Origin: a virus
Taxonomy: Duplodnaviria > Heunggongvirae > Uroviricota > Caudoviricetes
DNA length: 64,000 nucleotides
IMG/VR virus record: IMGVR_UViG_3300031992_000041
Location: 1 to 64,000 of that record
Direction: 5' to 3' (one strand)
The notes beneath the pieces are model-generated. The model was not told the DNA's origin. It did no database searches and saw only the letters and a program-made list of their open reading frames with translations. The position numbers were made by a program, and so were the translations under genes. The number at the start of each line of letters is the position of its first letter. The first letter of the stretch is position 1. Of the stretch, positions 1 through 64,000 are shown one piece after another.

Positions 1-346
1 AGGCGATGGCCAGCACCCACACGTTGTACTCCACGAAGCAGAGCCACATGCCGACGCAGAAGCCTGCTGCCGACTCGATGACGCAGAGCACCGTGAACCA
101 CCGGATGGCCTTGCGGCGCACCCAGCCTTTCCATATCATGCCGATGAACAGCCCGACCACGGAATAGACGAGCGACTGGAAGGCGAGCCATTCGGCAGGC
201 AGTTCGGTCACCCACGCCTTCGAGATGGCTGGTCCGACGTAGGCATCCAGCAGCCCGACGATGAACAGTGTAGATAGCGTCCACCGCTGGTTCTCGTCGG
301 GGTGGATGTTCAGGAAATCCAATAGTCGTTTGAAGATTGTTTTCAT
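1..346 (-). CDS. integral membrane protein, N-terminal part (gene runs off the left edge of the window)
   Basis: ATG (rc) at 344-346 overlaps the stop of the upstream ORF (ATGA); frame open to position 1; translated N-terminus strongly hydrophobic (…LFIVGLLDAYVGPAI…, …VVGLFIGMIWKGW…). Confidence 0.35.
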   Translation of the reverse strand, partial: MKTIFKRLLDFLNIHPDENQRWTLSTLFIVGLLDAYVGPAISKAWVTELPAEWLAFQSLVYSVVGLFIGMIWKGWVRRKAIRWFTVLCVIESAAGFCVGMWLCFVEYNVWVLAIA

Positions 347-612
347 TTTATACCAAACATTGCTTTAAGTAATACACCGATATAGTGGAACAATCCGCTC
401 CAGTTATATTTCTCAGTCTTTGGCTCTACGTTTTTCCAACTTCTGATGAAGTGCTCGTCGAAGATACTCTTCATGGCTTCATCGTAAGTGTCCCACCGCT
501 TTTCGCAGACGTGGTTAGATGTCAGATTCACATAGCACCATTTGCCTGTGGCCTTGTCTTGCATTATTTCTACAAGTCTTTTTGAACCGTCTTTTCTTGT
601 TATTTCTATCAT
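343..612 (-). CDS. hypothetical protein (89 aa)
   Basis: ORF track; compact minus-strand array, 3-nt gap to RtcB. Confidence 0.5.
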   Translation of the reverse strand: MIEITRKDGSKRLVEIMQDKATGKWCYVNLTSNHVCEKRWDTYDEAMKSIFDEHFIRSWKNVEPKTEKYNWSGLFHYIGVLLKAMFGIK

Positions 613-615
613 CGC

Positions 616-1842
616 TCAGTACTCCTTAATCAGTTTGTGCTTGTTCGCCTTCCAGTCCGGCTTCTCCGGGGTCTTCGCCTTGAAATTATAAATCGGCTTG
701 ATGATGTCCACGATGCGCACGGTGTCCTTGATGCTGTCGATGATTTCCTGCATGGGCTTGTAGGCCATGGGGCTCTCGTCGATGGTCTCGGGGCATACGC
801 TGGTGGAGTAGATGCCGCTCATCTGCTGCTCGAACTCCTGCATCGAGAGCGTGTCGAGAGCCTGCCTGCGCGACATCAGGCGGCCTGCGCCGTGGGGTGC
901 CGAGTAGAGCCAGTCGATGTTGCCGCGCCCCTCGCACAGCAGCGAGCCGTCGCGCATGTTCATCGGGATGATCAGCCGCTCGCCGTTGAGCGCCCTCACG
1001 GCTCCCTTGCGCAGGATGCGGTGCTTGATGTCGATGTAGTTGTGGATGGTGGTGAAGTTGGCGACGCTCATGTGCATCCATCCCATAGCGTGGCAGATGA
1101 TTCTCGACATGGTATAACGATTCGTATTGGCATACATCTGGCATAGTTGCATGTCGTAGAGATATTTTTCGGCATCCTCGCCCTCGATGAAGGCCAGTTC
1201 CTTGTCGATCTTCGGTGCCTGATCCTTGGCCTCGCGGATGGCGGCTGAAATCTCGCGCTGACGGCCCTCTGCCTTCAGGCGGGCGATGATGGCCTGCTCG
1301 TCGTAGCCCAGCCGACGGCAATAGTCCTCCGCCCGCTTCTGCCAGTATTCACAGACGCGCTTGCCGAGGTTGCGCGAGCCGGAGTGGATGACCAGGTACT
1401 TCTCGCCGTCGCTGCCCTCGTCCACCTCGATGAAGTGGTTGCCGCCGCCGAGCGAGCCGATGCTGCGCTGTGCTATGTCGCTGTCGATGGCCTCGCGGCA
1501 ATGCAGGCGGTCGATGAGCAGTGCCTCTTCCACAGGCTTCTCGTGGATATTGAAGCCGGACGGAATCTCGTTGTTCACCACGCGGTCGAGCCGTTGCAGG
1601 TCGATGTCGCCCTTGCCGAGGTGCACCACCTGCATGCCGCAGCCGATGTCAACGCCCACGGTGTTCGGTACGATGCGGTCTTTCAGCGCAATCACCGTGC
1701 CGATGGTACAGCCAGCCCCTGCGTGGCAGTCGGGCATGATGCGCACGGTGCAGTCCCCGTAGGCCCCGCTTGTTGCCATTCTCTCAATCTGTGCCTTTGC
1801 GGTGTCCTCCACCGTCCTGGCGAAAATCTTCAGTTGTTCCAT
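616..1842 (-). CDS. rtcB: RtcB-family RNA 3'-phosphate ligase
   Basis: 408 aa; RtcB signatures MPDCHAGAGCTIGTV (metal-binding Cys/His) and GGGNHFIE, SGSRNLG; length typical of RtcB. Confidence 0.9.
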   Translation of the reverse strand: MEQLKIFARTVEDTAKAQIERMATSGAYGDCTVRIMPDCHAGAGCTIGTVIALKDRIVPNTVGVDIGCGMQVVHLGKGDIDLQRLDRVVNNEIPSGFNIHEKPVEEALLIDRLHCREAIDSDIAQRSIGSLGGGNHFIEVDEGSDGEKYLVIHSGSRNLGKRVCEYWQKRAEDYCRRLGYDEQAIIARLKAEGRQREISAAIREAKDQAPKIDKELAFIEGEDAEKYLYDMQLCQMYANTNRYTMSRIICHAMGWMHMSVANFTTIHNYIDIKHRILRKGAVRALNGERLIIPMNMRDGSLLCEGRGNIDWLYSAPHGAGRLMSRRQALDTLSMQEFEQQMSGIYSTSVCPETIDESPMAYKPMQEIIDSIKDTVRIVDIIKPIYNFKAKTPEKPDWKANKHKLIKEY

Positions 1843-1869
1843 GTTGTTTTGCTTGTTTGATTTTCAATA

Positions 1870-2251
1870 CTATTTCATCAGTTCTGGATTATCGTGGATG
1901 TTGCCGATGACCTCGACGTCTCCGACCACTTCACTCAGATAGTTGCCGCTCTTGTCCAGGGTGCTCCTGACATCGAGCTACCGCTGTCAAAATGCACCAC
2001 ATACCCATTGTTGCTGAAATGGTAATGGAGTATGTCGCCACGTAGATCTCCTGTCCGTTCCTGTCTTTCAGTCCCGTGTACTGCCCCAGCGTATCGGGGT
2101 CAATCTCGTAGTCGTCCCACGACTTGCCGGTGGTAAACTCGTCGGGAACGATGAAGTGCGCCCCATGGTTCTGCAGATAGAATCCGTAGAGCCAGACGTT
2201 GTTCTTGCGGTTGAATCCGCGGAATTTGATTTCTCTCATAACTATCTTCAT
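1870..2251 (-). pseudogene. YopX-domain gene disrupted by two frameshifts
   Basis: N-terminal MREIKFRGFNRKNNVWLYG…GQYTGLKDRNGQEIY in one frame; the expected continuation GDILHYHFSNNGYVVHFDSG is in a second frame; the canonical C-terminus VIGNIHDNPELMK* is in a third (stop at 1870-1872). Confidence 0.6.
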
Positions 2252-2270
2252 AATTTGTGTGATCTGTGGT

Positions 2271-3128
2271 TTATTCTTGCTCGCTGTCGGCAGGTATCCC
2301 TTCCTTGTGCTTCGTGATGTCCTTCACGCGGTGCGGCTCGATGCCGTTCTTGCGCAGGTATTTGTAGACGGAGTTCGCCGACTTGATGCCCAGTTGCTTT
2401 TGTATCTCAGCGACGGTGGCTCCCTGGCGGTAGAGTTCCACTATCCGGTTTGCCGTCTCCTCGCTTATCGGTTCAGTGGAACGCCTGCCATTCTTCGTCG
2501 GCAATTCGCTGGCGGCCGGCAGCGGCTCGTCGTCGGGCGATACCGTCGGGTTCCGTTGCTGTCTTGTGACCATAGGTCTGGGGCGCTTTTCTTCTAAGTT
2601 CATACGACGCAAGATATTACCGTGAACGTCCTCGACGATGGCCGTCAGCGGGTCGCCATCTTTCACCTCCACCAGTTCCCACGACTTGTACTGCTTGCCG
2701 TTCTCGTCGATGAACGAATAAGCCACGGTGGTGGCCACCCCGTCGGCTTCGAGGAAGTTTCTTACCATATCGACCAAGCGGCGGAACAACTTTTCCTTTT
2801 CCTCGCACGTATCGGCGCAGTTTTGCAAATACATGCGTTCCAGAAACTCCGCATTGAACCTGATGATGTACTTTGGTTTTTCCTTCGGCTTGATGTACTC
2901 CGCGATAGCCTTTGCCACCTGCTCGGTCACATCCATCTTTTCAGGAAAGCCCGACTGTCTGCCGCCCTTATACGGGATGCTGGTGATGTAGATGCGACCA
3001 TTTTCAAAGCGAAGGCAGTTGTCGATTTCCACCATTCTCGATGTCGCACGGCCTGAATTTGTTGTACCGCCAATCGTGGTGGCGGTTCCGTTTGGATTGT
3101 CTTTGTCTGCCATATTACTTTCCTCCAT
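2271..3128 (-). CDS. DNA-binding protein with C-terminal Hin/resolvase-type HTH
   Basis: 285 aa; C-terminus IVELYRQGATVAEIQKQLGIKSANSVYKYLRKNG is an HTH_23-like helix-turn-helix; true start may be the internal MVEIDN. Confidence 0.55.
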   Translation of the reverse strand: MEESNMADKDNPNGTATTIGGTTNSGRATSRMVEIDNCLRFENGRIYITSIPYKGGRQSGFPEKMDVTEQVAKAIAEYIKPKEKPKYIIRFNAEFLERMYLQNCADTCEEKEKLFRRLVDMVRNFLEADGVATTVAYSFIDENGKQYKSWELVEVKDGDPLTAIVEDVHGNILRRMNLEEKRPRPMVTRQQRNPTVSPDDEPLPAASELPTKNGRRSTEPISEETANRIVELYRQGATVAEIQKQLGIKSANSVYKYLRKNGIEPHRVKDITKHKEGIPADSEQE

Positions 3129-3417
3129 CGTCTATAAAGTCGTTACACTTGCCTTGCAGTCCAAGGCGAACCTTGTCGCCAACCCGTCGTGCGCCGTGCT
3201 CGTCCAGTTCCACGTTGTCGCTGTCGCAGTAGAACATATACGGCCCGACGGTGTAGTCGTACCAAATGTCTGTGCAGTGCTCGCAGAAGAAGCAACTGCG
3301 GGGGTGAGCCATCAGCGAGTAGTATTCGCAGACGTACTTCCGTGTCCGTTCCTCGGGCTTCACCACCTCGTCCAGGCTGTCGAGTATCTGCAATGATGCG
3401 AATCCTTCCTTGCTCAT
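3115..3417 (-). CDS. hypothetical Cys-rich protein (100 aa)
   Basis: ORF track; CEYY…CFFCEHC…YCDSD pattern suggests a zinc-binding fold. Confidence 0.4.
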   Translation of the reverse strand: MSKEGFASLQILDSLDEVVKPEERTRKYVCEYYSLMAHPRSCFFCEHCTDIWYDYTVGPYMFYCDSDNVELDEHGARRVGDKVRLGLQGKCNDFIDDGGK

Positions 3418-3704
3418 AGTTCAAACGTCGTATGAAATTGTTTCTTGATAAACTCCCTCGGCAGCGCGTCGATGACGATGGCCGCAGTCTTGGTGCCAGG
3501 CGGCACTTGCGTTATAGGCTCCCAGCCGTGAAACCTCTCCCAGTTCGGGTCGGGTTCAAACTCCATGTCGAAGCTGATGTCCTCGGGCTGCATCCGTTCG
3601 CACAGCCGCAGTTTCTGATTCGTCCTGAACATGATGGGCGCATCCTCGGGCAGCATCTTGCACTGCTCGCTGTTCAGCAGGTCTATTAAGTCTTTCTTCG
3701 TCAT
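3414..3704 (-). CDS. hypothetical protein (96 aa)
   Basis: ORF track; ATGA-type overlap with the neighbouring ORF. Confidence 0.45.
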   Translation of the reverse strand: MTKKDLIDLLNSEQCKMLPEDAPIMFRTNQKLRLCERMQPEDISFDMEFEPDPNWERFHGWEPITQVPPGTKTAAIVIDALPREFIKKQFHTTFEL

Positions 3705-3716
3705 ATCACCTTGCTT

Positions 3717-3908
3717 TTAGTCCCACTCCTTCCAGTCGAAGTCTGCGAGGAAGCGGAAATTGTAGTCAATAATCTTCTTTGCCAGTTGCTCTACGGTCTC
3801 GGGCTTGTAGATTTCTGGAGCCTTGCTGATGGTGTGCTCCCGCATATCGTGAACCAGCTTGCGGACTATCAGGCCCTCTGTGTCCACCATGTCGAGCCGC
3901 CACGCCAT
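3717..3908 (-). CDS. hypothetical protein (63 aa)
   Basis: ORF track. Confidence 0.3.
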   Translation of the reverse strand: MAWRLDMVDTEGLIVRKLVHDMREHTISKAPEIYKPETVEQLAKKIIDYNFRFLADFDWKEWD

Positions 3909-3932
3909 CCTGGGCTGCCGGCTGGTGCAGTA

Positions 3933-4271
3933 TCACTCGCCCGCCCGGTCGCCGTGCGGTGACAGTCGGTGCACCACCTCGTCCATCGTGTACGGCTCCT
4001 TGTCGAAGTCGCGCTCTTCCTTCACGGGCGGTTCCGGCATCGGGATGTGCGGCGGTATAACCACCGACCCCATATACTCCTGCGCCTTGTCGATTTGCCA
4101 CTCTTCGATGCCGAGCGACTTCATCGCCTCTCGCATCCTCCACGTCAGATGTGCCGTCACGCGGCAGTAGAGCCATTCGTGTCGGCTTAGCCCCCACAGC
4201 GCACCGAATCCTGCGCCAAGTGTGAAGGCCAGTGTCATGCCGATAATCATCGGAATTGTGTAGTCTGTCAT
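3933..4271 (-). CDS. hypothetical membrane-anchored protein (112 aa)
   Basis: N-terminal TM helix IPMIIGMTLAFTLGAGFGALWGL. Confidence 0.4.
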   Translation of the reverse strand: MTDYTIPMIIGMTLAFTLGAGFGALWGLSRHEWLYCRVTAHLTWRMREAMKSLGIEEWQIDKAQEYMGSVVIPPHIPMPEPPVKEERDFDKEPYTMDEVVHRLSPHGDRAGE

Positions 4272-4277
4272 ATTGCA

Positions 4278-4748
4278 TTACTTTTTACATTTATACTTCG
4301 GATTGTCGCTTACGTCGGTGATGGTACCATCGGCATTGCGGATATGGTGGCCACGGGCGAGGGTGATTAATCGGTCGGTCGCATCCTTGATGTCCTCAGC
4401 CGACACAGCGCACGCCGCCACTGCATTGTTGAGCGGTTCCGGGTTCTTCATATACTCCTTCAGCAACTCCTGTGAAAGTCTGTCGAGCACCATCACGGCC
4501 TGCCGTTTCATCTGCACACCGAAAATCCTGTCCTTGACCCATCCGACGAGTCCGCGACGTGGCGACGGCATCATTTCCACTCTCGGCGCATGAACCATTA
4601 CAGGCTCTTCGTCCTTGTAGGTCAGCATACCCGACTCCATCTCACGCTTTGCAATCTCCATGATTCGCTGGCGTCCGCGCTGCTTCTCTTCCTCCGACAT
4701 TTCCCATATCCGATGGTCGCTCATTATCTCTCCGAGACTTTTCTTCAT
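4278..4748 (-). CDS. hypothetical protein (156 aa)
   Basis: ORF track. Confidence 0.5.
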   Translation of the reverse strand: MKKSLGEIMSDHRIWEMSEEEKQRGRQRIMEIAKREMESGMLTYKDEEPVMVHAPRVEMMPSPRRGLVGWVKDRIFGVQMKRQAVMVLDRLSQELLKEYMKNPEPLNNAVAACAVSAEDIKDATDRLITLARGHHIRNADGTITDVSDNPKYKCKK

Positions 4749-4751
4749 GGC

Positions 4752-5096
4752 TTAGCCCTCCTTTTTATTTTCTTGTTCCGTTCTCGGTACATACTGAGCG
4801 CAGCCGTCGCACATCTTCTGCGGGCTGATGTCACAGCCCCATCCTTCCGTATAGCGTACACACGGAGCCTTGTGCCCATAATTCTTTTTGACATTATTCT
4901 CCTCCTCGAACACACTCGACGGATTAGAAACATCGCCAGCCCACAGATAACTCTCAGCGCAGTCAGCAAGTTTTACTGCGTCGTCGAAAATCCTTTTCTC
5001 CTTCGTCACCAACCGTTTTTTCTCAAACTGGTCTTTGTACTGTCCTGTGCCTGCCAATTGCAGCATGGCTTGCAGGATAAAATCTCTCTTTGTCAT
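4752..5096 (-). CDS. hypothetical protein (114 aa)
   Basis: ORF track. Confidence 0.5.
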   Translation of the reverse strand: MTKRDFILQAMLQLAGTGQYKDQFEKKRLVTKEKRIFDDAVKLADCAESYLWAGDVSNPSSVFEEENNVKKNYGHKAPCVRYTEGWGCDISPQKMCDGCAQYVPRTEQENKKEG

Positions 5097-5222
5097 AATC
5101 TCAATCCGTTTTTGGTTTACGTGTGTAGAGTTGTTTCTTTTCTTTCGGCTTCCAGCGTCCGCTGCTGGGCATGGGCTTTGCGTCGGCCATTATCCGTTGC
5201 GATCACGGGGTCAGACCCTTGA

Positions 5223-5483
5223 TCACCGGTCGAACTGCCAGCCGCACAGCTCCTCGTAGTAAGCGTATGCCATTTCCCCGTCTGGATTGAGCACGGGGTA
5301 TGGGTGTCTGTTGCCGGGGTTTTCCGACTCCTTGTGCCAGATCTCCGCCATCAGCTGCTTGCGGGCGGCTTCCATCAACTTGGGAGCGTGCTTCCCGATG
5401 AAGTGCTCCACCTCCTTCTCGCTGTTAAACTCGTTCTGCGCATCCTGCAGGAACGAGAGCATTGCAGTCTCAAAATCTGTCAT
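5223..5483 (-). CDS. hypothetical protein (86 aa; start moved to internal MTDFETAM)
   Basis: upstream part of the track ORF overlaps the next gene; ATG (rc) at 5481-5483. Confidence 0.45.
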   Translation of the reverse strand: MTDFETAMLSFLQDAQNEFNSEKEVEHFIGKHAPKLMEAARKQLMAEIWHKESENPGNRHPYPVLNPDGEMAYAYYEELCGWQFDR

Positions 5484-5517
5484 AATCGTATTCCTTTTAA
5501 TTCGTTTAATTCGTGGT

Positions 5518-6219
5518 TCAGGATGGCATGGGGTCGGCATCGTGACGCGCTGCAAGTTTCTGCCTTGCGCTGTCGATGAACTTGATCATCGACTCGCCGT
5601 AGAAGTCACGCATACGATGTGTGGCTCCGTTGCCCTGCGACAACTCCAGCATGGCTTTCACGGCATCGAGACAGCCCACGGCCTGCTGATAGTTGGCATC
5701 ATTCTCTTTCTTCATGCGCTCCCTGTCTTTTGCCGCCTTTACTACTTCACCCATCAGTCTTTGAATGGTCTCATTCTGATTGCTGATGGTGTCAAGGGTG
5801 GCTTTCGTGTCGTTTGTCAGCCTTGTGGTGATGTCCTCGGCCACAGGCTCCGCAAGCACGTAGCGGTCGAAGCGGTCCTTGCGACGGACGAACACCTCCT
5901 TGTCGTCCAATTCGTGCTCAGGAGTATTGCTATCCGTCCGTTTGATGCAGGTGTCTAAACAGGAATAGCGGTCGTCCTCGGGGTCGAGACCCTGCAGCTC
6001 CTTGTAGATATTCACCTGCTGACGGCCACCTTCGTAGTTGAACTCCATCAGCCACCCGCGCAACAGCCCGCGAAGGCACGACTTGTGCGACTGAGGCATG
6101 TCCTCGCTGCTGGTAGTGTTGGCAAGCACGAGGTTCCAGTAATTTTCCTTCTCATTAATCTCTACTTCCCAGCCGAGTGCTCTCAGCACATCGGCTGCAA
6201 TCATGTAAATCAGTCTCAT
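5518..6219 (-). CDS. hypothetical protein (233 aa)
   Basis: ORF track. Confidence 0.5.
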   Translation of the reverse strand: MRLIYMIAADVLRALGWEVEINEKENYWNLVLANTTSSEDMPQSHKSCLRGLLRGWLMEFNYEGGRQQVNIYKELQGLDPEDDRYSCLDTCIKRTDSNTPEHELDDKEVFVRRKDRFDRYVLAEPVAEDITTRLTNDTKATLDTISNQNETIQRLMGEVVKAAKDRERMKKENDANYQQAVGCLDAVKAMLELSQGNGATHRMRDFYGESMIKFIDSARQKLAARHDADPMPS

Positions 6220-6239
6220 TGTTTCGTTGTTTTTATAAA

Positions 6240-6500
6240 TTAACCTTCTATTCCTCCGTCCACTATCTTGATGTCGAGCCTGCCAAGCGTGGTCAGCTGA
6301 AATCTCATGTGTTTCAGCATCTCTTCCTCACTCAGTCCTGCCTTGTCGAGAATCCATTTCGTCATAAACGGCCATGTGCTCGGAAAGCCCGTAAAGCCCT
6401 CGTAGATGTCGTACACTTCGACGGGTTCGTCAGTCGGTGGCGTGATTTGCGACACATTCAGCTGCCGCCTCACAATCTTAATCTTTGTCTTAATCGTCAT
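6240..6500 (-). CDS. hypothetical protein (86 aa)
   Basis: ORF track. Confidence 0.45.
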   Translation of the reverse strand: MTIKTKIKIVRRQLNVSQITPPTDEPVEVYDIYEGFTGFPSTWPFMTKWILDKAGLSEEEMLKHMRFQLTTLGRLDIKIVDGGIEG

Positions 6501-6570
6501 AATTTGTATTCCTTTTAATTCGTTTAATTCGTTTAATTCCTTTTTAATCCGTTGTTCCGAATAGTCCTCC

Positions 6571-6837
6571 CTAAAGCACTTCCGGCTCGTTGGCTATCCT
6601 TTCGGCTATCTCCCTTGCCTTGTCGTAGTCGCCGTCGGCCTCGCGCAGGGCCTTTGAGCATCCGCCGAGTCCTGCACCTGGCACTTCGCGCCACAGCCGC
6701 TTGACGGTTTCGAGCCGTTCGGGGTCTATCGGGTAGAGCTGCTTCTTTTTCAGTCCGTCGAAGAATCGCTTTGCATCGACGCTTACGGGCATCGGTCGCG
6801 GTTCCTCTGCAATCATTGCGTTTGTTACTTCGTCCAT
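6571..6837 (-). CDS. hypothetical protein (88 aa)
   Basis: ORF track. Confidence 0.45.
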   Translation of the reverse strand: MDEVTNAMIAEEPRPMPVSVDAKRFFDGLKKKQLYPIDPERLETVKRLWREVPGAGLGGCSKALREADGDYDKAREIAERIANEPEVL

Positions 6838-7041
6838 ATCGCCAAAAATTCTAATTGTTATTACTCAACGCCACCATCCTGCCGGTTCCACGTCTTCTAT
6901 TCTCCCGTTCTTGACAAAGTAGAGGTTTGCCGTAGCATTATGCAGCCGCACCCATCTCCTTTTGTCGCTCTCGTAAAACAACTTGTTCGCATCGTCTTTC
7001 GACATTGCCCTTAATTCCTCGTCGGTCATATCGCCTTTATT

Positions 7042-7509
7042 TTATTTCCTTTTTACGTTTAACAATTTTAGAATCTGCAGGCACTTGTCGTATGTAATGC
7101 CCTTATAGTTGTCGTCGAAGTCCACATGGAAACGGCGGCTTGGCTTTGCGAACTTGTTCCACTGCTTGACGATTTTGCGGATGTGATACACCTCGGTGCC
7201 GTAGCCTGGCAGGTGGATGAAGTCGCACGGCTTGCAACCGCGATACCACTCATGCTTGCTTTTGTACTCGATGCCCCAGCGGATATTGCCCTCGACCCAT
7301 GCGTAGATAATCTTCTTGATGTACTCCTTGCGCTTCCTGCCGCTGCTGCGCTCCCTCGCCCAACACTGGACGTAGGCGTTGGCGATGGTGTACCACATGC
7401 CGTATGACGTGCCGTAGTCGCCGTGGCGCATCTGGTCGTACATCCATTCGAGGTAGTAGTAGGTGTGCAACGGGCCTCGCCCGTGCCGTGTCATTCTGAC
7501 GTGCTTCAT
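7042..7509 (-). CDS. hypothetical protein (155 aa, Trp/Tyr-rich)
   Basis: ORF track; GGAGGACAAGC-ATG context. Confidence 0.5.
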   Translation of the reverse strand: MKHVRMTRHGRGPLHTYYYLEWMYDQMRHGDYGTSYGMWYTIANAYVQCWARERSSGRKRKEYIKKIIYAWVEGNIRWGIEYKSKHEWYRGCKPCDFIHLPGYGTEVYHIRKIVKQWNKFAKPSRRFHVDFDDNYKGITYDKCLQILKLLNVKRK

Positions 7510-7528
7510 TGCTTGTCCTCCTTATAAT

Positions 7529-7933
7529 TTATAGCCCAAAGTTCACTATCTCATTCCATCCGTAACCGCAATTAACATTAGGCACGGGGAATATGCATAG
7601 ATAGTCGTATTCCTCGAAGTCATCATAGCTGTCGGCCCATAGTTCACCGCCAGCCTTGGCTTTGTCGAACTCCTCCTTACTGGCGATACCGTGCTCTGGA
7701 TATACGCCGTACCTGTCTTCGATGATGTCAACAAGTTCTTCAGCCAATTCGCAGTCGAGCGTCTGCTTGCTGTCAATCCTGAACAGCCATTCGTATGACG
7801 GCGTGGCAATCATATAGATGCTGACAAGTTGCAATCCGTCGCCAAGTACCTTTTCCATGAGAATGGTCTCATCGTCCATCCTCTCGTTTATCCACTCTTG
7901 AAGCGTCTTCCCGTCTATTCGCTTTTCTTCCAT
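7529..7933 (-). CDS. hypothetical protein (134 aa)
   Basis: ORF track; GGAGGATTGACCTATG context. Confidence 0.5.
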   Translation of the reverse strand: MEEKRIDGKTLQEWINERMDDETILMEKVLGDGLQLVSIYMIATPSYEWLFRIDSKQTLDCELAEELVDIIEDRYGVYPEHGIASKEEFDKAKAGGELWADSYDDFEEYDYLCIFPVPNVNCGYGWNEIVNFGL

Positions 7934-7936
7934 AGG

Positions 7937-8311
7937 TCAATCCTCCTTCAATAGTTTATGTTCCAACCATGCCGCATAGAAATTGCAGTCATTCTGCAAC
8001 TTCACCGTGCCGTCCTTGAAGAAGGCTACGATTTCCTTTGCCGTAGCCGTGTCGGCATCCGTCCACTCGTCCACCTTCTGACGGTCGAGCGTCTTCTGCA
8101 ACTCACGGAAGCACTTGTGATAGGCTTGGCGGCGTATCTCAATCGCCTGCTTCTCGTAGTTGAAGTTGTGTTCGTCCATGTATGCCATCCTGTCGTAGCA
8201 TTCATCCTCTAAGCGGTCGAACGTGTCGAGCACCGCCTGTAATTGTTCCATTTCTGCTTGTTTCATAAATTCCTTTTTAATCCTTTTTAATCCGTTTAAT
8301 CCGTTGTTCAT
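7937..8311 (-). CDS. hypothetical protein (start at 8311 or 8266 uncertain)
   Basis: the N-terminus of the track ORF overlaps the upstream ORF; ATG at 8309-8311 forms an ATGA overlap with the upstream stop; alternative ATG at 8264-8266 has an AAGGA 5 nt upstream. Confidence 0.45.
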   Translation of the reverse strand: MNNGLNGLKRIKKEFMKQAEMEQLQAVLDTFDRLEDECYDRMAYMDEHNFNYEKQAIEIRRQAYHKCFRELQKTLDRQKVDEWTDADTATAKEIVAFFKDGTVKLQNDCNFYAAWLEHKLLKED

Positions 8312-8586
8312 ACCTTCCTGACCTTGATCAGTTCGGGATTGTCGTAGCGGTTGCCGACCACCTTGATGGCCGCGCCGCCGCCGTTCCTGCACAGAGTGCC
8401 GCCGTGCCTGCCGTCGGGATGATAGAGGCAGAAGGCCGCCGCGCCGTTGTCGTAGCCGACGTAGGCCACCCGTCGCGGGTCATCGCCACGATGCCGGGCT
8501 GGCCAGCCATTCCGTGACCCAGCGCCGCGAACACGCTCTTCTTGTTTCCAGTCCAGTCTTTCATCATACGTGCTTACATTTCGCAT
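8308..8586 (-). pseudogene. degenerate YopX-like remnant
   Basis: one frame ends …AIKVVGNRYDNPELIKVRKV (YopX C-terminal signature) but the N-terminal part is in a different frame and Gly/Ala/Arg-rich. Confidence 0.4.
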
Positions 8587-9053
8587 TTGAAAACATTGAT
8601 GTCCTTCTCCAGCATCAGGTCAGGATTGTCGTGTACGTTGCCAATCACCTCGTATGTCAGTTCGCGGTTGTGGTCTGAGTAGCACTTCACCTGCTCCAGC
8701 GTGTCGAAGTGGGTCACGCTGCCCGACTCCCAATAGCTTGTGTAAGCCATGCCGAAGCGTGCGTTTGCCACGTCGTAAACCACCGCCCCGCGAATGTCGG
8801 GCATATCCTCCGCGTGCTGCACGATGATGTCGCCCTCGTAGATTCCACGGTTGTTCTTGTCGTGCAAGACCGTGAACTGACCGACCGTCGCAGGGTCAAC
8901 AGGCGTGAACTCCACGCAGGCATCCACCTCGTTGCGCTTGTCGCCGACGATGCACGTCACGTCCTCGCCGTCATCCTCGCGGTAGCAGACAAGGTTTCCC
9001 TTTATCCACTCGCCGCCTTCTGTCTTTCCTCTGAATTTGATGATTCTGGTCAT
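8574..9053 (-). CDS. YopX-domain protein
   Basis: MTRIIKFRGK…GEWIKGNLV…VGQFTVLHDKNNRGIYEGDIIV…VIGNVHDNPDLM. Confidence 0.8.
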   Translation of the reverse strand: MTRIIKFRGKTEGGEWIKGNLVCYREDDGEDVTCIVGDKRNEVDACVEFTPVDPATVGQFTVLHDKNNRGIYEGDIIVQHAEDMPDIRGAVVYDVANARFGMAYTSYWESGSVTHFDTLEQVKCYSDHNRELTYEVIGNVHDNPDLMLEKDINVFKCEM

Positions 9054-9451
9054 ACTTCGCTTTCCTTTTTAATGTTATAGTCTGGCTCCTCCAGCTTGTC
9101 GGTCTCATGCAGATACGGCAATATGGTGCCCTCCTTCTGCTCATAGAAGCCTACCTGCCAGTTTTTGCCTGGGGTCTTCAACGGAACAGGAATCTTGATG
9201 CCGTTGCCGAAGTCGAGGACTACTGGACGCTCGCCGTAATGTTCGGGGTCATTCTTTGCTTCCTCGCATTTCTTTTCGCAGGCCGCACGAAATTGCTCAA
9301 ACGCTTCTGCACGAGCGGCAATCTCACGCTTCTCTTCGTCTCTCTTGTTCTTACGTTGTACGGCAAAGCCCTCGCCGGCCTTGCCCTCACTCTCTTTCTG
9401 TTTCTCTACTGCGCCGAGATACTTCTCAGCCTGTTCATCAAAGTTTTGCAT
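9050..9451 (-). CDS. hypothetical protein (133 aa, Lys/Glu-rich)
   Basis: ORF track. Confidence 0.5.
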   Translation of the reverse strand: MQNFDEQAEKYLGAVEKQKESEGKAGEGFAVQRKNKRDEEKREIAARAEAFEQFRAACEKKCEEAKNDPEHYGERPVVLDFGNGIKIPVPLKTPGKNWQVGFYEQKEGTILPYLHETDKLEEPDYNIKKESEV

Positions 9452-9500
9452 TGTTTTTTGAATTTGGATTGTTAATACTATGCCTTGCGGCGTGAATTAT

Positions 9501-10292
9501 CTACAATCCCATCACGGCTCGCGCTGCTGCAATGTCGGGGCGCGGGCTTTCCATGAACTTCCGGTACTGCCTGCAGTGGCCGCACGGACGGAACTCGCGC
9601 ATCCGCTGCCAGATGTCGGCAAAGTTGTCGGTATTGACATTGCCGACTGACGGGCACAGGCGGCTCTCTGACATGTGTACGTTACCCTCGCAATCCACCG
9701 ACGGCTTGCACATCTGGCGGTGCAGCATCATCGTGATACCGAACTCCTGCGGATCGGGCTTCTGGATAGCCACAAGGGTAGCGTTCAGACACGACATGAA
9801 GTGCGGGTTCTGGTCCACCTCCCGCTGCGCCTCGGGGTTTGTCCTGGCACGTCCGAGGTCCTGCATGAAGATGTGAGAGTCGGCATCGACAATCACCTTG
9901 TTGTACCGCTCGTATTCGTGCTTGTGGCTCACCACATAGTCGTATTCCTTGTACCATTGCTTATTGGTATATACCTGCATACCGAGGTAGCTGTGCAGCC
10001 GGCTTATCCACTCGATGCGCTGACGTTTGCGCTCGTCCTTCAACCACATGCCGTTCGACACGATGGAGAAGTTGCAGCCGGTAGCGAGGTCGAACCATTC
10101 GCACATTTCCGTGATGTGCTCGTTCTCCGTCGGCTCGCCGCCAGACAGCACGAAATGGCTGTTGCCTATATACGTGCCGAATTTCACGGCCTGCTTGAAC
10201 GTGTCAAGCGTCATCATCAGCCCCATTTCCTGTGCGTCCTCCATGCAGTGCGGACACATCATCGAGCATTTACTTGTAAGTTTTATCAACAT
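9501..10292 (-). CDS. radical SAM enzyme with additional C-terminal Cys cluster (SPASM/twitch-like?)
   Basis: N-terminal CSMMCPHC (CX3CX2C) at residues 9-16; SGGEPT SAM-binding motif; C-terminal CKPSVDC…C…CGHC Cys-rich segment. Confidence 0.7.
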   Translation of the reverse strand: MLIKLTSKCSMMCPHCMEDAQEMGLMMTLDTFKQAVKFGTYIGNSHFVLSGGEPTENEHITEMCEWFDLATGCNFSIVSNGMWLKDERKRQRIEWISRLHSYLGMQVYTNKQWYKEYDYVVSHKHEYERYNKVIVDADSHIFMQDLGRARTNPEAQREVDQNPHFMSCLNATLVAIQKPDPQEFGITMMLHRQMCKPSVDCEGNVHMSESRLCPSVGNVNTDNFADIWQRMREFRPCGHCRQYRKFMESPRPDIAAARAVMGL

Positions 10293-10320
10293 ATCGCCTT
10301 TAATTTATTTACCTTTTAAT

Positions 10321-10656
10321 TTATTTATTCTTTCGGCGGTTCCTCGCTATCTCAAAGGCTCGCTGTATGCGCTGCAGCCCCTCTATCAGTTTCGGTTTGT
10401 CGGCTTCCATGCGCTGCCTTATCTCACGGGCGGAGCGGTTGCCGTTGGCACGCTCCTGCTCGGTGGTGCGGCTGTTGAGCCACTTGTTCCAGCAGTCCTT
10501 TGAACAGAAGAAGTGACGGCCCTCGATGCCAAAGAGTATCGGCACCTTGAACACAAAGCCCCTCTGCTGTGCCTCTGCGCCAGCCGCGCCGCCATCCTTC
10601 TCGCTGTCGAAGAGGTGCTTGCCGCACTCCTCGCAATAATACTGATGCTGTGCCAT
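10321..10656 (-). CDS. hypothetical zinc-ribbon protein (111 aa)
   Basis: CEEC…CSKDC pairs. Confidence 0.5.
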   Translation of the reverse strand: MAQHQYYCEECGKHLFDSEKDGGAAGAEAQQRGFVFKVPILFGIEGRHFFCSKDCWNKWLNSRTTEQERANGNRSAREIRQRMEADKPKLIEGLQRIQRAFEIARNRRKNK

Positions 10657-10660
10657 ACGC

Positions 10661-11098
10661 TTAATATCGTTTAAGGAGTTGCGGATCGTCGTAGATATTG
10701 CCTACCACCTTGGCCCATTCGTGGGTGGGTGCGTTGCAGGGGAACTCGTCGTCGAGGTCGCCGTTCCACAGGAAGGCGAACACGCCGCGAACGAAGCGCA
10801 CCTCCAGGCGGCTATCTTCGTCGGCATAGCTGACGTCGAGAATGTCACCTTCGTAGATGTCGTTTCCGTTGATGTCGCGCAGACCAGTAAACTGTCCGAC
10901 GGTATCGCACAGCACTTCCGTTTCGGTGCCGTAAAGATCAACGATACGTCCCTTATCGTTCCTTGGCTCTAACGTGCCGTTGTCCGTCGCTCCTGGTCTT
11001 ACGCGACGCTGGGCAATGTACTGGAATGTACCATATACCCATGCCGGTTGATTACCGACCATATAGCAGGGCTTTGCTCTGAATCTGATTGTTCGCAT
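10661..11098 (-). CDS. YopX-domain protein (start at internal MRTIRFRAK)
   Basis: ATG (rc) at 11096-11098 preceded by GGAGGACTGACT; YopX motifs TVGQFTGLRDINGNDIYEGDIL…VVGNIYDDPQLL; the upstream part of the track ORF overlaps the next gene. Confidence 0.8.
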   Translation of the reverse strand: MRTIRFRAKPCYMVGNQPAWVYGTFQYIAQRRVRPGATDNGTLEPRNDKGRIVDLYGTETEVLCDTVGQFTGLRDINGNDIYEGDILDVSYADEDSRLEVRFVRGVFAFLWNGDLDDEFPCNAPTHEWAKVVGNIYDDPQLLKRY

Positions 11099-11100
11099 AG

Positions 11101-11565
11101 TCAGTCCTCCAAATACCAAAGCATGATTGCATCGTCGCTGTCGCGGAACATTCCCTTGTTGTCGAAGATGTTTCCTACCACCTCCACATTCTCCATCTGC
11201 AAGTCGTAGAACGATTTGTTGGTGAAGTTGCTGATTCCGCGCCTTTCGGATTCCTTGGTGACGTAGAGCATCACATAAAACTCGCCAATAGCGTCGTGGG
11301 TGTCGCATGATACGATACCCAAATAGTTCGTTTTTCCATCATCCATGAATGGGTAGTCGGTCGATTTGATGATGTCGCCCTCGTAGATTTCCTTGCCGTT
11401 CTTGTCCTTCAGTCCGACAAACTGCCCGATGGTGTCACGTTTTACTTGTTCGCCCTTGTTACCTCCCTGCTCGAAGATGCAAACGTCGTCCTTATGGTGT
11501 CTCAGGTCTCCATACAACCATTTGTTGCTCGCAATGTCTTGCGCTCTGAATCTGATTGTTCGCAT
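11101..11565 (-). CDS. YopX-domain protein
   Basis: MRTIRFRAQ…WLYGDL…IGQFVGLKDKNGKEIYEGDII…VVGNIFDN; the first 25 nt of its 5' end are identical to the 5' end of the downstream paralog. Confidence 0.8.
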   Translation of the reverse strand: MRTIRFRAQDIASNKWLYGDLRHHKDDVCIFEQGGNKGEQVKRDTIGQFVGLKDKNGKEIYEGDIIKSTDYPFMDDGKTNYLGIVSCDTHDAIGEFYVMLYVTKESERRGISNFTNKSFYDLQMENVEVVGNIFDNKGMFRDSDDAIMLWYLED

Positions 11566-11568
11566 AGC

Positions 11569-12393
11569 TCAGTCCTCCTTTTGCTTCTTCCTTCTTTCCA
11601 CCAGCACCGACAGGCTGTGGTGGATGTTGCCGACGTACTGGTACTTCTTGCCCAATGCTTCGAGCATGTGGTTCGAGTAGAAATGCTTGTCATCGACGAA
11701 ATCCAGCTCACCGTCCTTGCCGACATAGCCACGGCTGGGGGTGTAGAGCAGCTTGCGCCAGCCCTTGTCGGTGGCCACATAGACGCCCGCGTCGTCGCCG
11801 TGGAAGATCCAGTCGTAGAAGATGCGGTCGGTGGGGTCGCCGAAGAGGAAGTAGATGTCGCCCTCGTAGTAGTCCACCATTATGCGCTTGCGGTTGCTGT
11901 CCACCTCGCCGGTGTCGAGTTGGTCGAGCTGGTACGCCACTCCCGTGATCTCGATGTCGGTGCGCTCCACGAACCTGGCGAGGCTGATGATGTCGGAACG
12001 CTGCGTCAGCGAGAAGTCCGCGTGCCCGTCCAGTCCGTCCTTCGTGCGGTAGAAGTAGCGTCGGCGGTCCTTGCTGTAGTATCGCCCCTCGTCGTTGATG
12101 CCGGGCACGGTGCCGTCGTTGTCGTCGCCGCCTGTCAGCGAGTAGGCCGCCTCGGCTATCTCAATGGCCTTGGGCAGGTATTTCTCCGTCAGATTCTCGC
12201 TCTTTGCCCTCGTGCGCCGCAAAATGTCGGGTATGCGGCAGAAGAAGCCGTACATGATGTCGACGCTCTTCTCGTCGTCGATGCCAAACTGCGTGAGCGC
12301 AGCCAGCGCGAAGCGTTCCTTGCTCACGTAACACTTCATCTTCATGGCGTGGCTGATCACAGCCGCCGCCTGTTTCAGTTCTTCGTAGGTCAT
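11569..12393 (-). CDS. hypothetical protein with C-terminal YopX-like domain
   Basis: 274 aa; C-terminus …RIMVDYYEGDIYFLFGD…YVGNIHHS resembles the YopX core. Confidence 0.55.
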   Translation of the reverse strand: MTYEELKQAAAVISHAMKMKCYVSKERFALAALTQFGIDDEKSVDIMYGFFCRIPDILRRTRAKSENLTEKYLPKAIEIAEAAYSLTGGDDNDGTVPGINDEGRYYSKDRRRYFYRTKDGLDGHADFSLTQRSDIISLARFVERTDIEITGVAYQLDQLDTGEVDSNRKRIMVDYYEGDIYFLFGDPTDRIFYDWIFHGDDAGVYVATDKGWRKLLYTPSRGYVGKDGELDFVDDKHFYSNHMLEALGKKYQYVGNIHHSLSVLVERRKKQKED

Positions 12394-12398
12394 AATGC

Positions 12399-12644
12399 TC
12401 AGTCCTCCTTGCTTATCATCAGATGGTTCTCGTCGTTGTCGCCATAGAGCGCACGCTTGCCGTTCTGCATAAACGTCTCGCGGCAGATGAACTCCACGTT
12501 TGTCACTACCCTGTCGCCCGAATATCCGTAGTCCTGGGCGTTCAGTTCCCTCGTCACTTCGCCTGCAGCGTAGTCGAAGGTCGTTGCTATGACGTGAAAA
12601 ACGCCACAGCCCCTTGTCTTTACTCTGAATAATGATTTCTCCAT
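12399..12644 (-). CDS. hypothetical protein (81 aa)
   Basis: ORF track; GGAGGACTGA junction. Confidence 0.45.
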   Translation of the reverse strand: MEKSLFRVKTRGCGVFHVIATTFDYAAGEVTRELNAQDYGYSGDRVVTNVEFICRETFMQNGKRALYGDNDENHLMISKED

Positions 12645-12713
12645 AATCGTATTCCTTTTTAAGATATTTATTTTCGTTCCTCGAAATACGGGCAGGTCTT
12701 AGGCTCTCCCCCG

Positions 12714-13253
12714 TTAGTCTGAGGTCTTCCCATGTTGCTGTGATTTATATTGTTCAACCTTGGCGATAAGCCTTGCTTCCGCCTGCTCGATGTTTTCTTT
12801 CTTGACGGCGAGCTTGGCCTTTATCCTGACCACCTCCTGGTCGGTGTCCTCGCTGAAGAACATGTTCGTTGCCTTCTGCTCGGATATGTAATTGTCGAGG
12901 ATGCGCTGCTGCTTGGTGTACTGTGCCTTGGCGGCCACGAAGGTGTCGATGTCCTTCTGCATGCCGATGTTCACACCCATCACCTTCTTGTAGGGACAGT
13001 GGTAGATGCGCACGCAATAGCGGGGGTACTGGCACTGCAGCCTGGCGGCACGCCACCGTATCACCCAGTCATACTTCTCTGCAAGCCATCGCGGCAGATC
13101 GTAGTGGTAGAGCCCGACGTACTCACCCGCCTTGTCGCCTTCGCGCTCGATGCTGATGCTGTCCCAGTGCTCAATGCCGAGACTTTTTTCCTGTCTGGCA
13201 ATCTCCTTTGCCATCAGGAAATAATCCTGAAGAGACTCCTGCTTGCCTGCCAT
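12714..13253 (-). CDS. hypothetical protein (179 aa)
   Basis: ORF track; GGAGGACTGAGCGATG start context. Confidence 0.5.
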   Translation of the reverse strand: MAGKQESLQDYFLMAKEIARQEKSLGIEHWDSISIEREGDKAGEYVGLYHYDLPRWLAEKYDWVIRWRAARLQCQYPRYCVRIYHCPYKKVMGVNIGMQKDIDTFVAAKAQYTKQQRILDNYISEQKATNMFFSEDTDQEVVRIKAKLAVKKENIEQAEARLIAKVEQYKSQQHGKTSD

Positions 13254-13256
13254 CGC

Positions 13257-13814
13257 TCAGTCCTCCTTGCTGATACCGTACTCCTTTTCCATCGCATCTT
13301 CCATAAAGCGAACGTCACTGATAAACTCCTCCTCGGGCCAGCGACCTTCGACAATGAGCGTGCGTACCGACCGCCACCAGGTATCAACCAGACACTCCGT
13401 TTCTTCCATCAGTACGTCGATGGCTTTCTGGATGTCGTCACCGCTCCTTGCGGCTTGCATCCAATGGATGAAGTGATAGCACATGTTGACGTACTTATAC
13501 ATCCTGCCTTGATAGAAGGCTGTGATTTCGGCCACGGGGTACGGCTCACGGCTGAGCGAGCCCAACTTGACAAACATATTGGCACTGACCGTCTGCTCGT
13601 CCGCTGTTCCTGTCTTGACCGCCATGTTCTTGAAGGCGATGTATTTGTACTCTTTCTCCAGGATGCTGAGGAACTTGGTGCAGTTCTCGCGGCTCCTGAA
13701 TCCGTAAGGCATCGGTGCAAACTCCGTCGGTGCATGGCCGAGCAGATAGAACCCGCGCTTCTCGAACTCATTGCGCAGCCTCTCGCTTAATTCTCTTTCT
13801 TGCCATGTTATCAT
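13257..13814 (-). CDS. hypothetical protein (185 aa)
   Basis: ORF track; GGAGGACTGAAATATG context. Confidence 0.5.
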   Translation of the reverse strand: MITWQERELSERLRNEFEKRGFYLLGHAPTEFAPMPYGFRSRENCTKFLSILEKEYKYIAFKNMAVKTGTADEQTVSANMFVKLGSLSREPYPVAEITAFYQGRMYKYVNMCYHFIHWMQAARSGDDIQKAIDVLMEETECLVDTWWRSVRTLIVEGRWPEEEFISDVRFMEDAMEKEYGISKED

Positions 13815-13817
13815 ATT

Positions 13818-14363
13818 TCAGTCCTCCTTATCTGTTAGTTCATAATTCTCCAATGCACATTTGCTCTTCAACTCTCGCTCGTGCTCTGCCTGGGCGAAAT
13901 CCTCCAGTCGCTTCTGGTAGGCATCGCGGTCTTTCAGGAACAGCCGATAGTCGAAACGAAGGCGATAGAATAGACTGATATATAGGCACTTCTCGTAGCC
14001 TACCAACTTCTCTTGTAGTTCAAACAGCGTCTTGACGTACTCGTCGCCGCTGTAGAACATGTTGACGTACTTGACAATCTCATCGACACAGTTGGCATTC
14101 CTGCCAGTGTTGCTCTCCTTGTCCCAGTCCCACCACTGCACGTCGTCCTGGTACTCGTGGCGCTTCATCAAGTCAAGCAGTCCAAGCAGGTAATTTGCAC
14201 GATCGTGCTTGATGAGATACTTACCCAGCCTAAACCACGTCGTGAGGTTCTTGCAAGCATAGACGTGCTCGCCGTTGATAGTCCCCTCTGACTTCATCGT
14301 CGGCTCCCTGCGTCCCGCATAGTCCTGTATTTTCCACTCGCGGATAAAAATTTCCTTTCTCAT
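13818..14363 (-). CDS. hypothetical protein (181 aa)
   Basis: ORF track. Confidence 0.5.
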   Translation of the reverse strand: MRKEIFIREWKIQDYAGRREPTMKSEGTINGEHVYACKNLTTWFRLGKYLIKHDRANYLLGLLDLMKRHEYQDDVQWWDWDKESNTGRNANCVDEIVKYVNMFYSGDEYVKTLFELQEKLVGYEKCLYISLFYRLRFDYRLFLKDRDAYQKRLEDFAQAEHERELKSKCALENYELTDKED

Positions 14364-14366
14364 CGC

Positions 14367-14681
14367 TCAGTCGTATTTACCAATGAATATATCGTCTCTA
14401 TCAGCCAGCGGACCGTAGAACCGCCGCTTCTCGTCCCAAGCCAGATGGTCGGCGCAGGATTTCGCCCGGGCCACCGTATTTTGCAGTTCGAGCATATCCA
14501 CGAACACTGCCGTGTTCCTCGGATGCTCCTTGATGTTCATCTTGCCCGTGGCTTCCTCCACGAGGCCGTCAACCAAAGCCTTTGCGTACTCAATGGCTTC
14601 GCATACCGTGGGGATGTCGTTGTGGATCTCCCCCGTCAGTTTGAAATTGTTTATCATATCGCCTTTGTTATTCCTTTGCAT
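14367..14681 (-). CDS. hypothetical protein (104 aa)
   Basis: ORF track; ACGAACTATG start context. Confidence 0.5.
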   Translation of the reverse strand: MQRNNKGDMINNFKLTGEIHNDIPTVCEAIEYAKALVDGLVEEATGKMNIKEHPRNTAVFVDMLELQNTVARAKSCADHLAWDEKRRFYGPLADRDDIFIGKYD

Positions 14682-14812
14682 AGTTCGTCATATCCTTCAC
14701 CATCATGGCATAGCCGTCGGAGAACTCACGCTCGTCGAAGCCCTGGCGGGTGTACCAGTCGAAGACCCACTTTGGGGAGTCGCGTCGGTCCCATTCCAGC
14801 GTTCAGTCCTCC

Positions 14813-15142
14813 TTAATCTATTTCGTACTGATCCCACACTTCGCCATCCTTCCTCAATGTCAGTTCGACCTCATGGTCTTCGACCTTGAGAAAGACTTCA
14901 TGCACTATCACCTCGTCCTTGATATCAGTCTTGCCTTCTTCGTTGGTGAACGGGCACCCGTCGCCACAACCATACTTTTTGAGACACTTGCGCAACTCTT
15001 TCCTCAGCCTTTCCTCGCAGGCATCAGACATCCAAAACACGTCGCCCACTCTCGGCAGGAACGGCAGCATTTCCTCTTCCTTGGTCTGACCGTACATATT
15101 CTTGCACTCCCAGAGACCAACCTTTATCTTCCAGTCTCCCAT
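14813..15142 (-). CDS. hypothetical protein (start at MGDWKIK)
   Basis: ATG (rc) at 15140-15142 preceded by GGAGGACTGACCAG. Confidence 0.5.
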   Translation of the reverse strand: MGDWKIKVGLWECKNMYGQTKEEEMLPFLPRVGDVFWMSDACEERLRKELRKCLKKYGCGDGCPFTNEEGKTDIKDEVIVHEVFLKVEDHEVELTLRKDGEVWDQYEID

Positions 15143-15146
15143 CTGG

Positions 15147-15512
15147 TCAGTCCTCCTCTGCATCTACTATATACGGGTATATGCCAAACATCGGAAACGA
15201 GAACCCTCTGGTGTGAATGCGGTATCTCTTTCCTTCCTGCAGTTTTCCGAAAGCCGATGAACACATTATGCCGTCCGGGCTTATTTCCATCGTTCCCATG
15301 TCGGTGCCGACGAGATAGGTGTACGACGTGATTACATTCCCTTCGTGGCCGCTCACATGCTGTTGCGTTGTTATCGACTGCACCGTGGCGGTCACGGTAT
15401 TTTCTTTCGCGTACTGAATGTAGGTACTGACGCCTACCAGTACGACAAACACAAGCAGACAGAATCCGTTAAATCCTATCATGCCGAAGAAACTCTTTCT
15501 TTTCTTAATCAT
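15147..15512 (-). CDS. hypothetical membrane-anchored protein (121 aa)
   Basis: N-terminal TM helix FNGFCLLVFVVLVGV. Confidence 0.5.
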   Translation of the reverse strand: MIKKRKSFFGMIGFNGFCLLVFVVLVGVSTYIQYAKENTVTATVQSITTQQHVSGHEGNVITSYTYLVGTDMGTMEISPDGIMCSSAFGKLQEGKRYRIHTRGFSFPMFGIYPYIVDAEED

Positions 15513-15561
15513 AATTCGGCCTCCTTAATAGTCATTTCTTATCACTTAAAATTCAATATAA

Positions 15562-15774
15562 TTATTTCAACACCAGCCGAAGCGCAAACAGCGCGTCGCC
15601 TTTACTTACCCCCCCCATCACGGTATTATATACATTCTCCAGGGCGCGAGGGTTGATGTCCTTGATGCGGTTCATCTCCGGAACCGTCAGTTTGTGGCCT
15701 GCCACTGTCGCGATCCTGAACACCATCGCCGTCCGGCTCAATCCATTCCCTGCGAATATCTTCTTCGTTGCCAT
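15562..15774 (-). CDS. hypothetical protein (70 aa; start at internal MATKKIF)
   Basis: ATG (rc) at 15772-15774; the upstream part of the track ORF overlaps the YopX gene. Confidence 0.4.
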   Translation of the reverse strand: MATKKIFAGNGLSRTAMVFRIATVAGHKLTVPEMNRIKDINPRALENVYNTVMGGVSKGDALFALRLVLK

Positions 15775-15776
15775 AG

Positions 15777-16214
15777 TCAATCCTTGTAGCTTGGTACGTT
15801 CATCAATTCCGGGTTGTCGTGTATGTTGCCAACCACCTCGCAGATGATGGCGTGCTTGAGGAAGGCGATCAGCGTGTGGTTCTTGAACTCCGGCCAATCG
15901 TCGCCATCCTTTATCGACTGGTATTCGTATGTATTCATGATACCCCACGATGCCGTCTCTTCGTTCCAGCCAACGAGTTGGTTCCCGCCGGACCTGTCGG
16001 CGAACTCCACGAAGAGGATGTCACCCTCGTAGATCTCCTGGTCTTTCTTGTCGTGCAGGCCGGTGTACTGGCCGACGGTTTCGGGGTCGATGACGAGGCA
16101 TCCTCTTTCGAGCGTAGTGATATGGGTATTGCCTTTGGTGTCGCGGTCGAACAGGTTCCCGTAGAACCATTCACCATCGCGCAACGATTTCCCTCTGAAC
16201 TTTATCTCTCTCAT
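15777..16214 (-). CDS. YopX-domain protein
   Basis: MREIKFRGKSLRDGEWFYGNL…TVGQYTGLHDKKDQEIYEGDILFV…VVGNIHDNPELM. Confidence 0.8.
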   Translation of the reverse strand: MREIKFRGKSLRDGEWFYGNLFDRDTKGNTHITTLERGCLVIDPETVGQYTGLHDKKDQEIYEGDILFVEFADRSGGNQLVGWNEETASWGIMNTYEYQSIKDGDDWPEFKNHTLIAFLKHAIICEVVGNIHDNPELMNVPSYKD

Positions 16215-16225
16215 AATCTATCGTT

Positions 16226-16717
16226 TTACATATTCAAAACTACATACTTCCCTTCGATGCCGCAGCGGCGCAGGCGGCGGTCGCACTCATGGCCCCATGC
16301 CACGAGGCATGACCCGAAGAACGGCGAGCTCTGGCGGCCGTCCGGCTGGATGAATTTCACGCGGTGGCGCATGAAGATCATCGAGGCTGCCGTGGGGAAG
16401 ATGACCTCCTGCCAGAGCAGGTTGTCCTGGCGGTTCACCAGCAGGGCGATGCCGTCGCCGTGGGCTGCCATCTTCTCGCAGAAGCGGCGCAGCGGCTCGC
16501 GGCTGTAGGGAGGGTTCATCCACACCGTGCCGTGCCAGTCGCGTGCCAGTCCGTCATCGTCCTTCGTGTAGCACACCGGCGCAATCTCGAACGGGCGCAC
16601 GTCCGCAGCAGGGGCGCACGGGTCGAGGTCGAAAGGTCCCAACTCGTCGATGATCCACTTTGGCGTGTACCACTCGTCGGTCGATACTTTCGGGTTATGC
16701 TGCTGTCGGGCATCCAT
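16226..16717 (-). CDS. dam: phage-type DNA N6-adenine methyltransferase (T1 Dam family)
   Basis: 163 aa; EWYTPKWIIDELGPFDLDPCA and VWMNPPYS (NPPY catalytic motif) match the small phage Dam family. Confidence 0.85.
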   Translation of the reverse strand: MDARQQHNPKVSTDEWYTPKWIIDELGPFDLDPCAPAADVRPFEIAPVCYTKDDDGLARDWHGTVWMNPPYSREPLRRFCEKMAAHGDGIALLVNRQDNLLWQEVIFPTAASMIFMRHRVKFIQPDGRQSSPFFGSCLVAWGHECDRRLRRCGIEGKYVVLNM

Positions 16718-17034
16718 CAGTCTTGCTCCTTTTCCTTCTCCTTCTTCTCAGGCTTTTCAAGCAGCCAGGACTTGACATAGAAATCGCCTTCGGACCGCCC
16801 GACAAAAGACAGCACGAAGAATACAATGCACAGCACGACATTGCCTATCGGCGCAAAGCACACGGCCACCATCAGAATATATACAATCCGTGGATAGACG
16901 ATGCACTCGTCGGTCGGCTCATAATCGTGTGTATCTACACAATACTTCGTCTTATACGTCCTGAAGGCCACCAGATAGGCGCAGTACAGACTGAGCAGCA
17001 CGCTCAGCAGGTAGAATATCGTATTCGTTCCCAT
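16717..17034 (-). CDS. hypothetical integral membrane protein (105 aa)
   Basis: three predicted TM helices. Confidence 0.5.
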   Translation of the reverse strand: MGTNTIFYLLSVLLSLYCAYLVAFRTYKTKYCVDTHDYEPTDECIVYPRIVYILMVAVCFAPIGNVVLCIVFFVLSFVGRSEGDFYVKSWLLEKPEKKEKEKEQD

Positions 17035-17038
17035 AGCC

Positions 17039-17887
17039 TTACTTGTTCATGATTTTCGACACGTCCATGATCATCCCGCTGCCGCTGACGATCTGGGGCA
17101 TCTTGCCGTCCCACTTCTCTATCATGTCCTCCTGCACGATCATAGGCGATAGCGACGCGGCGATGGTCTTGTTGTAGTACGCCTCCGCGTCGGCCTTGAT
17201 TTTCATGGCCTTGGCGTTACCCTCTGCCTTGGCCACGGCAATCTTGGCGTTCGCCTCGGCCTCCTTCACCTCGTTCTCTGCCTTCAGCGCCGACTGTATG
17301 GCGGTGTTCTTCGCGTCGATCATGGACACGAGCGACTTGGGCGGGGTTATCTTCGAGGTGAACTCCTCGACCACGAAGCCCTCTGCCTCCAGCGACTTCT
17401 CCAGGCGGCGGCGCACGTCGCTCTCGAAGTTGGCACGGTTCGACATCAGCGAGTCCGAGGTGTACTGGTTGCCGCAGGTGCGGTAAGCCTCGTAGATGCA
17501 GGTACGGATATACCCCTCCTCCAGTTCCTTCACGCCGACGCGGTACTTGGTGAAGATGTCACACGCCTTGTCGGGGTTGATGCGGTAGGCGATGGTGGGG
17601 TCCATCTCGAAGAGCGAGGCATCCTTGGCGTTCACCGAGAACGTCTCGTACTGCTTGCGCTGCGTGAACGTGGGGTAGGTGAACACGTCGGTGGTGACGG
17701 GATTGTAGAACACCCATCCCTTGCACGTGCCCTCCACGCCGCCGTAGTCCTGCTCGCTGACCGACCACTTGTGGAACTTGATGCCCACCTCGCCGGAATC
17801 GACCACCGTGCAGCAGGCAAAGAAGATGATTACTACCAGCAGGACCGAGCCTGCGATTGCGATTAAGTTACGAATCTGTTTTTCCAT
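17039..17887 (-). CDS. SPFH/band-7 (stomatin/HflC-like) domain protein
   Basis: N-terminal TM, GEVGIKFHKW core, Ala/Lys/Glu-rich coiled-coil AEANAKIAVAKAEGNAKAMKIKADAEAYYNK typical of SPFH proteins. Confidence 0.7.
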   Translation of the reverse strand: MEKQIRNLIAIAGSVLLVVIIFFACCTVVDSGEVGIKFHKWSVSEQDYGGVEGTCKGWVFYNPVTTDVFTYPTFTQRKQYETFSVNAKDASLFEMDPTIAYRINPDKACDIFTKYRVGVKELEEGYIRTCIYEAYRTCGNQYTSDSLMSNRANFESDVRRRLEKSLEAEGFVVEEFTSKITPPKSLVSMIDAKNTAIQSALKAENEVKEAEANAKIAVAKAEGNAKAMKIKADAEAYYNKTIAASLSPMIVQEDMIEKWDGKMPQIVSGSGMIMDVSKIMNK

Positions 17888-17909
17888 AATTGCTATTGTT
17901 TAAAAGTTG

Positions 17910-18293
17910 TTATTCCTCCTCATTAATATGGCTCTTCACCTTCGTCACGACGATCTCGCAGAGCTTGTCGCCGCAGATGTCCTTAAACTCCTTCAGTGCG
18001 TGCTCGGCGTTAAGCTCCATCTTTGCGATGGCTTTCTTCAGTTCCTCGGCATCCTCATACTGCTCGTTCTCCACGAGCCGGCGGAAGGCTGCCTTCATCT
18101 CGTTCAGTTGCTCAAAGTTGCCTTTCACGTACTGCCCCATCGTGATGGGTGTCACAATGGTCATGGCGCGCTCCATGCCTGTAAGTATACGCTTCATCCT
18201 GCGAAGCTCGAACCATGCCGTGATGGCAAACCACGTAATGAAACCGTTGGCAATAATTACCACGATTGTAAAAATGATGTTCAGTATCTGCAT
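17910..18293 (-). CDS. hypothetical membrane protein (127 aa)
   Basis: N-terminal TM IIFTIVVIIANGFITWFAITAWF then coiled-coil. Confidence 0.5.
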   Translation of the reverse strand: MQILNIIFTIVVIIANGFITWFAITAWFELRRMKRILTGMERAMTIVTPITMGQYVKGNFEQLNEMKAAFRRLVENEQYEDAEELKKAIAKMELNAEHALKEFKDICGDKLCEIVVTKVKSHINEEE

Positions 18294-18313
18294 AATCCTA
18301 TTTGTTTAATTGT

Positions 18314-18739
18314 TTACGGTTCCATGATTCCCATTGCCACGAACTCGCGGCACAGCTGTGCATACTCGGCATACTTCTGCGTCATAGCGAGCACCTTCAC
18401 GCCGTCTGTCAGCGAGTAGGAGGTGGTGCAGTACTCGCGCTTGCGCATCGTCGGGATGCTGCTTGGTATGGGCTGCGAGAGGTCGTTGCGCTCCGGGTCG
18501 CGGTAGATGCCGTAGCTCTCGCGCACCAGACTGTCGGGGACCTCCATCGTCACACAGCAGTCGGGATAGGTGCATCCGCTGAGCCAGTGGATGGCCTCGT
18601 CGGGATCTTCGGCAAAGAAGCAGAAGCCCACGCTGTCAGTCCTTTGTCCGCTCTTAGAATGGTCGGTGGCGTTCATCAGCCTCGCCCCGCCAATAAGGCA
18701 TTCGTATTCTGCCTCGCTCATGAATCTGTGTAGTATCAT
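18314..18739 (-). CDS. hypothetical protein (141 aa)
   Basis: ORF track. Confidence 0.5.
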   Translation of the reverse strand: MILHRFMSEAEYECLIGGARLMNATDHSKSGQRTDSVGFCFFAEDPDEAIHWLSGCTYPDCCVTMEVPDSLVRESYGIYRDPERNDLSQPIPSSIPTMRKREYCTTSYSLTDGVKVLAMTQKYAEYAQLCREFVAMGIMEP

Positions 18740-18754
18740 TGTCTTATATTTTGT

Positions 18755-20542
18755 TTAGTCGTTACTTAACTTCTCGCACAGGGCCTCGCAGAGCACGCGG
18801 GCCATGTTCACCTCCACGGCATTGCCGATGTATTTCTTCTGCTCGGCCTGCGTGCCGACGAGGGTGTAGTCCTCTGGGAATCCCATGATGCGCTTCAGCT
18901 CGCGGATGTTCAGCATGCGCATCTTTACGTCGATGATGCAGTACATGGCCATGAATTCCTTCACCTTGCGCGTCATCGGGCTATCGGTCTCGTAGATGGC
19001 GATGCCCAGGTCGCCGTGCTCAGTGGTTACGAGGTAGGGCGGCATCTTGTCCATGCGGGCAATCAGCGTGAAGCAGGGGCTGTCGATGCTGTTGCCGTCG
19101 CTCTTGTAGGAGAACGGGTTGGCCAGGAACTGGTCGGCAGATACGACGCTCTGCTTGGGGTTGTTGACGATGGTCGGTGCCACAGAGTCAATCGGCGACG
19201 GCGTGCCCTTGCCGTACTGGTTGTCGAGGAACCGGCGCGTCATCACCCTCACCTGATCCAGCGGCACGTCGGGCATGGGTTTGTCGAGGTCGATGCCGTC
19301 GGCGCTCACCAGCGCATGGCGCTCTTTAGTAGTCACGGTGGGGTTCGGCTCGTCGATGCTGGTGTTGTAGCCGTTGCCGAAGTAGGCGGTCACAAAGGCG
19401 TGCCTTGCCCTCGTGGTCAAAGTCGTCGCAGGTTTTTCGATGTTATGGTTATGTTCAGCACCCCCGTAATACTCAGTAAGGAACTTAGCCGATACTATTG
19501 CGTGGTGGTCTTTTGTTGTGACGGTGCCGGCGGGGCGGTCTATGCCCTGGTTCTTCCCCATGGGGTCGCCGCTGAACTGCTTCGACAGGAAGTTGACCTT
19601 TACGATGCCCAGCCGGTTCTGCACGGCCACCGTCGGACACGGCTCGTCTATCGACGGCGCGTTATGGTGGTGCTGCTGGTTCATTGAGTTATACTTCAGG
19701 ATCCATGCCTCGTGCTGTTTCTTGCCGCCTGCCACGAACTTGACGAGTCCGGCGTAGATGCGCTCCAGCGTCTTCTCGCACAGCGGCTTCTTCTTGCCGA
19801 AGATGCTTGTGCCCTCGTCCTGCAGGTCGAGCACGTCGCGCACCGCGTTCCACGGCTTGTACTGGTCGGGGAAGAGATTATTGAGGACGGCATCGACTTC
19901 TGCACGCTTGGCATGCGTCTGTCGTGGAAACACGATGGGCAGTCCCTTGCGGGCGAACTGTCCGAAGAACCGGCGGCGCGAGGTGTAGGCCCCGTAGTCG
20001 GCGGCGTTCAGGATGCGCCAGTCGTAGTCGTAGCCGTAGCCACGGACGGCGTTCACCCAACGGACGTAGCAGCGTCCCTTGTCACGGCTCACGGGCTTGC
20101 CGTTCTCGTCGAGGTCTCCCCAGCACATGAACTCCTCCACGTTCTCTATCTGTATGTAGTCTGGTCTGACGGCCTCGATGTATCGGAACAGGTGTTCTGC
20201 CAGCGTGCGGCTGTCGGCGTCACGGGGCTGACCGCCCTTCGCCTTCGAGAAGTTCGTGCATTCCAGCGACGCCCACAGCACGACGTGTGCCTCCGGGTAG
20301 CGTTTCTTCATCCGCTCCAGGTGCATCACCATCGGTGCCAGGTCGAGCGTGCGGATATCCTCGGTGAAATGTACCGCGTCGGGATGGTTGGCGGCATGCG
20401 AGGCGATGGCGTTGGCGTCGTGGTTGACGCAGGCTATCACCTTGGCGCACTTCCGGCCGTCGTGCCGTGCGCTCTCCACGCCGGTGGACGTGCCGCCCGC
20501 CCCGCAGAAGAGGTCGATGTATAGTAGTTGGATGTCGTTCAT
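18755..20542 (-). CDS. DNA (cytosine-5)-methyltransferase with six tandem repeat modules in the variable (target-recognition) region
   Basis: motif I DLFCGAGG, PC-type region, ENV (motif VI), motif IX/X RELKRIMGFPEDY…GNAV; variable region holds six repeats of ~[ST]I[DE]xPxPT[VLI]xTxxxxHAxV. Confidence 0.9.
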   Translation of the reverse strand: MNDIQLLYIDLFCGAGGTSTGVESARHDGRKCAKVIACVNHDANAIASHAANHPDAVHFTEDIRTLDLAPMVMHLERMKKRYPEAHVVLWASLECTNFSKAKGGQPRDADSRTLAEHLFRYIEAVRPDYIQIENVEEFMCWGDLDENGKPVSRDKGRCYVRWVNAVRGYGYDYDWRILNAADYGAYTSRRRFFGQFARKGLPIVFPRQTHAKRAEVDAVLNNLFPDQYKPWNAVRDVLDLQDEGTSIFGKKKPLCEKTLERIYAGLVKFVAGGKKQHEAWILKYNSMNQQHHHNAPSIDEPCPTVAVQNRLGIVKVNFLSKQFSGDPMGKNQGIDRPAGTVTTKDHHAIVSAKFLTEYYGGAEHNHNIEKPATTLTTRARHAFVTAYFGNGYNTSIDEPNPTVTTKERHALVSADGIDLDKPMPDVPLDQVRVMTRRFLDNQYGKGTPSPIDSVAPTIVNNPKQSVVSADQFLANPFSYKSDGNSIDSPCFTLIARMDKMPPYLVTTEHGDLGIAIYETDSPMTRKVKEFMAMYCIIDVKMRMLNIRELKRIMGFPEDYTLVGTQAEQKKYIGNAVEVNMARVLCEALCEKLSND

Positions 20543-21480
20543 ACTTCTTTATTATTCTGTTCTTCGATTCGCTTCAGGGCGATGTCGTAGTATTCTTTGT
20601 TGAGTTCAAACCCGACGTAGTGGCGGTGCAGCATCATGGCGGCAACGGCCGTCGTCGCCGTACCCATGAACGGGTCGAGTACCGTTCCGTCCTGCGGGCA
20701 TCCAAGGGATATACACTCAAAGGGCAACTCCACGGGGAATGTGGCGTGATGACCTTCGTAGCCCGGCTTCACCAGCACCGACCACACATCACGCTTGTTG
20801 CGCTTGCCGTCGCTCTGGTTGCCGCCACGGAACTGCTCCTGCCTGTGTCCGGGTACGACAAACTTCACCTTGCGGTGGTTGTACTCGTTCTTCCGAACTC
20901 CCGTGTTGGCAGGCTCGCGCAGGGCTTCCGAATCGAAATAGTAGCGGGCCGACTTGGTGAGCATGAAGATGTACTCGTGGCTCTTCGTACAGCGACACTT
21001 CACGCTCTCCGGCATCGGGTTCGGCTTGTGCCAGATGATGTCCTGACGCAGGAAGAACCCCATGTCGCGCAGGGCGAAGGCCAGCATCCATGGAATGCCG
21101 ATAAGGTCACGGTCTTTGGCCTCCGTCTTGAACTTGAATGAGATGGCGCGGTCTAACGTCCCACGGTTTGTCCCTTGCAGATACAGTTTGGCATTCTCGG
21201 GGTATCTTGCAGCCCCTTTGTTGCTTCCCGCATACGAGTCGCCGATGACCACCCAGCACGTCGCAGTTGGCTTCATCACGCGCAGCACCTCGCGGAACAC
21301 GTCGCACAGTCTGGCGATATACTCCTCCGGCGACGATTCCAGTCCAATCTGCCCTTCCACTCCGTAGTCACGCAGGGCATAGTAGGGCGGCGATGTCACC
21401 ACGCAGTCCACGCTCCCTTCTGGAATCCGCTTCATTCCTTCCAGGCAGTTCTCGTTGTATATCTTGTCAAGTTCCATCAT
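20539..21480 (-). CDS. beta-class DNA methyltransferase (N4-cytosine or N6-adenine; SPPY motif)
   Basis: DCVVTSPPY (motif IV) N-terminal, C-terminal LDPFMGTATTAVAA (motif I); start at MMELDK preceded by GGAGGAGTT. Confidence 0.85.
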   Translation of the reverse strand: MMELDKIYNENCLEGMKRIPEGSVDCVVTSPPYYALRDYGVEGQIGLESSPEEYIARLCDVFREVLRVMKPTATCWVVIGDSYAGSNKGAARYPENAKLYLQGTNRGTLDRAISFKFKTEAKDRDLIGIPWMLAFALRDMGFFLRQDIIWHKPNPMPESVKCRCTKSHEYIFMLTKSARYYFDSEALREPANTGVRKNEYNHRKVKFVVPGHRQEQFRGGNQSDGKRNKRDVWSVLVKPGYEGHHATFPVELPFECISLGCPQDGTVLDPFMGTATTAVAAMMLHRHYVGFELNKEYYDIALKRIEEQNNKEV

Positions 21481-21542
21481 AACTCCTCCTTTATCTCGTG
21501 AAACAATGTATATCTTGTCATCTCTATAGTCCGTTTGTCGTT

Positions 21543-22283
21543 TCACCACGAATCCCCTGGCATCATGCGGTATGTCTCACCGTCAAGCAAGAATCCATTC
21601 TTGTATTTCGACCGCTTCACTCCGTCTTCGCCCCATGCGCCCCACTGCTTGAAAAAGAAAGGCGTGTTCCAGCGCATACAGGCATCACGCAAGTTCGTGA
21701 ACCATTCAACAGGTGTACGACGGGCGCACGGTCCGCTCTCGCCGCCTGTTATGACCCAGTTGATGCCATCAAGGTTTATGTCGTTCATATTCCCAAGAAG
21801 CGGCTCACAACTAAGAAACTTCACGTTGTTGCACCTGATGTTACGCAAAGAGTCTATGCGGTCATAGTGCCGGCTGTTCTCGCACGTCACTCCCAGCCAC
21901 ACATTCTTCGGAAGCAAATGAGGATGACTTATAAAGTATTCCTCCATTCCCCACGGGCGTTTGGTCAGTATCTGGTAGGTGTGCTGCGGTGTCTTCTCAA
22001 TGACTCGCATAACTTGGTTTATCCATGTGTGAGGCACGTCTTCGTGGAACAGGTCGCCCATTGAGCAGACAAATACCATGCTTGGCTTCTTCCATTCGTA
22101 AGGATCCTTCATCACATTGACATTTCGCGCAACCTGAAATCCGTTCTCGTAACTCGAGATATGGTTGCCTTGCAACCTGCGAGCCATCACCTCCGCATAG
22201 CAGTTTTTGCACGCCTCGCTTACCTTCGTACAACCATGTATCGGATTCCAAGTTTTTTCAGTCCATTCAATTTTTCTCATCAT
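21543..22283 (-). CDS. phage Gp37/Gp68-family protein (DUF5131)
   Basis: N-terminal KIEWTEKTWNPIHGCTKVSEACKNCYAEVMARRL is the family's signature Cys motif; 246 aa. Confidence 0.75.
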   Translation of the reverse strand: MMRKIEWTEKTWNPIHGCTKVSEACKNCYAEVMARRLQGNHISSYENGFQVARNVNVMKDPYEWKKPSMVFVCSMGDLFHEDVPHTWINQVMRVIEKTPQHTYQILTKRPWGMEEYFISHPHLLPKNVWLGVTCENSRHYDRIDSLRNIRCNNVKFLSCEPLLGNMNDINLDGINWVITGGESGPCARRTPVEWFTNLRDACMRWNTPFFFKQWGAWGEDGVKRSKYKNGFLLDGETYRMMPGDSW

Positions 22284-22437
22284 ATTACTTTCTCATTATT
22301 TTCTTCCTTAACGACTATCAGTTTAACTTTATCTTCTTGACATAGCACTCTGGATTTGGGTAGGCGTAAAATCCTGCACATTTCCTATAAAGTTTTGCAC
22401 ATCCTTTACAATAGCCTTCATCTTTTTGCTTTCATAA

Positions 22438-22860
22438 CTATTCCTCCTTATCCCATGTTACATAATACGAGTCGCAATTATTGTGCGTACCAAGCAGATG
22501 ATCGTTACCGTCGTAGGGAATACATTGCTTCCACCATCCTCCAATGCAGTGGTACTGGTTGCCGCATAGTGGCTTGTATGTGCTGAACAGGTCCGCCTCC
22601 CAAGAGTCGCCATCATCAAGCCTTCTAAGCACCTTTTGGAATGGCTTGAACTTAGTTGGGTCATAATGTATAGAATCGTCAAATCTTTGTATATTATAGT
22701 CGCATAATACGGGAATACCGCATACTTTTCTCGCTCTTGAATCGCCGCAAATCCATTTCACCTCGTAATTCAAGTCAACGTCCGTGTAAAAGTCAACAAT
22801 GTCGAACACAGAATCGCCGTAAACGATTCTATCGCCTTTTGTAAATTTTGGTTGTGTCAT
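22438..22860 (-). CDS. hypothetical protein (140 aa), first gene of the low-GC island
   Basis: ORF track; marked drop in GC. Confidence 0.5.
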   Translation of the reverse strand: MTQPKFTKGDRIVYGDSVFDIVDFYTDVDLNYEVKWICGDSRARKVCGIPVLCDYNIQRFDDSIHYDPTKFKPFQKVLRRLDDGDSWEADLFSTYKPLCGNQYHCIGGWWKQCIPYDGNDHLLGTHNNCDSYYVTWDKEE

Positions 22861-23360
22861 ACTTTTCTGATTTGGATGTTTATTTTATCACCAGCAACTA
22901 TGTCAAGTGTATCTAATGTTGACTGTGGGACTTTGATAAGCATTCCCCCTGTAGATGCGCCTTTTACTACTTCTTTGGTTAACCCTCTTGCAGGCTCTTT
23001 AGGACACCCGTGAGCAAGAGCCATACTTTGCGCTTGAATTTCGACTTTTGCTTGATTCTTACCCCACTCAGAACCCCGATAGAATCCCTTTGCAAAGGCT
23101 AATTCTTGGGAATTGTCTTCCAGTGCATCAACAGTTGCTGCCCCTCTGTCATTGTAACCTTTCCATTCTCTTGCAAGTGCTTCTTCCAAATCCTCGCTTA
23201 CAGGCTCTTCTTGCATAGTGTCAAGTATAGCAAGAACCTCATTGTATGCCTCTTCCTTGCAACGTGTCTCCATTGCAATTTGTGAAGCGCAAACACCTCT
23301 TAATAATTGCGATTTCAGTTTTTCAACCTCTTCACGGATTTTCTGTACTTTGTCTGTCAT
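22857..23360 (-). CDS. hypothetical protein with C-terminal AbrB/MazE-like swapped-hairpin segment
   Basis: C-terminus GGMLIKVPQSTLDTLDIVAGDKINIQIRKV resembles the SpoVT/AbrB fold. Confidence 0.45.
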   Translation of the reverse strand: MTDKVQKIREEVEKLKSQLLRGVCASQIAMETRCKEEAYNEVLAILDTMQEEPVSEDLEEALAREWKGYNDRGAATVDALEDNSQELAFAKGFYRGSEWGKNQAKVEIQAQSMALAHGCPKEPARGLTKEVVKGASTGGMLIKVPQSTLDTLDIVAGDKINIQIRKV

Positions 23361-23363
23361 ACA

Positions 23364-23555
23364 TTATTCGCTTATTAAATTCATAACTTTATTGTACGAT
23401 TCTGCGTTTAAATTGTATTTCGTGCCATTTTTAAGGATAAGTATATAGCCTGTATAACTAAAACCTCCTTCTATGTGACACGAACTGATTTCGTCAACAT
23501 TGACCATTATTTCGCCACCTCTTCCTTGGGTTCTCAAACTAATAAAATGTGTCAT
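23364..23555 (-). CDS. hypothetical protein (63 aa)
   Basis: ORF track. Confidence 0.4.
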   Translation of the reverse strand: MTHFISLRTQGRGGEIMVNVDEISSCHIEGGFSYTGYILILKNGTKYNLNAESYNKVMNLISE

Positions 23556-23811
23556 ACCTCCTCTCCTTTCTGTGCTTTATTCCTTATACATCCCTCATAA
23601 GGTGATACATAACATTCATTATCTTTCTTCTGATACCAAAAACATTTAGTTGGTTTAAGACATTTATCTTCTGTCTCCACCTTCATAACTATTCAATTTT
23701 ATTTGTTGTATGTGTATTTGCTGGCTTTGGTTGCCTTTCATCGCAGAGAGCAGCACTGCAATACTGGCAGTGCCTATCTTCTGGTTTAATGTCAAATATA
23801 CACGGCATACT

Positions 23812-25020
23812 TTATTCCTCCCTTAGTTTCTTTAATTCATCTAAAATCTCTTTAAGTCCTATAGCATTAATACCACGATCTTTGTACATGCTAATAGCAT
23901 CTGTAATACACCCTAAATGAAATGCACTCGGCTTCCAAGTGTTCTGGGGTCTGAGGGATTTAAGCCAATCCATATCTTGATTCACAGCAAAACGTGTTCT
24001 GGTAAAGGTAGCACCTTTCTTACACATTCCATCAAGTCTTTTAAGGATACTTTCAATATGTTCTTCATCCTCTTTACTCCATTCTTGTTTTGGTACAAGT
24101 CCTAAGAGAATGTTTGCTTGTTCTTTTATTGCATTAGTATCATTCGGGTCTAAACCTGCATTTTCTCCAAAGAAGGAACCTCCTATATGCATCATTGCAT
24201 TTTCAAAATCAGTCAAATCACCTGTATTTTCTTGTCTCCATTCTTGCTTAGGTTGTGGTTGTACTTTGTCCTTGAGTGATTTAAGCCAATCCATCTCACT
24301 TGCATTTAATCTACTCATATAAGAAATACAATTATTGAGATGTATTATATCCTCTTCACTCCACTCAGCAGGCTTCTGTATAGTATCTATAAGTTCTTGT
24401 ATATGAGCATCAACATAATCTATTATATCCCCATTAGTTGGGGTTTCGTCTTTGCAATACCATCTAAATCTTTGGAATAGTTCTAACAACTTATCTTTTA
24501 GGATTGAATTGTTACATTCAGCAGACTTTTGTTTATATTTTGCTTTGGACGCAACATTGTAACCATCAGGAGTTTTTACTATCCATGCTCCAACTGGTAT
24601 TTCATAGTGACTACCATCTGCATTAAATAGTTTAAAAATACCATTGTGGTCATCGACATATTTCTCATACTCTTCAAAAGATTTGAACCACTTTCCAAAG
24701 TTCTTATCTTTACCTGTGAAGTCAATTACTTCTTTTAAATTATTACCTTTCCATTGAATCATATAAGGCTTCTGCTCGCCTTGCTTTTCAAGCAAAGCAA
24801 GAATTTTAGCCTTAAAAATATTTGAGTTGTCCACATAGTTATTAAGTATCGCAATGATACCTTTCCTTATCTCCTCATCCTCACTCTCTTTGAGTTCGGG
24901 GAAAAGGTCTTGCAAGTCGCTTATAAACGGCTTAGTTGTAGGATAGGCACATAATTGACGTGCCTTTTCTAAAGCCTTATCATAGGCTTTAGCCTTTTCT
25001 TCTATTGATAGTTCTTTCAT
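23812..25020 (-). CDS. hypothetical protein with internal repeats (402 aa)
   Basis: repeated EWS(E/K)ED…MDWLKSL(K/R) modules; low GC. Confidence 0.5.
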   Translation of the reverse strand: MKELSIEEKAKAYDKALEKARQLCAYPTTKPFISDLQDLFPELKESEDEEIRKGIIAILNNYVDNSNIFKAKILALLEKQGEQKPYMIQWKGNNLKEVIDFTGKDKNFGKWFKSFEEYEKYVDDHNGIFKLFNADGSHYEIPVGAWIVKTPDGYNVASKAKYKQKSAECNNSILKDKLLELFQRFRWYCKDETPTNGDIIDYVDAHIQELIDTIQKPAEWSEEDIIHLNNCISYMSRLNASEMDWLKSLKDKVQPQPKQEWRQENTGDLTDFENAMMHIGGSFFGENAGLDPNDTNAIKEQANILLGLVPKQEWSKEDEEHIESILKRLDGMCKKGATFTRTRFAVNQDMDWLKSLRPQNTWKPSAFHLGCITDAISMYKDRGINAIGLKEILDELKKLREE

Positions 25021-25104
25021 AATTCAATAAAGTTTATATTTAATTTCTGCCAATCAGCAAAATGTCTTGCAATACAAAACATATATATGTTTGTTATTAT
25101 CACT

Positions 25105-25413
25105 TTAACGCTTACAATATTGCTTTACTTCACTCCAAACTTCTTCTTTAAGTCTTATTTCGTCAGAACCATCATATTTCCAATGATAAGACTCATAAGA
25201 ATCTCTTTTTACTTTTTTGGAAAACATTCCGCAATATTTGCATTTTATTTCTGCCCAGAATGGTATAACAATAGAATCACCACTACCTTCATGGAAGTAC
25301 ATTTCTAAATTACCCCCACAAATAGGACATTTTGCTAAAGCGATTTCTTTATTTAATTTTTCCTCACGTTCAACATACTGTATCTGACGTTTAAGTAGTT
25401 CTTTATCTAACAT
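25105..25413 (-). CDS. hypothetical zinc-ribbon protein (102 aa)
   Basis: CPICGG…CKYCG. Confidence 0.45.
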   Translation of the reverse strand: MLDKELLKRQIQYVEREEKLNKEIALAKCPICGGNLEMYFHEGSGDSIVIPFWAEIKCKYCGMFSKKVKRDSYESYHWKYDGSDEIRLKEEVWSEVKQYCKR

Positions 25414-25415
25414 GT

Positions 25416-25760
25416 CTACAACATTTTAAGTTCATGTAATTTCTCTATCATAGCAACACAAGCATCAACAAGATTGTCTGCTTTAGTATATAAATCGCTC
25501 ATGTGTGGATATGTAATATAGTTGTCATCGAGATCTATTATTGGTTTACCACCTTGAATTTCTGGTAAGACACTAAGCAACGCTGCGAGACTCCAACATG
25601 GGTGTGCTAATCCGATTCCACTATAATGGCAGACAGGTTCTTTTGCATAGTTATATTCAAACGCATCTTTTGGATAGCACATATCCGCACTCTCTAATGG
25701 CAATATTTCTGCCAACTTCTTTGACTGCTCTATGTCTGTATAACTCTTAATTGTTGCCAT
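25416..25760 (-). CDS. hypothetical protein (114 aa)
   Basis: ORF track. Confidence 0.45.
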   Translation of the reverse strand: MATIKSYTDIEQSKKLAEILPLESADMCYPKDAFEYNYAKEPVCHYSGIGLAHPCWSLAALLSVLPEIQGGKPIIDLDDNYITYPHMSDLYTKADNLVDACVAMIEKLHELKML

Positions 25761-25896
25761 AGTTATATACTAAAAACATGATGTAATATTTTCAATCTCA
25801 TTTCCTTACCACATTCAGAACAGTAGGCATCACCATGTATATGCATGGTTGCAGGTTCTTCACATATAATACATTTTTCTGTAATTGTTGCCATAA

Positions 25897-26133
25897 TTAT
25901 TTCTTTTTAAGTTCTTCAATTAGTGCATCGGCATATCTTACAGCAAGGTTAGGAAAGGTATCTCCTTCTTTAAGATACACGCCACTATTTGCTAACAAAC
26001 CTTGCATAGCTGCTATTGCGGCCTGATTGCGCAGTGAGTTAATTGACTCAATGTAGCCCTCTTCATAACCTTCTTTATAGGCATAATATGATTCAGTACC
26101 ATACACTGCCTTGATTTCCTCTTTTGTTTTCAT
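25897..26133 (-). CDS. hypothetical protein (78 aa)
   Basis: ORF track. Confidence 0.45.
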   Translation of the reverse strand: MKTKEEIKAVYGTESYYAYKEGYEEGYIESINSLRNQAAIAAMQGLLANSGVYLKEGDTFPNLAVRYADALIEELKKK

Positions 26134-26156
26134 TGTTATTCCTCCTGCTTTTATTT

Positions 26157-26215
26157 GTGGAAGGCATGGACTCGAACCATTATAGACAGTCAGGCGAAAC
26201 CGCTCCTACAACTCT
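26157..26215 (-). other. tRNA-like 3' fragment (anticodon-arm 3' half, variable loop, T-arm and acceptor 3' strand); no complete tRNA
   Basis: rc reads …GACTGTCTATAATGGTTCGAGTCCATGCCTTCCACA: perfect T-arm ATGG/TTCGAGT/CCAT; no complementary 5' acceptor strand within 100 nt; sits at the boundary of the low-GC island. Confidence 0.4.
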
Positions 26216-26311
26216 CTGCCCCAACGGCAATCCCCCCAAATGGCCATCCGCCGATGGCCCAGAGTAGAAACTTTACTTGTTGATTTTAACATTGGATTGG
26301 AACAAAAGCCC

Positions 26312-26515
26312 TCACGGGCATATTCTGGTGCCAGTGCCGTCACACTGGCGGCTTAACTCTTCTGCAAACTCGATGGCAATATATTCTTTCAGCCTGTCGA
26401 AAGTGCGGCGCTGAAGCAGACCTGCCGAATCCATCAGGCTGTACAACTCACCAATTTCTTCATGCGACGCTATGATCTCCAGATCGCCATGTGGCGTCTT
26501 TCCGTAATGTATCAT
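26312..26515 (-). CDS. hypothetical protein (67 aa)
   Basis: ORF track. Confidence 0.4.
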   Translation of the reverse strand: MIHYGKTPHGDLEIIASHEEIGELYSLMDSAGLLQRRTFDRLKEYIAIEFAEELSRQCDGTGTRICP

Positions 26516-26527
26516 TCTTTTGATTCT

Positions 26528-27529
26528 TTATCTTGTTACATTTTTCTTGATCTTTGCATTCATCCGTTCAATCTCCTTGGCCTCCTTGGTCATCGTGTTC
26601 AGGATGTCCAGCACGAAAGGCAGGTTGCTGTCATACACTTGCTGCTGCTCGGCATAGCCGGCGTACTTCATGATCGTGTTGACGGTGCCCACCTCGCCGG
26701 TCAGCGCGTCGCGCAGGGGATCGCTCTTGCCGTCAGACTGGAATAGGAGAGGGTAGGAAGCGGCATAGTAGGACATGGCGGTCTGGTAGGCCTGGAAGCA
26801 GATGTGGAAGAGGGTTTCCAAGGATTGCGTCTTCATCTTCGCGGTGAACCACTTTGCCAGCCCGTCAGCCCGGTCATCATCGTACCTGTATTCATAGTGC
26901 AGGCGCAGGTGGATGCTGCCGCCCGTGGTGTCAAGCAGCGACAGGGAGCGCGGCGTGAGGATATGTGCAAGAAACTGTGCCTGCAAGTCCAGAGCCTGGG
27001 CGTCTGTAATGTCTTCTGCAAACAGTTGCGGCGCGATTGCCTGAAGGCTCCGATACTGGCACCATGTGATGTTGTTGCAGGCGGCCTGGGGTAGGGCAAA
27101 GTGCCTGCGGCCTACCCTGACATGCTCCAGCGGCATGATCATCGCGTCGCGCATGCTACTGACATAGCCACGCACGGGGTCACGGCCCTCCCTGACCACC
27201 TTTCCATTCTCGTCCTTCACGGCATCCTCGCCACGGTCACCATACGGATAGTCAAACCAGGCCATGGCATGCCTTGCCACGTGTGCGGCCTCCCTGGCCG
27301 TCACCGCCCAAAGCCCGCCGTCCCTGTCCCGCAGGCGGTAGACCGTCTCTCCGCTGCGGTCGCTGACCGTGGCCTCCTGCCTCCCTGCCTTCAGCCCCAG
27401 CAGCGCAAGCATCGCGGACACCCTGGCCACGTCGGCATTGCCGCCATATCGCCGCTTCACGCTCCACATCATGGAGAGTTGCTGCCACGTGAGCGCGCTC
27501 CAACTTCCGGGTAGTGACTTCAAAACCAT
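26528..27529 (-). CDS. hypothetical protein (334 aa; start at internal MVLKSL)
   Basis: ATG (rc) at 27527-27529, 10 nt downstream of the upstream gene stop; part of the replication module. Confidence 0.5.
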   Translation of the reverse strand: MVLKSLPGSWSALTWQQLSMMWSVKRRYGGNADVARVSAMLALLGLKAGRQEATVSDRSGETVYRLRDRDGGLWAVTAREAAHVARHAMAWFDYPYGDRGEDAVKDENGKVVREGRDPVRGYVSSMRDAMIMPLEHVRVGRRHFALPQAACNNITWCQYRSLQAIAPQLFAEDITDAQALDLQAQFLAHILTPRSLSLLDTTGGSIHLRLHYEYRYDDDRADGLAKWFTAKMKTQSLETLFHICFQAYQTAMSYYAASYPLLFQSDGKSDPLRDALTGEVGTVNTIMKYAGYAEQQQVYDSNLPFVLDILNTMTKEAKEIERMNAKIKKNVTR

Positions 27530-27539
27530 ACTTGCTTGC

Positions 27540-28235
27540 TTATATGAGAGACTTGATCCATCCCAGGGCCTGCCATGTGTTCCAAGAAGAGCGCAGGGCA
27601 TCGTAGAGCGCGTCGTGCGCCTCCTTACCGCTGGTGTACTGTTCAGGCAGGGGGTCAAAGAGTCTGTATGCCGAAGAAGGATCTGCAAGGATCTGTAAAG
27701 GCAAGGCTATGCCGTTGGCCTTCGTACTCTTTCCGTTCATGCTGCGCTCCGCCTCAATAAGTGCCGCCTCCAGAATGATCGTCCGGCAGTCGCGGAACTG
27801 GGTGTGCGGCACGATGTCCTCCAGATTGATGTCATACTTACGGCAGAGGTTCCTGAGGATGGCAATATCTACGTCAGGCCCCTGGCACCACAGGCAGATG
27901 CTCTGCAACTCGTAGCGTTTCACAATTCTACGGATATAGTCAAGCGTGTTTATCAGCACGTCCGTGATCGCCTCCGGCAGTTCCGCCGTCACCGCCGCCT
28001 TCGCGGCATCTCCACGCTGTTCCCACCACCTGATCGTAGCCGGGTCGAAGTCAAATCCGTCCACCACGCACGTCCGCAGGTCCACATAGCCAACGAAAGG
28101 CTCCGTGTCCTGACAGTCAAAGAAGGGGTCACTCTCGTCGTCCCGCTTCCAGGGAACGACGGCCACCTGCATCACAGCCGCATTGGCCGATAGGCTGCAG
28201 GTCTCAAAGTCGATTGTAAAGTCAAGATGTGTCAT
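27540..28235 (-). CDS. DnaQ-like (DEDDh) 3'-5' exonuclease
   Basis: Exo I LDFTIDFETCS, Exo III HDALYDAL motifs; 231 aa. Confidence 0.75.
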   Translation of the reverse strand: MTHLDFTIDFETCSLSANAAVMQVAVVPWKRDDESDPFFDCQDTEPFVGYVDLRTCVVDGFDFDPATIRWWEQRGDAAKAAVTAELPEAITDVLINTLDYIRRIVKRYELQSICLWCQGPDVDIAILRNLCRKYDINLEDIVPHTQFRDCRTIILEAALIEAERSMNGKSTKANGIALPLQILADPSSAYRLFDPLPEQYTSGKEAHDALYDALRSSWNTWQALGWIKSLI

Positions 28236-28263
28236 ATTCGTTACTTATTTATCATAATTCTGA

Positions 28264-28662
28264 TTATGTCGATTTTTCACGCTCCCGCATCCTGCGGCGT
28301 ATCTCGCGGTCTGCTGCGCGTCGGCTGCGCTCTTCCATGATATGCTCGTAGAAGTCGCGGTGACAGGCGATGCCCTTCTTCTGGATGGCCTGCAACTGGC
28401 GTACCGCCTCCTTTTGCCATGCTGTGAGTTCCGCATTGACCGGCAGGCCCGCCATGCAGTCGGACAGGATCCTCGCGATATTGCCGAAACGCCGCGCTGC
28501 TACGGCGCTGAAGCGGCGCATCCTCTCCGTCTCCTGCCTGCATGCACGCCAGTATGCGAGTCCGGCAGACCGCTCCGAAGGGCCCCTGTAGATCCAAACG
28601 GCCTTGCCTGTGAGGCAGGACTTCCTGATGACCGTCGTAGAAGCATTGTGATTCTGATTCAT
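28264..28662 (-). CDS. hypothetical protein (132 aa, Arg-rich)
   Basis: ORF track. Confidence 0.45.
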   Translation of the reverse strand: MNQNHNASTTVIRKSCLTGKAVWIYRGPSERSAGLAYWRACRQETERMRRFSAVAARRFGNIARILSDCMAGLPVNAELTAWQKEAVRQLQAIQKKGIACHRDFYEHIMEERSRRAADREIRRRMREREKST

Positions 28663-28677
28663 ACCTTTCCTCCTTTT

Positions 28678-31600
28678 CTATTCTTCTGCCTCCGGATCAG
28701 TCTCGCCGGCTCCCTGTACCCAGTCGGCGTCGCCGGCATGGGCTTCGTCGTAGAAATGGCGCGGCACGCGGCCCTTGCGGTAGAAATAGTACACGCGCGG
28801 GTACGGAGCCCTCCTCACCAACTCACGGGGCAGGCGGTTGCCGGAGTCATCGGTGGCTACGCTGTAGCCGTCGGTGCCACGGGGGTGCTGCCACGCGGCA
28901 CAGCGGCGGAAGCCGTTCTCCCTGTCCGTCGGCGTGCTCAGCACCACGGGCGGGTCAGCCACGTAGACGCTTGTGCGGATGTAGTCGTCGATGTTGTCGC
29001 GGATGCGCTTGTAGGCACTCTTCAGCGTCTTCTCGCCGACGGTGACACCGCAGTAGTCGAGCAGCGAGATGGCCAGTTCGCGCTGGGCGATGGGCTGGCC
29101 GATATGCCTGCTGTCGGAGAGATACCCAGCAATCCATCGGGTGAACTGCTCGTCCTTCGATGCCGCCAGTGCCTGGCGCAGCATGGCGCGGCTGTCACGC
29201 GGCGGCCTCATGGTCTCGTCAGGGAACTGCAGGAACAGCCTCACGCAGCCGAGCAGCACATTCCTCGCCTCGTTCAGGAGTGCCGGCGGCAGGTTCCTTG
29301 CCACCTCCTTGATGCCGTACTGCATCCTGAAGTCGTCGGCAGGCGTATGAGCCGGTCGCGAGCCGTCGATGCTCCGGGGGTGGTACCAGTCTGACACCAG
29401 CACCTGATAGGTACGCCGCGACGTCGAGTCGCTGCTGAGATCCAACTGCTCGTTCGATGCCACCACGAACTTCGGCAGGTCATCGCCCTCCAGCACGACG
29501 CTGGAGCGGTAGAGCCCGCGCGAGGTTAGTGAGAGCGTATAGTTGTAGAGCGTCTTCGGCGAGAAGCCCTGAGGCAGTTCGTCGAGTGCCACGATGGTGT
29601 GCAGACCCGGCACTACCTTGTCGAGTTCCTGCGTCAGCGTGACGTTTCCACCCTCCAGTGCCTTGCCGTCCACCTTCAGCACGCGGCGCACCAGTCCAAG
29701 GAGTTCCAGGATGGCAGTCTTTCCCGTTCCGCCACTGGCCAGGTCCTCGCGGCGTGTCCCGTTGTCGGTGATATGTATGTACTGCTGTCGGTTGGCAGGT
29801 CGGTGGCGCACCAGTGCAGAGCCGATGGCATGGAGCATGGCCACGAAGTACATGTCCTGCACCTGTCTCTCGGTAGCCGTTAGTTCGGCACCGGCAGCCT
29901 CCTTCTCCCAGAAGATGCGTGATGTGTTGTACAGGAAGCGGAAGTGCAGGGGCATCTCGTCGAGGGGCTTGTCCATGACCAGACGGTACTTCCAGAGCGA
30001 AGCCCATGCGTCCCAGCGCATGTTCTCCTGCGCGCACTCGTCGGTGGTGTGTGCCGCCCGGATAATCTCGTCGTGCTTCTCCAGTTCCCCCTGATAGAGC
30101 GGGTTCACGACTACGCGCCATGCCTGTGGCAGCAGCGTGAACGTACCGCCGAGGATGGCCTCCGAGTTGGTCCACCATTTCATGCGGCCGTAGGGCACGG
30201 TCTCGATGCCGTCCTTCGTCACGAGCACGGCGGTGTTGTCAAAGAAGAAGTGGTCGAAGTCCTCGCCGAAACTCTTCTCGTCGAAGTCGAGCGTCTCGAT
30301 CGACTCCATCGTCGACTGCTCCAGTTTCGCGGAGTAGATGGCGCGGCTCAGGGCTCCCTTGCCGTCGTTATACTCCTTGTGAGCCCGCAGCCACTCTGCC
30401 ATCAGGTCGCGCGACTGCGCCACGATCTTGTTGGGGCTTCCCTTCTCACCGGGGAAGCACTCGGTGTATTTCCTGTCGTTGCCCAGCAGGAAGAAACGGC
30501 TGAACGACACCTTGCCCTGCTGCATCACGCGGCGCACCATGCCGCGTGCCCGCAGGAAGACCGGGGTGTTGCGCAGGTCGAACTTATACCTTGCCCTTCC
30601 GGTGCCGTCGGCATCCTTGCGCTCGCTCTCCCACTGCCAGAACTGCGTCGTCGGCGTGTCGAAGAGGGCGTTGTCGAACCAGTCCACGGGGTCGTCGTGC
30701 TGCAGGTCGGCGGGCATCCTGCCCTCCACCTCCTGAAAACGAGTGATGAAGTCGGTCACGTCCTTGCACCGGCGCTCCGCCGTCCTGCCGTTCACAATCT
30801 CTCGTAGTTCCTTCGGCAGGCGGAGCCAGTGGATGTTCGGAGAGTTGAGCGCTATCGCCTGACTGGCGGCCAGCCCCGTCTCGTCCTCGTCGTAGCACAC
30901 GTACAGGCCGCCGTCGGCCGTCACGGCCTGCAACTTCCTCAGCAGCGCGCGCAGCCAGCGGTTGGGCCGAAGGTTATCACCCTTCTTGTTAAAGCCGCTC
31001 TGCTCGCTATGCAGCCATACGACGTGCGCGTCGCTGTGGCTCCACACGGCGATGGCGTCACGCGGCCCTGAACAGAGCACCACACGACCGAAGCGCGGCC
31101 TCGCCGTCTTTTCTTCCTTGTCGCCGTCCTTGTCTCTCCTCTGTTCAACAAGCGGATGCCGGCTGTCCGGCTGCGGCACCACGCCGTCATCAAGATAGTC
31201 GCGCAACGCGGCGTCGGCATACCAACGGTGGTCAAGGTCGGCATCCTCGCTGACGTGCCACCAGGTCCACTTCGTATTGGCGTAAGTAGTCCTCGGCTCG
31301 TATTTCTTGATACCCCACGGATAGCGGAAGATAAACATCGGGTAGTTCTTCGTAGCCCTGACGATCATGACCACCGCACCGCCCTGCTTCGGCGTCTCGC
31401 GCTTGATGAACCGGCTGATCGGCTCAACGCCGAACACGCCGCACACCTCTTCGCCCCAGGCCTGTATGGTCCTGGTCTCCGCCTTCTGCCCGCGATAAAA
31501 ATCCCTGCCAAAGGAGCAGCGGTAAAGCGCCGCTCCAGTGTCAGGGTCAAAATCTGTCATTAAATCGCCAAATCTCACTTCCGATCTTCTGTTTCCCGTA

Positions 31601-32154
31601 TATTCGTCTAATTCGTTCTTTTTCATCCGGTGCGTCGACATCTCCACCTTCAGGCCCAGGGCCTTCAGGCCTTCCTCGGTCCACTGGCCAGGCTCGAAGA
31701 GCGGCTGGTCGCCACTCCAGTCGGCATACTGTTTCTCTTCCTTGCGGAACTCGTCCCATCCCACGATGCTCACACGCAGACTGCCCGAGCCGTGCCTGCC
31801 ATCCTCCTTCGGCTCCGGCTCCAGTTCCACCTCGCAGCGCGTCATAAGTTCCGAAAGCACCATCGCCAGATCCTCGGCGGGCACCTTGCCGGCAGGCAGC
31901 CCCATCAGCCTCGCAGCCAGTTGTATGGCGCCATAGCCCGTCTCGCCGCAGGCAAAGCACTTGAAGCCAAGGTCTGTGGCATCGTCGCGCAACGCCTTGT
32001 CAACCACCAGCGACGGGTGATGGTCGTCATGCCATGGACATTGGTACGTGGCAAACGCGCCGGTCTTCGACTCGTGCTTCGGCACATAGCCCCAGCCTCG
32101 CATCACCTCCACGAGCGGTATGGCATTCAGTATCTTCAGGTTAGTATCCGTCAT
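28678..32154 (-). CDS. DNA primase / helicase (CHC2 zinc finger N-terminus, P-loop NTPase in the C-terminal half)
   Basis: 1158 aa; CPWHDDHHPSL…FKCFACGETG (DnaG-type CHC2 zinc finger); Walker A ASGGTGKTA. Confidence 0.8.
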   Translation of the reverse strand: MTDTNLKILNAIPLVEVMRGWGYVPKHESKTGAFATYQCPWHDDHHPSLVVDKALRDDATDLGFKCFACGETGYGAIQLAARLMGLPAGKVPAEDLAMVLSELMTRCEVELEPEPKEDGRHGSGSLRVSIVGWDEFRKEEKQYADWSGDQPLFEPGQWTEEGLKALGLKVEMSTHRMKKNELDEYTGNRRSEVRFGDLMTDFDPDTGAALYRCSFGRDFYRGQKAETRTIQAWGEEVCGVFGVEPISRFIKRETPKQGGAVVMIVRATKNYPMFIFRYPWGIKKYEPRTTYANTKWTWWHVSEDADLDHRWYADAALRDYLDDGVVPQPDSRHPLVEQRRDKDGDKEEKTARPRFGRVVLCSGPRDAIAVWSHSDAHVVWLHSEQSGFNKKGDNLRPNRWLRALLRKLQAVTADGGLYVCYDEDETGLAASQAIALNSPNIHWLRLPKELREIVNGRTAERRCKDVTDFITRFQEVEGRMPADLQHDDPVDWFDNALFDTPTTQFWQWESERKDADGTGRARYKFDLRNTPVFLRARGMVRRVMQQGKVSFSRFFLLGNDRKYTECFPGEKGSPNKIVAQSRDLMAEWLRAHKEYNDGKGALSRAIYSAKLEQSTMESIETLDFDEKSFGEDFDHFFFDNTAVLVTKDGIETVPYGRMKWWTNSEAILGGTFTLLPQAWRVVVNPLYQGELEKHDEIIRAAHTTDECAQENMRWDAWASLWKYRLVMDKPLDEMPLHFRFLYNTSRIFWEKEAAGAELTATERQVQDMYFVAMLHAIGSALVRHRPANRQQYIHITDNGTRREDLASGGTGKTAILELLGLVRRVLKVDGKALEGGNVTLTQELDKVVPGLHTIVALDELPQGFSPKTLYNYTLSLTSRGLYRSSVVLEGDDLPKFVVASNEQLDLSSDSTSRRTYQVLVSDWYHPRSIDGSRPAHTPADDFRMQYGIKEVARNLPPALLNEARNVLLGCVRLFLQFPDETMRPPRDSRAMLRQALAASKDEQFTRWIAGYLSDSRHIGQPIAQRELAISLLDYCGVTVGEKTLKSAYKRIRDNIDDYIRTSVYVADPPVVLSTPTDRENGFRRCAAWQHPRGTDGYSVATDDSGNRLPRELVRRAPYPRVYYFYRKGRVPRHFYDEAHAGDADWVQGAGETDPEAEE

Positions 32155-32156
32155 CG

Positions 32157-32444
32157 TTATTCCGGTTTCACCAACAGTTCGTTCCTGAGCGGTTCGAGCA
32201 GGGCGCGGTACAGCACGCGCTTCTCCTCTGGAAAGTCACTCTCCTCAATGACCTGCAACTGAAACAAGGCCTGCGAGATGCCGAACACCTCGCAGATCTT
32301 CTCCACGGTGCCCTTCTGCGGATATGTCCTGCCGGTCTCGATGGAGCACACGGCATTGGTGCTCATGCCACAGCACTCCGCCAGTTGCGCCTGCGACATG
32401 TTATGCTTCAGCCGAAGCGTCTTTATTGCCTGTCCTATGTCCAT
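32157..32444 (-). CDS. XRE-family HTH transcriptional regulator (Cro-like position)
   Basis: LRLKHNMSQAQLAECCGMSTNAVCSIETGRTYP helix-turn-helix. Confidence 0.85.
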   Translation of the reverse strand: MDIGQAIKTLRLKHNMSQAQLAECCGMSTNAVCSIETGRTYPQKGTVEKICEVFGISQALFQLQVIEESDFPEEKRVLYRALLEPLRNELLVKPE

Positions 32445-32853
32445 GACTCGTTCTGTTTTTCGTTTTCTTGCCGGCAGCCTGCAACTTCTCCACCTGTCCC
32501 GACTTCTCGGCCAGTTCTTTCTTCATCTCTTCGATCGCGATATTGTACTCTCCGATCTGCTGCTGGTACCCGGACTTCATCTGCTCCATACGCTCGCGGT
32601 AGTCAGTACCCTGACGCTCCAGTTCCGCATCCTTCTCCCTGACACGCTCACGAAGATTCTCGATGAGCGTCTGGCTGCTGGTCAGCATCCTGGAGTCCTC
32701 CTCCATCTTATCGACAACATGACAATACAGGTCCTGCAAACACTTCACATGCTTTGCTGTCTTCTCATACTTCTCGCTCAACTCGTCCAGGTCATCCTGA
32801 TACGGGTTCTTGCCAAGAAAGGCCTTCCACAGGTTCGTTAAATATCGCGCCAT
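32401..32853 (-). CDS. coiled-coil protein (start at MARYLTNLW)
   Basis: ATG (rc) at 32851-32853; first gene of the leftward operon downstream of the divergent promoter region; the upstream part of the track ORF covers the AT-rich promoter region. Confidence 0.45.
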   Translation of the reverse strand: MARYLTNLWKAFLGKNPYQDDLDELSEKYEKTAKHVKCLQDLYCHVVDKMEEDSRMLTSSQTLIENLRERVREKDAELERQGTDYRERMEQMKSGYQQQIGEYNIAIEEMKKELAEKSGQVEKLQAAGKKTKNRTSHGHRTGNKDASAEA

Positions 32854-32892
32854 AGAATATTTTTTTTGAAAATTTAGTCCATAATTCACGAA

Positions 32893-32918
32893 TTTGTTGT
32901 AACTTTGGCGCAAAGATA
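32893..32918. promoter_or_regulatory. interleaved divergent promoters / operator palindrome TTGTAACTTTG-gcg-CAAAGATACAA
   Basis: TAACTTTG (rightward, 32897-32904) and rc TATCTTTG (leftward, 32908-32915) both match the Bacteroidota -7 consensus TAnnTTTG; together they form a near-perfect inverted repeat. Confidence 0.5.
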
Positions 32919-33015
32919 CAACTTTTTCGTGATACGACAATCGTTTTAGTATAGTTTTAACATCATTTTCGTATGTTTAAATTTTGAAAGCAACAACCTA
33001 TAAAGATGATGAAAT

Positions 33016-33720
33016 ATGAAAAAATGGAGTTTTAACAGACTGCTATTTAGCAGATTATCAGACGTTTTAGACATCTCTGGCACAGAGATAGCCAAGCGAT
33101 GCGGAATAACACAGCAAGTCCTGAGTCGTTACACGACAAACGAAATTGTTGTATCTGTGCAGACGCTTATAAAAATCTGCAACGCATTGCGCATGCCTAT
33201 CCACTTCTTCGTGTCAGAGGATGACAACCACATTATCCCGAACCGCGAGAGCGCCACCGTCGCTGCAGACAGATGGTGCCCGGTGACGTGGGACAGCCAG
33301 GCCGTTGAACAGACCTTTGGCGACGGGCGCATCTTTTGGAAAGATGTGGCAAAGGCGATGGGCATCACCTCGCAGAAACCGCACGAGCGCTTCTTGTTGC
33401 GCACCAGATTCCCGGTAACAGACTTCCTTTCCACGTGCAGCCATTTCGGCATCTCGCCATTTACGTTTCTTGTTGACAACAACCGCTACAACAAGCAGAA
33501 GGCAACCACCCCTGCCGTGCCAAAGGACGGCGACGCAACCCTGCGGGCACAGATCAAAGACCTGCAGAAGAAAGTAGAGAGACTTTCCACCACCGTCGAT
33601 GACCTCACAACCAGATACAGGGCTCTTCTGGATAGGCACGACCTTCTGGAGCAGACCGTGCGCCAACACCTCGGCTACAGTCCTATTGACCTGGCCGCCG
33701 ACGACCCTGACCAGAAATGA
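33016..33720 (+). CDS. double-HTH transcriptional regulator with C-terminal coiled-coil (CI-like repressor candidate)
   Basis: only plus-strand gene in the first 58 kb; DISGTEIAKRCGITQQVLSRYT (HTH) and a second HTH-like segment; divergent from the XRE/primase operon. Confidence 0.7.
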   Translation: MKKWSFNRLLFSRLSDVLDISGTEIAKRCGITQQVLSRYTTNEIVVSVQTLIKICNALRMPIHFFVSEDDNHIIPNRESATVAADRWCPVTWDSQAVEQTFGDGRIFWKDVAKAMGITSQKPHERFLLRTRFPVTDFLSTCSHFGISPFTFLVDNNRYNKQKATTPAVPKDGDATLRAQIKDLQKKVERLSTTVDDLTTRYRALLDRHDLLEQTVRQHLGYSPIDLAADDPDQK

Positions 33721-33735
33721 GAAGACCACAACAAA

Positions 33736-33776
33736 AAAAAACGCCCTTCGCTGCAAAGCGAGGGGTGTTTTTAAAA
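33736..33776. terminator. bidirectional rho-independent terminator
   Basis: A-run, GCCCTTCGCT-gcaa-AGCGAGGGG hairpin, T-run; lies between convergent genes. Confidence 0.6.
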
Positions 33777-33844
33777 TCACGGTCAAAAGGAACCGTCTCT
33801 CACGCGCACGTATGCGCATTAATAAAATATGTGCGCTACTCAGG

Positions 33845-34060
33845 TCAAAGTCCTCCGTATTCTTCGCCCACTTCCATATAACTGACAAGTTCGCGGAGTT
33901 CGTTTATCGTCTCGTCGAAGACCTTGGAGTCGCGGTGCTCCCGCAACTCCGAGGCCTGCATGAACTCCATGAGTTCCTGAAAGTCGGCCTTCGTGCCCGT
34001 GATCTTCAGCGTCGCCGTGTACTCCTTTCGCGGCGGGTGCGTCTCAAAGTCCGTCTTCAT
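33845..34060 (-). CDS. hypothetical protein (start at MKTDFETH)
   Basis: ATG (rc) at 34058-34060 preceded by AAAACAAGTAAC. Confidence 0.4.
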   Translation of the reverse strand: MKTDFETHPPRKEYTATLKITGTKADFQELMEFMQASELREHRDSKVFDETINELRELVSYMEVGEEYGGL

Positions 34061-34070
34061 GTTACTTGTT

Positions 34071-34571
34071 TTAATCCTCGTCGTCAAAATATCCGTACTC
34101 TAATTCCTTGATGGCGGCAATCATCTGCTCACGGATGTCCTCTCCGGTCAGTCCATCATTGTCACGCTCGAACCACAGGATGGCATCGTCAAGACTGGTC
34201 TCGTTGCAGTACTCCCAGTCATTCTCGCTGTAGCGTTCGATGAACTCCTCCTTGTCCATGTCCTTGAAGTGGCGGTACATGGTGCAGATGTCACAGCCGC
34301 AGGCTTCTGCGCTTTCGGAGCAGATGTTGTAGATGCTGGCAACCTCCTTCGTCTGGTACTTGATCCAGTGCGTCGTGTTGTTGTCGGCTTCCTCCGTCTC
34401 ATGCACCGTGCCGTCAGGCATCACCTCCATCCACTGATGTGTAGTGCCGCCATGTGAGCGCACCACCATATCATCCAGTTTGTCATCGTCCATGCTTTCA
34501 ACAAACGCTATTGCTTTGTGTCGCAGCGAATCGTTCTTAGTCATGTTTGTTTTCTTCAGTGTCTTGTTCAT
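34071..34571 (-). CDS. hypothetical acidic protein (166 aa)
   Basis: ORF track. Confidence 0.5.
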   Translation of the reverse strand: MNKTLKKTNMTKNDSLRHKAIAFVESMDDDKLDDMVVRSHGGTTHQWMEVMPDGTVHETEEADNNTTHWIKYQTKEVASIYNICSESAEACGCDICTMYRHFKDMDKEEFIERYSENDWEYCNETSLDDAILWFERDNDGLTGEDIREQMIAAIKELEYGYFDDED

Positions 34572-34610
34572 AACGATTTTGTTTTAATTGTTATTGTCTT
34601 GTCTCTACTA

Positions 34611-35342
34611 TTATCTGGTTTGACATTCTTCCCACTTCTCCACGCTGTAGCCCTCGTCGGTCTTCACGCCGAGGAAGGTGAAGGAGTAGCCGTGCGACTC
34701 AGGATCAGCCCACGACTCCAGCATCGCTATGTTTCCGCGATGGGTGAAAGTATCGTTCTTGATGTCCTTTACCGCCTTGTCGTAGGCATCCATGCCGCTG
34801 TCGGCAATCACGTTGCCTGAAAAAGTCATATCTGTGCGGTAGTCGTTGCCGTGGTTATTGAACACCGACAAGCGGAGGTCCAGTTCCACATGATACCAGC
34901 CGCGCTTCTGCTCGTAGAGTTCTGCCAGGCGGCGCTGCTTGGCGGCTTCCGCCTGGCGCATGCGCTCCTGCTTGTTGCGCTCACGTATCTCGTTGTAGAT
35001 ACGCTCGTGCTCTTCAAGAGTGTCTGCCAGTGCAAGGTAGAATGTGATGTCCCAGCAGCCGCAGCCCGTGGTGCGCATCGTCTCGCAGGTACGGACCGCC
35101 CCGCTTGGATAGCTGCCAAGCCCGTCACGGAACAGCGTGCGGATCTTTTGCTCCGTCGTGGCGTTCACTTTGATGTGGAACCATTCAGGATCAGCCGCCA
35201 GAGAGTCCGGCTTTCCATAGGTATTCCAGGAGTTAATCACTGCAATAGCCTCGTCAGCCGTGTGTGCTATTGCCTTGTAGGGTACATACGTGTTCCCGTT
35301 GCTGGCGCGTCCGCCGTAAGTAATACAAAATACGTTTGCCAT
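34611..35342 (-). CDS. hypothetical protein (243 aa)
   Basis: ORF track. Confidence 0.5.
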   Translation of the reverse strand: MANVFCITYGGRASNGNTYVPYKAIAHTADEAIAVINSWNTYGKPDSLAADPEWFHIKVNATTEQKIRTLFRDGLGSYPSGAVRTCETMRTTGCGCWDITFYLALADTLEEHERIYNEIRERNKQERMRQAEAAKQRRLAELYEQKRGWYHVELDLRLSVFNNHGNDYRTDMTFSGNVIADSGMDAYDKAVKDIKNDTFTHRGNIAMLESWADPESHGYSFTFLGVKTDEGYSVEKWEECQTR

Positions 35343-35388
35343 AATGCTTAACTGTTTAACCGATCAGTCCGGGGTCTTAAATAATGTT

Positions 35389-35595
35389 CTAAAGTTTCTT
35401 GTAATCCAGGTTATAATCCCTGCAAAATTTACGCCATGAACTATCGCTCATAGTCAGCCACCCATACACTTCGTCATCGCCTTTATCCGACCACCATGTG
35501 GTACGCGGATGGCAGTCAAGCCAGAAACGAATGTAGTGATTAAACAGACTGCCTTTTGTTTCAAGGCATACCATTTTCTGATTCTTGATTTTCAT
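35389..35595 (-). CDS. hypothetical protein (start at MKIKNQ)
   Basis: own leftward promoter TATCTTTG (rc of 35621-35628) about 25 nt upstream of this ATG. Confidence 0.4.
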   Translation of the reverse strand: MKIKNQKMVCLETKGSLFNHYIRFWLDCHPRTTWWSDKGDDEVYGWLTMSDSSWRKFCRDYNLDYKKL

Positions 35596-35600
35596 ACTCG

Positions 35601-35630
35601 TTGCAACTTTCGCCTGCAAAGATACGAATA
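35601..35630 (-). promoter_or_regulatory. leftward promoter with operator-like inverted repeat TTGCAACTTT…CAAAGATACGAA
   Basis: same motif family as at 32893 and 60528. Confidence 0.45.
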
Positions 35631-35727
35631 AGTGAGCGAAATACCAAATTTATTTGAGTATTTCCGCGCTCGGCTTGCCGCTTGCTACCGAAGGGACGCA
35701 AGAACGTGAGTATCTTTGAAATATTTT

Positions 35728-35765
35728 CCAATTCTTGCAAGAATTGGCAAGAATTAGCAAGAATT
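35728..35765. repeat. 20-bp perfect palindrome CCAATTCTTGCAAGAATTGG overlapping 3 tandem copies of nGCAAGAATT
   Basis: directly read; abuts the stop of the small lipoprotein ORF. Confidence 0.6.
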
Positions 35766-35921
35766 TTACTTCCATCCCTTCAGCCAGGCCAGCAGGCAGA
35801 CGATGGCCAGGAACCAGTTGCCCACGGTGCCGTCGTCCTCGCCGCCCGTGTCGCAGGAGGTGAGCAGGAGAGTTGTTGATACTGCGAAGATGATGTTTGC
35901 GATGATGATGTTCTTTTTCAT
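35766..35921 (-). CDS. small putative lipoprotein/membrane peptide (51 aa)
   Basis: MKKNIIIANIIFAVSTTLLLTSC… signal peptide plus lipobox-like LTSC; high-GC3 codons; the track's alternative-frame ORF 35650..35940 is compositionally implausible. Confidence 0.35.
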   Translation of the reverse strand: MKKNIIIANIIFAVSTTLLLTSCDTGGEDDGTVGNWFLAIVCLLAWLKGWK

Positions 35922-36073
35922 TGTTTGTTTCAATTTTCAATTTTCAATCACGGTTAGTCCGCGCTTGCGGGCCTTTTCGTAGAAGTCCTGCCGCACCTCC
36001 TCGGTCGGGAACCAGGCGAGCATTCGCCGTTCCCGTCCGTCCGGTGCGCGGAGGGTAAGTTCATAGATGCGGT

Positions 36074-36394
36074 TCATAGCTTCTCGCATAGTTTGTTCAT
36101 CTTAGTCCAGAGGTTATGCAGGTCGTTCCAAAACTCGGGCACCTGCGTCTGTTCTCCGTGCCGGTTATACTCTTTGAGCATAGCGTCACGCAATTCATGG
36201 ACAGCGGCGAAGTATTCATGCCGCAATTCCTTCCAAGTCATCTTACTGGGTTCCTCAATAGTGTAATCCGTGGAAACACTGTCTGCTTCAAGAGATTCCG
36301 TAGCGAACGCTACGTTTCCGTGCTCGAGTTCGTGTTCGGCGCCTTGTATAAGCGTTGATTCAGGTACGATAAACGTCAATGTTACTTTCTTCAT
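36074..36394 (-). CDS. hypothetical protein (106 aa)
   Basis: ORF track; AAACAAGTAACGACTATG context. Confidence 0.5.
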   Translation of the reverse strand: MKKVTLTFIVPESTLIQGAEHELEHGNVAFATESLEADSVSTDYTIEEPSKMTWKELRHEYFAAVHELRDAMLKEYNRHGEQTQVPEFWNDLHNLWTKMNKLCEKL

Positions 36395-36399
36395 AGTCG

Positions 36400-36636
36400 T
36401 TACTTGTTTATGTTTCCTTTTTGTTTGAACTTGCCATACTCCCAGAGTTCTATCACCCCGTATGTCAGTTTGGGGAATTCATGGAACATCATGGTGAGAT
36501 AGTTTTTGTATTGCTTTCGTTCGTCCTTACTGAAATTTACTCCAGTAAGATTGTTGAAGATGATAGCGCAGGAAGGATTGTCCTCTCCAGGTGCCGTCAT
36601 TATCACTTGTCCGTTCTGTTTGATTTGCTGTGCCAT
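36400..36636 (-). CDS. hypothetical protein (78 aa)
   Basis: ORF track. Confidence 0.45.
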   Translation of the reverse strand: MAQQIKQNGQVIMTAPGEDNPSCAIIFNNLTGVNFSKDERKQYKNYLTMMFHEFPKLTYGVIELWEYGKFKQKGNINK

Positions 36637-36651
36637 AGTTCGTTTGATGTT

Positions 36652-36957
36652 TCAATGTTTGACAACAGTAAAATACTGCGAGTCGTCAACTACACTACGG
36701 TCTTTCCCTACCCATGTCACGGCTCTGACAGGCTCCAGTGTCCTGACGTGATCCTTCATTTTGAAGTGAAGTTCATAGTCAGCATTTTCTCCTGCGAAGT
36801 AGATGCCCCACGTTTTTCCATCGTTCCATTCCTCGTCAACGATGTCGGTCGCCTGGTTCTTCTTCGACTTACTGAGTGTTGTCAGATCGTCACTGACGAT
36901 GGCCGTCACCTTGACGACCTCGCCGTTTGACTTGAATGTGCATTTGATAGTTCTCAT
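36652..36957 (-). CDS. hypothetical protein (101 aa)
   Basis: ORF track. Confidence 0.5.
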   Translation of the reverse strand: MRTIKCTFKSNGEVVKVTAIVSDDLTTLSKSKKNQATDIVDEEWNDGKTWGIYFAGENADYELHFKMKDHVRTLEPVRAVTWVGKDRSVVDDSQYFTVVKH

Positions 36958-36972
36958 AATTCGCTTGATGTT

Positions 36973-37167
36973 TTAATGATTACCTTCCACTTCTATGACC
37001 TCATGAGCCATGCCGATGAACGTCAGCCAGTCGCTTGCACGCTTCGCTTCTGCCTCGTCCATCTTCAGGCAGTACACGATGTCGTCGATAAATCTCGTAG
37101 GTCGGAGCCTGTACAGGTACTCCGTGCAGTTCTTCCTGGTGTTCCAGATCTTGATTGTCTTTGCCAT
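36973..37167 (-). CDS. hypothetical protein (64 aa)
   Basis: ORF track; CTAAAACAAGTAACGACTATGG context. Confidence 0.45.
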   Translation of the reverse strand: MAKTIKIWNTRKNCTEYLYRLRPTRFIDDIVYCLKMDEAEAKRASDWLTFIGMAHEVIEVEGNH

Positions 37168-37186
37168 AGTCGTTACTTGTTTTAGT

Positions 37187-37453
37187 TCATGCCCCTAAGT
37201 CGTCGAAATAATCCGTCCAGCGGTCTCTGCACCACGGATGGCTCTCCGGGAAGTACGGCCAGGCATGCCATTGCATACGCTGGTTGTCTGTGATGAAGCC
37301 GCAGTTGTACTTAGCGCCTGGATATGGCGAATCCTGCTCGCTTCTATACACTCTGCCTTTGGTGTAGGCTTCTTCAGACTTACCGCCTACACCTTTCCGG
37401 TTGACGGTCTTCTTGCACAGATACCTGTGTCCTTTGATGATTCTTGGTTCCAT
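37187..37453 (-). CDS. hypothetical protein (88 aa)
   Basis: ORF track; same start context. Confidence 0.45.
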   Translation of the reverse strand: MEPRIIKGHRYLCKKTVNRKGVGGKSEEAYTKGRVYRSEQDSPYPGAKYNCGFITDNQRMQWHAWPYFPESHPWCRDRWTDYFDDLGA

Positions 37454-37621
37454 AGTCGTTACTTGTTTTAGTTTATGCCACTCTCTTGTATCTCTCCCGT
37501 GAATAGTACGGCGTGTGCCAGTTCGTGCGCCACACCGCCTTGCGCTTGCCGGGCGGCACGATGGCCTTGCTCAGCACGTCTAACAGTTCCCGCATCTCAT
37601 TGTCCATAACTGTGATGTTTT

Positions 37622-37852
37622 TCAACGCTTGTCAATCCATGCCGTCACACCGTTGTAGATGCAACGGTCGTTCTGGCTCAGTGAGTTCACGAAGTCCCTG
37701 TCGACGCGCTGCCCGCCCATATACCCGAAGCCGGACAGCAGGCATTGCCGCACCTTCGTCATGCAGTCAATTACGCCGTGGCGCATGCTCCACTTTTTCA
37801 TTACAGGGTTTTCAACTTTGTATTTCAAGCTGGCGATTTGTTGATTGCCCAT
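37622..37852 (-). CDS. hypothetical protein (start at MGNQQIASL)
   Basis: ATG (rc) 37850-37852 preceded by AAACGAATACGAACT. Confidence 0.4.
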   Translation of the reverse strand: MGNQQIASLKYKVENPVMKKWSMRHGVIDCMTKVRQCLLSGFGYMGGQRVDRDFVNSLSQNDRCIYNGVTAWIDKR

Positions 37853-37865
37853 AGTTCGTATTCGT

Positions 37866-38456
37866 TTAATTCGTAGTCTTCTTCCATTCGCAATACACAT
37901 ACTGCATGAGTCGCTCGGCCCACTTACTGTCGAGTTCCCTGTAGAACTTCATCCATGCTCCCATCGTGTCGTCGTGGCAGACATCGCATAGGTGAGAGAA
38001 CTTCGAGCAAAAGTGCTGGTAGAGATAGTGCTGCTTCGAGCCCACCATCCAGAGTATCACCTCTTCGTAGGGCGGGTGGTTGTAGCAGAAGCCTGCCCAG
38101 CGGTCCATCATAGCCGTGAGTTGCTTCACGTCCGGCTTATCCTCCTGCTTCCGCTCGATGTCCTTGGCGAACTGGTCGAGGGTGTAGATGCCATCGACGG
38201 TGTGGCCGTGGTCGAAGAAGGCGTGGAACACTCCTGCATTGAACATGAACTCGTACTTACGGATGGCCTTGCTGCCGTCCATGGCGATCACGTCGATGGG
38301 GAACAGCCCGCCGCCCTTGTCTATCAGCACTTCGGGATAGTCCTCGTGCCAGAACTGCTCCAGTGCATCCCAAACTTCGGGTGCCTCGTCATACTGGAAG
38401 ATGAATACCTCGCCGTCAACCACGGCCTTCAGAATGTAATTCGCTGTTGTTGTCAT
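37866..38456 (-). CDS. hypothetical protein (196 aa)
   Basis: ORF track. Confidence 0.5.
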   Translation of the reverse strand: MTTTANYILKAVVDGEVFIFQYDEAPEVWDALEQFWHEDYPEVLIDKGGGLFPIDVIAMDGSKAIRKYEFMFNAGVFHAFFDHGHTVDGIYTLDQFAKDIERKQEDKPDVKQLTAMMDRWAGFCYNHPPYEEVILWMVGSKQHYLYQHFCSKFSHLCDVCHDDTMGAWMKFYRELDSKWAERLMQYVYCEWKKTTN

Positions 38457-38550
38457 AGTCGTAAAGTTTAAATTCGATTTGTTTTGTTTATGACTCCCGA
38501 TTTCGTAGGATTCTCACGAAAAGTGGGGTGTAAATGTGATTTTTTCTCGT

Positions 38551-38898
38551 TTACGCCACCTCTGCCACATACACCGGCAGGCCGGAGGCGGTCATAATTG
38601 TGCGCCAGCGGCGGTTGAGTATATCTATCTTCATCCGCAGTGTGCGGTAGGTGGTCTTGATTTCTGTGCGCTTCAGCAGTTTGTTCTTCACTCGCTGGCG
38701 CACTTCCACCATGACCGAACTGATGCCGTCCGTATCGGCGCCCTTGATGCCGTACCAGTAGCGTGGCAGTTTCCCGAAGGCACCATGCATGCGGTCATGC
38801 TCCACCAGTGTCTTCACCTCCTTCAGTATGCGCTCGCCGTCGGCGGGTGTCTCGTCAGCAAAGCCGATGTTTACTTTCCATTTCTTTTCCTGTGCCAT
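38551..38898 (-). CDS. hypothetical protein (115 aa)
   Basis: ORF track. Confidence 0.5.
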   Translation of the reverse strand: MAQEKKWKVNIGFADETPADGERILKEVKTLVEHDRMHGAFGKLPRYWYGIKGADTDGISSVMVEVRQRVKNKLLKRTEIKTTYRTLRMKIDILNRRWRTIMTASGLPVYVAEVA

Positions 38899-38911
38899 AG
38901 TCGTATTCGGT

Positions 38912-39670
38912 TTAGTGTTTTTTGTTTCTCTCGATTTCTCGCTGCTCTGCCTTGTTAGCCCATCGGCACAGTGGAATGTCGTTCCTGCCCGTTGCCTCCT
39001 TAATCAGTCCAATACCAAGGCGCATATTATAGTGTTCCTCCACAAAGTCCGTGAGTGGCTTGCGGTCACGGTAGCAGCCGGTGCCTATGTCGTTCAGGTC
39101 GGTGCGACGGTTGGGGATAGCCAGACGGCCTGCCACACCTCTCAGCACGTCCCACTTGCACTTGTAGAGGTTCTTGCGCTTTGTGGTGGCCATCGCAACA
39201 AGTGCGTCCGTCACGTCGGTGTTGGAGTAGGTGTCCCAGTAGAGCTGCCGCTCGTCCTCTTCCGACGTGGTGACGATCACGTCGCCGTAGTTGTCAGTCC
39301 AGCGGTACTTGCACGATTGCATACCACGGAACGCGGCTTCCAGTGCCTCGATGTCTTCCGGCTTCACCTCGCCGCTGATATCCTGCGGATGACAATACAG
39401 ATACTGCGACCCTTTCGTCAGCTCAGGACATTCGCCTGGTCCGTAACTCTCCTTGCGGAGCACCCAGCCTCTTGCCAATAGCAGCTGCACCACCTCGTTG
39501 TCGAATGCGGCCACAGCCTTTTCTTCTGCCTCTCGTGCCTCCTGGCTATAATCGTTCAGTGCCACGACGTAATCGCGGATGTCAATGCGGAAGTAGACGT
39601 CAGCCAATACCTCACGTCCGAATCCCTCATAATGCTTAACCTGTGGTCTCATGTCGATTGTTGTAATCAT
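38912..39670 (-). CDS. hypothetical protein (252 aa)
   Basis: ORF track. Confidence 0.5.
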   Translation of the reverse strand: MITTIDMRPQVKHYEGFGREVLADVYFRIDIRDYVVALNDYSQEAREAEEKAVAAFDNEVVQLLLARGWVLRKESYGPGECPELTKGSQYLYCHPQDISGEVKPEDIEALEAAFRGMQSCKYRWTDNYGDVIVTTSEEDERQLYWDTYSNTDVTDALVAMATTKRKNLYKCKWDVLRGVAGRLAIPNRRTDLNDIGTGCYRDRKPLTDFVEEHYNMRLGIGLIKEATGRNDIPLCRWANKAEQREIERNKKH

Positions 39671-39684
39671 AGTCGTATATGTTT

Positions 39685-39981
39685 TTAATGTTTCAAAATA
39701 AATCTTCTACAGTCAATTGCCGTGTCTCTCCACGAGCTAACCTTTGTGGGTTTCGGTCTTTCTGAATGATACCATGCCACAAGGTGATGTCTCGCATAGT
39801 TGGCGTGACCTGTATCATACCCGTCGTGAATGGCATTGTCTATCATCGTGAGCATGTAGCCGTTGGGGTTCGGTAGCCTCCAGTTTCCCCACGACTTTGC
39901 ATTGATTTTCTCGTCGATGGTCAGGTCTTTATAGAACTCAGACCACGGACCGATCACTAATGGTTTTGCATACTTTGCCAT
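39685..39981 (-). CDS. hypothetical protein (start at MAKYAKPL)
   Basis: ATG (rc) 39979-39981 preceded by CTAAAACGAATACGAACT. Confidence 0.45.
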   Translation of the reverse strand: MAKYAKPLVIGPWSEFYKDLTIDEKINAKSWGNWRLPNPNGYMLTMIDNAIHDGYDTGHANYARHHLVAWYHSERPKPTKVSSWRDTAIDCRRFILKH

Positions 39982-40003
39982 AGTTCGTATTCGTTTTAGT
40001 TTG

Positions 40004-40585
40004 TTACTCGATAATAGAAAACACGTCGCCGTCGCCTTCAAGGTCTCTCCAGCGAAACTCCAGCCAGTTACGGTCTTCCTCCATGATGCCGTTACCCTTG
40101 TCACGCACGCCGAACCTCATGCTGCTGATTTCGGACACATGGCGCAGAGAGATATGCTTTGCAAAGATCTTGGCTTTTCTCATGGCCTCGCGCTTATCGT
40201 CGCCTGTGAAGTCGACTATGATATCGCGCAATTCCTGAACAGTCATGCCGTACTTCCGCCTGTCGGTGGCGGTTGGCACATCGACTTCTTTCGCCTCCAG
40301 CTTTACTTGCACCTTGTAGCCGTCGTATGCTGAACTGCTGACGATATACAAATCCATGCCTCGCTGCTCTTCCACGTCATACTTACAGTCCTCATCACGG
40401 CTGTCTTCGTTCTCGTCCCACTGGCTGCCCCATTCACACTCATCGTATGCCAGATTGCAGTCGCTTTCAAACTGCTTGCGAGCTTCCGCTTCATCCGTGA
40501 ATGTCTTAACATCGCTGTACAGATAGTCGTCACCGTCGGCGTAGCTGCACCAACTCAAAATAAAAATCGTTGCCTTCATAATCAT
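40004..40585 (-). CDS. putative secreted/lipoprotein (193 aa, acidic)
   Basis: N-terminal signal-like MIMKATIFILSWCSYADG. Confidence 0.5.
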   Translation of the reverse strand: MIMKATIFILSWCSYADGDDYLYSDVKTFTDEAEARKQFESDCNLAYDECEWGSQWDENEDSRDEDCKYDVEEQRGMDLYIVSSSAYDGYKVQVKLEAKEVDVPTATDRRKYGMTVQELRDIIVDFTGDDKREAMRKAKIFAKHISLRHVSEISSMRFGVRDKGNGIMEEDRNWLEFRWRDLEGDGDVFSIIE

Positions 40586-40619
40586 TTTTTCTTGTAAAAT
40601 TCTTGTAACTTTTGTTATC

Positions 40620-40952
40620 TTACGCTGCTTCGTTGAGTGTCCACTCTTCGAGGTTCAGGTTCTCTTCAAGTGTGGGCGTTTGATTATTGTCGAAGAAATA
40701 GTCGAGCCAGCTTTCTATCTGTTTCTCGCGGGCTTCCTCCAGTTCTTTCTTTACCCACTTGCCAAAGCACTTACGCACATCCCACTCTGCAGGGTCGAAG
40801 TCGTTGCACTCATGGGTAATTCTGCGAAGTTCGCTACGCACAGTCTCGCTCAGTGCTTCGTCGTTGTTGAATACACCTATCAGTTCCATGCTGCCGGTGC
40901 TCATCCACTGGTCGCTCCTGTATAGCAGGAACACGCTGTCGTTCTCTTCCAT
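40620..40952 (-). CDS. hypothetical protein (110 aa)
   Basis: ORF track; TTAAAACGAATACGACTATGG context. Confidence 0.5.
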   Translation of the reverse strand: MEENDSVFLLYRSDQWMSTGSMELIGVFNNDEALSETVRSELRRITHECNDFDPAEWDVRKCFGKWVKKELEEAREKQIESWLDYFFDNNQTPTLEENLNLEEWTLNEAA

Positions 40953-41004
40953 AGTCGTATTCGTTTTAATTATTCGTGAAATTGGTAGTCGTTAAGGAAG
41001 GAAA

Positions 41005-44000
41005 TCAGGCGGCTTCGCGGAAGTCGTCTGATTTCTTGTCCTTGTTGAGCTCGCTGTTGATCTTGCGGTCGAGGATCGCCAGGTCGCCGCGCAACTTCTG
41101 CAGGTCGGCCTCCCTGCCCCACTCTATGCCGAGGATGCTGTCGAGTTGGGCGATGCTCTCGCTGTTGCGCTGCATCAGCCGCTTCCACCCGTCGATGCGC
41201 TCCGGTATGGCCATCAGCGCCTTCAGCGGGAACTCCGCAGAGGTGCGGGCACTGGCATGGTTCAGGTAGCCGTCGTTCCACGTGTGCTTCACGCTGCCCG
41301 TGCCCTCCACGCTGAACCTGTTCTCATGCACCATCCTTCCGTCGCCGTCCATATAGGTCCTCACCGTACGGATGAGCAGTCTGAAACCGTAGATGCTGCC
41401 CACGGGGATGTGGGCGTCGCTGGTATCGACGTTCCTGTCGAGTTGCAGCAGGCGCTCGCCGATAGCCTTCTTCCACTCGTCGCTGTCAGGCTCCATATCC
41501 TCAGGCACCGTGAAGCCGTCGATGACGATGTCGTTAGCCACGAAGCCGTCCTTGTCGGCACGCTTGCGCTCCAGAAACAGGTCGTAGTCGGCCTGTGCGT
41601 CCTTGCAGTGCCGGGCATACAACTCGTTCTGCTTCTGCAGCGTGCTGCGCTTGTCCTCCTGCTCACGCTTGTCACGGTAGAAATTCTTCTTCTCGCTCTC
41701 CAGGGCGGCGATCTTCTTCTCCAACTTGGCACGCTCCAGCAGGTCGGTGTTGCCTGACAGGATGGCCATGTACTCGGAGAAGTTCATGCCGGTGTTCTCG
41801 TCGAACGAGCCCTCGTCCAGCGTGCGGATGTCGAGTTGTCCGCGCTTCAGTTGGTTGATGAACGTCTGCTTGCAGTGCAGCAGGTTGAACTTGTAACTGT
41901 CAAGGCTCCGCTCCACGGCATAGATTATAATATCTACCTTGTTGTCGGCAAAGTCACGGGCAATCTCGTTACCCTTGCGGATGGCACGGCCGTCGCGCTG
42001 CTCCAGGTCGCTGGGTCGCCACGGCGTGTCGAGGTGATGCACCGCCACCACCCTCTCCTGGGCGTTGACGCCCGTGCCGAGCATGCTGGTCGAGCCGAAC
42101 AGCACCCTCACCTTGCCGTCGTTGACATCCTTGATGAGCGCCTGCTTCTTCGAGTCGCACTTGCACTCCTGGATGAAGCGTATCTCCCTGGCGGGGATGC
42201 CGTAGTCGTCCGTGAGCTTGCGCTTGATCTCCTCATAGACGTTCCACTTGCCGTCGCCCTGATAGGTTGAGAGGTCGCTGAACACCAACTGCGTGCCCTT
42301 CTGCTCGTCGTACTGGTCGTAGTAGCGCTTGATGAGCTGTGCGCACTTGCTGGCCTTGCTCCTCGGGTGGTCTGCATAGCCGGCATCAATCAGACGCATG
42401 TCGAGCGACATCTTGCGTGCCATGTCGGTGGCATAGAGCATCTTCGCCTTCTGCTGCTTGTCCGTCGGATTATTGATGCCTATCAGCGAGAAGTCGCCGC
42501 TCTGTGCGAACTTCATCAGCCGCTTGATAAATTCCTCCTGATCGGGGGTGGGCTTGATGTTCAGCAGCATGGCGTGCTTCGCCGGACGCTCGATGCCCAC
42601 GTCCTCCGCCGTGCGGAAGTCCGTTATCTCGTTGTAGAACATCGCCAACTCAGGCACCTTGATGAAATAGCGGAAGCGCTCCTTCAGCACGATCTGGTTG
42701 GTGATCGAGAACTCGAACTCCTGGCTCTTCTTGGTGAAGATGGCAGCCCATGCGTCAAAGCAGGTGATGCCCTGCTTGGCAAGCGCCTTCGGACGCAGAT
42801 AGCGGAACAGCGAGTACAGTTCCGTCAGCGAGTTAGTCACCGTGGTACCGCTCAGGAACGTCGCCCCGAGGTCACGCCCCGTCTTCTGCTGGATGGTGCG
42901 AATGGCCATCAGCAGGTTATAGGCACGCTTGCTTCCCTCGGTGTTGCCCATGCCTGCCACACGGTCGTGGCGGCTGCTGAAGCCGAGGTTCTTGAACTGG
43001 TGCGACTCATCCACGAAGATATGGTCGATGCCCAGCAGGTCGAAGTCCGTCACGTCGTCCTTCTTCTTGCGGATATCGTTCTGCAGGCCGAGGATTTTCG
43101 CCTCCATGTTACGCTTGCGCTGCTCCAGGCCGCGGCGCACACGGCTCGACATCTGATAGCCCCAGCCGTTGATGGCCTTCAGGCTTTCCTCTATCTGAGC
43201 CACCTCCTCACGCATCAGTTCCATCTGCACACGGTCGCTCTGCGGTATGCGTCCGAACTGGTCGTGGCTCATGATCACGCAGTCCCAGTCGTTGTTCTTC
43301 ATGCGGTTGAAGAAGTCGATGCGGTTCTGACCGCTGTAGTCGGCCTCACGGGCAAAGAGTATCTTTGCCTCAGGGTATGCAGTCCTGTAGGTCTCTGCGA
43401 TGGCACTGACGTTAGCCTTCAGCCCGATAATCATCGGCTTGTGGCACATGCCCAGCCGCTTCATCTCATGGGCTGCCATACACATGATGAGCGTCTTGCC
43501 TGCGCCTACCTCGTGGTCGCAGATGCCGCCGCCGTTCAGCAGCAGCATCCACACGCAGTCCTTCTGACTCTGGTAGATGCTCCTGATGCCGTACTTCTTC
43601 TCCAGCCCCTTCAGGTCGATGCCGGGGAAGGTCTGGTGCGAGCCGTCATACTTCGGCTTCACGAAGCAGTTGAACTTGCGGTTGTACACATCGGCCAGAT
43701 GCTCCTTGAACTCACGGCTCTGGCGCTGCAGCCAGTCGGCATAGCCCTGGCGTATCTCCTCCACCTTGGTATTGGCCAACTGCGTCTTCTCGGGGTCTTC
43801 CTCCTTCAGGTAGTCGCCACGGTCGTTCTGCATCTTACACCCTCTGGAGTCACGGATATAGCGCATCATCTTCGGACAGGTGTTCTGCAGGGCATGCACC
43901 AGCAGGTCCATGCCGTCGAGGTCGGTCACCTCGCTCCTCACGGCATACTGCGTGTATATCTTCTGGTTGCCTCGGTCGTTCTCGACGGCGTACTGGTCGA

Positions 44001-46008
44001 TGAGCGGCTGGTACTTCACGGTGATCTCCACCTTGCCGCCCATCCATGAGCGGTCGGGGTTCTCCGGCATGGAGAAGAACTCCGAGGCAAAGTCACCATA
44101 GACCTTCGGGTCCACCCAGCGCTCGCCGAGGTTGAAGTCCAGGTCCTCGAAGGGGATGGGCGTAGGGATGGCAGCCCGCATGGCCTCTATCGACCGCTTC
44201 ACACGAAGGGAAGAATCATGGGGACTGGAATCATGGGGACTGGCTCCCTGATGCGTAGCTTGCGGAGAATCAGGTGCCTGTCCCCGTGATTCTTCCGGAT
44301 ACATCCGCTCTATCGCTTCTATCTTCTCAATCACATTCCCGCAGATGAACTTCGCCTTGATCTCGTACTCACCGTTCAGGGGGTTATAGAACACCTCACC
44401 GTCGAGTGCCTCCAGCAACTCGTCCTCGTCCATGCCGGTCATAGCCGTCATGTACTTCATGTCGGGCCTGCCGTAGTCGTTCAGGCTCTGTGCCAGCGCC
44501 TCCTGCGGCGTGTCTGCGCCGTGCAGTTCCTCGGTCGAGAAGGCGATAGGGCGCAGCATGATGTCGGCCTTCTGCCAGCATCCCTGCTCGTCGCGTATCT
44601 CCAGGGCAAGAAGATCTTGCAGGTTCAGCTTCTTGATAACCCTTACATTCACCTCCTTGTTCAGACAGCCGAACTTCTCAACGAAACCGTCGTAGGTGTC
44701 GTTCAGGCGCTTGCGGCAGTCGGCGTTCTCCTCCTGCTCCTTCTGCTCATAGTCGTACAACTCATGGTAGTGATAATTGATGGCGGTCAGGTACATGAAT
44801 CTCTCCGAGGTCTCCGCATCCATCTCCGGCTCCTCTTTCTTCTCTGCCTTTGCCTTCTTCTGTGACCTGTTTTCAAATAGGGTCACGTCGCAGTTGTTCT
44901 TCATGTCCTCTGCCAGCACCTTCGCCATGTCGGCTGCGATGCCGCTTACGCCGTCGCGGTGCATATAGACGAAAGCCCGCTTGCCATAGGCATCAGTATC
45001 TACCGTCCACGCCGTTGATATCACATGGTCGGGATAGCACTGGAAGTACATGTTCGTCGGGCAGCCGCCGTCCTCATAGGTTGTCAGCAGCATGCTCTCG
45101 TCGGCAGTGAGGCCTGCCCTGCCCTCTTCCTTCTGCAGCACCAGCAGGTCGGTACCCACCTCCGTGCCGCTCTCCTTGAACAGGTTGTTGGCCAGACGGT
45201 ATGCACCGATGAGCCTTGCGCTCTTCAGCGCCTCTGCCAACTGGTCGCTGTCGCGGTTCAGGTAGTTCGATGTGATGATGTAAGCCTCGATGCCGCCGTT
45301 CTTCAGGCAGTCGAGACCCTTCAACACATAGTAGCGGTGTATCATCTTCGCAGCGTCGCGTCTCACCGCGTCCTTGCTGTTGGTATAGGCATCATCAAAC
45401 ACGCTGATGTTTCCGAACGGCACGTTCGTTGCCACCAGATCATACATGCCGAGTTCATCCTTCGGGAAGTTCTCAAAGCCGTCGCAATAAACGAACGCCT
45501 TGTCGTTCATCTTCGCCTTCAGCATCATAGCCGTCAGGATATCCTTCTCAAAAGCTGTTGCGTGTTTAGCACCACTTCCAAGTTTCATAAACACACCCAT
45601 GCCAGAGGCAGGGTCGAGAAAATTTCCGATATTCACAACACCAACTGCGTAAAGCGCAGCGTTAATGGCGTTCACAATACCCTCCGGCGTATAGTATGCC
45701 GTCAGCGTGCTTGCCTTCAGGCTCTCCACCCATGCGTCATACTCACGCTCGCTGCTGCTTGCGCCTCTCAGCAGCGTATGCAGTTCGATCGTGTCGTCCA
45801 CATATATCTGGTCGCTCTTGCTCCAGGGGCGGTCCAGCGGGTTTAGTACGAACGTCATGCCGCCGAATCCCGTGTACTTGTTCAGCACACTCTTGTCGCC
45901 CTCGCCCGTCAGGGCATACTTCAATGCCGCGATATTGTCGCGTAAACGTTGTAACTTACTCATGTTGCTATCGTGTTTTAATTGTTTATAGTTTGTTACA
46001 AAACTCAA
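41005..46008 (-). CDS. N6-adenine methyltransferase-SNF2/DExH helicase fusion (P1 DarB-like antirestriction candidate)
   Basis: 1667 aa; N-terminal methyltransferase-like (AYYTPEG…, DPASGMG, ATNVPFG); helicase motifs GAGKT (I), DESHQFKN (II), …LEQRDGRAIRKGN (VI). Confidence 0.8.
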   Translation of the reverse strand: MSFVTNYKQLKHDSNMSKLQRLRDNIAALKYALTGEGDKSVLNKYTGFGGMTFVLNPLDRPWSKSDQIYVDDTIELHTLLRGASSSEREYDAWVESLKASTLTAYYTPEGIVNAINAALYAVGVVNIGNFLDPASGMGVFMKLGSGAKHATAFEKDILTAMMLKAKMNDKAFVYCDGFENFPKDELGMYDLVATNVPFGNISVFDDAYTNSKDAVRRDAAKMIHRYYVLKGLDCLKNGGIEAYIITSNYLNRDSDQLAEALKSARLIGAYRLANNLFKESGTEVGTDLLVLQKEEGRAGLTADESMLLTTYEDGGCPTNMYFQCYPDHVISTAWTVDTDAYGKRAFVYMHRDGVSGIAADMAKVLAEDMKNNCDVTLFENRSQKKAKAEKKEEPEMDAETSERFMYLTAINYHYHELYDYEQKEQEENADCRKRLNDTYDGFVEKFGCLNKEVNVRVIKKLNLQDLLALEIRDEQGCWQKADIMLRPIAFSTEELHGADTPQEALAQSLNDYGRPDMKYMTAMTGMDEDELLEALDGEVFYNPLNGEYEIKAKFICGNVIEKIEAIERMYPEESRGQAPDSPQATHQGASPHDSSPHDSSLRVKRSIEAMRAAIPTPIPFEDLDFNLGERWVDPKVYGDFASEFFSMPENPDRSWMGGKVEITVKYQPLIDQYAVENDRGNQKIYTQYAVRSEVTDLDGMDLLVHALQNTCPKMMRYIRDSRGCKMQNDRGDYLKEEDPEKTQLANTKVEEIRQGYADWLQRQSREFKEHLADVYNRKFNCFVKPKYDGSHQTFPGIDLKGLEKKYGIRSIYQSQKDCVWMLLLNGGGICDHEVGAGKTLIMCMAAHEMKRLGMCHKPMIIGLKANVSAIAETYRTAYPEAKILFAREADYSGQNRIDFFNRMKNNDWDCVIMSHDQFGRIPQSDRVQMELMREEVAQIEESLKAINGWGYQMSSRVRRGLEQRKRNMEAKILGLQNDIRKKKDDVTDFDLLGIDHIFVDESHQFKNLGFSSRHDRVAGMGNTEGSKRAYNLLMAIRTIQQKTGRDLGATFLSGTTVTNSLTELYSLFRYLRPKALAKQGITCFDAWAAIFTKKSQEFEFSITNQIVLKERFRYFIKVPELAMFYNEITDFRTAEDVGIERPAKHAMLLNIKPTPDQEEFIKRLMKFAQSGDFSLIGINNPTDKQQKAKMLYATDMARKMSLDMRLIDAGYADHPRSKASKCAQLIKRYYDQYDEQKGTQLVFSDLSTYQGDGKWNVYEEIKRKLTDDYGIPAREIRFIQECKCDSKKQALIKDVNDGKVRVLFGSTSMLGTGVNAQERVVAVHHLDTPWRPSDLEQRDGRAIRKGNEIARDFADNKVDIIIYAVERSLDSYKFNLLHCKQTFINQLKRGQLDIRTLDEGSFDENTGMNFSEYMAILSGNTDLLERAKLEKKIAALESEKKNFYRDKREQEDKRSTLQKQNELYARHCKDAQADYDLFLERKRADKDGFVANDIVIDGFTVPEDMEPDSDEWKKAIGERLLQLDRNVDTSDAHIPVGSIYGFRLLIRTVRTYMDGDGRMVHENRFSVEGTGSVKHTWNDGYLNHASARTSAEFPLKALMAIPERIDGWKRLMQRNSESIAQLDSILGIEWGREADLQKLRGDLAILDRKINSELNKDKKSDDFREAA

Positions 46009-46237
46009 TGTTGCTGCTCTGCATAATCACCAGCGGTGACATGCGTAACACCTTGGCCACCTTGGCGGCCATCTCCGGCGTGACGTTACGTCTGCCGTTA
46101 AGCACCTTGCAGAAGTTCATGGGATGCTCGCCGATCGCTTCAGCCAGTTCCGCGTAACTCAACCCCCTGTACTTCATCACGGCCTCTATCAGCCGCCCTG
46201 TCGTCAGCATCTCATTCCCACGTCTTACATTTGCCAT
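45986..46237 (-). CDS. XRE/HigA-like HTH protein
   Basis: GLSYAELAEAIGEHPMNFCKVLNGRRNVTPEMAAKVAKVL. Confidence 0.7.
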   Translation of the reverse strand: MANVRRGNEMLTTGRLIEAVMKYRGLSYAELAEAIGEHPMNFCKVLNGRRNVTPEMAAKVAKVLRMSPLVIMQSSNIEFCNKL

Positions 46238-46250
46238 AGTCGTAATCGCT

Positions 46251-46490
46251 TTACTCCGTTATCAATGTCAGTGTACTCTCCTCGCGCATGCTGCCGTACA
46301 GGTCGCCCTTCTGGTCGATGGGCTTAATCTGGTAGCGCACTTGGGTATTGTTCTCATACTGCGGGTAGGAAGGCTTCTTGTAGCCCGGCTCCTTCAACGT
46401 ATTGTCGATTTCAAAACCAACAATCTCACCCACCCTATCCATGTCGAAGACCACCTTGTCCCCGATGCTGTACTTTGTTTCAATCTTCAT
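46251..46490 (-). CDS. hypothetical protein (79 aa)
   Basis: ORF track. Confidence 0.45.
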   Translation of the reverse strand: MKIETKYSIGDKVVFDMDRVGEIVGFEIDNTLKEPGYKKPSYPQYENNTQVRYQIKPIDQKGDLYGSMREESTLTLITE

Positions 46491-46503
46491 AGTCGTAATT
46501 GTT

Positions 46504-47082
46504 TTAGTCCTTCAAAATTGCACTCTCTGTCAAATAGGCTGTGTAGAGTTTGTTGTCCCGCAGCAGATTTGTCGTGTAAATAATCTCAGCAGGCTCATCT
46601 GGCTCCTGTTCTGCAAGGATGCCGGAAATAACCGTTTCAACCTCATTACCGTCTGGGGATATCCATTTCACCTTGTCGCGTATCTTTCTCTCAGAATAGA
46701 AGAGGTTGCCCGGCTCTTTCATTCGGATATCATGCTCACCCTCCACCTTCTCCGCTATCTGTTCGATGAGATAGCCGAAGTCCGTGATGTCGAGCAGGTC
46801 GTCCTCCTCCGTCCAAGGGTCAGGGTCATCGTCCACAACGAAAGAGCCGTGATTTTCCGTCCCTGTAAAACAGAGGATGCCATCGTCGTTTATCCACACC
46901 TTATCCACGCACAGGTCACGTGGCTCATAGTCGCACTCCGGCGACACCACAATGCGGCACAGGCTGCCGCCCTCAATCGTCTTCTCCGGCAGCAGTTCGA
47001 GCGCCGCCTTCACCTCTGCCACAATCATCTTGTTCAGCGCATCATGTATTGCGCTGTAGTCATGTCTGATAAATTTTGCCAT
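46504..47082 (-). CDS. hypothetical protein (192 aa)
   Basis: ORF track. Confidence 0.5.
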   Translation of the reverse strand: MAKFIRHDYSAIHDALNKMIVAEVKAALELLPEKTIEGGSLCRIVVSPECDYEPRDLCVDKVWINDDGILCFTGTENHGSFVVDDDPDPWTEEDDLLDITDFGYLIEQIAEKVEGEHDIRMKEPGNLFYSERKIRDKVKWISPDGNEVETVISGILAEQEPDEPAEIIYTTNLLRDNKLYTAYLTESAILKD

Positions 47083-47095
47083 AGCCGTAATCGTT

Positions 47096-47287
47096 TTAGA
47101 TTTCGTTTGAATTATAATACTCCTCGTTGGTCAGGAGCCACACCTTCAGACCAACAATCTTACCACCCTTCTTCACGAGCCTGGTTCTTGTATACTTCAG
47201 TCCCGTCTCGTCCTTCTTCTGCTGCACAATAGCCTTGTCCTCGCCTTTGCGGCACTGTTCTTCATTGAATTGTCCTACGTAAAACAT
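47096..47287 (-). CDS. hypothetical protein (63 aa)
   Basis: ORF track. Confidence 0.4.
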   Translation of the reverse strand: MFYVGQFNEEQCRKGEDKAIVQQKKDETGLKYTRTRLVKKGGKIVGLKVWLLTNEEYYNSNEI

Positions 47288-47335
47288 AATCTTTTCTCCT
47301 ATAGTTTTCAGTTTATTCTGAGTGAGGCGGCCATA

Positions 47336-48736
47336 TCATGCAGACGCCTTCGCTTTCTTCTTTGATGCCTTCGCATAGCCCGTATGCCTGAAGATGAAAC
47401 TCACGGCCTGCGCCGGGGTCACCGTGCGGCGGCCGTCGGCGTGCATCGTACTCATGCAGAGCCTTGCGTCGGGGTCGCTCACTGCGATACCCACCAGGGC
47501 ATGCAGCATCATCCACGAGAAGTCATCCACCGTCACCTCGTCGTAGAACTCGGTCTTGGTGAACACGTCCGTCACCTGTCCCAGCTGCTGCAGGATAGAT
47601 GCCTTGGTCAGCGTCGACATCTTGCGGTCATAGTCGCCGGCATTGATGCACACAGTACCGAAGCGCTCCTGCCACGGCGTCAACTCACGCGGCTGCAGCC
47701 ATGTATTGAACAGGTCGGTAGCCATCAGCACATCTTCTACCATGGGACCGTCCTCCCACGCCACGCTCGTCTCGCCATAGCGGTTGGTCTTGATACGGAA
47801 CGTCACGCCGGGGAAATTGGCCTTCAACACCTTCTTCATGTTGTCGACGGCCACCGTCTGGCGCTCACTCTGGCTCAGTCCGGCACTCATGGCAATCAAC
47901 TTCGGCGACCACTCGTCGATCAGCGGTTGCTGCTCTGCCAGCAACTTGACCTTCTTCTCCGCCTCGATGCGCGCCTTCTCCATCGCCTCGCGCTCCAGGT
48001 CGGCCTTGATGCGGTGCAGACGGTCGCTGTACATCGTCTCGTAGTTGCAGGGCACATAGTAGTCGGAGATAGTGCTGTCGCCCATCGGGTTGCCGAAGCA
48101 GCAGTAGTGCTCCGAGCGGAACATCACCACCTTGGCCACCCTCTGCCCCTTGCGGATGCCGTTGGCAGGGTCGGGCTTTTGCAGCACCTCCCATCCGCCG
48201 TAGATACAGCCAGTCTCAGCGCAGTTCATCAACTTGCTCAATGAGGCGTTGAACAGGTCGAAGTCCTTGCATTCAAAGACATGCTCGACCATCACCACGC
48301 ACTCCTGCTTCACGCCATTGGCGAGGACCACACGCAGCAGGTCGTCGGCAGTCAGATCGCTCCAGCCGAACATCGAGCGGGTGGACTCCACGCCCCTGGC
48401 GTAGATATAGTCGCCTGCCTTCAGGTCTCGGTGGCTCCTGCTGCGGTTCAGCCTTGCCTGCTCCACGGCCATCTCCACCTTGCGGCGCTCACGCTCCTTG
48501 CGTTCCTTCTCTTCGCGCTCCCTGGCCTCACGCTCGCGGCGCTCCCTACCCTTGCGGGCCTTCGTATAGTCGCCGTTCAACTCGGCCTTGCGTTCTTCGT
48601 ACTGGGCCTGCATCTCCTGAAACTCCGCCGTGGCGTCCGGATTGTCCGCGTTCCTGTCGGGGTGCATCTTTATCACGAGCCGCCTGTGCTCCTGCTCCAG
48701 TTGCTCGATGGTCATACAATTTTCAAAGTACATCAT
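47336..48736 (-). CDS. J-domain (DnaJ-like) protein
   Basis: N-terminal TIEQLEQEHRRLVIKMHPDRNADNPDATAEFQEMQAQYE with HPD tripeptide; remainder uncharacterised. Confidence 0.7.
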   Translation of the reverse strand: MMYFENCMTIEQLEQEHRRLVIKMHPDRNADNPDATAEFQEMQAQYEERKAELNGDYTKARKGRERREREAREREEKERKERERRKVEMAVEQARLNRSRSHRDLKAGDYIYARGVESTRSMFGWSDLTADDLLRVVLANGVKQECVVMVEHVFECKDFDLFNASLSKLMNCAETGCIYGGWEVLQKPDPANGIRKGQRVAKVVMFRSEHYCCFGNPMGDSTISDYYVPCNYETMYSDRLHRIKADLEREAMEKARIEAEKKVKLLAEQQPLIDEWSPKLIAMSAGLSQSERQTVAVDNMKKVLKANFPGVTFRIKTNRYGETSVAWEDGPMVEDVLMATDLFNTWLQPRELTPWQERFGTVCINAGDYDRKMSTLTKASILQQLGQVTDVFTKTEFYDEVTVDDFSWMMLHALVGIAVSDPDARLCMSTMHADGRRTVTPAQAVSFIFRHTGYAKASKKKAKASA

Positions 48737-48780
48737 AAACTGTTCACTTTTCGCTTTTCACTTTTCGCTTCTCACTTCTC

Positions 48781-49713
48781 TCACGCCGCCTGCTTCATCT
48801 GCGCCAGCAGCACGGCCCGCAGCCGCTCGGCCAGCGTCGGCTCGTGGTTAGCGGTGCATGGCTCTGGGTTCTTGACTCTCACCTCTTCCTTCTTCCCTGC
48901 CATCATCCACTTGGCCAGGTCGAAGCGGTCATAGTCCTTATCCTCAATCTTGCAGGTCATGTCGATATTGCCAAGCAGCGGCATCAGCAGCACCAGCGTC
49001 TCGTCGCCGGTGAACATCACCGCCCTGGTGCTCTCCACGAATCGCATACCCGTAGGCTGGAAGGCCATGACGTCGCGCAGCCTCTTGCAGTTGAACGAGG
49101 CGAACATCTTGTAGGGCATCCACCCCACCTCCACGTCGCGGCTCCACTCCTTGTCGGCGATGTCGTCGTAGTGGCTCAGCCGGATCGTCCTGCCGTCACG
49201 CTCGCCGTAGACACGCATCGGGCAGTTGACCGCCGACTTGTCGATTACAGCCTGCATATCCTTCAGCACGGCGTCCCACGCCTTGGCATCCACCGTAATC
49301 GGATAGCCTGATCTCCACGGCATCACGCTGCGCCATACCGGATAGCGTGCATCCAGTTTCATCTCGGCCGTCGCGCCCTGGCTGTCGGACACCCTCACGA
49401 ACTCGTCATAGGTGTCGCTGAGTATCTCCACCGTCACCACTCCTTTCATCTTCGTCACCTCGACGGGCATCATGTGGGCACCGTTCACCACAAACACGCC
49501 CTCGCCCATCTCGCAGCGGTAGTCCTGCAACTTATGCACCGCCAGGATGTGGCCGTCGGTGGCCATCATCAACCCCGAATCAGGCTCGATGGCCGGAAAC
49601 ATCCTAAACTGGCAGAGTCTGTCTTTCCTCTCCAGACACTTCCTCATGTTCTGCACCATCTTGTCGGCCACGAACGTCATTCGCGCCAACATCTTCAATT
49701 CATTCTTTGCCAT
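48781..49713 (-). CDS. hypothetical protein (start at MAKNELKML)
   Basis: ATG (rc) 49711-49713 preceded by CTAAAACATATACGACT. Confidence 0.5.
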   Translation of the reverse strand: MAKNELKMLARMTFVADKMVQNMRKCLERKDRLCQFRMFPAIEPDSGLMMATDGHILAVHKLQDYRCEMGEGVFVVNGAHMMPVEVTKMKGVVTVEILSDTYDEFVRVSDSQGATAEMKLDARYPVWRSVMPWRSGYPITVDAKAWDAVLKDMQAVIDKSAVNCPMRVYGERDGRTIRLSHYDDIADKEWSRDVEVGWMPYKMFASFNCKRLRDVMAFQPTGMRFVESTRAVMFTGDETLVLLMPLLGNIDMTCKIEDKDYDRFDLAKWMMAGKKEEVRVKNPEPCTANHEPTLAERLRAVLLAQMKQAA

Positions 49714-49726
49714 AGTCGTATATGTT

Positions 49727-49966
49727 TTAGGGTAAAATCTTTGCTTTCTTCGTATCATCCTCAGTAGCGAGGCGTATAGGGTCGGCGTCGTTGTGGACGG
49801 AAATCACCACGAGGTTGCCGAAGAGGTCATAGCACACGCGGCTCAGCGCATCACCGCCGAGCACGACTACCTTGCCGCGCTTGATGGCGCGGTCTATCTG
49901 CTTTCTTGTCATAAGCCAAAATATTTTATGTCCATCTGTTCTCCTCCAAAAGGACTGCCGCGTCAT
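49727..49966 (-). CDS. hypothetical small protein (79 aa; start at internal MTRQSFW)
   Basis: the start codon lies in the loop of a 13-bp hairpin; the upstream part of the track ORF looks intergenic and structured. Confidence 0.3.
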   Translation of the reverse strand: MTRQSFWRRTDGHKIFWLMTRKQIDRAIKRGKVVVLGGDALSRVCYDLFGNLVVISVHNDADPIRLATEDDTKKAKILP

Positions 49967-50094
49967 CCCGACGCAGCAGTCCGAATAATAACATCTCAAA
50001 AATTTACAAGTTATGAATTTGTAATTATCCATAGTTCCCGCAGTCGCATCAAAGCACAGGTCGTAGCCGCTGCGGGATAGTTGTTTCGTTGTTT

Positions 50095-50403
50095 CTAACG
50101 TTCGTCCAACAATTCCTTTACCGTCTCGTTCTCCGCATCCTCGTCGCTCAGCACGGCAGCACCCAGCCATCCGTATGCATCGTCGATGCCCATGATATAC
50201 GCCTTGCGCTCTGCCTCCGTGTCGAACTCCCGCACCGTCAACTGGCCCTCGTCGTAGTGCTCACGTATGCCATCCACGCCGTCGGTCATATACGCCTTGG
50301 CGGCATACTCACCGAAGATGACAGTCACTCTGTGCTTCTTGCGAGTGGCGGGAAGATCCGGGTTCTTGTTGTCAATAGGTGCTGCAATCTTTTCCATAGT
50401 CAT
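50095..50403 (-). CDS. hypothetical protein (102 aa)
   Basis: ORF track. Confidence 0.45.
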   Translation of the reverse strand: MTMEKIAAPIDNKNPDLPATRKKHRVTVIFGEYAAKAYMTDGVDGIREHYDEGQLTVREFDTEAERKAYIMGIDDAYGWLGAAVLSDEDAENETVKELLDER

Positions 50404-50415
50404 TTCTCGTTTTAG

Positions 50416-50763
50416 TCAATATTCCCTCACCACTCTCCTTACCTCGCCATAGACAGCCTGCAGGCCGTCAAGCGAGAGAAACATGTCACTTCTTGGCGGC
50501 ACATACTCGTCGCTGCCCATGCTGACGATGTAGTATGGCGTACTTCCATCACGTCCGGCGTATGCGATGCGGTCGCATACCACCGTCTCGCTCGTTCCGT
50601 CCGGCTTCGTCTGAAACAGGATGAGCATCCGCTTGAACAGTACGTCCTGCCCAGGCTCCGCCCCTATCTGCTTCAGCAGACCAATAGTCTCTGTCACCAG
50701 CACCTCGCGGCAGTTCGCCACCGCCGCACTCACATTCTTTCCGATAGTTGTCTTAATCTTCAT
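50416..50763 (-). CDS. hypothetical protein (115 aa)
   Basis: ORF track. Confidence 0.5.
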   Translation of the reverse strand: MKIKTTIGKNVSAAVANCREVLVTETIGLLKQIGAEPGQDVLFKRMLILFQTKPDGTSETVVCDRIAYAGRDGSTPYYIVSMGSDEYVPPRSDMFLSLDGLQAVYGEVRRVVREY

Positions 50764-50775
50764 AGTCGTTTCGTT

Positions 50776-51420
50776 TTATGGATTACCCGTCTCTCTCAGA
50801 AATGCGTCTTTCTCGCTGTCCATCAGTCCGAAGTAGAACTCCGTCATCAGATTCACCTGATCCGTACCGTTCAGGTGTCCCCATAGTTGGCGTATCTGCG
50901 CCATCCTGTCCTGCCCCTGCTGCAACTTCTTCGGGTTCTTTACCCTTGCCAGCACATGAGCCAGGCACTCATAGATGCTACCCTGCACCTCGTGCTCGAA
51001 GTCACCATCGACATAGCAGTCAGGATTGTCCCCGTCCATGTCGGTGCTGCCCACCGACCAATAGCCCTCGCCGTCATAGTCCACCACGATGCGCTTGCCG
51101 AAGGGCTGCAGCGTCTCGTTGGCCTCGCGCAGTGTCTCGTCGAAGTCGTGCTCAGTCACTTCCAGCAGGGTCAGCTCCGTAATGTGTGCCGTCTCTGCCT
51201 CGTCACTGCTCTCATACTCCGCCACATAGCCATCCTGCGTCAGCTGTCCGTCCTTGTCCTTGCGGATGTTCAGCTCGAAGTAGCCCTCCGTGTCGGCATG
51301 GTGTTCGTCCTCCACGAAGATGAGTGCCGTCTCTTCGTCGGGATAGTTGCGGTCCAGTTCCGTCCGCATCCCCTCAACAATCTGTCCGTCGAATGACGTG
51401 AATTTGAATCTAATAATCAT
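50776..51420 (-). CDS. hypothetical acidic protein (214 aa)
   Basis: ORF track. Confidence 0.5.
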   Translation of the reverse strand: MIIRFKFTSFDGQIVEGMRTELDRNYPDEETALIFVEDEHHADTEGYFELNIRKDKDGQLTQDGYVAEYESSDEAETAHITELTLLEVTEHDFDETLREANETLQPFGKRIVVDYDGEGYWSVGSTDMDGDNPDCYVDGDFEHEVQGSIYECLAHVLARVKNPKKLQQGQDRMAQIRQLWGHLNGTDQVNLMTEFYFGLMDSEKDAFLRETGNP

Positions 51421-51439
51421 TGTCTCGTCGTTTTAATAG

Positions 51440-51826
51440 TTATGCCCATTTGCATTTCCCGTTCCTGACCGTTCCGTGGTCGCAGCCGGAATCGGGCCAG
51501 ATTTTAATTTCAGAGCCGTCAGCCATATAAGGTGCAATAACCTCAAAGGCATCCATCATAACACCTTCCCAGCCATAACAGGCATCGAAGTCGGCATACA
51601 TCCACTCCTTGTCAGGGGCGGTGTCGAGCCTGCCTTTCCAACCGCCGAAGAATATGCCCATCAGGTCATGCAGGTTGTCAGTACCTATACCAAGTTCCTT
51701 GAAGTGGTCAAGGTTATAGTTGATACGTTCCTCTTCATGCCTGTCAAGTTTAGCCTGCAGTGCTTTCTTTGCACCGTCCTCGTCAGTGAATCGTGCTTTA
51801 ATTTCTACAGAATAACATTGTCCCAT
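51440..51826 (-). CDS. hypothetical protein (128 aa)
   Basis: ORF track. Confidence 0.5.
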   Translation of the reverse strand: MGQCYSVEIKARFTDEDGAKKALQAKLDRHEEERINYNLDHFKELGIGTDNLHDLMGIFFGGWKGRLDTAPDKEWMYADFDACYGWEGVMMDAFEVIAPYMADGSEIKIWPDSGCDHGTVRNGKCKWA

Positions 51827-51841
51827 AATTCGTTGTTCTTT

Positions 51842-52639
51842 TTAGTCCACAATCCCGCCGCCGTAGAACTTGTCGAAGTCAGACTTCAATCCCTTAGCGG
51901 TCTTCTTCCATTCCTCATAGCTTGCCTTCGCCTTGTCGTTGACGATTTCCCATTCAGAAGCCATCTGGCGGCGATAGTTGCGGTAGCCTGTATAGTTGTC
52001 CGTATAGTCACGGAACACATCATCAAGGGTCCCGCCCTCAATCGTGGTGTAGTTGCCGTGCTGGTCTTTCACCACCAGGCGAATACCCTCGCTGCTTGCC
52101 GTGAATGTCGATTTGTTGCCCCACAACTCCGCGTTGATAGCGGCATGCAGAGAGTCGCACATCCGGTATATCAGTCCACCGTCAGTCAGAATAGGGAAGT
52201 CAACATACTTCAGTTCCATCTTCCGCTGGACGTGGTACTCATGGTTCCAATTCGGTGAGCACGCATTGGAGAATGATATAAGATACAGCTGCCTATCGTC
52301 TTTGCCGATAGAGATAGCGTAGAAGTACCGCCATTCCCATTCTCCGTCGTAGTGTCCTAAGTGGTTTATCGCTTCTTCAGTCAAGTCTTTCTGCTCAAAC
52401 TGGATGATAGTGTGATAATATTTACCGCATGTTCCGCAAGTACCCTCGCTTGGTCTGTGTCCGTTGTCGCTTGGGTAGTCAAACTTTCGGTCAGGACCAT
52501 AGACATCATTCACAATCCTCTCGAACATCGCCCTGCTTTCCTTGTCCTCCGAGCGCAGAAACGATAGCGCCGAGGTCATTCTGATCTTCTCGTCGTTTGC
52601 GAGATAGTTCAAATAAATCTTCGTTTTCTCCATTGTCAT
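51842..52639 (-). CDS. hypothetical protein (start at MTMEKTKIY)
   Basis: ATG (rc) 52637-52639; the upstream part of the track ORF overlaps the next gene. Confidence 0.5.
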   Translation of the reverse strand: MTMEKTKIYLNYLANDEKIRMTSALSFLRSEDKESRAMFERIVNDVYGPDRKFDYPSDNGHRPSEGTCGTCGKYYHTIIQFEQKDLTEEAINHLGHYDGEWEWRYFYAISIGKDDRQLYLISFSNACSPNWNHEYHVQRKMELKYVDFPILTDGGLIYRMCDSLHAAINAELWGNKSTFTASSEGIRLVVKDQHGNYTTIEGGTLDDVFRDYTDNYTGYRNYRRQMASEWEIVNDKAKASYEEWKKTAKGLKSDFDKFYGGGIVD

Positions 52640-52646
52640 TACTATT

Positions 52647-53489
52647 TTAGTCGTTGATGTCTCTTTGCAGGCAGAGCACGTCGCCCGTCCAGACTTGGAA
52701 CAGGGTGTGCATGGCTGCCAGGTCGGCAGGCTCGTAGCCGTCGGGGATGACGCCAAACACGTCGCAGCCCTCGCAGTCGCCGATATGCTCGGCGTTATAT
52801 ACCACCACCGAGCCGTCCTCGTTAAGCGCAAAGGCGATATGCGCCTCCTGCATCCTCTCATAGAGTGCCTGCATCTCTTTGGCCAGTGCCTCCTGTGCAG
52901 GGGTAAGCCGTATCAGCAGGTCGATGTCCTGCCGACTGCTTGTCTGCTCAAAGTAATAGTCGCGTCCGAGGAACGTTCCACTCTTTCCGGCGGAAAGGTT
53001 CTTCGTGAGCAGATAGAATCTGGCACCGCACGTCGCCCCCTTTTTCGAGGCGGCACTCATATAGTCGTCCAGTTCCTTGCCGAGACGCTCACGCAGGGCT
53101 GTGTCGATAAGGCTATACGCCCCGCCCTGGAGCATGTGGCTCCCAACCACGAGGATAGGAGTCACCGTTCCGTCGGCCGCCCGCTCCATCAGCGTCCGAG
53201 GCTCATACTTACGGCCGTAGATATACATAAACAGTCGCTCGAATATCTCCTGCTGCATATCTGGTGCAAGGTCGTCAAAGTCCTTCTCTTCTTTATAGCC
53301 ACTGTAGTCCATGCCCACGGCTATCTCGCCGCCGCACGGATCCTGATAGAGATATTCGGCCTTGGCACAGGAACCCCTACGCTCCATCCAAATATCACAC
53401 TCTCTCTTATTTCCATCACTGGTATCCATGAGGATAGCCGACAGCGAACGACGAATGTCGTCACGCTTCAATTCTTTTAATACTTCCAT
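52647..53489 (-). CDS. hypothetical protein (280 aa)
   Basis: ORF track. Confidence 0.5.
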   Translation of the reverse strand: MEVLKELKRDDIRRSLSAILMDTSDGNKRECDIWMERRGSCAKAEYLYQDPCGGEIAVGMDYSGYKEEKDFDDLAPDMQQEIFERLFMYIYGRKYEPRTLMERAADGTVTPILVVGSHMLQGGAYSLIDTALRERLGKELDDYMSAASKKGATCGARFYLLTKNLSAGKSGTFLGRDYYFEQTSSRQDIDLLIRLTPAQEALAKEMQALYERMQEAHIAFALNEDGSVVVYNAEHIGDCEGCDVFGVIPDGYEPADLAAMHTLFQVWTGDVLCLQRDIND

Positions 53490-53516
53490 GTCTTAATCTC
53501 TTTAATCTGTGGTTTC

Positions 53517-54572
53517 TTACGCTGCCAGCGGCAGGGCCAGCGGGTGCATGGCCTTGGCCACAGCGTCGTACTTACGCAGGATATAGTTCGTCGCCTTCTG
53601 CACATGGTCGATGACGCTTGGGATAAAGTCCTTGTCGTCGCGCAGCGCCTGCCGCCAGTTCTGCACATAGGCGATGTGGTTCTCATCAAGTAACTTGCCG
53701 ATGCCCAGCATGGAGCATACGCAGGCAGCCGTCAACTCCGCCACGAACTCCTCCTTGGCATAACTCTCCGTGCCGAACGAGCCGCCCAGATCGCGCTTCA
53801 CGTCGGGAGCTGTAGAGTGCGCCATCTCATGTATGGCCGTGGCATAGAACTGATGGTCGCCCTTGAACTGGCTCCGATTGGGCAGATGCACACAGTCCTC
53901 CTTGGGGCTGTAGTAGCACTCATGGCCGCCGAACACCACCTTGCAGCGCCACTCGCCACCCTCGATCATCTTGTCGAGCACCTCGTCCACCGTGCCCTGC
54001 TCATAGTCGTGCGGCGGGATAGCCGTCAGTTTCTCCCACTTCTCGGGGAACTTCTCCCTGAAGTTGGTCTGGGATAGGTTGAACTCGGGGAAGGCCCGCA
54101 TAGAGAAGAACTTTCTGCACTCGGCCTTTTCCTCGTCCGATAGTTCGTCGTACTCCTTTGGCGTCAGTCGCTTGCCGTCCTTGTAGAAGTTAGGCAGCAT
54201 CTTCACCACGGGGAAACTGCTCTGGAACACGGGCAGGCCCTTGTCGTTGAACACAGGCATGCCGTCCTCGTCCGTCTTCATATTCAGGCTCAGTCCCATG
54301 TCCGTCAGTTGATCGAAGGTCAGGAAGTAAGGCGTCTCCCACCCCTTGATGCTGCACAATAGCGTCAGCAGGAAGTTGTTCATGCCCCGATAGGGCTTGC
54401 TCCTGCGCTGATAGTTGGCGGGCTCCCCGTGCGCCGGTGCCACCCACGGCTTATTATACTTTGCGCCCTCCATCTCATCAAGGGCGACGGTGAATAACTC
54501 GGCATACTTCGCCTTCTGTTTGTCGTTCATCTGGAACCCCTTACGGGCTCCGTTAGTCTTTGTCTGTTTCAT
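53517..54572 (-). CDS. ardC: ArdC-like antirestriction protein (ArdC_N/DUF1738 plus zincin HExxH domain)
   Basis: N-terminal YNKPW…PYRGMNNFLL…GWETPYFLTFDQ pattern of ArdC_N; C-terminal AIHEMAHST zinc-metallopeptidase motif. Confidence 0.75.
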   Translation of the reverse strand: MKQTKTNGARKGFQMNDKQKAKYAELFTVALDEMEGAKYNKPWVAPAHGEPANYQRRSKPYRGMNNFLLTLLCSIKGWETPYFLTFDQLTDMGLSLNMKTDEDGMPVFNDKGLPVFQSSFPVVKMLPNFYKDGKRLTPKEYDELSDEEKAECRKFFSMRAFPEFNLSQTNFREKFPEKWEKLTAIPPHDYEQGTVDEVLDKMIEGGEWRCKVVFGGHECYYSPKEDCVHLPNRSQFKGDHQFYATAIHEMAHSTAPDVKRDLGGSFGTESYAKEEFVAELTAACVCSMLGIGKLLDENHIAYVQNWRQALRDDKDFIPSVIDHVQKATNYILRKYDAVAKAMHPLALPLAA

Positions 54573-54710
54573 AACTCGTAATTTTTTGTTTAATTTTGAA
54601 TTTAATTTTGTTCAATTTCCACCCGTCAGGGTGTTAAAAAAGGGGAGCCTGGGGCAGCCAAGCATCGTCCTCCCTCTCCATAGGCATTTGGGCTCCCCTA
54701 TAGATATCGC

Positions 54711-55511
54711 CTACGCTGCCTTACCCATAGCGTTCACGATATCCATCGCCTCCTTGTCGCCGGCGATAACGCGTTTGATCAGGTCGGCCACCTCCTGCTC
54801 GGTATAGACCTTACCCTCGGGCTTCTCTGCCTTGTGCTCCTCGCGCTCGGCCTTCGCCTGAGCCTTGTCAGCGGCACGCTTTTCGTCGTACTTGGCCAGC
54901 ATAGCCTTGCAATCGTCGATGCTCTTGCCCTCGTTCAGCGCGTCGCACAGTTGCTTGGCGAACGCCACGTATGCCTTGCCGAACAGCAGGCAGCCGTCCT
55001 GCGGGCTTCCGTGCAGCACGGCGGCTGTATCTTTCTTATAGACCGCATCGTCATCCTTGAACCCTGCAATCTTGGCACAGGTCTTGCCCTTCTTGTTCTG
55101 ATAGGTCGAATAGGTGAATGACTGGCTCTTCTTATTCGCAGCCTGCGAAGAATCAGGTGCCTGTCCCTGTGATTTGCCGCCCTTAGCCTTGCCCTTGGGC
55201 TTTTCGGCCTTAGGCTCGCCCATCTTCACGGTCTTGGCCTTGGGCTTCTCAGGCTTGATGTCCTCGACCTCCTCCACGTCGTCGCTCGCCTTGGTCTCCG
55301 TAGCGGTAGTGCCGTCAGCAAACTTCCAACCGCCTGCCAGCAGTTTCTCCACCTGCGCCACAGGCATAGGCATCGCCACTGGTGCACGGTCGCCAGAGGT
55401 AAACTCCACCTTGATTTTCTCGTCGTCGATAGCCTCGGTGACGACATACTTCATGTTACCATTCACGATTGTCTTGCCGATAAGGTCGGCGGCCTTTACA
55501 TTCTTTGTCAT
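54711..55511 (-). CDS. hypothetical Lys-rich protein (266 aa)
   Basis: ORF track. Confidence 0.5.
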   Translation of the reverse strand: MTKNVKAADLIGKTIVNGNMKYVVTEAIDDEKIKVEFTSGDRAPVAMPMPVAQVEKLLAGGWKFADGTTATETKASDDVEEVEDIKPEKPKAKTVKMGEPKAEKPKGKAKGGKSQGQAPDSSQAANKKSQSFTYSTYQNKKGKTCAKIAGFKDDDAVYKKDTAAVLHGSPQDGCLLFGKAYVAFAKQLCDALNEGKSIDDCKAMLAKYDEKRAADKAQAKAEREEHKAEKPEGKVYTEQEVADLIKRVIAGDKEAMDIVNAMGKAA

Positions 55512-55676
55512 AGTCTCTGAATTTTTATTGTTACGATTTTGTTCCGTTAATACTCACGCTGCCATAGCCAGCGTATCCTGCTCGTCCTCGTCGTACTCTA
55601 CGCCGAGCGAGTTCATAAAGCGCTCCATCTTGGCACGTTCTCTTCTGTCTAATCTTCTCATAGTCGTTTTGATAGT

Positions 55677-55964
55677 TTACGCTGCCATAGCCATCTGCAC
55701 GGGCAGGGCCATGTTCAGCAGTTGCACGTTCACTTCGGGTAGGAATGGCATATCGAGCCATACAACCGTATAGCCCCAGTCCTCGTCTATAGGCGAGAAC
55801 GTCCCGAAGAACGCCTCGCAAATCATTCTCACGTCGGCCATCACGGGCACGTTAGCCTTGTCGATAGCCAACTGGTCTTCGTCACTCCAGTCGCAGAACT
55901 TTGCACCGTGCGCAGTAGCACACTTCTGCATAGCCTCTTTCAGATTCTCCAAATTTGCTTTCAT
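55677..55964 (-). CDS. hypothetical protein (95 aa)
   Basis: ORF track; ends …AMAA. Confidence 0.45.
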   Translation of the reverse strand: MKANLENLKEAMQKCATAHGAKFCDWSDEDQLAIDKANVPVMADVRMICEAFFGTFSPIDEDWGYTVVWLDMPFLPEVNVQLLNMALPVQMAMAA

Positions 55965-55966
55965 AA

Positions 55967-56314
55967 TTATGCTGCCTTAGTGTTCATTCCAAAATCTTCT
56001 CTCTCGTCCCAGGGGATATAGAGCAGTTCGCTCTCGATGAGTGCGTCGATAGCCACACGGGCACACTTACAGGCCCACTCGTTGCGCGGATCGAAGCGAC
56101 CCTTGCGTTCACAGATAGCCAACTGCTTCAAATACTCGATACACAACTTGGCACGCTCCTGCACCAGATAGCGGTGGTCTTGCGCCATAGCCTGCGCCAC
56201 CTCTTTCGTGTGGCTCAGACCGCCGTTAATAAACCTGCTCTCCGTCTCCACGAACTCCACTTCTCGCTCGTAGAGTTTTGCCTTAATCTCATCATACATA
56301 GTCTTGCCCTCCAA
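55967..56314 (-). CDS. hypothetical protein (115 aa)
   Basis: ORF track. Confidence 0.45.
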   Translation of the reverse strand: MEGKTMYDEIKAKLYEREVEFVETESRFINGGLSHTKEVAQAMAQDHRYLVQERAKLCIEYLKQLAICERKGRFDPRNEWACKCARVAIDALIESELLYIPWDEREDFGMNTKAA

Positions 56315-56487
56315 TTTTTAGTTCGACATCATGCAGCCGATAGTCAATAAGGCTGCATCAACAATCCCCATAAACGTCAGCGCGGTAAGAGTCCGCACAA
56401 TAATGCGCTCGCCACGTGGCGTGTTCGCCCAGCGACGCGCTTGTGCCAGGCGATAGTAAACCTTCCGTTTCATAGCCGTATAGTCGT

Positions 56488-56766
56488 TTAATAGTGACGA
56501 ATACCCAATACCCGATGCCCAGTCAGGCGGTCGAGTCGCCTGCTGATTTCGATATAGAGAAACTCCACGCTCAGCGGAGCCACAAAGATGCACGGCAGAC
56601 CGATAGCCAGCCGTACCCATGTCGGTGTGCCGTCGGGGATAGCGTTTGCCAGCGTCGCTGCCGTCAGATACATAGCGTAGAACGTGATGGAAAAACCCGC
56701 TACCATCCACAAAAATCGCACCATCTTAATAGCAACCTTAGTTGCAATAGCCTTAATCTTCTTCAT
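56488..56766 (-). CDS. hypothetical membrane protein (93 aa; start at MKKIKAIA)
   Basis: ATG (rc) preceded by GGGAGGACAAGACT; two predicted TM helices. Confidence 0.4.
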   Translation of the reverse strand: MKKIKAIATKVAIKMVRFLWMVAGFSITFYAMYLTAATLANAIPDGTPTWVRLAIGLPCIFVAPLSVEFLYIEISRRLDRLTGHRVLGIRHY

Positions 56767-56783
56767 AGTCTTGTCCTCCCATA

Positions 56784-56981
56784 TTAGGCGCAAAACCCGT
56801 CGAAGGGGTTCATGTCGATGATAACGGCGTGCTCGCCATACTCCTCCGCCATGTCGGCGAAGGCACACTCCATAGCCTTTGCGTCGGCGGATGTCAGGTG
56901 CATACTTGCAGCCATAGTCGCTGCGATAGATACGATACGCGCACTCTTCTTGGCGGTGCTTACCATAGTCTTTGCTTTCAT
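56784..56981 (-). CDS. hypothetical protein (start at MKAKTM, or at MVSTAKK 15 nt downstream)
   Basis: ORF track with the start moved past the overlap; AGACTATGG context at the alternative start. Confidence 0.35.
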   Translation of the reverse strand: MKAKTMVSTAKKSARIVSIAATMAASMHLTSADAKAMECAFADMAEEYGEHAVIIDMNPFDGFCA

Positions 56982-57162
56982 AATTGTAATTTTTGAATTG
57001 TTGAACACTTGGTTTATTATAACACGTTAAACACATCATTCTCGGTCACACTCTCCACACGCACCTGCTGCCCGTGGTCTTGCATAGTCTGTGCAATAGA
57101 CTCGCACGTTATCCTCTCGCCAATAAACAGGGTGGCGATGCCCATCATAATCTTTGCCATAG

Positions 57163-57396
57163 TTATGCTGCTTTTTTAATACCTGTTTTATGCCTGATAG
57201 AGTCATACTTTGTCGGCTCGTCTGCCGTGAAGATCTGGCGCACGAACTCGCGCACCGTCAGCCCCTGAATCCACGCACCGCCCATGAGCAGCATAGCCAC
57301 TGCCACGGGCGCCTGCCACACGTTTACCACTGCACCGGTAGCCACTGCGAGCCCCAGCGCCATCAGGATAGCACCTGCAATTTGTTTATTCTTCAT
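57163..57396 (-). CDS. hypothetical membrane protein (77 aa)
   Basis: two TM helices; ends …KKAA. Confidence 0.5.
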   Translation of the reverse strand: MKNKQIAGAILMALGLAVATGAVVNVWQAPVAVAMLLMGGAWIQGLTVREFVRQIFTADEPTKYDSIRHKTGIKKAA

Positions 57397-57421
57397 AATT
57401 TCGTCCTCCGAATTTTAGGGG

Positions 57422-57607
57422 TTAGTCAAAATCAAAAACTGTCTCGATAAAGTCACGCAGCCGCTCGTCGTCCCACTTGCAGCCGAGGTCACGGGCAAAT
57501 CCGAACAGGATGTCCTTGACCTCAGGCTCGCTATAGGTGCGCTCGTCGCGCAGTTCATGCAACTTGGGGCGCAACTGCATAATGATACACTTTGCTTCTT
57601 CTGCCAT
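57422..57607 (-). CDS. hypothetical protein (start at MAEEAKCII)
   Basis: ORF track; start adjusted to the ATG after the AGGACTATGG context. Confidence 0.4.
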   Translation of the reverse strand: MAEEAKCIIMQLRPKLHELRDERTYSEPEVKDILFGFARDLGCKWDDERLRDFIETVFDFD

Positions 57608-57620
57608 AGTCCTGATGCCG

Positions 57621-58031
57621 TTAGTAAATTCTACTTTTGCATACACACGTCAGACGACTACCCTCAAAGCGTTTCACCACGATAGTCCTGCCGATGGTTC
57701 CGGCCTGCTCCCTCGATGCGCCATTCTTTGCTTTCTTGGGCTGCAACTGTCCTTTGCCCTCGTTGAACATACGGCTGCGGTTCTCCAACTGGGGCATAGT
57801 GTCCGCCATAGTCTCACGACGCACACGGCTGCGGTCGCTCTCCATAGACCGGCCAGATACACCCCGACGCTCCGCACGAATCCGTTCACGCTCACGATAC
57901 GCCATCAGGCGGTCGTGCTGCTTGCGCTTGGCGATTAGCCACTCACTGCGTTTGCTCATGCCAATCTGCTCTGAAATAGAGGGTGTGCCCCACTCCTCGG
58001 GCAGGACACACATCTGCGATAATGTAGCCAT
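57621..58031 (-). CDS. hypothetical Arg-rich protein (136 aa)
   Basis: ORF track; GCATACGACTATGG context. Confidence 0.5.
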   Translation of the reverse strand: MATLSQMCVLPEEWGTPSISEQIGMSKRSEWLIAKRKQHDRLMAYRERERIRAERRGVSGRSMESDRSRVRRETMADTMPQLENRSRMFNEGKGQLQPKKAKNGASREQAGTIGRTIVVKRFEGSRLTCVCKSRIY

Positions 58032-58079
58032 AGTCGTATGCTTTGATTGTTAATAATTCGTTCTGTCAATTCCCACCGA

Positions 58080-58754
58080 TTAGGCTGCTTTGCGGCTGCT
58101 CTTCTTGGTGCTGCTCTTCTTAGTTCCGGCGGCTGCTTTCTGTGCATTAGAGGCCACTTTCTTCTCTTCTGCTGCGATAGCCCAGGAGCCATTGACGAGT
58201 TTTGCAACACGTACCCACTTCTCGCTCTTCTTGTCGCCCATATTCACCCAACCACTCTTCAGGGCTGCGCACTTTTCTGCGCTCTTCTGAATTTTCTCCA
58301 TAGTCGAGGTAATAAACACACTCTGCTGCAAGCCACGCAGCACGTTAGTAGCATTGACTACGACATCGGTCTTGTCACCTTTGTCTGCTGCTGATACGAG
58401 GGGTACGAGAACTGACTGCGATACGGTCTTAAATTCTCCGTCTTTCTCACTGCAAAGGGTGTACTCCTTGCCGTTGATAGTCACCTGATAGCCGACGGAG
58501 CGCATGATGCACACTTTGCCGTCTTTCATCATTCGAGCACTCCACGCAGTGAAGATGTCCTTTGGGGTGTAACTGTTCTTCAGAACATGAACACCCAGAG
58601 ACTGCATAAGTTCAAGTGGGCGAACTTTCTCCTTATCGCTGATAGCGATATAACCACCGATGCCGGACAGTTGCTTTGCAACCTGACTCCACGACATTGC
58701 TTTTGCACTGAATGACTTAACACCTGCGTTGATAGACTTCTTTGTAGTAATCAT
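58080..58754 (-). CDS. hypothetical protein (224 aa, Lys-rich C-terminus ending …RKAA)
   Basis: ORF track. Confidence 0.5.
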   Translation of the reverse strand: MITTKKSINAGVKSFSAKAMSWSQVAKQLSGIGGYIAISDKEKVRPLELMQSLGVHVLKNSYTPKDIFTAWSARMMKDGKVCIMRSVGYQVTINGKEYTLCSEKDGEFKTVSQSVLVPLVSAADKGDKTDVVVNATNVLRGLQQSVFITSTMEKIQKSAEKCAALKSGWVNMGDKKSEKWVRVAKLVNGSWAIAAEEKKVASNAQKAAAGTKKSSTKKSSRKAA

Positions 58755-58810
58755 AACTTGTCCTATTTAGCCCATAGGTTGGGGGTCTTAAAAGTGAAAC
58801 ATAAAATAGT

Positions 58811-58880
58811 CCCAAACTCATCGGAATCGAACCGATGACAACCGATAATAGACGCAGTCCGCCACCTACTGCATTGTCGC
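58811..58880 (-). other. tRNA-like 3' fragment, paralogous to the element at 26157
   Basis: rc reads …GGACTGCGTCTATTATCGGTTGTCATCGGTTCGATTCCGATGAG: T-arm ATCGG/TTCGATT/CCGAT; shares the ATAGAC…CAGTC flank with the first copy; no 5' acceptor strand. Confidence 0.35.
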
Positions 58881-59235
58881 GATAATGCCCATTATACCCA
58901 TAGGGTTGCAACCATTTTGGGAATGGTACGTGCCCCGCTCCTACAAAAACCGCATACAAAATCCGTACAACTGAAATTTGCGCTAATGATTGCAAAAGTT
59001 TTTTACACCTTTTCGTGATGTTATTAAACGCAGTCTATTGTTACATCATCCAGGTTACATCCGCTGACTACCCTCCGGACTTATGGTTGTGCATCCAGTC
59101 GCATTGCGAACCCAACAAATTGTAGGCGTTTGGCAAATTTACCAAACCTTTGCAACTTAGTGCTGCGCCCCTCGCATCGTATGTAAACAAGTCAAAGTAA
59201 GAACGTCAACGTGACACGCTTGTCGATTGTTGACG

Positions 59236-59250
59236 ATGCAAAGATACGAC
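59236..59250 (-). promoter_or_regulatory. candidate leftward promoter (-7 box TATCTTTG) for a long leader or ncRNA spanning the tRNA-like element
   Basis: GCAAAGATACGA, same motif family as 32906/35618/60549; about 480 nt upstream of the next leftward start codon. Confidence 0.35.
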
Positions 59251-59382
59251 TCGTTCGGCGCAGCATCTGCAGGAAGGTTTTTTTTTATCAAAAAGCATTA
59301 AATCAGAGATTTAACGCTTTTTAATAAAATAAAACCCGCACGCGTCCGTGCCGAACTGCGCGTCCGTGTGCGCCGTCTAACA

Positions 59383-59410
59383 ATCCCGCGCCATGCGGGA
59401 TTTCTTTATG
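59383..59410 (+). terminator. hairpin plus T-rich tract (weak rho-independent terminator-like)
   Basis: CCCGC-gccat-GCGGG followed by ATTTCTTTAT. Confidence 0.3.
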
Positions 59411-59417
59411 CGCGAGG

Positions 59418-59815
59418 ATTTTTGACCCCCATTTTTGGCCCATAAATAACAACCTGCGCAGGTTATTGCTTATTCATGCGTGCAGTGGAAAATAACAGGC
59501 GGGTGTTATTTACTATGACCTATTCTGCCCACCATTTTGGCCCCATAAATACTAACAGGCATGCAGGGTTGTCTATTTATGGCGCACTGAGAACTAACCT
59601 GCGCAGGTTGTTGCTTATTCATGCGTGCAGTGGAAAATAACAGGCGGGTGTCGTTATTTATGACCCATTCTGCCCACCATTTTGGCCCCATAAATACTAA
59701 CAGGCATGCAGGGTTGTCTATTTATGGCGCACTGAGATCTAACCTGCGCAGGTTATTGCTTATTCATGCGTGCAGTGGAAAATAACAGGCGGGTGTCATT
59801 ATCTATGGGGCATAT
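59418..59815. repeat. 145-bp tandem repeat array (about 2.6 copies plus a degenerate lead-in), each unit carrying the perfect palindrome AACCTGCGCAGGTT
   Basis: units start at 59451, 59596 and 59741 with >95% identity; internal CCATAAATA/TATTTATGG inverted elements; lies in non-coding DNA. Confidence 0.85.
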
Positions 59816-60100
59816 TTGCAGCCGTTTGCACCGTGGTTGCACCCACCCCAGCACCCCAGCGAGGCGCGGGGTCTTCTCTGTGATGAAGAAAAAAAAACTG
59901 AAAACGTTGTACGTTGGTGGTTGTTTATTCTTATAAAACAAAAAAGATAAAGATAAATATTCTTTGTTTGTATGTCCGCAAAGAACCATTCGTTGATATA
60001 AACAACAATTTGGCAGAAGAATAATCTGCCATTAACATACTATTAAGGAGAATGTTTTTATATGGTTTAGATTATTATATATATTATAAAGGTACTCTAT

Positions 60101-60160
60101 ATATAATTTATAAAGGTATATACGCACGCATACGCACTCATACGCACGTGCGTATATACA
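60101..60160. repeat. 12-bp inverted repeat TATATACGCACG/CGTGCGTATATA flanking two CATACGCA direct repeats (terminator-like structure after the 60171 gene)
   Basis: directly read; immediately 3' of the stop of the minus-strand gene 60171..60521. Confidence 0.5.
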
Positions 60161-60170
60161 AAAAGAAGGA

Positions 60171-60521
60171 TCACCATTTTATGCCCATCTTCTTCATTAC
60201 TTTGTTTGTCTTTTCCAATGTGCCAGGACCTATCCCGTCAAGATCAAGCAACTGACCCGGTGTCATTGAAAGAAACTGGCTGAGCGTGGTTACACCTTTT
60301 CGAGCCAGTGCATTACGCAGGCGAACGGCATAGGATTTATGCTTATGGCCAAACGCCTCGCACAAATCATCCATCGTGAATTGCACATCTATTTCTTTCT
60401 CCGTGTCTGATGTCGGAGGTGTAAGCAGTTCAGTAAGACATTTACAAATGTCGCTAAGTTCGTACTCTACTTTTTCTATCCTCTTCAGGATGACGGTAAT
60501 GTTTTGATTATTCTCTTTCAT
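60171..60521 (-). CDS. helix-hairpin-helix DNA-binding protein (116 aa)
   Basis: C-terminal TTLSQFLSMTPGQLLDLDGIGPGTLEK resembles an HhH / RNAP alpha-CTD-like motif. Confidence 0.5.
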   Translation of the reverse strand: MKENNQNITVILKRIEKVEYELSDICKCLTELLTPPTSDTEKEIDVQFTMDDLCEAFGHKHKSYAVRLRNALARKGVTTLSQFLSMTPGQLLDLDGIGPGTLEKTNKVMKKMGIKW

Positions 60522-60527
60522 TTATCG

Positions 60528-60560
60528 TTGTAACTTTTGTTTGACGTTGCAAAGATACAA
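60528..60560 (-). promoter_or_regulatory. leftward promoter (-7 TATCTTTG) embedded in inverted repeat TTGTAACTTTTG…CAAAGATACAA
   Basis: about 28 nt upstream of the 60521 start; third copy of the operator-like inverted repeat. Confidence 0.45.
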
Positions 60561-60786
60561 AAAAATCTAAAACAAACTTTCTCTCCTACAAAAAAACAGC
60601 CCGCCAGCACACTAGATGCCCTACGGTGCCCACTTTCTCGTTCTCATTCTGTACAATGTAAATTCTAAGCATGGTCTAAAAAAATATTGTAAAACAGATG
60701 CATACAAAAATAGCCCTTCGTTTTTTAAAAACAAGGGCTGGAATGAAAAATCCAAGGGCCGGAATAAAAGGACTGGATGGAGTGAC

Positions 60787-61236
60787 CTATTTGTCGGTGG
60801 ACTCATTTTCAACCTTCTTCTCCACCTTCCCGATGTGCAGGGGTTCGCCGTCGCCCTGGTAGTGCATGTGCTGGCGCTTGCGGATGATGGGATCCTGGGG
60901 ATGGCGGGTGAAGGAGCGGCGCGTGGGGTCGAACCGCCCCTGCTGCAACTCGCGCTTCATGTTCTTCGCCGGACGGAACTTCAGGCGCTTCTCCGGCGGG
61001 TAGTGGCGTATCTCATCCACATCCTTGTAGGTGTAGCGACGCTCACGCTCAGGGATATCGACAACGGCGAAGGTGCCGAACGAGTCGATGGGCACGCACG
61101 GCTCACGGGCCTCACACAGTTGATAACGTATCTCGTCGAACACGGCGGGCAGCACGGCCTCGACCGTGGCCTGGCAGATGCCGCTGCGCCTGACGACGGC
61201 GGCGGCGAACTTCTGGAGGTATTGCTTGGGTAACAT
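60787..61236 (-). CDS. HU/IHF-family DNA-binding protein with C-terminal extension
   Basis: …AVLPAVFDEI…SFGTFAVVDIPERERRYTYKDVDEIRHYPPEKRLKFRPAK follows the HU beta-arm pattern; 149 aa as in Bacteroidota HU-like proteins. Confidence 0.7.
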   Translation of the reverse strand: MLPKQYLQKFAAAVVRRSGICQATVEAVLPAVFDEIRYQLCEAREPCVPIDSFGTFAVVDIPERERRYTYKDVDEIRHYPPEKRLKFRPAKNMKRELQQGRFDPTRRSFTRHPQDPIIRKRQHMHYQGDGEPLHIGKVEKKVENESTDK

Positions 61237-61247
61237 ATTTCTTTAGT

Positions 61248-61550
61248 TTAGACACGGAGGATGAAGTCGTCGGCACGGAGGATGCAGCAGTCGCGCAGAC
61301 GGCGCGTCTGACCGGAAGCCGTGAACTGCACCAGACGGGAGGGGAAGGCACCGGGGCCGTTGACATCGACGGCGAGCGTGACACACTCCTCACCACGGAT
61401 GCAGTCGCCGTTCGACGCTGCCACGTACCACACGCGCCAGGGGATGCGCTCCTGGCACTCCTGCACGTTGCCGTTAAGGTTGGTTTTTATGAGGCGCGTG
61501 CGCTCGGCCACACGACGCAGTTCGGAAAGGGAAAGGGTCTTCAAAGACAT
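61248..61550 (-). CDS. hypothetical protein (100 aa)
   Basis: ORF track. Confidence 0.45.
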   Translation of the reverse strand: MSLKTLSLSELRRVAERTRLIKTNLNGNVQECQERIPWRVWYVAASNGDCIRGEECVTLAVDVNGPGAFPSRLVQFTASGQTRRLRDCCILRADDFILRV

Positions 61551-61619
61551 ATTAATTTGTGTTAAATGTTTATTTCATAATCGTCGTTTCTGTCCGAAAC
61601 GGAAACCACCGCCCCGGAA

Positions 61620-62381
61620 TCAGATGATTTTTCGGAGCAGACGGAGCCAGAAGGCCTTCTTGCGGAGCATCCACACGGCCACGAGCACCGCCAGCGCTAC
61701 GAGGATGACGTCGGCCAGACGGAGCCGCGCCTGCTGCCACAACGAGAGAGGCCTGTCCACCTCCCTCACCTCGGTCTCCTGCCGCGACTGCAGCAGCGAG
61801 TCGGAGTGAGAGACATGCTGACTCATCACGCTGATGATGGAGTCCTGCACGTCGAGACGGTGCAACAGCATCTCGCGCTCCTGGCGGTCGCTCTCGCTGG
61901 TACGCTCGCGCACATTATTTATAATAAGCGTCTCCCTGACCACCTTACCGGCGGTATCGACCACTACGGTATGGCTGGTGTCGCTATGCTCACGGATACT
62001 GTCGAACTGCCTGAGCACCACCTCGCGCCAGGCACTATCCTGCTGCACCACCGTCCTGGAAGCCAGCAGCGAGTCAAGACGGTCGGTCAGCGACTCCAGG
62101 CGGTGGTGCTCAGCGTATGACATCTCCCTCGTGCTGCCGCACGACACGAAGAGTCCGCACAGGCAGAAGATGAGAAAGACGATAAACAGGCTGATGGCAC
62201 TGCTGAGACAGCCGGTGACAATGGTTTGGTCCGGGTCGTCGGACGACGGGAGGGGATCCAGCATGTAGGGATCCATCGGGCTGAGCGGGTCGTAGTTGTG
62301 GAACATAGATACGTCGTTTTTCCATCCAAGATAGTATTTGGTATCGTCTAAGACAAGGGCAGCAAAAAAATGTGCCGTCAC
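61620..62381 (-). CDS. hypothetical membrane protein (253 aa)
   Basis: two predicted TM helices (…ISLFIVFLIFCLCGLFV…, …ADVILVALAVLVAVWML…). Confidence 0.45.
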   Translation of the reverse strand: MTAHFFAALVLDDTKYYLGWKNDVSMFHNYDPLSPMDPYMLDPLPSSDDPDQTIVTGCLSSAISLFIVFLIFCLCGLFVSCGSTREMSYAEHHRLESLTDRLDSLLASRTVVQQDSAWREVVLRQFDSIREHSDTSHTVVVDTAGKVVRETLIINNVRERTSESDRQEREMLLHRLDVQDSIISVMSQHVSHSDSLLQSRQETEVREVDRPLSLWQQARLRLADVILVALAVLVAVWMLRKKAFWLRLLRKII

Positions 62382-63113
62382 CCAAAAAGTTACAACAGGG
62401 CGGCGGCACGGATGCCTATAGGCGATTATGTGGTAATTATGGCATCCTTACAAGATTGCTGGTGCTGACGTTTATCTGCAACGTCTTGCGGGTGCAAAGG
62501 TAGTGGTTTTTTGCGTAAGTGCCAAAATATTAGCGGGTTATCTGCCGCCTGAAAGAAAATTTTTCGGCGTGTTTATCCCGTTATCTGGGGGTTGTATAAT
62601 CGCTTAAAAACTCACAAATCACTGATAGTCAGTCACTTATATTTAAAAATTGCGCATTTTTCTATTTTCCCTTGATAGAAAAGTAGTTAAAATAAATAAT
62701 GGAGATATCTCTATTATATACCTAACTATCTGATTATCAATCTTTTTCCTTATTTGTGTATATTTTTTATTATTATATGGAGTGCGAGGAGGACGCGCAT
62801 ACATGATGAGATTGTGCTTAGAGGAAAGAAAGAGATGTAGTATTACATAGATAAGGAAGAAGCGGCGAAAAACGCGATTTTCAGATAAACGTGCGTTTTT
62901 TGGCTTGTAAATATTTGATATTCAGCGGGTTTTGTTTTATTTTCTGGTTAGATAACTAAAAGCCCGCAAAAGGCGGGGAAACGTCACGTAACTTTCTGAT
63001 TGTCAGGTGTTATTCGATTTTATCACAATCGTTATGCCGCCAAGGCAAAAGGGGAGAAAAACGGGCAATTGCAGATAAACGGAAATCATTCGCCGGTTGT
63101 CGGAAATAATGTG

Positions 63114-63121
63114 TAACTTTG
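63114..63121 (+). promoter_or_regulatory. -7 promoter box TAACTTTG for the 63131 gene (near-leaderless mRNA)
   Basis: exact TAnnTTTG match 10 nt upstream of the ATG. Confidence 0.4.
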
Positions 63122-63130
63122 CCGTCGGAT

Positions 63131-63742
63131 ATGGCAGAGAAAATTTACAAGTTGCCGGCGATTGTCTGGCTACGGATGACGGACTACATGCACGGGTGGC
63201 TGCAGGAGGAACTGGGCGGCGCGTGCAGGGTGAGAGACCAACTGGTGCTGAGCGTGCAGCATCTGCCTGGGGCCAGGGAGGTGCTGCGGATGGAGACGGC
63301 GGAGGACATGATGGACCCCAAGCCGGTGGGCAACTCGATGTCGGCCAACTGGAAGAACTGCATCGAGGCGGGCCTGGAACTGGACCCTGGCGTGGTGGAG
63401 CGTATGTACGGCATGACGAAGGCCGGCCTGAGGCTGTTTGTGCCAGTGGAGTGCCCGAAGATGTGTCTGACGAAGAACGGGGTACTGCGGCCGTGGACGC
63501 TCGACGTGAACTTCGGCCAGCGGCAGGCCACGGCGCTGCAGCGGCTGCTCAGGGCGGAGTTCTGGAACGCCGTGGAGGAGCACAACCGCGACTATGCGCG
63601 GCGGATGAACGGCAGGAAATACCCTTCTGTGGACATGATAGAGGACTTCTGCGCGTCCACGAGGACGCCCGACCTGTATGTGGAGGCGATGCGCCGCGAG
63701 TGGCAGCGCCGCGTGAAGCGCGGCGAAGGCCATGGCGGATGA
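63131..63742 (+). CDS. hypothetical protein (start at MAEKIYKL)
   Basis: balanced composition versus the Gly/Ala/Arg-rich alternative frames; the track's TTG start at 63119 lies upstream of the predicted transcription start. Confidence 0.5.
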   Translation: MAEKIYKLPAIVWLRMTDYMHGWLQEELGGACRVRDQLVLSVQHLPGAREVLRMETAEDMMDPKPVGNSMSANWKNCIEAGLELDPGVVERMYGMTKAGLRLFVPVECPKMCLTKNGVLRPWTLDVNFGQRQATALQRLLRAEFWNAVEEHNRDYARRMNGRKYPSVDMIEDFCASTRTPDLYVEAMRREWQRRVKRGEGHGG

Positions 63743-63745
63743 CCG

Positions 63746-64000
63746 TCAGCGGCGCATGTCAGGGCCTTCGAGCACGACCACCTTGGTGATGGCACGGAGG
63801 CGGCTGATGACGGCCTCTCCGTATCGCCGCAGGATGGAGTCCGGATAGCGCTGGTCGCTGACGGGCGTGGTGCTCAGGCCGGTGTTGATGATCAGCAGTT
63901 TGCCGTCCTGCTCGGCGGCATTGCAGAGGTCGTAGAATGGCTTCTGCTCGGTGCCGTAGCGCTTGGGCGACGGGTCCTCGGTACCAAGCCCGTCGATGAT
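63746..64000 (-). CDS. DnaC/IstB-like AAA+ ATPase, C-terminal part (gene continues beyond the window end)
   Basis: rc translation …LLIINTGLSTTPVSD…IIDGLGTE… resembles Walker B / sensor regions of DnaC-type helicase loaders; stop at 63746-63748. Confidence 0.45.
   Translation of the reverse strand: MIDGLGTEDPSPKRYGTEQKPFYDLCNAAEQDGKLLIINTGLSTTPVSDQRYPDSILRRYGEAVISRLRAITKVVVLEGPDMRR

Follow-up and report, generated by a model that had tools for sequence, protein, structure and literature searches.

Gene content and genome context

The window analysed here is a stretch of 64,000 nucleotides from the IMG/VR record IMGVR_UViG_3300031992_000041. It carries a mostly leftward array of genes, about three quarters of whose ORFs lack any profile match, and the following features can be recognised in it.

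616–1842, minus: RtcB-family RNA ligase, 408 aa (PF01139 2e-61, phrog_1075 8e-132)
1931–2251, 8574–9053, 10661–11308, 11101–11565 and 15777–16214, minus: five YopX paralogues within 1931–16214 (PF09643 5.5e-50 with four stretches, fifth copy 3.3e-13; motif scan)
9501–10292, minus: radical SAM protein with a weak SPASM-like C-terminus, 263 aa (PF04055 1.5e-6, PF13186 6.6e-3)
16226–16717, minus: Dam/T1-type small phage N6-adenine methyltransferase (MTase) (PF05869 2.4e-16, phrog_111 4.7e-43, TIGR01712 3.6e-13)
16717–17034, minus: small TM protein, after the SPFH/Band-7 gene
17039–17887, minus: SPFH/Band-7 membrane protein (PF01145 8.5e-17, phrog_200 1.6e-64)
18755–20542, minus: C5-cytosine MTase, 595 aa (PF00145 2.2e-34 in two stretches, phrog_116 8e-81)
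20539–21549, minus: beta-class N4/N6 MTase, SPPY type (PF01555 8.9e-50, phrog_67 8e-76, PADLOC MTase_II 4e-95)
21543–22283, minus: DUF5131 (formerly Gp37/Gp68) protein, radical-SAM superfamily (PF07505 1.1e-93, TIGR04471-like)
22300–26200, minus: low-GC insertion by composition (GC 0.31–0.45), about 12 ORFs
25105–25413, minus: weak Lar-like Zn-ribbon (PF14354 23.9 bits, sub-threshold against a cut-off of 28.6; phrog_599 8e-4)
27540–28235, minus: DEDD 3'-5' exonuclease, Rv2179c-like (PF16473 6.9e-16)
28678–32154, minus: large primase-type replication protein, 1158 aa (Zn_ribbon_DnaG, Walker A)
32157–32444, minus: Cro-like HTH protein (HTH_31/HTH_3) of a divergent regulatory node at 32157–33720
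33016–33720, plus: HTH and coiled-coil regulator, 234 aa (HTH_3 2.2e-9, gene call)
41005–46008, minus: DarB-like MTase and SF2 helicase, 1667 aa (Pfam: N-terminal MTase, then SNF2 and Helicase_C)
45986–46237, minus: HTH protein, 83 aa, overlapping the start of the DarB-like gene (HTH_3, phrog_2439)
47336–48736, minus: J-domain and LPD29 protein, 466 aa (PF00226, PF18847)
48781–49758, minus: sliding-clamp-like protein (phrog_947 'DNA polymerase processivity factor' 6.7e-8)
53517–54572, minus: ArdC-like protein (ArdcN PF08401 6e-11, MPTase-PolyVal PF18818 4e-30, phrog_7245 'anti-restriction protein' 3e-49)
59451–59807, unstranded: tandem repeat, 145 bp x 2.5 (TRF score 658)
60787–61236, minus: HU-type DNA-binding protein, kept in relatives (PF00216 2.3e-8)
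About 63131–63742, plus: conserved gene of 203 aa

An initial annotation had described positions 616 to 54,572 as a dense counter-restriction island read in a single direction, and had named seven ORFs in it. All seven are minus-strand ORFs whose low coordinates are exactly those it assigned, and their placement in families (RtcB, Dam, C5-MTase, SPPY beta-class, DUF5131, DarB-like and ArdC-like) holds in Pfam and PHROGs, with catalytic motifs intact. The counter-restriction content is real; its genes are new members of ordinary, known kinds, to which a weak Lar-like protein and, outside the window, a Tad2-like gene can be added. The orientation is indeed mostly leftward, but it is not strictly one-way, as the plus-strand genes at 33016–33720 and about 63131–63742 attest. 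Searches with head, tail and packaging profiles from Pfam and PHROGs gave no match among the window ORFs, in keeping with the reported absence of structural genes; of the remaining profile matches, some indicate replication or regulatory roles.

An uncultured tailed phage with a genome of about 130–145 kb is the source of the window, which covers the greater part of its non-structural arm. Extending at least 75 kb leftwards and past both ends of the 616–54,572 region, this arm would start at a plasmid-type module just right of the window that comprises a Rep_3 initiator (Rep3_N/C), a DnaC-like loader (DnaA_N and AAA+) and ParA. On the left, the array of small ORFs carries on for a further 10 kb or more, with a Tad2-like gene about 3 kb past the end of the window; on the right, it reaches as far as the Rep/Par module about 8 kb past the window. 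Also to the right, the same genome encodes an endolysin (Amidase_2 and PG_binding_1), and the divergent arm is the site of the lysis, terminase and portal genes; in a syntenic relative these match phrog_822 (endolysin, 1e-61), an annotated TerL (3e-28) and a portal (2e-15). Calling the non-structural arm 'early' is our assumption, made from its position and orientation.

Relatives comprise IMG/VR contigs of 128–145 kb, together with contigs from the bins of rumen Bacteroidaceae/Prevotella MAGs. The primase is a core gene of this family, with 64–79% identity across 16 IMG/VR loci and 5 MAG loci, and matches a Polaribacter phage primase/TOPRIM by tblastn. The closest annotated homologues of the ArdC-like, DarB-like and Rep proteins belong to Bacteroidales or Prevotella plasmids, and this taxonomy, together with the MAG binning, points to a rumen Prevotella or another member of the Bacteroidaceae as the probable host.

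The ORFs of the low-GC insertion are missing from relatives, and the tandem repeat, which sits in an ORF-poor stretch of 1.2 kb and has the palindrome AACCTGCGCAGGTT in each unit, gave no sign of conservation in relatives, stable RNA folding or an Rfam match. The radical SAM protein at 9501–10292 has a CxxxCxxC motif, and its NCBIfam and PADLOC matches all fall far under cut-off. In RtcB, the metal ligands and the histidine nucleophile align with those of P. horikoshii RtcB (GVDIGCG, GGGNHF, HSGSRNLG, PHGAGR); with its active site intact, the enzyme would rejoin the RNA ends left by metal-independent ribonucleases, anticodon nucleases among them.

The methyltransferase cluster

A true gene cluster exists only at 16.2–22.3 kb, and its composition differs among relatives. 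The earlier term 'dense' suits this interval, but not the region as a whole, where the seven named genes are scattered through 54 kb and make up a small part of about 100–115 ORFs. The Dam-type MTase (NPPY at residue 68) falls in the PADLOC class of orphan MTases and is present in just one family relative. The C5-MTase, which four relatives possess at 62–69% identity, has intact motifs (FCGAGG, Cys95 in LECTNFS, and ENV). Its description as 'multi-module' is borne out directly by the sequence, where seven tandem TRD-like units of about 30–36 aa each, of the form 'I-D-x-P-x-x-T-[VLI]', occupy some 200 aa (residues 298–500), with core motifs on both the N-terminal and the C-terminal side. The beta-class MTase (SPPY at residue 53) overlaps both adjoining genes by 4–7 nt. 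The SPFH/Band-7 gene, with its matches to PF01145 and phrog_200, is not restriction-related.

Neither a REase nor a defence partner of the MTases was found in any neighbour with Pfam or PADLOC. As orphans, the three enzymes would methylate progeny DNA in advance and so shield it from type II and other R-M systems: we infer m6A for the Dam-type enzyme, while the C5 enzyme is probably multispecific, given its seven target-recognition-like units, and the SPPY enzyme probably makes m4C or m6A. Counting against this role, the MTases of temperate phages can otherwise act in packaging, regulation or post-segregational functions.

The DUF5131 gene is missing from family relatives. Its inclusion among the modification and anti-restriction factors was unfounded, since DUF5131 is listed as a radical SAM subgroup and is not known to act in anti-restriction; in PADLOC it matches PDC-M30B and PDC-M41B at 3e-94, which are candidate defence components and not anti-defence. 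Such matches invite the reading that the MTases, DUF5131 and the MTase-helicase constitute a phage-borne defence or exclusion system, R-M-like or BREX/DISARM-like, that guards a lysogen from other phages. The C5-MTase is akin to DrmMII/DruM and the helicase C-terminus to DrmD, and a carried state is plausible for an element with a plasmid-type maintenance module and a repressor-like regulator. However, no nuclease or other effector partner adjoins these genes (Pfam, PADLOC), the DrmD and Brx matches are confined to the helicase C-terminal domain, which is generic, and fall far under cut-offs, and the 1667-aa protein aligns over most of its length with annotated DarB-like antirestriction proteins. 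We therefore think a defence function improbable.

DarB-like and ArdC-like genes

The DarB-like protein (motifs LDPASGMGVF, NVPF, GAGKT and DESH) is another member of the family core, present in four of four relatives examined. Its supposed resemblance to DarB withstands direct comparison with the P1 protein, in which three collinear segments align (E = 4e-13, 3e-10 and 7e-10), and RefSeq phage proteins annotated as 'DarB-like antirestriction' match at 26–30% identity over 80–92% of its length. The nearest annotated homologues are MTase-helicases of Bacteroidales plasmids, at 43–50% identity over 95–99% of its length. Plasmids of Bacteroides, Phocaeicola and Parabacteroides likewise provide the nearest annotated homologues of the ArdC-like protein (33–35% identity over about 91%), which combines an ArdC-N ssDNA-binding domain with a zincin metallopeptidase bearing a HEMAH motif and is kept in those relatives whose loci extend that far. 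This domain pair is the commonest in 'polyvalent' entry proteins, and the LPD29 domain of the neighbouring J-domain protein is defined as polyvalent-protein-associated in the same work (PMC5512222).

Such homology raises the question of whether a conjugative or mobilisable Bacteroidales plasmid has been misclassified as viral, the region being its leading region. Rep_3 and ParA flank the window, Rep has its best annotated match, like the DarB-like and ArdC-like proteins, in Bacteroidales plasmids, and ParA, an ArdC-like gene, DUF1896 and the MTase-helicase occur in the same order and orientation on a B. fragilis plasmid. Closest annotated homologues of both proteins are exemplified by the plasmids of B. 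fragilis (NZ_CP043609) and Prevotella sp. E2-28 (NZ_CP091789), where the MTase-helicase is labelled 'N-6 DNA methylase / helicase-related protein' and the two genes lie downstream of ParA in the same relative order and orientation as here. On the B. fragilis plasmid, however, the 2 kb that separate them hold DUF4116 and DUF1896, whereas here 7.5 kb and more than 12 unrelated ORFs intervene, and matches between the window and that plasmid are limited to two proteins. PLSDB contains no match to the primase or to a 20-kb stretch of the window (40–60 kb), and relaxase and T4SS profiles find nothing in the window. Typical phage genes (YopX, DUF5131 and RtcB) are present, and IMG/VR lists 16 relatives. 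An endolysin is encoded in this very genome, and the syntenic position in relatives is occupied by terminase and portal genes. That the region belongs to a misclassified plasmid is very improbable. The comparison with conjugative leading regions made in the initial annotation survives as a resemblance at the level of individual genes (DarB-like, ArdC-like and Rep) and fails as an identity. We know of no functional characterisation of the Bacteroidales plasmid MTase-helicase and ArdC-like proteins.

Within a phage, the DarB-like and ArdC-like proteins would serve to protect the genome on entry or to establish it, possibly after delivery in the virion. A search for the helpers of packaging in P1 (DarA, Hdf, Ulx, DdrA and DdrB) found no homologues, and because of this virion delivery of the DarB-like protein is unsupported. 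ArdC has been characterised on ssDNA that enters by conjugation, while a tailed phage injects dsDNA, which counts against an entry-protection role for the ArdC-like protein; being encoded by a tailed phage, its gene has no T4SS route into a recipient and no ssDNA entry intermediate.

An unbounded array of small genes

Turnover of the small ORFs is considerable; 26 of 48 ORFs compared are in none of four close relatives, and just 4 of the 48, the DarB-like gene among them, are in all four. Two motifs recur at gene junctions, one with 21 matches against 1.1 expected and the other with 9 against 0.45; the first has 27 coding-strand copies in 557 kb of family loci and 1 in 1.08 Mb of control loci. 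We envisage an arm in which a few conserved backbone genes are separated by many fast-turnover small ORFs, joined to one another by the conserved junction motifs. Some of these ORFs may be anti-defence genes.

A stronger proposal is that of a dedicated, bounded island in which most genes between 616 and 54,572, small ORFs included, serve counter-defence. Seven to nine counter-defence or related genes are recognisable, a Tad2-like gene lies just beyond the window, small HTH proteins adjoin the DarB-like gene, and the small ORFs, which change rapidly among relatives, encode six strongly acidic proteins (pI 4.1–4.5). Yet the supposed island has no boundaries, the array running past both of its ends as described above; core genes for the primase, clamp-like protein, exonuclease, HU and HTH regulators are mixed in; the recognisable genes are seven of about 115 ORFs; and among unassigned ORFs the sub-threshold Lar match was the only anti-defence match in Pfam or PHROGs. 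We judge a bounded island to be rather unlikely. The earlier interpretation is, as a whole, partly supported, and we consider it likely that the region is a non-structural phage arm with a layered but dispersed counter-restriction kit.

Comparison with known systems

Several components of this arm have individual precedents. The C5-MTase is comparable in architecture with the multispecific enzymes of Bacillus phages SPR, phi3T and SPbeta, which are likewise phage orphan enzymes with tandem target-recognition-like modules between core blocks, but its motif IV is ECT, not PCQ. With P1 DarB, the DarB-like protein shares an N-terminal gamma-class N6-adenine MTase (motif I and NVPF in both), an SF2 DExH helicase and a C-terminal domain; identity is however 21–26%, it is about 600 aa shorter, and its gene is in the non-structural arm whereas darB in P1 adjoins the portal gene. 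Compared through Pfam profiles, ArdC of the IncW plasmids pSa/R388 has the same ArdC-N domain and C-terminal zincin metallopeptidase with HExxH, but is a conjugative plasmid gene where the ArdC-like gene belongs to a tailed phage.

The arm as a whole recalls the anti-defence islands of plasmid leading regions (Samuel et al. 2024, PMC11541004) in its uniform orientation and in having MTases and darB-type genes amid many small unassigned ORFs. Unlike those islands, it yielded no oriT, relaxase, SSB, PsiB or UmuCD, and the array is several times longer, includes replication genes and shares its replicon with phage hallmark genes. Another analogy is with the phage-plasmids P1, N15 and SSU5. We looked for a sequence relationship to known phage-plasmid groups and found none, nor did the literature we searched contain described phage-plasmids of the phylum Bacteroidota. 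The present element differs in having a probable host from that phylum and in that its extrachromosomal carriage is putative; what it shares with P1, N15 and SSU5, as judged from its genes alone, is the combination of a tailed-phage genome with a plasmid-type initiator, ParA and a repressor-like regulator, which makes it a candidate Bacteroidota phage-plasmid.

Nature of the genome

The window covers most of the non-structural arm of a large tailed phage, one that carries replication and partition genes of plasmid type. The window carries about 115 tightly packed ORFs (the count is approximate), nearly all coding on the minus strand, at about 54% GC. Every ORF named in the initial annotation exists, with the low coordinate it was given; the family assignments hold and the catalytic residues are present. 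These genes, and the others recognised in profile searches, are as follows.

616-1842: RtcB
1931-2251, 8574-9053, 10661-11308, 11101-11565 and 15777-16214: five YopX paralogues within 15 kb
16226-16717: small phage-type Dam methyltransferase (MTase)
18755-20542: C5-MTase
20539-21549: SPPY beta-class N4/N6 MTase
21543-22283: DUF5131 (former Gp37/Gp68)
27540-28235: DEDD exonuclease
33016-33720, plus strand: one of four HTH proteins
41005-46008: DarB-like MTase-helicase, 1667 aa
47336-48736: protein with a J-domain and LPD29
48781-49758: clamp-like protein
53517-54572: ArdC-like protein
Also in the window: a 1158-aa primase-type protein, HU, an SPFH protein, the other HTH proteins, and a radical SAM protein whose C-terminus weakly resembles SPASM

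The bounds 3933-4271, 33016-33720 (plus strand), 51842-52633 and 52647-53489 were taken from the gene calls of near-identical contigs.

Exact-protein look-ups retrieved metagenome contigs that are 99.7-100% identical to the window; a 99-kb ENA contig (99.99% identical) reaches about 71 kb past its right end, and a JGI contig reaches 10 kb past its left end. Near-identical contigs occur in the samples ENA ERZ27257202, JGI 3300028833 and SRR9006729/30. To the right, in the window's orientation, lie a DnaA_N/AAA+ (DnaC-like) loader, a Rep_3-type initiator (Rep3_C 4e-7, Rep3_N 2.7e-3) and ParA (CbiA/AAA_31; phrog_164 1.7e-50 in a relative). Beyond these three genes follows a divergently transcribed block, which on the 99-kb contig includes an Amidase_2 and PG_binding_1 endolysin; in L007, the locus fetched from this side, the module and the block next to it fall at 3523-8560, just right of the window, and 515-1249. 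The corresponding block of a syntenic relative encodes an endolysin that matches phrog_822 at 1e-61, a large terminase subunit that matches an annotated TerL at 3e-28, and a portal protein (2e-15). It is the endolysin, the relative's terminase and portal, and the Rep/ParA module that together identify the element as such a phage. Relatives of the primase-type protein, at 64-79% identity, are encoded by 16 viral contigs of IMG/VR, several with lengths of 128-145 kb, and further relatives by contigs of 110-113 kb binned with rumen Bacteroidaceae/Prevotella genomes. A megablast search of positions 40-60 kb against PLSDB and a phage collection returned no match, which indicates that there is no cultured or deposited near-relative.

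The initial annotation had likened the region to the leading region of a conjugative element, where anti-defence islands are recognised by adjacency to oriT or a relaxase, by being transferred first, by Frpo/ssi single-strand promoters, and by the companions SSB, PsiB and, at the boundary, umuCD (PMC11541004). The reading of the window as such a leading region, misclassified as viral, conflicts with the presence of genes for lysis, terminase and portal, and with what is missing: no relaxase or type IV secretion profile matched in the window, a search of the scanned window ORFs, of the flanks' precomputed Pfam calls and of the flank proteins that were scanned gave no relaxase, and SSB, PsiB and umuCD gave no Pfam or PHROG matches in the window. 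What flanks the window instead is a Rep/Par module and phage lysis genes.

Conserved and variable genes

Gene content was compared across 48 ORFs (18.7-56 kb) with the four relatives whose primase locus and DarB-like locus had both been fetched. Every one of these relatives has the primase, the DarB-like gene and just two more of the 48, whereas 26 occur in none. The ArdC-like, J-domain/LPD29 and clamp-like genes are kept wherever the fetched loci extend to them. The genes of the MTase block are accessory: four relatives have the C5-MTase and one has Dam. Homologues of the SPPY MTase are all distant (25-28% identity) and placed elsewhere in some relatives' loci, and DUF5131 gives a single 26% match, neither having a counterpart beside the relatives' primase or C5-MTase. 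Beside the ArdC-like gene, a 280-aa ORF has just two homologue clusters among 5.8 billion proteins, too few for an alignment.

The principal claim of the initial annotation was a dense counter-restriction island transcribed in one direction between 616 and 54572. To the left of the window, however, small ORFs on the same strand go on in the same array for 10 kb or more, so that any 'island' would be without boundaries at 616 or 54572. Strictly one-way transcription is likewise contradicted by the plus-strand gene at 33016-33720, which encodes a 234-aa regulator with an HTH and a coiled coil and diverges from minus-strand genes for a Cro-like HTH protein, a 179-aa ORF and the primase; this divergent HTH pair (node 32157-33720) resembles a lysogeny or immunity switch placed mid-arm. 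The named genes are real, but a bounded, dedicated anti-defence island is unlikely, given that core genes are interleaved with them and boundaries are missing. The best-supported explanation is a dispersed and layered counter-restriction kit within an otherwise ordinary early, replication and accessory arm. Transcription units could not be defined from the sequence: a scan for sigma-70 promoters and terminators gave results barely above shuffled expectation, with a consensus that is not meaningful for Bacteroidota, and the Bacteroidota -7 motif TAnnTTTG showed no enrichment upstream of genes.

The initial annotation also regarded the many small ORFs as prime candidates for uncharacterised anti-defence proteins. 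About three quarters of all window ORFs match nothing in Pfam or PHROG; towards an anti-defence role the profiles offered only a weak, sub-threshold Lar-like Zn-ribbon at 25105-25413. This ORF lies within a low-GC patch of 3.9 kb (22300-26200; GC 0.31-0.45 against roughly 0.55-0.6 on either side), which directly adjoins the variable MTase/DUF5131 cluster and holds some 12 ORFs, none of them found in relatives, including a 402-aa protein with internal 'EWS(E/K)ED' repeats. The patch resembles foreign DNA that was inserted recently, at a hotspot of gene gain. Direct repeats flanking it were considered and rejected, the 25-nt 'repeat' being two similar ribosome-binding-site and start-codon regions.

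Six small proteins (7529-7933, 34071-34571, 40004-40585, 40620-40952, 46504-47082 and 50776-51420) are strongly acidic, with pI 4.1-4.5 and net charges of -15 to -30, and half of them adjoin the DarB-like gene. Such proteins might mimic DNA. None was found in the relatives, and single-sequence AlphaFold2 models of two of them were unusable (mean pLDDT 54.8 and 33.6). Where the array runs on past the left end, some 3 kb from the window start, one gene encodes a protein with a Tad2-like (anti-Thoeris) domain (13706-14047 of L005, the left-hand locus); a second such protein is encoded in the late arm of a relative (14631-15074 of L027; PF11195 3.5e-18).

Orphan methyltransferases and DUF5131

Three MTases are encoded in the accessory block. 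Dam (PF05869 2e-16) carries an NPPY motif and the SPPY enzyme matches PF01555 at 9e-50. The C5-MTase (PF00145 2.2e-34) has FCGAGG, Cys95 in LECTNFS and ENV at 133, a Glu-Cys replacing the Pro-Cys dipeptide. Its description as 'multi-module' is borne out by direct inspection: at residues 298-500, between the N- and C-terminal core motifs, seven units, each some 30-36 aa long, follow one another in tandem with the consensus IDxPxPTV..V.A.FL. Multispecific phage C5-MTases likewise carry tandem target-recognition modules in their variable region, and by analogy the window enzyme is probably multispecific too.

Pfam and PADLOC detected no restriction endonuclease or defence partner beside any of the MTases or DUF5131, which marks the MTases as orphan enzymes. 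DUF5131 (PF07505-family match 1e-93) is translationally coupled to two MTases and matches PADLOC components of candidate defence systems. An unlikely alternative is that DUF5131 and the MTases form a defence module borne by the phage; the lack of an effector partner speaks against this. The initial annotation had counted the protein, as Gp37/Gp68, among the counter-restriction factors. On this evidence that is not justified: the literature lists DUF5131 only as a subgroup of radical SAM proteins, and an MTase homologue lies within 1.5 kb in just 14 of 79 viral loci, as judged by single-sequence phmmer, an insensitive method. Such a linkage is too weak for a role to be assigned.

The DarB-like and ArdC-like genes

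The 1667-aa protein consists of an N-terminal MTase followed by SNF2-related (PF00176) and Helicase_C (PF00271) domains, and carries the motifs LDPASGMGVF, NVPF, GAGKT and DESH; Pfam also gives a weak Eco57I-type MTase match. Its MTase segment, with the first two motifs, aligns with residues 87-274 of P1 DarB (26% identity, E 4e-13), and two further segments, the helicase core and the helicase C-terminal domain, align collinearly with the same protein. RefSeq proteins annotated as 'DarB-like antirestriction' match at 26-30% identity over 80-92% of the length. The nearest annotated homologues come from Bacteroidales plasmids, two Prevotella plasmids included, at 43-50% identity over nearly the whole length. 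P1 DarB combines an N6-adenine MTase and an SF2 (DExH) helicase in the same collinear arrangement, and the DarB-like label is therefore justified as a homology of predicted architecture. P1 DarB is packaged in the virion and shields incoming DNA in cis against type I restriction. For the window protein, delivery in the virion is unsupported: when all window ORFs were compared by tblastn with positions 1-50000 of P1, where the genes for all five packaging helpers (DarA, Hdf, Ulx, DdrA and DdrB) lie, DarB was the only match. A near-identical protein of 1652 aa has precomputed matches to four Pfam families, PF28553 (WH_1), PF28554 (DUF8437), PF28555 (Helicase_dom) and PF28556 (DUF8438), which seem to have been curated recently.

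The ArdC-like protein joins an ArdC-N ssDNA-binding domain (PF08401 6.1e-11, above the gathering score) to a C-terminal zincin metallopeptidase of the polyvalent type (PF18818 3.9e-30), with an HExxH motif (HEMAH) at residue 248, and it matches a PHROG annotated 'anti-restriction protein'. Its best matches are on plasmids of Bacteroides, Phocaeicola and Parabacteroides, and overall it matches 3039 plasmid records against 57 of phages. On a B. fragilis plasmid the genes run ParA, ArdC-like, DUF4116, DUF1896, MTase-helicase, in the same relative order and orientation as in the window; that plasmid and the window have nothing else in common. ArdC itself is borne by a conjugative element, whereas the gene described here is in a tailed phage.

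RtcB and a model for the kit

RtcB (PF01139 2e-61, phrog_1075 8e-132) conserves the Asp, Cys and His metal ligands and the guanylylated His when compared with PDB 4dwr and 1uc2 and aligned with the Pyrococcus structure, and scores below the NCBIfam equivalog cut-offs. Since a tRNA scan found no tRNA genes in the window, which also has no Rfam matches, RtcB is without accompanying phage tRNAs there. Resealing by RtcB of RNA with 2',3'-cyclic phosphate and 5'-OH ends has been proposed for jumbo phages (PMC7824862).

We envisage the kit acting in layers. The analogy with P1 DarB and plasmid ArdC, of the kind discussed for 'polyvalent' entry proteins (PMC5512222), suggests that the conserved pair of DarB-like and ArdC-like proteins would work as the genome enters the cell or shortly afterwards. 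The orphan MTases would pre-methylate progeny DNA, an established role of such enzymes in phages, and the C5-MTase may act on multiple targets, as its tandem units and the precedent of the SPR and phi3T enzymes suggest. RtcB could reseal RNA with ends of the kind just described. What is said here of specificities, of timing, of the delivery route and of any role for uncharacterised ORFs is inference.

Junction motifs and a repeat stretch

Two motifs recur on the coding strand at gene junctions, at 36392-51000 (minus strand) and 610-14815. The first, AAAAC-N3-TACGACT-ATG, includes the stop codon TAA of the upstream ORF and has 21 matches against 1.1 expected; among relatives of the family it occurs 27 times in 557 kb, compared with once in 1.08 Mb of unrelated viral loci. 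The second, TAAGGAGGACTGA-N3-ATG, has 9 matches against 0.45 expected; translation of its Shine-Dalgarno sequence gives the ORFs upstream a K-E-D-stop ending. A strong Shine-Dalgarno sequence is unusual in Bacteroidota. The motifs could be signals for translational coupling, or recombination linkers for the exchange of cassettes.

An ORF-poor stretch of 1.2 kb (58995-60170) contains 2.5 copies of a 145-bp tandem repeat (59451-59807, 94% identical), each unit containing the perfect palindrome AACCTGCGCAGGTT; two hairpin-plus-T-run sites follow on the minus strand. The repeat was rejected as a non-coding RNA: neither strand has a stable fold (z +1.4 and +1.2), Rfam gives no match and the relatives do not conserve it. 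It may instead be a protein-binding array at the DNA level, for example a centromere or operator.

Significance and relation to phage-plasmids

Every recognisable gene here is of a known kind, to which an uncultured phage lineage adds new members, and the value of the window is that of a catalogue and a lead, not of a new mechanism. Restriction-modification and other defence systems abound in the Bacteroidota of rumen and gut, and to our knowledge very little is known of how their large phages overcome these. The window offers testable genes: three orphan MTases, the DarB-like/ArdC-like pair, RtcB and dozens of lineage-specific small ORFs.

The Rep protein is closest to plasmid initiators of Prevotella and Bacteroides. 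This affinity with Bacteroidales plasmids, shared by the ArdC-like and DarB-like proteins, and the Rep/ParA module suggest a Bacteroidota phage-plasmid, and Pfam gave no integrase match in the window or in those flanks that were examined. A fuller version of this idea, which we offer as speculation and consider more likely wrong than right, is that the contigs represent an undescribed phage-plasmid lineage of rumen Prevotella or other Bacteroidaceae, whose arm of more than 75 kb is a cassette array with backbone genes set amid hypervariable small ORFs. The small ORFs would be swapped through the junction sequences, and the ArdC-like/DarB-like pair, protecting at entry, would be common to this lineage and the conjugative plasmids of Bacteroidales, or have been captured from them; the arm would then serve as a rapidly evolving reservoir of anti-defence genes bridging the phage and plasmid gene pools. 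A shallow search of the literature found no description of Bacteroidota phage-plasmids with such cassette arms. If the Rep/ParA module does mean carriage as a plasmid, phage-plasmids would extend to Bacteroidota, and entry-protection functions would be seen to flow between conjugative plasmids and phages. Phage-plasmids, whose prophages are kept outside the chromosome without integrating, combine phage lysis, packaging and structural genes with a plasmid-type initiator and partition genes on one replicon. In this lineage, known from metagenomic contigs, the endolysin and the Rep/ParA module are on one contig, and terminase and portal genes are at the syntenic position in a relative.

What the first reader, a model, noticed from the sequence alone, without database searches (positions are those of the whole stretch)
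18755..20542. C5-cytosine methyltransferase with six tandem repeat modules in its variable region
The conserved catalytic motifs are present: FCGAGG, ENV and the motif IX/X block RELKRIMGFPEDY…GNAV. They flank a ~250-aa variable region containing six consecutive repeats of ~25 aa. Each repeat is built on [ST]I[DE]xPxPT[VLI]xTxxxxHAxV. The repeat copies include SIDEPCPTVAVQNR, GIDRPAGTVTTKDHHAIV, NIEKPATTLTTRARHAFV, SIDEPNPTVTTKERHALV, PIDSVAPTIVNNPKQSVV and SIDSPCFTLIARMDK. In phage multispecific C5-MTases such as SPR and phi3T of Bacillus, each tandem target-recognition domain confers one target specificity. Six modules in one enzyme would be an unusually broad self-protection device.
Basis: partly seen in the sequence, partly recalled or inferred. 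Interest (0 to 1): 0.6.

Follow-up and report, generated by a model that had tools for sequence, protein, structure and literature searches.

The report
Multi-module mobile-element cytosine DNA methyltransferase
This gene encodes a DNA cytosine methylase from a Bacteroidota phage or other mobile element that carries a row of short, interchangeable DNA-recognition modules, probably so that one enzyme can shield the element's DNA from several host restriction enzymes; the idea is old (Bacillus phages), but this large gut-associated family has not been tested.

Summary
ORF 18755-20542 (minus strand, 595 aa) is a C5-cytosine methyltransferase, and six copies of I[DE]xxxxT[VLI] lie between motifs VIII and IX, against 0.04 expected by chance.

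The modules match the target-recognising domains (TRDs) of the Bacillus phage multispecific enzymes SPR, rho11s and H2 in register (hhalign 88%). Near-identical homologs differ by clean gain or loss of single modules.

Three corrections apply:
- **Module 6 is constant.** PCFTLIARMDKxPPYL is the last module in 185 of the 275 proteins typed and the only one modelled confidently, so it is probably scaffold. That leaves five candidate specificity modules, two of them paralogs.
- **Six is ordinary here.** 115 full-length cluster representatives carry 1-9 modules of more than 25 types; 38 carry six or more.
- **Multispecificity is inferred, not shown.** No family member has a published methylome that I could find.

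The gene is an orphan: no restriction endonuclease was detected among the flanking ORFs tested. It sits in an anti-restriction-rich element with three other methylase genes, an ArdC-like gene and extreme palindrome avoidance (CTAG once in 64 kb).

Verdict: a probable new variant of a known kind, of moderate interest.

The parts
18755..20542 (-). Complete CDS of the C5-cytosine DNA methyltransferase (595 aa plus stop)
   Evidence: ORF listing; Pfam PF00145 E 2e-34; phrog_116 E 8e-81
19898..20542 (-). Catalytic core, aa 1-215. Motif I FCGAGG (aa 12-17), motif IV ECTNFS with Cys95, motif VI ENV (aa 133-135), motif VIII TSRRRFF (aa 187-193)
   Evidence: Sequence alignments to 3G7U, M.HhaI and DNMT1; invariant columns C95, E133, N134, V135, R189, R191; pLDDT mostly 84-97, with two dips to 63-77
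19673..19897 (-). Conserved post-motif-VIII segment, aa 216-290 (helix 256-270), preceding the module array
   Evidence: 85% identity among close homologs; mean pLDDT per 10-residue block 70-92 over aa 211-270, falling to about 55 at aa 271-280 and about 40 at aa 281-290
19565..19672 (-). Module 1 (type B), aa 291-326, core SIDEPCPTVAVQNRLGIV
   Evidence: found in 149 proteins; 91% identical among close homologs
19493..19564 (-). Module 2 (type C), aa 327-350, core GIDRPAGTVTTKDHHAIV
19391..19492 (-). Module 3 (second type-C copy), aa 351-384, core NIEKPATTLTTRARHAFV. This 34-aa unit is absent from the closest homolog P0001 and six others in the 14-sequence alignment
   Evidence: Alignment A1 shows a clean in-frame indel; occupancy 0.54
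19301..19390 (-). Module 4 (type D), aa 385-414, core SIDEPNPTVTTKERHALV
   Evidence: weak BLASTP alignment to the SPR element EPAFTVNTIDRHGVAV (39% identity over 18 aa, not significant; SPR sequence)
19214..19300 (-). Spacer, aa 415-443 (GIDLDKPMPDVPLDQVRVMTRRFLDNQYG). Possibly a degenerate seventh module with the anchor Thr replaced by Asp
   Evidence: Occupies the columns of a genuine module (SSINEPAPTICT...) in P0030, but is not detected by the module HMM. Low confidence
19121..19213 (-). Module 5 (type E), aa 444-474, core PIDSVAPTIVNNPKQSVV
   Evidence: the most variable module among close homologs, 59% identity
19013..19120 (-). Module 6 (type A, constant), aa 475-510, core SIDSPCFTLIARMDKMPPYLV. 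Probably scaffold of the small domain rather than a variable specificity module
   Evidence: Last module in 185 proteins, including 66 of the 50%-identity cluster representatives; mean pLDDT per 10-residue block 72-81 across aa 471-510 here and 87-93 in the minimal homolog P0239
18758..19012 (-). Pre-IX hairpin and helix (aa 511-540), then motifs IX (RMLNIRELKRIMGFPEDY) and X (GNAV), aa 541-595
   Evidence: Alignments to M.HhaI residues 266-315 and 3G7U residues 304-365; mean pLDDT per 10-residue block 74-85 over the pre-IX hairpin and helix (aa 511-540) and 84-97 over motifs IX-X (aa 541-595)
20539..21549 (-). Upstream neighbour on the same strand: N6/N4 amino-methyltransferase. Its stop overlaps the C5-MTase start by 4 nt (ATGA)
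   Evidence: Pfam PF01555 E 9e-50; coordinates
21543..22283 (-). DUF5131 (phage Gp37/Gp68 family) gene, head of the same co-directional cluster
   Evidence: Pfam PF07505 E 1e-93; PADLOC candidate families PDC-M30B and PDC-M41B
16226..16717 (-). Phage-type Dam N6-adenine methyltransferase, 2 kb downstream. Part of the same methylation and anti-restriction complement
   Evidence: Pfam PF05869 E 2e-16; TIGR01712 match, below cut-off

Best explanation
An orphan, mobile-element-encoded DNA (cytosine-5) methyltransferase of the multi-TRD kind.

Catalysis. The SAM-dependent core (motifs I-VIII and X; Cys95 as nucleophile, Glu133 of ENV, Arg189 and Arg191) does the chemistry.

Target choice. Between motifs VIII and IX lies an array of units of about 35 aa. 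Each has a Gly-rich loop, S-I-D/E-x-P-x-x-T-[VLI]-T-T, a variable 4-5 residue turn, then h-A-h-V. Five units (types B, C, C, D, E) are portable minimal target-recognising domains. The constant sixth unit, together with motif IX, forms the fixed scaffold of the small domain. One variable unit at a time docks on DNA opposite the catalytic cleft and selects a short target.

Outcome. A single polypeptide would methylate several different sequence classes, probably 3-5. It is co-expressed with an adjacent N6/N4 methylase and protects the element's DNA from several host Type II restriction systems.

Evolution. Modules are gained, lost and duplicated by in-frame recombination at the conserved junctions (HAxV ... 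F[LI]xxYYG).

Shown here: the gene, the motifs, the fold, the repeat array and its position, the natural modular variation, and orphan status among the neighbours tested.

Inferred: that the modules are functional TRDs, that they act independently, the number of specificities, and the protective role.
For: - **C5-MTase identity.** PF00145 E 2e-34. Catalytic residues are invariant in 149 homologs. The fold matches M.HhaI/M.HaeIII with TMt 0.66-0.70.
- **Repeats are real and correctly placed.** Six motif copies against 0.04 expected, all between motifs VIII and IX.
- **Resemblance to proven TRDs.** A profile of 65 modules aligns in register, Thr on Thr, with the Bacillus phage TRDs (hhalign probability 88%, E 2.9e-6). 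Anchor spacing in SPR and rho11s is 30-48 aa, against 28-55 aa here.
- **Modularity.** Homologs 74-95% identical differ by clean single-module indels. 118 close homologs show 15 architectures, led by BCDEA (77) and BCCDEA (19, the window's). 115 full-length representatives carry 1-9 modules of more than 25 types in many combinations.
- **Modules are conserved, not linkers.** Modules 1-4 are 79-91% identical to the window across 13 close homologs (alignment A1), against 86% for the core.
- **A constant last element exists in both families.** Type A here; EPAFTVNTIDRHG is shared almost unchanged by SPR, rho11s and H2. From memory, those three enzymes have different specificity sets.
- **Orphan in an anti-restriction context.** No restriction endonuclease model matched the six flanking ORFs tested, including both immediately adjacent ones. 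The window also carries an N6/N4 MTase, a Dam-type MTase, a DarB-like protein and an ArdC-like protein.
- **Known precedent.** Reviews state that Bacillus temperate phages protect against many R-M systems by arraying multiple TRDs in one polypeptide (PMC12707154; PMC8936443).
Against: - No methylation data exist for this protein or any family member that I could find.
- AlphaFold gives no confident structure for modules 1-5 (pLDDT 32-61). The same is true of the single variable module of a minimal homolog (pLDDT 46-54). Their position relative to DNA is therefore untested.
- The module profile finds nothing among PDB sequences.
- The modules (about 28-36 aa) are shorter than my recollection of the mapped Bacillus TRDs (about 40-50 aa; Trautner et al. 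1996, not readable here).
- Modules 2 and 3 are the same type and may be redundant. The Bacillus enzymes are known, from memory, to carry inactive pseudo-TRDs.
- The core is only 23% identical to M.SPRI, so the shared architecture could be convergent.
- The window strongly avoids GGCC, CCGG and AGCT, so these common C5 targets are apparently not relied on for protection.
Confidence: 0.6

Rival explanations
1. Monospecific enzyme. Only one element recognises DNA: either the constant module A or the last variable module packed against it. The other modules are degenerate remnants, spacers or solubility and structural elements.
For: Module A is the only module modelled with confidence, and it is nearly universal in the family. 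One unit in the window (aa 415-443) already looks degenerate. Pseudo-TRDs are known in the Bacillus enzymes (from memory).
Against: Modules 1-4 are about as conserved as the catalytic core among close homologs (79-91% against 86%); module 5 is less so (59%). Distinct module types recur across representatives of the 50%-identity clusters in different combinations. Remnants should decay instead. A constant module cannot explain why the array varies so much.
Confidence: 0.15
2. Relaxed or near non-specific cytosine methylase. The array of weakly specific hairpins lets the enzyme methylate most cytosines or very short contexts such as GC, CG or CC, giving blanket protection. This would be a cytosine counterpart of M.EcoGII.
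For: Phage C5-MTases with 2-3 nt specificity (GpC) exist (PMC8256090). The modules are short (28-36 aa). Blanket protection would suit an element that carries many anti-restriction genes.
Against: The element still strongly avoids C-containing palindromes: AGCT O/E 0.27, CCGG 0.61, GGCC 0.65, and many 6-mers. That would be unnecessary under blanket 5mC. Conserved, distinct module types suggest discrete specificities.
Confidence: 0.15
3. Composite recognition. All modules bind DNA side by side and together read one long or bipartite site. Module number would then tune site length rather than the number of sites.
For: Module order is partly conserved: B-like first, G-H, N-F and F-A pairs recurrent, A last. 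This could reflect cooperative packing.
Against: A flipped-base C5-MTase contacts about 4-8 bp around the target cytosine (established M.HhaI and M.HaeIII structures). Single modules come and go between homologs that are about 95% identical in the shared regions, which would wreck a composite site. The experimentally dissected Bacillus enzymes behave independently (PMC8936443).
Confidence: 0.06
4. Not a plain methyltransferase. The atypical motif IV (Glu-Cys instead of Pro-Cys) marks a C5-MTase-fold enzyme that transfers another group, for example carboxymethyl as in CmoX, or acts on another substrate.
For: Motif IV is ECTNFS, and E94 is conserved in at least 90% of homologs. CmoX (8YF3) is among the sequence and fold hits.
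Against: 8YF3 is no closer than ordinary MTases. Motifs I, VI, VIII and X are canonical. No Cx-SAM synthase, TET or glycosyltransferase gene was seen among the ORFs scanned. Proteobacterial phage relatives have SPDC[KR]HFS, so an acidic residue before the Cys appears to be a lineage trait.
Confidence: 0.04

Closest known systems
Multispecific C5-MTases of temperate Bacillus phages (M.SPRI, M.Phi3TI, M.Rho11sI, M.H2I)
   Same: Orphan enzymes encoded by mobile elements. Several short T[LIV]-centred recognition units stand in tandem between motifs VIII and IX, followed by a constant unit before motif IX. Anchor spacing is comparable, 30-48 aa against 28-55 aa.
   Different: The core is only 23% identical. 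Motif IV is ECTNFS rather than SPCQSFS. Here there are 5 variable units plus 1 constant, against 2-3 proven TRDs. The units have an S-I-D/E-x-P signature and a strong HAxV/YYG junction. The host phylum is Bacteroidota. Function is untested.
M.BssHII / M.(phi)BssHII (multispecific, circularly permuted C5-MTases of Geobacillus)
   Same: One C5-MTase methylates several targets (cited in PMC4081073, and PMC8936443).
   Different: Those enzymes have permuted motif order and/or TRDs at separate locations (PMC5944983). The window protein has the canonical I-X order and one contiguous array.
Uncharacterised homologs: Bacteroides phage BS-TP2 gp38, Porphyromonas gingivalis prophage methyltransferases, Cellulophaga phage phi4:1 methylase, Prevotella MAG proteins
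   Same: Same family: 58%, 51% and 43% identity, and 67-87% for the Prevotella metagenome proteins. Same ECTNFS motif IV, same module types and the same constant A module (BS-TP2: B-C-D-x-x-F-A; P. gingivalis phage: at least C-D-A, with a weaker NPK-type module between D and A).
   Different: They differ only in module complement. All are annotated simply as 'DNA methyltransferase'.
Large C5-MTases of proteobacterial phages (Escherichia phage Eeyore, Burkholderia phage BgManors32; about 620-645 aa)
   Same: 28-32% identity over 98% of the length. By eye they also contain about six xEPxxT[VI]T-like motifs, though the module HMM, built from Bacteroidota sequences, scores only one or two of them significantly. 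The multi-module layout may therefore extend across phyla.
   Different: Motif IV is SPDC[KR]HFS. Their module types are barely recognised by the Bacteroidota module HMM. Also uncharacterised.
Monospecific Type II C5-MTases M.HhaI and M.HaeIII
   Same: Same two-domain fold (TMt 0.66-0.70) and the same catalytic motifs.
   Different: They have a single TRD of about 90 aa between motifs VIII and IX, against about 345 aa here. The module profile has no detectable sequence match to any PDB chain.

Membership tests
DNA (cytosine-5) methyltransferase, Pfam PF00145 | Motif I SAM-binding loop FxGxG | tested here: met
   FCGAGG at aa 12-17; aligned to 3G7U and M.HhaI motif I
DNA (cytosine-5) methyltransferase, Pfam PF00145 | Motif IV catalytic Cys (consensus PCQxFS) | tested here: met
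   Cys95 aligns with the catalytic Cys of 3G7U and M.HhaI and is invariant in 149 sequences. The preceding Pro is replaced by Glu (ECTNFS), which is atypical
DNA (cytosine-5) methyltransferase, Pfam PF00145 | Motif VI ENV and motif VIII RxR | tested here: met
   E133, N134, V135, R189 and R191 are invariant
DNA (cytosine-5) methyltransferase, Pfam PF00145 | Motifs IX and X after a variable region; two-domain fold | tested here: met
   aa 536-585 align to M.HhaI residues 266-315. Foldseek TMt 0.66-0.70 to M.HhaI and M.HaeIII
DNA (cytosine-5) methyltransferase, Pfam PF00145 | Produces 5-methylcytosine in DNA | not testable with these tools
   Needs expression followed by LC-MS, bisulfite or EM-seq
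Multispecific C5-MTase (Bacillus-phage type) | Two or more TRDs in tandem, without overlap, between motifs VIII and IX | tested here: met
   Met at sequence level only. Six T[VLI]-anchored units at aa 291-510, five of them variable in the family
Multispecific C5-MTase (Bacillus-phage type) | Each TRD carries the conserved T-[LIV] core shared with other C5-MTase TRDs | tested here: met
   Anchors are TV, TV, TL, TV, TI, TL. Profile-profile match to SPR, rho11s and H2 TRDs is in register (probability 88%)
Multispecific C5-MTase (Bacillus-phage type) | TRDs are functionally independent: removing one leaves the others active | tested here: inconclusive
   Natural variants lacking or gaining single modules are common and otherwise conserved. 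This is compatible with independence, but activity was not measured
Multispecific C5-MTase (Bacillus-phage type) | Several distinct target sequences methylated by one polypeptide | not testable with these tools
   No methylome data found in the literature searches
Multispecific C5-MTase (Bacillus-phage type) | Orphan gene on a phage or mobile element, with no cognate endonuclease | tested here: met
   The six flanking ORFs tested, including both immediately adjacent ones, have no REase hit. Homologs lie in Bacteroides and Porphyromonas phages and in a 90-kb phage-like contig
Multispecific C5-MTase (Bacillus-phage type) | Close sequence relationship to the SPR, phi3T, rho11s and H2 enzymes | tested here: not met
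   23% identity over 194 aa of the core, E 1e-5. This is a different subfamily, so it probably works like them but does not belong to their lineage

The most novel reading that the evidence does not exclude
The window protein belongs to a very large, unstudied family: more than 2000 clusters at 50% identity with E below 1e-30 in the representative search. On this reading the family is a natural combinatorial library of portable minimal TRDs of about 35 aa, with more than 25 types and up to 9 per enzyme. Each would confer its own target. The window enzyme would then protect against about five restriction specificities at once, at least as many as any characterised methyltransferase. The module complement of each phage would mirror the restriction repertoire of its Bacteroidota hosts, and a module-to-motif 'TRD code' could be read out by methylome mapping of natural variants.
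Probability: 0.35. Interest if true: 0.65.

Novelty: new variant of a known kind. Interest (0 to 1): 0.45.

Why it matters
If each module is an independent TRD, three things follow.
- Gut and oral Bacteroidota phages and mobile elements would use a compact, rapidly re-shufflable device to defeat several host restriction systems with one gene.
- Module content could become a sequence-readable proxy for host range and for host R-M repertoires in metagenomes.
- The family would supply dozens of minimal, transplantable 5mC recognition modules for engineering methyltransferases and for improving transformation of restrictive Bacteroidota.

It would also show that the multi-TRD strategy, so far documented only for Bacillus phages (PMC12707154), is widespread. 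If the modules are not independent, the gene is simply an ordinary orphan phage methylase with a repetitive variable region.

Tried and rejected
**Structure**
- Modelling was meant to place the repeats relative to the DNA cleft. Modules 1-5 came out at pLDDT 32-61 in the window protein. Even the single variable module of the minimal homolog P0239 reached only 46-54. No conclusion on docking is possible. Mis-registered repeats in the MSA may contribute.
- Foldseek returns only global scores, so residue-level mapping of module A onto the M.HhaI TRD was not possible.

**Sequence comparisons**
- The module profile against PDB sequences gave no hit even at E <= 10, so no specificity can be transferred from solved TRDs.

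**Literature**
- Seven attempts, one rejected for a term that was too short, found no paper describing this family or any non-Bacillus tandem-TRD C5-MTase.
- The primary Trautner papers are not held.

**Provenance of the window**
- An exact-sequence lookup of the window protein found nothing on record.
- Megablast of 24 kb of the window against phage genomes found no match. The element type (phage or conjugative element) stays open.

**Hypotheses rejected**
- Recent DNA duplication or phase variation by repeat recombination: copies are only 28-53% identical at nucleotide level.
- A cognate R-M system: no endonuclease among the neighbours tested.
- A TET or hypermodification cluster: no such genes among the ORFs scanned.

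**Methodological cautions**
- A first control using random segments of the same protein allowed overlapping segments and was discarded in favour of the shuffle control.
- Initial module clustering produced off-register duplicate types (M, O, P, Y). These were removed before counting architectures.
Full report
**1. The observation**

All quoted strings are present. FCGAGG is at aa 12-17, ENV at 133-135, RELKRIMGFPEDY at 547-559 and GNAV at 573-576. The six repeats begin at aa 297, 333, 367, 395, 450 and 485.

The repeats are not chance. The pattern I[DE]x4T[VLI] occurs six times, against a mean of 0.04 (maximum 2) in 5000 shuffles of the protein. The mean pairwise BLOSUM62 score of the six 30-aa units is 38.7, against 16.3 +/- 0.9 for shuffled units. 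The copies are old: 13-50% amino-acid identity and 28-53% nucleotide identity. Recent duplication or recombinational switching is therefore not at issue.

Some figures need correcting. The period is 28-55 aa; the family median is 35 with an interquartile range of 33-37. The interval between motifs VIII and IX is about 345 aa. It is ECTNFS, with Cys95 aligned to the catalytic Cys of 3G7U and M.HhaI and invariant in 149 homologs. Glu stands where the usual Pro would be.

**2. What the protein is**

- Pfam PF00145 matches at E 2e-34 and phrog_116 'DNA methyltransferase' at E 8e-81.
- PDB sequence hits cover motifs I-VIII (aa 6-211) and IX-X (aa 529-590), with nothing in between.
- AlphaFold2 with a 149-sequence alignment gives mean pLDDT 73.6. 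The core and aa 470-595 are confident, while aa 278-470 (modules 1-5) score 32-61.
- Foldseek finds the canonical C5-MTase fold, with target-normalised TM-score (TMt) 0.66-0.68 to M.HhaI and M.HaeIII.

**3. The family**

More than 8000 relatives were retrieved by the word-indexed search. The top 120 are 67-87% identical by BLASTP over the full query. They have 511-632 aa and come mostly from metagenomes, some labelled Prevotella.

An exhaustive search of 50%-identity cluster representatives found 2018 clusters with E below 1e-30 and lengths of 271-1213 aa.

In isolated phages the best matches are Bacteroides phage BS-TP2 (58%), Porphyromonas gingivalis prophages (51%) and Cellulophaga phages (43%). 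Phages of Burkholderia, Escherichia, Klebsiella, Roseburia and others follow at 28-32% over about 98% of the length.

**4. The repeats behave as modules**

An alignment of 14 homologs, 74-95% identical to the window in their shared regions, shows clean in-frame presence or absence of single units. The window's third unit (HAIVSAKFLTEYYGGAEHNHNIEKPATTLTTRAR, 34 aa) is missing from P0001 and six others. P0010, P0024 and P0040 have an extra unit before the last one. P0030 has a genuine unit where the window has a spacer.

The window is B-C-C-D-E-A. Among 118 full-length close homologs, 77 are BCDEA, 19 are BCCDEA, and 13 further architectures with 4-7 units occur.

Among 115 full-length representatives of the 50% clusters, unit number ranges from 1 to 9, and 38 have six or more. 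More than 25 unit types appear in many combinations.

The units are conserved rather than decaying. Modules 1-4 are 79-91% identical among close homologs, against 86% for the catalytic core.

The shared scaffold is S-[IV]-[DE]-x-P-x-x-T-[IVL]-T-T-(4-5 variable residues)-h-A-h-V-...-F[LI]xxYYG. Types differ mainly in three places: the residues just before the Ser, the two residues between Pro and Thr, and the turn after TT.

**5. Comparison with proven TRDs**

I fetched the GenBank sequences of M.SPRI, M.Rho11sI and M.H2I. Their variable regions contain T[LIV]-anchored units, for example GLSPTITTNKGEG, AVSHTLSASDWRG and GVSPTLTTMGEG. Spacing is 30-48 aa. A unit that is the same in all three, EPAFTVNTIDRHGVA, follows just before motif IX.

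A profile of 65 window-family units aligns in register with a profile of the Bacillus units (hhalign probability 88%, E 2.9e-6, 18 columns, Thr on Thr).

Tandem TRDs giving several recognition sequences are established for these Bacillus phage enzymes (PMC8936443). A 2025 review presents this as a Bacillus phage strategy (PMC12707154).

**6. Not all six units are equal**

Unit 6 (type A, PCFTLIARMDKxPPYL) is the last unit in 185 proteins, including 66 representatives. It is the only unit modelled with confidence: pLDDT 72-81 in the window protein.

In a minimal two-unit homolog (P0239, 437 aa, mean pLDDT 88.8, pTM 0.88) it scores 87-93, while the single variable unit there scores 46-54. That minimal model matches M.HhaI and M.HaeIII with TMt 0.67-0.70.

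A constant unit cannot explain variable specificity. It parallels the constant EPAFTVNT unit of the Bacillus enzymes, which from memory have different specificity sets. I therefore read unit A as scaffold.

This leaves five candidate TRDs, of which units 2 and 3 are the same type (40% identical to each other).

The 55-aa gap between units 4 and 5 contains GIDLDKPMPDV..., which occupies the columns of a real unit in P0030. The module HMM does not recognise it, so it may be a degenerate seventh unit.

**7. Context**

The gene's start overlaps by 4 nt the stop of an N6/N4 amino-methyltransferase (PF01555, E 9e-50). A DUF5131 gene lies upstream of that one. The six flanking ORFs tested, including both immediately adjacent ones, match no endonuclease model.

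Almost all genes in the window are on the minus strand. The window also carries:
- a phage-type Dam methylase at 16226-16717;
- a 1667-aa DarB-like methylase-helicase at 41005-46008, about 49% identical to proteins of Bacteroides plasmids;
- an ArdC-like anti-restriction protein at 53517-54572;
- YopX and RtcB genes.

A homolog, P0014, sits in a 90-kb contig among many small ORFs next to a primase-like gene. Again no adjacent endonuclease is evident.

The window shows extreme palindrome avoidance. CTAG occurs once, against 168 +/- 11 in dinucleotide-preserving shuffles. By maximal-order Markov expectation, AGCT has O/E 0.27, GATC 0.43, CCGG 0.61 and GGCC 0.65, and several 6-mers occur 0-2 times. 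GCGC (1.04), TCGA and GTAC are not avoided.

The element thus combines site avoidance, several methylases and protein inhibitors. This fits a protective role for the C5-MTase. It also argues against blanket cytosine methylation.

**8. Mechanism proposed**

The core performs standard C5 chemistry. The constant unit A and motif IX form the fixed part of the small domain. One of the five variable units at a time docks in the major groove and selects a short target. The enzyme therefore methylates several sequence classes.

Confidence that at least two distinct specificities exist is about 0.6.

The rivals are a monospecific enzyme with vestigial units (0.15), relaxed or near non-specific methylation (0.15), composite recognition of one long site (0.06) and a different transferred group (0.04). 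All are separable by one methylome experiment plus single-unit deletions.

**9. Known or new?**

The principle is known. Membership of the Bacillus phage lineage fails, because the core is only 23% identical and motif IV differs. The protein probably works like those enzymes without being one of them.

Seven literature search attempts, one of which failed on a term that was too short, found no description of this family or of tandem-TRD C5-MTases outside Bacillus and Geobacillus. The library lacks most subscription journals, and REBASE was not available.

I rate it a new variant of a known kind. Six units is typical of its family rather than exceptional. Interest is moderate at 0.45. The value lies in the family as a whole being an untested, very large combinatorial TRD repertoire in gut and oral Bacteroidota mobile elements.

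Noticed in passing
window 1-64000 (single CTAG at 60612-60615): CTAG is almost eliminated: 1 site in 64 kb, against 168 +/- 11 in dinucleotide-preserving shuffles. Other palindromes are also strongly avoided: AGCT O/E 0.27, GATC 0.43, CCGG 0.61, GGCC 0.65, ATCGAT 0 observed against 16 expected, TTCGAA 0/12, CATATG 0/10.6, GTCGAC 7/39. GCGC, TCGA and GTAC are not avoided. This suggests heavy selection by host Type II systems (from memory, CTAG is the BfaI site of Bacteroides fragilis).
   Followed up: partly
window 41005-46008 (-): A 1667-aa DarB-like 'polyvalent' protein (phrog_10089 E 3e-255) with methylase-related and SNF2/helicase C-terminal regions. It is about 49% identical to proteins on Bacteroides fragilis and Phocaeicola plasmids.
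   Followed up: partly
window 53517-54572 (-): ArdC-like anti-restriction protein: ArdC N-terminal domain plus a zincin-like metallopeptidase (PF08401, PF18818; phrog_7245). Nearby, 47336-48736 carries DnaJ and LPD29 'polyvalent protein' domains.
   Followed up: no
window 16226-16717 (-) and 20539-21549 (-): Two further DNA methyltransferase genes: a phage-type Dam (PF05869) and an N6/N4 MTase (PF01555) whose stop overlaps the C5-MTase start. Counting the DarB-like protein, the window has four methylase-type genes.
   Followed up: partly
window 21543-22283 (-): A DUF5131 (phage Gp37/Gp68) gene heads the methylase cluster. It matches the PADLOC candidate defence families PDC-M30B and PDC-M41B at E about 1e-94. 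Its role next to methylases is unexplained.
   Followed up: no
window 22001-26000: A low-GC island (0.34-0.40, against about 0.54 elsewhere) containing a 402-aa ORF (23812-25020, minus strand) with no Pfam or PHROG match. It may be a recent insertion or moron.
   Followed up: no
window 28678-32154 (-): A 1158-aa ORF in the highest-GC stretch (0.61) with no Pfam or PHROG hit.
   Followed up: no
window 616-1842 (-), 9501-10292 (-), 27540-28235 (-): An RtcB-type RNA ligase (phrog_1075 E 8e-132), a weak radical-SAM protein match and an Rv2179c-like 3'-5' exoribonuclease. RtcB on a mobile element suggests tRNA repair as a counter-defence against anticodon nucleases.
   Followed up: no
L005 (Escherichia phage Eeyore, 2992-4929) and L006 (Burkholderia phage BgManors32, 1956-3821): These 620-645-aa C5-MTases of proteobacterial phages, with motif IV SPDC[KR]HFS, also carry about six xEPxxT[VI]T-like motifs by eye; the module HMM scores only one or two of them significantly. 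The multi-module layout may therefore extend well beyond Bacteroidota. In Eeyore the gene follows a PAPS-reductase-like gene.
   Followed up: partly
window 17039-17887 (-): An SPFH/Band-7 family membrane protein (PF01145) encoded just downstream of the methylase cluster. This is unusual cargo for a phage-like element.
   Followed up: no

Follow-up and report, generated by a model that had tools for sequence, protein, structure and literature searches.

Two tRNA-like elements lie on the minus strand of the analyzed window, i.e. the whole 64,000-nt stretch of viral DNA, and so do their parts and the genes directly downstream of them. Copy 1 (82 nt, 26157..26238) directly precedes a 78-aa gene (25897..26133), the first gene of a low-GC island, whose AGGAGG ribosome-binding site is found 12 nt after the element. 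Copy 2 (58811..58921) is placed immediately upstream of a 224-aa gene (58080..58754) that is unrelated to the former: 177 homologues were found, and the predicted protein gave no match in Pfam and no fold match in PDB. An earlier note on this DNA, based on the sequence alone, had placed both elements on the minus strand and copy 2 in a long leader, and both are indeed on the gene strand, in leaders just upstream of genes. It also located copy 1 at a GC junction, and the element adjoins a drop in GC content at ~26.1 kb. Copy 2 was said to lie downstream of a promoter at 59236, and a putative Bacteroidetes-type −7 promoter box (TAtcTTTG, 59239..59246) can be read there. The leader that would start from this box is ~475 nt long and contains copy 2, and a terminator-like hairpin (59338-59351) is found just upstream of the predicted box.

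The most recognizable part of each element is a canonical T-arm, as described previously. The copy-1 T-arm, ATGGTTCGAGTCCAT (26166-26180), and the core of the copy-2 T-arm, ATCGGTTCGATTCCGAT (58820-58836), each occur once in the window, with 0 matches expected for either from shuffled controls. Three hairpins in the window combine a G-TTCRANY-C loop with a stem of 4 bp or longer (0.46 expected), and two of these are copy 1 and copy 2, both intergenic and both on the gene strand. In each copy the stem with its TTCRANY loop abuts an acceptor-like helix across a short spacer, which is 1 nt (or an A.G pair) in copy 1 and 2 nt (AG) in copy 2.

Searches against known RNA families supported the view that neither element is a functional decoding tRNA. 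ARAGORN with default settings predicted no tRNA or tmRNA gene in the window, and copy 1 was called only with its relaxed settings (-ps80 and -ps70). No Rfam family matched at the gathering score, at E ≤ 1 in the whole window or at E ≤ 10 locally; the Rfam tRNA model (RF00005) was unmatched at either copy at E ≤ 10. A tmRNA was sought in the window with ARAGORN (default and -m -ps70) and the Rfam tmRNA models, and none was found; the same was true of YrlA (RF02553; E ≤ 1 in the window, E ≤ 10 locally).

Both elements are complete tRNA-like RNA structures (TLS) specified by the gene strand rather than truncated tRNA genes. The earlier note regarded them as bare 3′ fragments, yet both copies possess a 5′ partner strand by which a multi-helix junction is closed. 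In copy 2, where no 5′ acceptor had been recognized, TTTGGG pairs with CCCAAA, and this helix covaries in relatives. The acceptor-like helix, P1, is composed of the 5′ strand CCCAAA (58916..58921) and the 3′ strand TTTGGG (58811-58816), the latter followed by a conserved tail, ACTA (strand and tail together 58807..58816; alignment A3). P1 closes a three-way junction with a variable arm, P2, and the T-arm (CATCGG-TTCGATT-CCGATG, 58819..58837), whose loop and GG/CC pairs are invariant in the family described below. Directly after the P1 5′ strand lies a conserved junction, ATGGTTG (58909-58915), a candidate mimic of the D-loop; a D-arm is absent. P2 is a 5-bp stem around a 60-nt insert, without a 5-bp anticodon stem and 7-nt loop. 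Its loop carries an inserted 50-nt central domain (58845..58895) built of an outer stem (ATAATGG/CTATTAT), a conserved motif, ATCGCGACAATG, and an inner hairpin (GCAGT-AGGTGGCGG-ACTGC, 58854-58872).

In copy 1, for which an acceptor and a D-arm had likewise been denied, CCTTCCA (26158-26164) pairs with TGGGGGG (26232-26238) to give a 7-bp acceptor, followed by a D-like hairpin (26218-26228). The minimum-free-energy fold is cloverleaf-shaped, and its long aberrant arm (26184-26217) comprises 8 bp with one mismatch and an inner hairpin instead of a 5-bp anticodon stem with a 7-nt loop. Such a cloverleaf appeared in 1 of 3000 shuffles of the flank and an abutting helix of 6 bp or longer in 48 of 3000. 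ARAGORN at -ps80 recovers the same acceptor, D-arm and T-arm, and the anticodon arms that it proposes at -ps80 and -ps70 are inconsistent. The overall folding energies of the two copies are no better than those of shuffled sequences (z = −0.49 and +0.27). Three nucleotides upstream of the acceptor there is a GC-rich hairpin (GGCCATC-GGCG-GATGGCC, 26242..26259), the sole part of the local fold that survives in the centroid structure. A search for homologues of copy 1 returned none apart from an identical sequence (L187), so its fold has no comparative support and the sequence may be decaying. In other phages, homologues of the 78-aa gene are situated inside operons without a copy-1-like element. 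As far as the predicted fold can tell, copy 1 is a cloverleaf specific to this lineage, located where the high-GC backbone ends and immediately ahead of the first low-GC island gene.

The fold of copy 2 is kept, with strong covariation, in every relative examined (~20 distinct sequences). A covariance model (R1) was built from seven relatives, with the window excluded (2.33 effective sequences), in the layout P1 / ATGGTTG junction / P2 / T-arm / AG / P1 / RCWA tail. It recovered copy 2 with 39.2 bits (E = 1.7e-8; whole window, filters off) and detected all 20 relatives searched, each time just upstream of a homologue of the 224-aa gene. We refer to this family as type A; it is absent from Rfam 15. 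In alignments of 19 sequences, for which the proposed helices served as hand-set anchors and which are thus biased towards that structure, 95.4% of the 323 pair cells of the three helices are standard and 10 of 17 pairs show changes on both sides; sliding the partners by 1-3 columns as a control reduced pairing to at most 55%. P1 occurs in relatives as CCCTAA/TTAGGG, TCCTAA/TTAGGA and CCTCAA/TTGGGG, with all cells paired, and the outer pairs of the T-stem covary as well. Junction and loop nucleotides are highly conserved, tail columns C65 and A67 are invariant (alignment A3), and the tail reads R-C-W-A in nearly all of the family.

The central domain is missing in the minimal forms (L121, L148, L149, L157, L161 and L166); P2 loops of minimal relatives are mostly 3-9 nt long (25 nt in L167). 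In the 11 long-form relatives, 98.5% of its cells form pairs, and changes on both sides are seen in 12 of 12 pairs, as counted over segments chosen by hand. Wobble G-U pairs are found only on the gene strand, which points to an RNA read from that strand. The type-A clade consists of phage-like contigs of roughly 50-140 kb. One homologue of the 224-aa protein carries the name 'uncultured Prevotella sp.'. Copy 2 genuinely belongs to this conserved RNA family, which resides in the 5′ leader of the 224-aa gene. A second, paralogous type (type B) is present directly after the homologue of this gene in four relatives, where the gene is thus bracketed by two TLS. The type-B T-arm adjoins P1 without a spacer, and the P1 registers of the two types differ in the alignments. 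The clade holds several TLS types.

In every relative examined, the type-A element is placed 40-110 nt before the start codon of the 224-aa gene homologue. This fixed position before one conserved gene, together with the conserved junction and loop nucleotides, would be in line with a cis-acting operator resembling the tRNA-like operator of thrS. Its ligand would be either a small molecule or a protein, perhaps the product of the 224-aa gene or a host factor that binds tRNA, and the bound TLS would control translation or stability of the gene downstream. For copy 1, CCTTCC of the acceptor 3′ strand is complementary to GGAGG 12 nt downstream, and their pairing might serve as an on/off toggle, but this toggle is read from one sequence. 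Moreover, no RNA-binding domain or fold is recognizable in the 224-aa protein, type B lies downstream of the gene and not upstream, and the same gene is preceded by minimal or long forms that differ by a whole domain. We consider an operator distinctly improbable.

The two copies had been described as paralogous, which could not be established. The type-A model does not detect copy 1 (nothing at 26.1-26.3 kb at E ≤ 10); a distant kinship may nevertheless exist, because the effective number of sequences in R1 is low. Both copies contain an exact 12-mer, TTGTAGGAGCGG, and their similarity upstream of the T-loop is marginal (p about 0.02). The shared ATAGAC...CAGTC flank reported earlier is present in both, but relatives have an entirely different sequence there; in copy 2 this stretch forms the 3′ strands of two covarying stems.

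Integration at a tRNA gene had been proposed as one origin of these elements, as attL/attR-like cores. We found no support for this candidate: there is no copy of the tRNA-like 3′ end at the other island boundary, and no integrase match among the larger island ORFs scanned. The 3′ end of copy 1 has no second copy within 21800-26400, and the only repeat at the island boundaries is a 25-nt ribosome-binding-site/start-codon motif. Integrase families from PHROGs and Pfam gave no match among the six larger island ORFs, to which the scan was confined (three small ORFs of 43-63 aa were left out).

Copy 1, taken separately, could be a functionless decayed remnant, either of a phage tRNA gene (tRNA-Asp-like or tRNA-Asn-like) or of a partial duplicate of copy 2 at the recombination junction where the low-GC island entered. 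It is a singleton confined to this phage, stands exactly at the GC break and has patchy blocks in common with copy 2, including the 12-mer. Its segments GACTGTCTAT and GGTTCGAGTCC match the anticodon and T loops of >119 phage tRNA-Asp(GTC) genes, and 25 of its 3′-terminal 26 nt agree with a phage tRNA-Asn, in a database preselected with our own patterns. In addition, a relative of the island operon sits downstream of a tRNA-Asp gene and a degenerate tRNA-like element. However, a full 7-bp acceptor and a paired T-arm within a three-branch cloverleaf, at the shuffle frequency given above, are unexpected for decay, and the GC content of copy 1 (56%) is that of the backbone, unlike that of the island. 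The Rfam tRNA model leaves the element unmatched, and the missing att-like repeat at the other island end and the lack of an integrase match among the larger island ORFs scanned also speak against such an origin. On balance, we regard decay of copy 1 as a somewhat unlikely, though serious, alternative.

For the elements as a pair, the earlier note had offered three roles: insertion remnants, processing signals and decoys. Of these, a signal for RNase P or RNase Z appears to fit the anatomy best, and tRNA mimicry read by these tRNA-processing enzymes is the explanation that we tentatively hold to be the most likely. The structural prerequisites can be read from the sequence: coaxial P1 and T-arm of ~12 bp, a T-loop and a GG junction. 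In both elements the anticodon arm is replaced by a variable, non-decoding arm. The acceptor-like helix and the T-arm can, in the modeled folds, stack into ~11-12 bp, the length of a tRNA acceptor/T minihelix. The invariant T-loop and the GG-containing junction (ATGGTTG) may form a tRNA 'elbow', and this elbow, with the acceptor-like helix and the R-C-W-A tail, would be recognized by tRNA-processing enzymes of the host. The 5′ side of P1 would then be the cutting site of RNase P and its 3′ side that of RNase Z or a different nuclease. Such cleavage would detach the reading frame that follows from the long leader or from cistrons further upstream, and might also free a tRNA-like RNA that is small and stable. 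Comparable systems are known in mascRNA, in the t-elements of plant mitochondria and in mitochondrial tRNA punctuation. Terminator prediction gave no hit in the interval from either TLS to the next start codon.

Two details of type A speak against this reading. A 2-nt AG spacer separates the T-arm from P1, where tRNAs have none, and P1 begins with C; RNase P prefers G at that first position. Furthermore, a role in processing alone would not account for the conserved loops of the central domain (ATCGCGRCAATG and AGGTGGCGG), which suggest an additional ligand or partner.

A released TLS might instead act in trans, where it would lure away or assemble tRNA-binding factors (e.g. host anticodon nucleases or other tRNA-targeting defences) as a decoy or a scaffold, or serve as a Y-RNA-like partner of the phage RtcB in RNA repair. 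The conserved central-domain loops would suit a specific binding partner, and the variety of TLS types in the clade is also in favour of this view. An RtcB ligase is encoded in the window (616-1842; Pfam 2e-61), and sub-threshold YrlA modules (38-40 bits, E 1e-6 to 1e-7) occur in leaders of relatives that share the primase. Bacterial YrlA is located in rsr-yrlBA-rtcBA operons. However, the TLS has no anticodon stem-loop and therefore lacks the part recognized by anticodon nucleases, while the window itself contains no YrlA-like match, and none of ~40 proteins scanned matched TROVE/Rsr. RtcB is encoded 25-57 kb away from the elements, and the fixed site directly before one gene favours a role in cis. 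We judge a trans-acting mimic to be unlikely.

Among the closest parallels are mascRNA/menRNA (RF01684) and plant mitochondrial t-elements, which are likewise small tRNA-shaped modules within a longer transcript. They, too, possess an acceptor-like helix and a canonical T-arm, have a D-arm that is reduced or missing, and lack a decoding anticodon. These RNAs serve as RNase P / RNase Z cleavage signals. Type B of the relatives aligns with the mascRNA model from end to end, the best resemblance in Rfam (22.6 bits against a threshold of 42.5 bits). In contrast, the window elements give no mascRNA match, the known modules are eukaryotic or organellar, and type A differs in the 2 nt that separate its T-arm from P1 and in the 50-nt domain that many of its members carry as an insert; for these elements, cleavage is only predicted.

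Another tRNA mimic that has a canonical T-arm is YrlA (RF02553), which occurs in bacteria and phages and, in some bacteria, is genomically linked to RtcB. RtcB is present in the window, and the YrlA-like sub-threshold modules are limited to relatives L190 and L195. In YrlA the order is permuted (T-arm, acceptor-like hairpin, D-arm) inside a long Ro-binding stem, whereas the window elements keep the tRNA order, with P1 closing the junction, copy 2 has no D-arm, and no Rsr/TROVE protein was seen. The tRNA-like domain of tmRNA similarly combines an acceptor and T-arm with a D-loop analogue that has no D stem, and a long helix stands where the anticodon arm would be. Counted from its first G, copy 1 shows G-C, G-C and G.U pairs and then a discriminator A, like the alanine identity set. 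Unlike tmRNA (about 350 nt), the window elements are 82-111 nt long and have no pseudoknots, tag reading frame or encoded CCA.

Finally, phage tRNA genes have the T-loop sequence GGTTCGAnTCC in common with both elements, and copy 1 also has their 7-bp acceptor and a D-like hairpin. In relatives, intergenic regions of a comparable kind contain genuine tRNAs as well as degenerate tRNA-like sequences. Neither copy, however, has the 5-bp anticodon stem and 7-nt loop of such tRNAs, and copy 2 is conserved across the clade as a non-tRNA fold, which argues against simple decay.

The two tRNA-like elements of the window, copy 1 (26157-26238) and copy 2 (58811-58921), both on the minus strand, contain T-arm strings that occur exactly once each (26166-26180 and 58820-58836, respectively, minus strand), with 0 occurrences expected from dinucleotide shuffles. 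A scan of the window for hairpins that have a G-TTCRANY-C loop on a stem of 4 or more pairs revealed 3 against 0.46 expected, and copies 1 and 2 are two of these three; both are intergenic and lie on the strand with nearly all genes. ARAGORN identified 0 tRNA and 0 tmRNA genes in the window, and Rfam 15 gave no match at the gathering score, none at E <= 1 over the whole window and nothing relevant at E <= 10 in the regions of both copies. The core claim of an earlier note on this DNA, canonical T-arms without a canonical tRNA, therefore holds: the hairpins exceed the shuffled control, and neither ARAGORN (default mode) nor the Rfam 15 covariance models (to E <= 10) detected an intact tRNA at either copy. 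Overall, the observation made in that note was confirmed in part and its interpretation supported in part.

Copy 2, whose family is here called type A, was correctly placed in a long leader downstream of a predicted promoter. This leader of approximately 475 nt runs from a Bacteroidetes-type -7 box read from the sequence (TAtcTTTG, 59239-59246) to the start codon of a gene encoding a 224-aa protein (58080-58754), and a terminator-like hairpin lies upstream of the box. The 224-aa protein has 177 homologues (contigs up to ~127 kb; one named ‘uncultured Prevotella sp.’), shows no Pfam match, and its AlphaFold model (pLDDT 78) matched no fold in the PDB. A conserved motif at the leader start, CTTTGACTTAyTnA..A, occurs after the promoter box in the window (59180-59215, minus strand), in copy-2 relatives and in the relative contig L190 (16860-16885), where it belongs to a YrlA-like leader. 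The copy-2 leader is preceded by 1.4 kb of non-coding DNA, in which a 145-bp unit is repeated in tandem (2.5 copies with 94% identity, 59451-59807). Relatives carry repeated CGTCCCCAGC...GGCATATT motifs at this place; these repeats may represent iterons or an origin. In one lineage (L125, 1-778) an IS605 OrfB/TnpB gene (Cas12f-like) is located ~1.7 kb upstream of type A, and it is not found at the corresponding place in the window.

The leaders of relatives, gathered by gene look-up and a DNA-pattern scan of metagenomes, comprised about 20 distinct sequences. All share one architecture: an acceptor-like helix (P1), an ATGGTTG junction conserved among type A relatives, a variable arm (P2), one U, the T-arm, AG, the P1 3′ strand and a tail. 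In copy 2, P1 is formed by CCCAAA (58916-58921) and TTTGGG (58811-58816; minus strand); the strand following the T-arm thus has its 5′ partner, and the proposal of a bare 3′ fragment without a 5′ acceptor has to be abandoned for this copy. P1 reads CCCTAA/TTAGGG, TCCTAA/TTAGGA or CCTCAA/TTGGGG in relatives, and P2, which is CAACC/GGTTG in the window, is represented there by CACCC/GGGTG, CGCCC/GGGCG, CATCT/AGGTG and CATAC/GTATG. The T-arm has 6 bp with an invariant GG-TTCGATT-CC, and the tail is R-C-W-A in nearly all members. In a core alignment of 19 distinct sequences, anchored by hand, 95.4% of the pair cells were standard and 10 of the 17 pairs had changed on both sides, values reached by no shuffle, and pairing fell to 26-55% when the 3′ partners were shifted by 1-3 columns. 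An automatic alignment from the model search, in which several long forms were misplaced, was left out of these counts. G-U wobbles in the type A helices are present on the gene strand, which points to an RNA transcribed from that strand.

Seven minimal relatives, without the window, were used to build a covariance model, which found copy 2 with 39.2 bits (E = 1.7e-8, filters off) and recovered every relative. On this comparative evidence, the RNA fold of copy 2 is both complete and conserved, and what looks by eye like a ‘tRNA fragment’ can prove to be a complete non-tRNA fold. The type A family is absent from Rfam 15, tRNA-like structures as such being of a known kind, and a full-text literature search revealed no description of such an element. 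None of the GTDB representative genomes carries a type A element, the matches being chance ones in coding sequence. Three other candidates were rejected: a small protein coded across copy 2 (ORF 58717-58995), the frame of which is broken in the relative L121; a hammerhead-like core (CUGAUGA), not conserved in relatives; and a weak covariance-model match at 32871-32961, a promoter-like region with no tRNA-like structure.

The minimal type A form, present in six relatives examined, spans ~60 nt from P1 to P1 (75-80 nt including extracted flanks). In the window and about half of the relatives a 50-60-nt domain is inserted in the P2 loop; L167 is intermediate between the minimal and long forms, and in L134-L136 the domain is placed ahead of the junction instead. 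This central domain has an outer stem and an inner hairpin; its ATCGCGRCAATG motif is conserved, as is the AGGTGGCGG loop of the hairpin. Its stems, in hand-picked segments that favour pairing, show 98.5% of cells paired and 12 of 12 pairs changed on both sides. The flank that had been regarded as shared by the two copies is indeed present in copy 2 as GACTGCGTCTAT (minus strand), which comprises the inner-hairpin 3′ strand ACTGC, GT and the outer-stem 3′ strand CTATTAT, but relatives have unrelated sequence there, with the pairing kept. A further block, TTGTAGGAGCGG, is exact in both copies and is not conserved: a relative with a 99% identical 224-aa gene (over the stretch recovered) reads TGTGAGAGCAGG. 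The pattern GACTG..TCTAT..GGTTCGANTCC matched more than 119 phage tRNA-Asp genes. However, a tRNA-Asp pseudogene was rejected for copy 2, since the matching block is lineage-specific stem sequence, and this reading was kept only as a rival for copy 1.

Copy 1 has a different fold. The minimum-free-energy structure of 26140-26260 (minus strand) is a cloverleaf, with a 7-bp acceptor including two G-U pairs (TGGGGGG, 26232-26238, with CCTTCCA, 26158-26164), a D-like hairpin (GCC-GTTGG-GGC), a long arm of 8 bp with one mismatch and a small hairpin inside, and a 3′ part composed of ATA, the T-arm ATGG-TTCGAGT-CCAT, one G and the acceptor 3′ strand. The 5′ acceptor and D-arm, reported as missing, are thus both represented in the predicted fold. 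Among 3000 flank shuffles with the T-arm fixed, 48 gave an abutting helix of at least 6 bp and 1 a three-branch cloverleaf, and the folding energy is ordinary (z = -0.49). At an 80% threshold ARAGORN called an 82-nt gene at 26157-26238 with identical acceptor, D-arm and T-arm and a nonsensical anticodon arm; its default, intron, mitochondrial and tmRNA modes made no call for copy 1. The type A covariance model did not detect copy 1. Local alignment of the two copy regions was beaten by 1 of 2000 shuffles, and without the T-loop it was equalled by 48 of 2000, which makes kinship of the two copies possible.

Elsewhere, copy 1 was found only in an identical 1.1-kb contig (L187). A DNA-pattern search returned no homologue; the operons that contain homologues of the downstream 78-aa gene lack copy 1, and homologues of the upstream 67-aa gene have other genes directly after them. 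It was also absent from sixteen relatives sharing a common primase (primase/386-aa module searched) and from the DUF5131 locus of the twelve closest among the relatives sharing DUF5131. Its GC content (56%) resembles the backbone, unlike that of the adjoining low-GC island. An integration-site remnant is not borne out, as the copy-1 3′ end has no repeat at the other island boundary and 0 of 6 scanned island ORFs match an integrase family. That copy 1 alone is a decayed tRNA, or a remnant of copy 2 left at the island junction, is possible but doubtful; an isotype ranking against phage tRNAs was circular, the database having been chosen with the same patterns, and provides no evidence. A 25-nt imperfect direct repeat (21/25) occurs at both island ends (26122-26146 and 22424-22448); it reads AGGAGGAATAnnnATGAAAnCAAAA (minus strand), a strong ribosome-binding site with a start codon, and may be a cassette-exchange junction. 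Island genes (22300-26133) include one for a Lar-like restriction-alleviation protein (25105-25413), and the island 78-aa gene has homologues on lower-GC phage contigs. In L181 three elements precede the operon with the 78-aa homologue: a tRNA-Asp, an odd tRNA whose anticodon has 4 bases, and a degenerate tRNA-like sequence.

A second paralogous tRNA-like type, type B, is a weaker-scoring element that directly follows the 224-aa gene in four relatives whose type A is of the minimal form: L121 (3729-3803), L157 (7217-7305, minus strand), L167 (1414-1502) and L169 (8455-8529, minus strand). It is absent from the window. Type B is composed of P1 (TCCGTG/CACGGA), the junction CATGGTGTG, a covarying P2 and a T-arm abutting P1 without a spacer, followed by an ACTA or GCTA tail (ACTT in one), and MAFFT places the P1 strands of types A and B in different registers. 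Its best Rfam resemblance is to mascRNA, below threshold (E = 0.069). Primase-sharing relatives carry tandem YrlA-like modules, in the order T-arm, hairpin, D-arm, within a 500-nt intergenic leader (L190, 16996-17128; L195, 7342-7457); these score 38-40 bits against a gathering score of 69 (E 1e-6 to 1e-7), and real tRNAs lie nearby in some relatives. No YrlA-like match was found in the window.

The window is phage-like and carries nearly all its genes on the minus strand; INPHARED contains no close relative of it. It encodes an RtcB RNA ligase (616-1842, minus strand; PF01139, 2e-61), as well as methylases, an ArdC-like protein and a large SNF2-type protein; tRNA-like elements are present in the window, but tRNA genes are not. 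A radical-SAM protein (9501-10292, minus strand; a weak Pfam match just below cut-off) lies among YopX-domain genes. In L154 (JAEEGL013825007.1, ~1150-1400) the metagenome scan found a CRISPR array with the repeat GTCTTAATCCTTATTGTTCTGGAACATACTCGGTAAG, one spacer of which matches the T-arm and P1 3′ strand of type A; this array is a lead to the host.

Mimics or decoys acting in trans, possibly tied to RtcB and the YrlA-like RNAs, seem an unlikely explanation of the tRNA-like structures; no Rsr/TROVE protein was found among the proteins scanned, and no RtcA among the RtcB neighbours. More speculative, and improbable in our judgement, is that large gut phage-like elements of one clade, possibly associated with Prevotella, keep a toolkit of non-decoding tRNA mimics that cooperates with RtcB in RNA-level counter-defence or RNA repair and does more than provide processing signals. 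Its members would be type A with a conserved ligand- or protein-binding insert, type B, the YrlA-like modules and cloverleaves found singly, copy 1 being an example. Because its third acceptor pair is G.U, with a discriminator A following, copy 1 might even accept alanine once CCA has been added. A role of the two folds as cis-acting operators or toggles is quite unlikely.

The tRNA-like structures may instead serve, by analogy, as signals for tRNA-processing enzymes, the reading we favour at somewhat less than even chances. For both copies, no terminator is predicted between the fold and the reading frame that immediately follows it. Stacking of P1 (6-7 bp) and the T-arm (4-6 bp) would give ~11-12 bp, about the length of the tRNA acceptor/T minihelix, and the invariant T-loop with the conserved GG of the junction could form a tRNA elbow, which is a recognition feature for RNase P, RNase Z and the CCA-adding enzyme. 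Two invariant tail positions, C and A, would be reminiscent of an RCCA end, and the arrangement of those relatives in which types A and B flank the 224-aa gene would fit excision of a monocistronic message.

Bacteroidetes phages have unusual messenger leaders and translation signals, and type A offers a concrete case in which they might use host tRNA-processing machinery to shape transcripts: a covariation-supported RNA family whose position, in an early-looking leader ahead of a conserved gene, is fixed across many gut metagenome contigs, and which is tied to other tRNA mimics (YrlA-like) and RtcB within one clade. We consider its interest moderate, and higher if transcripts reveal processing or a link to RtcB-based RNA repair. 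To our knowledge, tRNA-like structures in messenger transcripts of DNA phages have rarely been documented; those of eukaryotes, organelles and RNA viruses are well documented. The closest functional precedents for a processing role are mascRNA, plant mitochondrial t-elements and mitochondrial tRNA punctuation.
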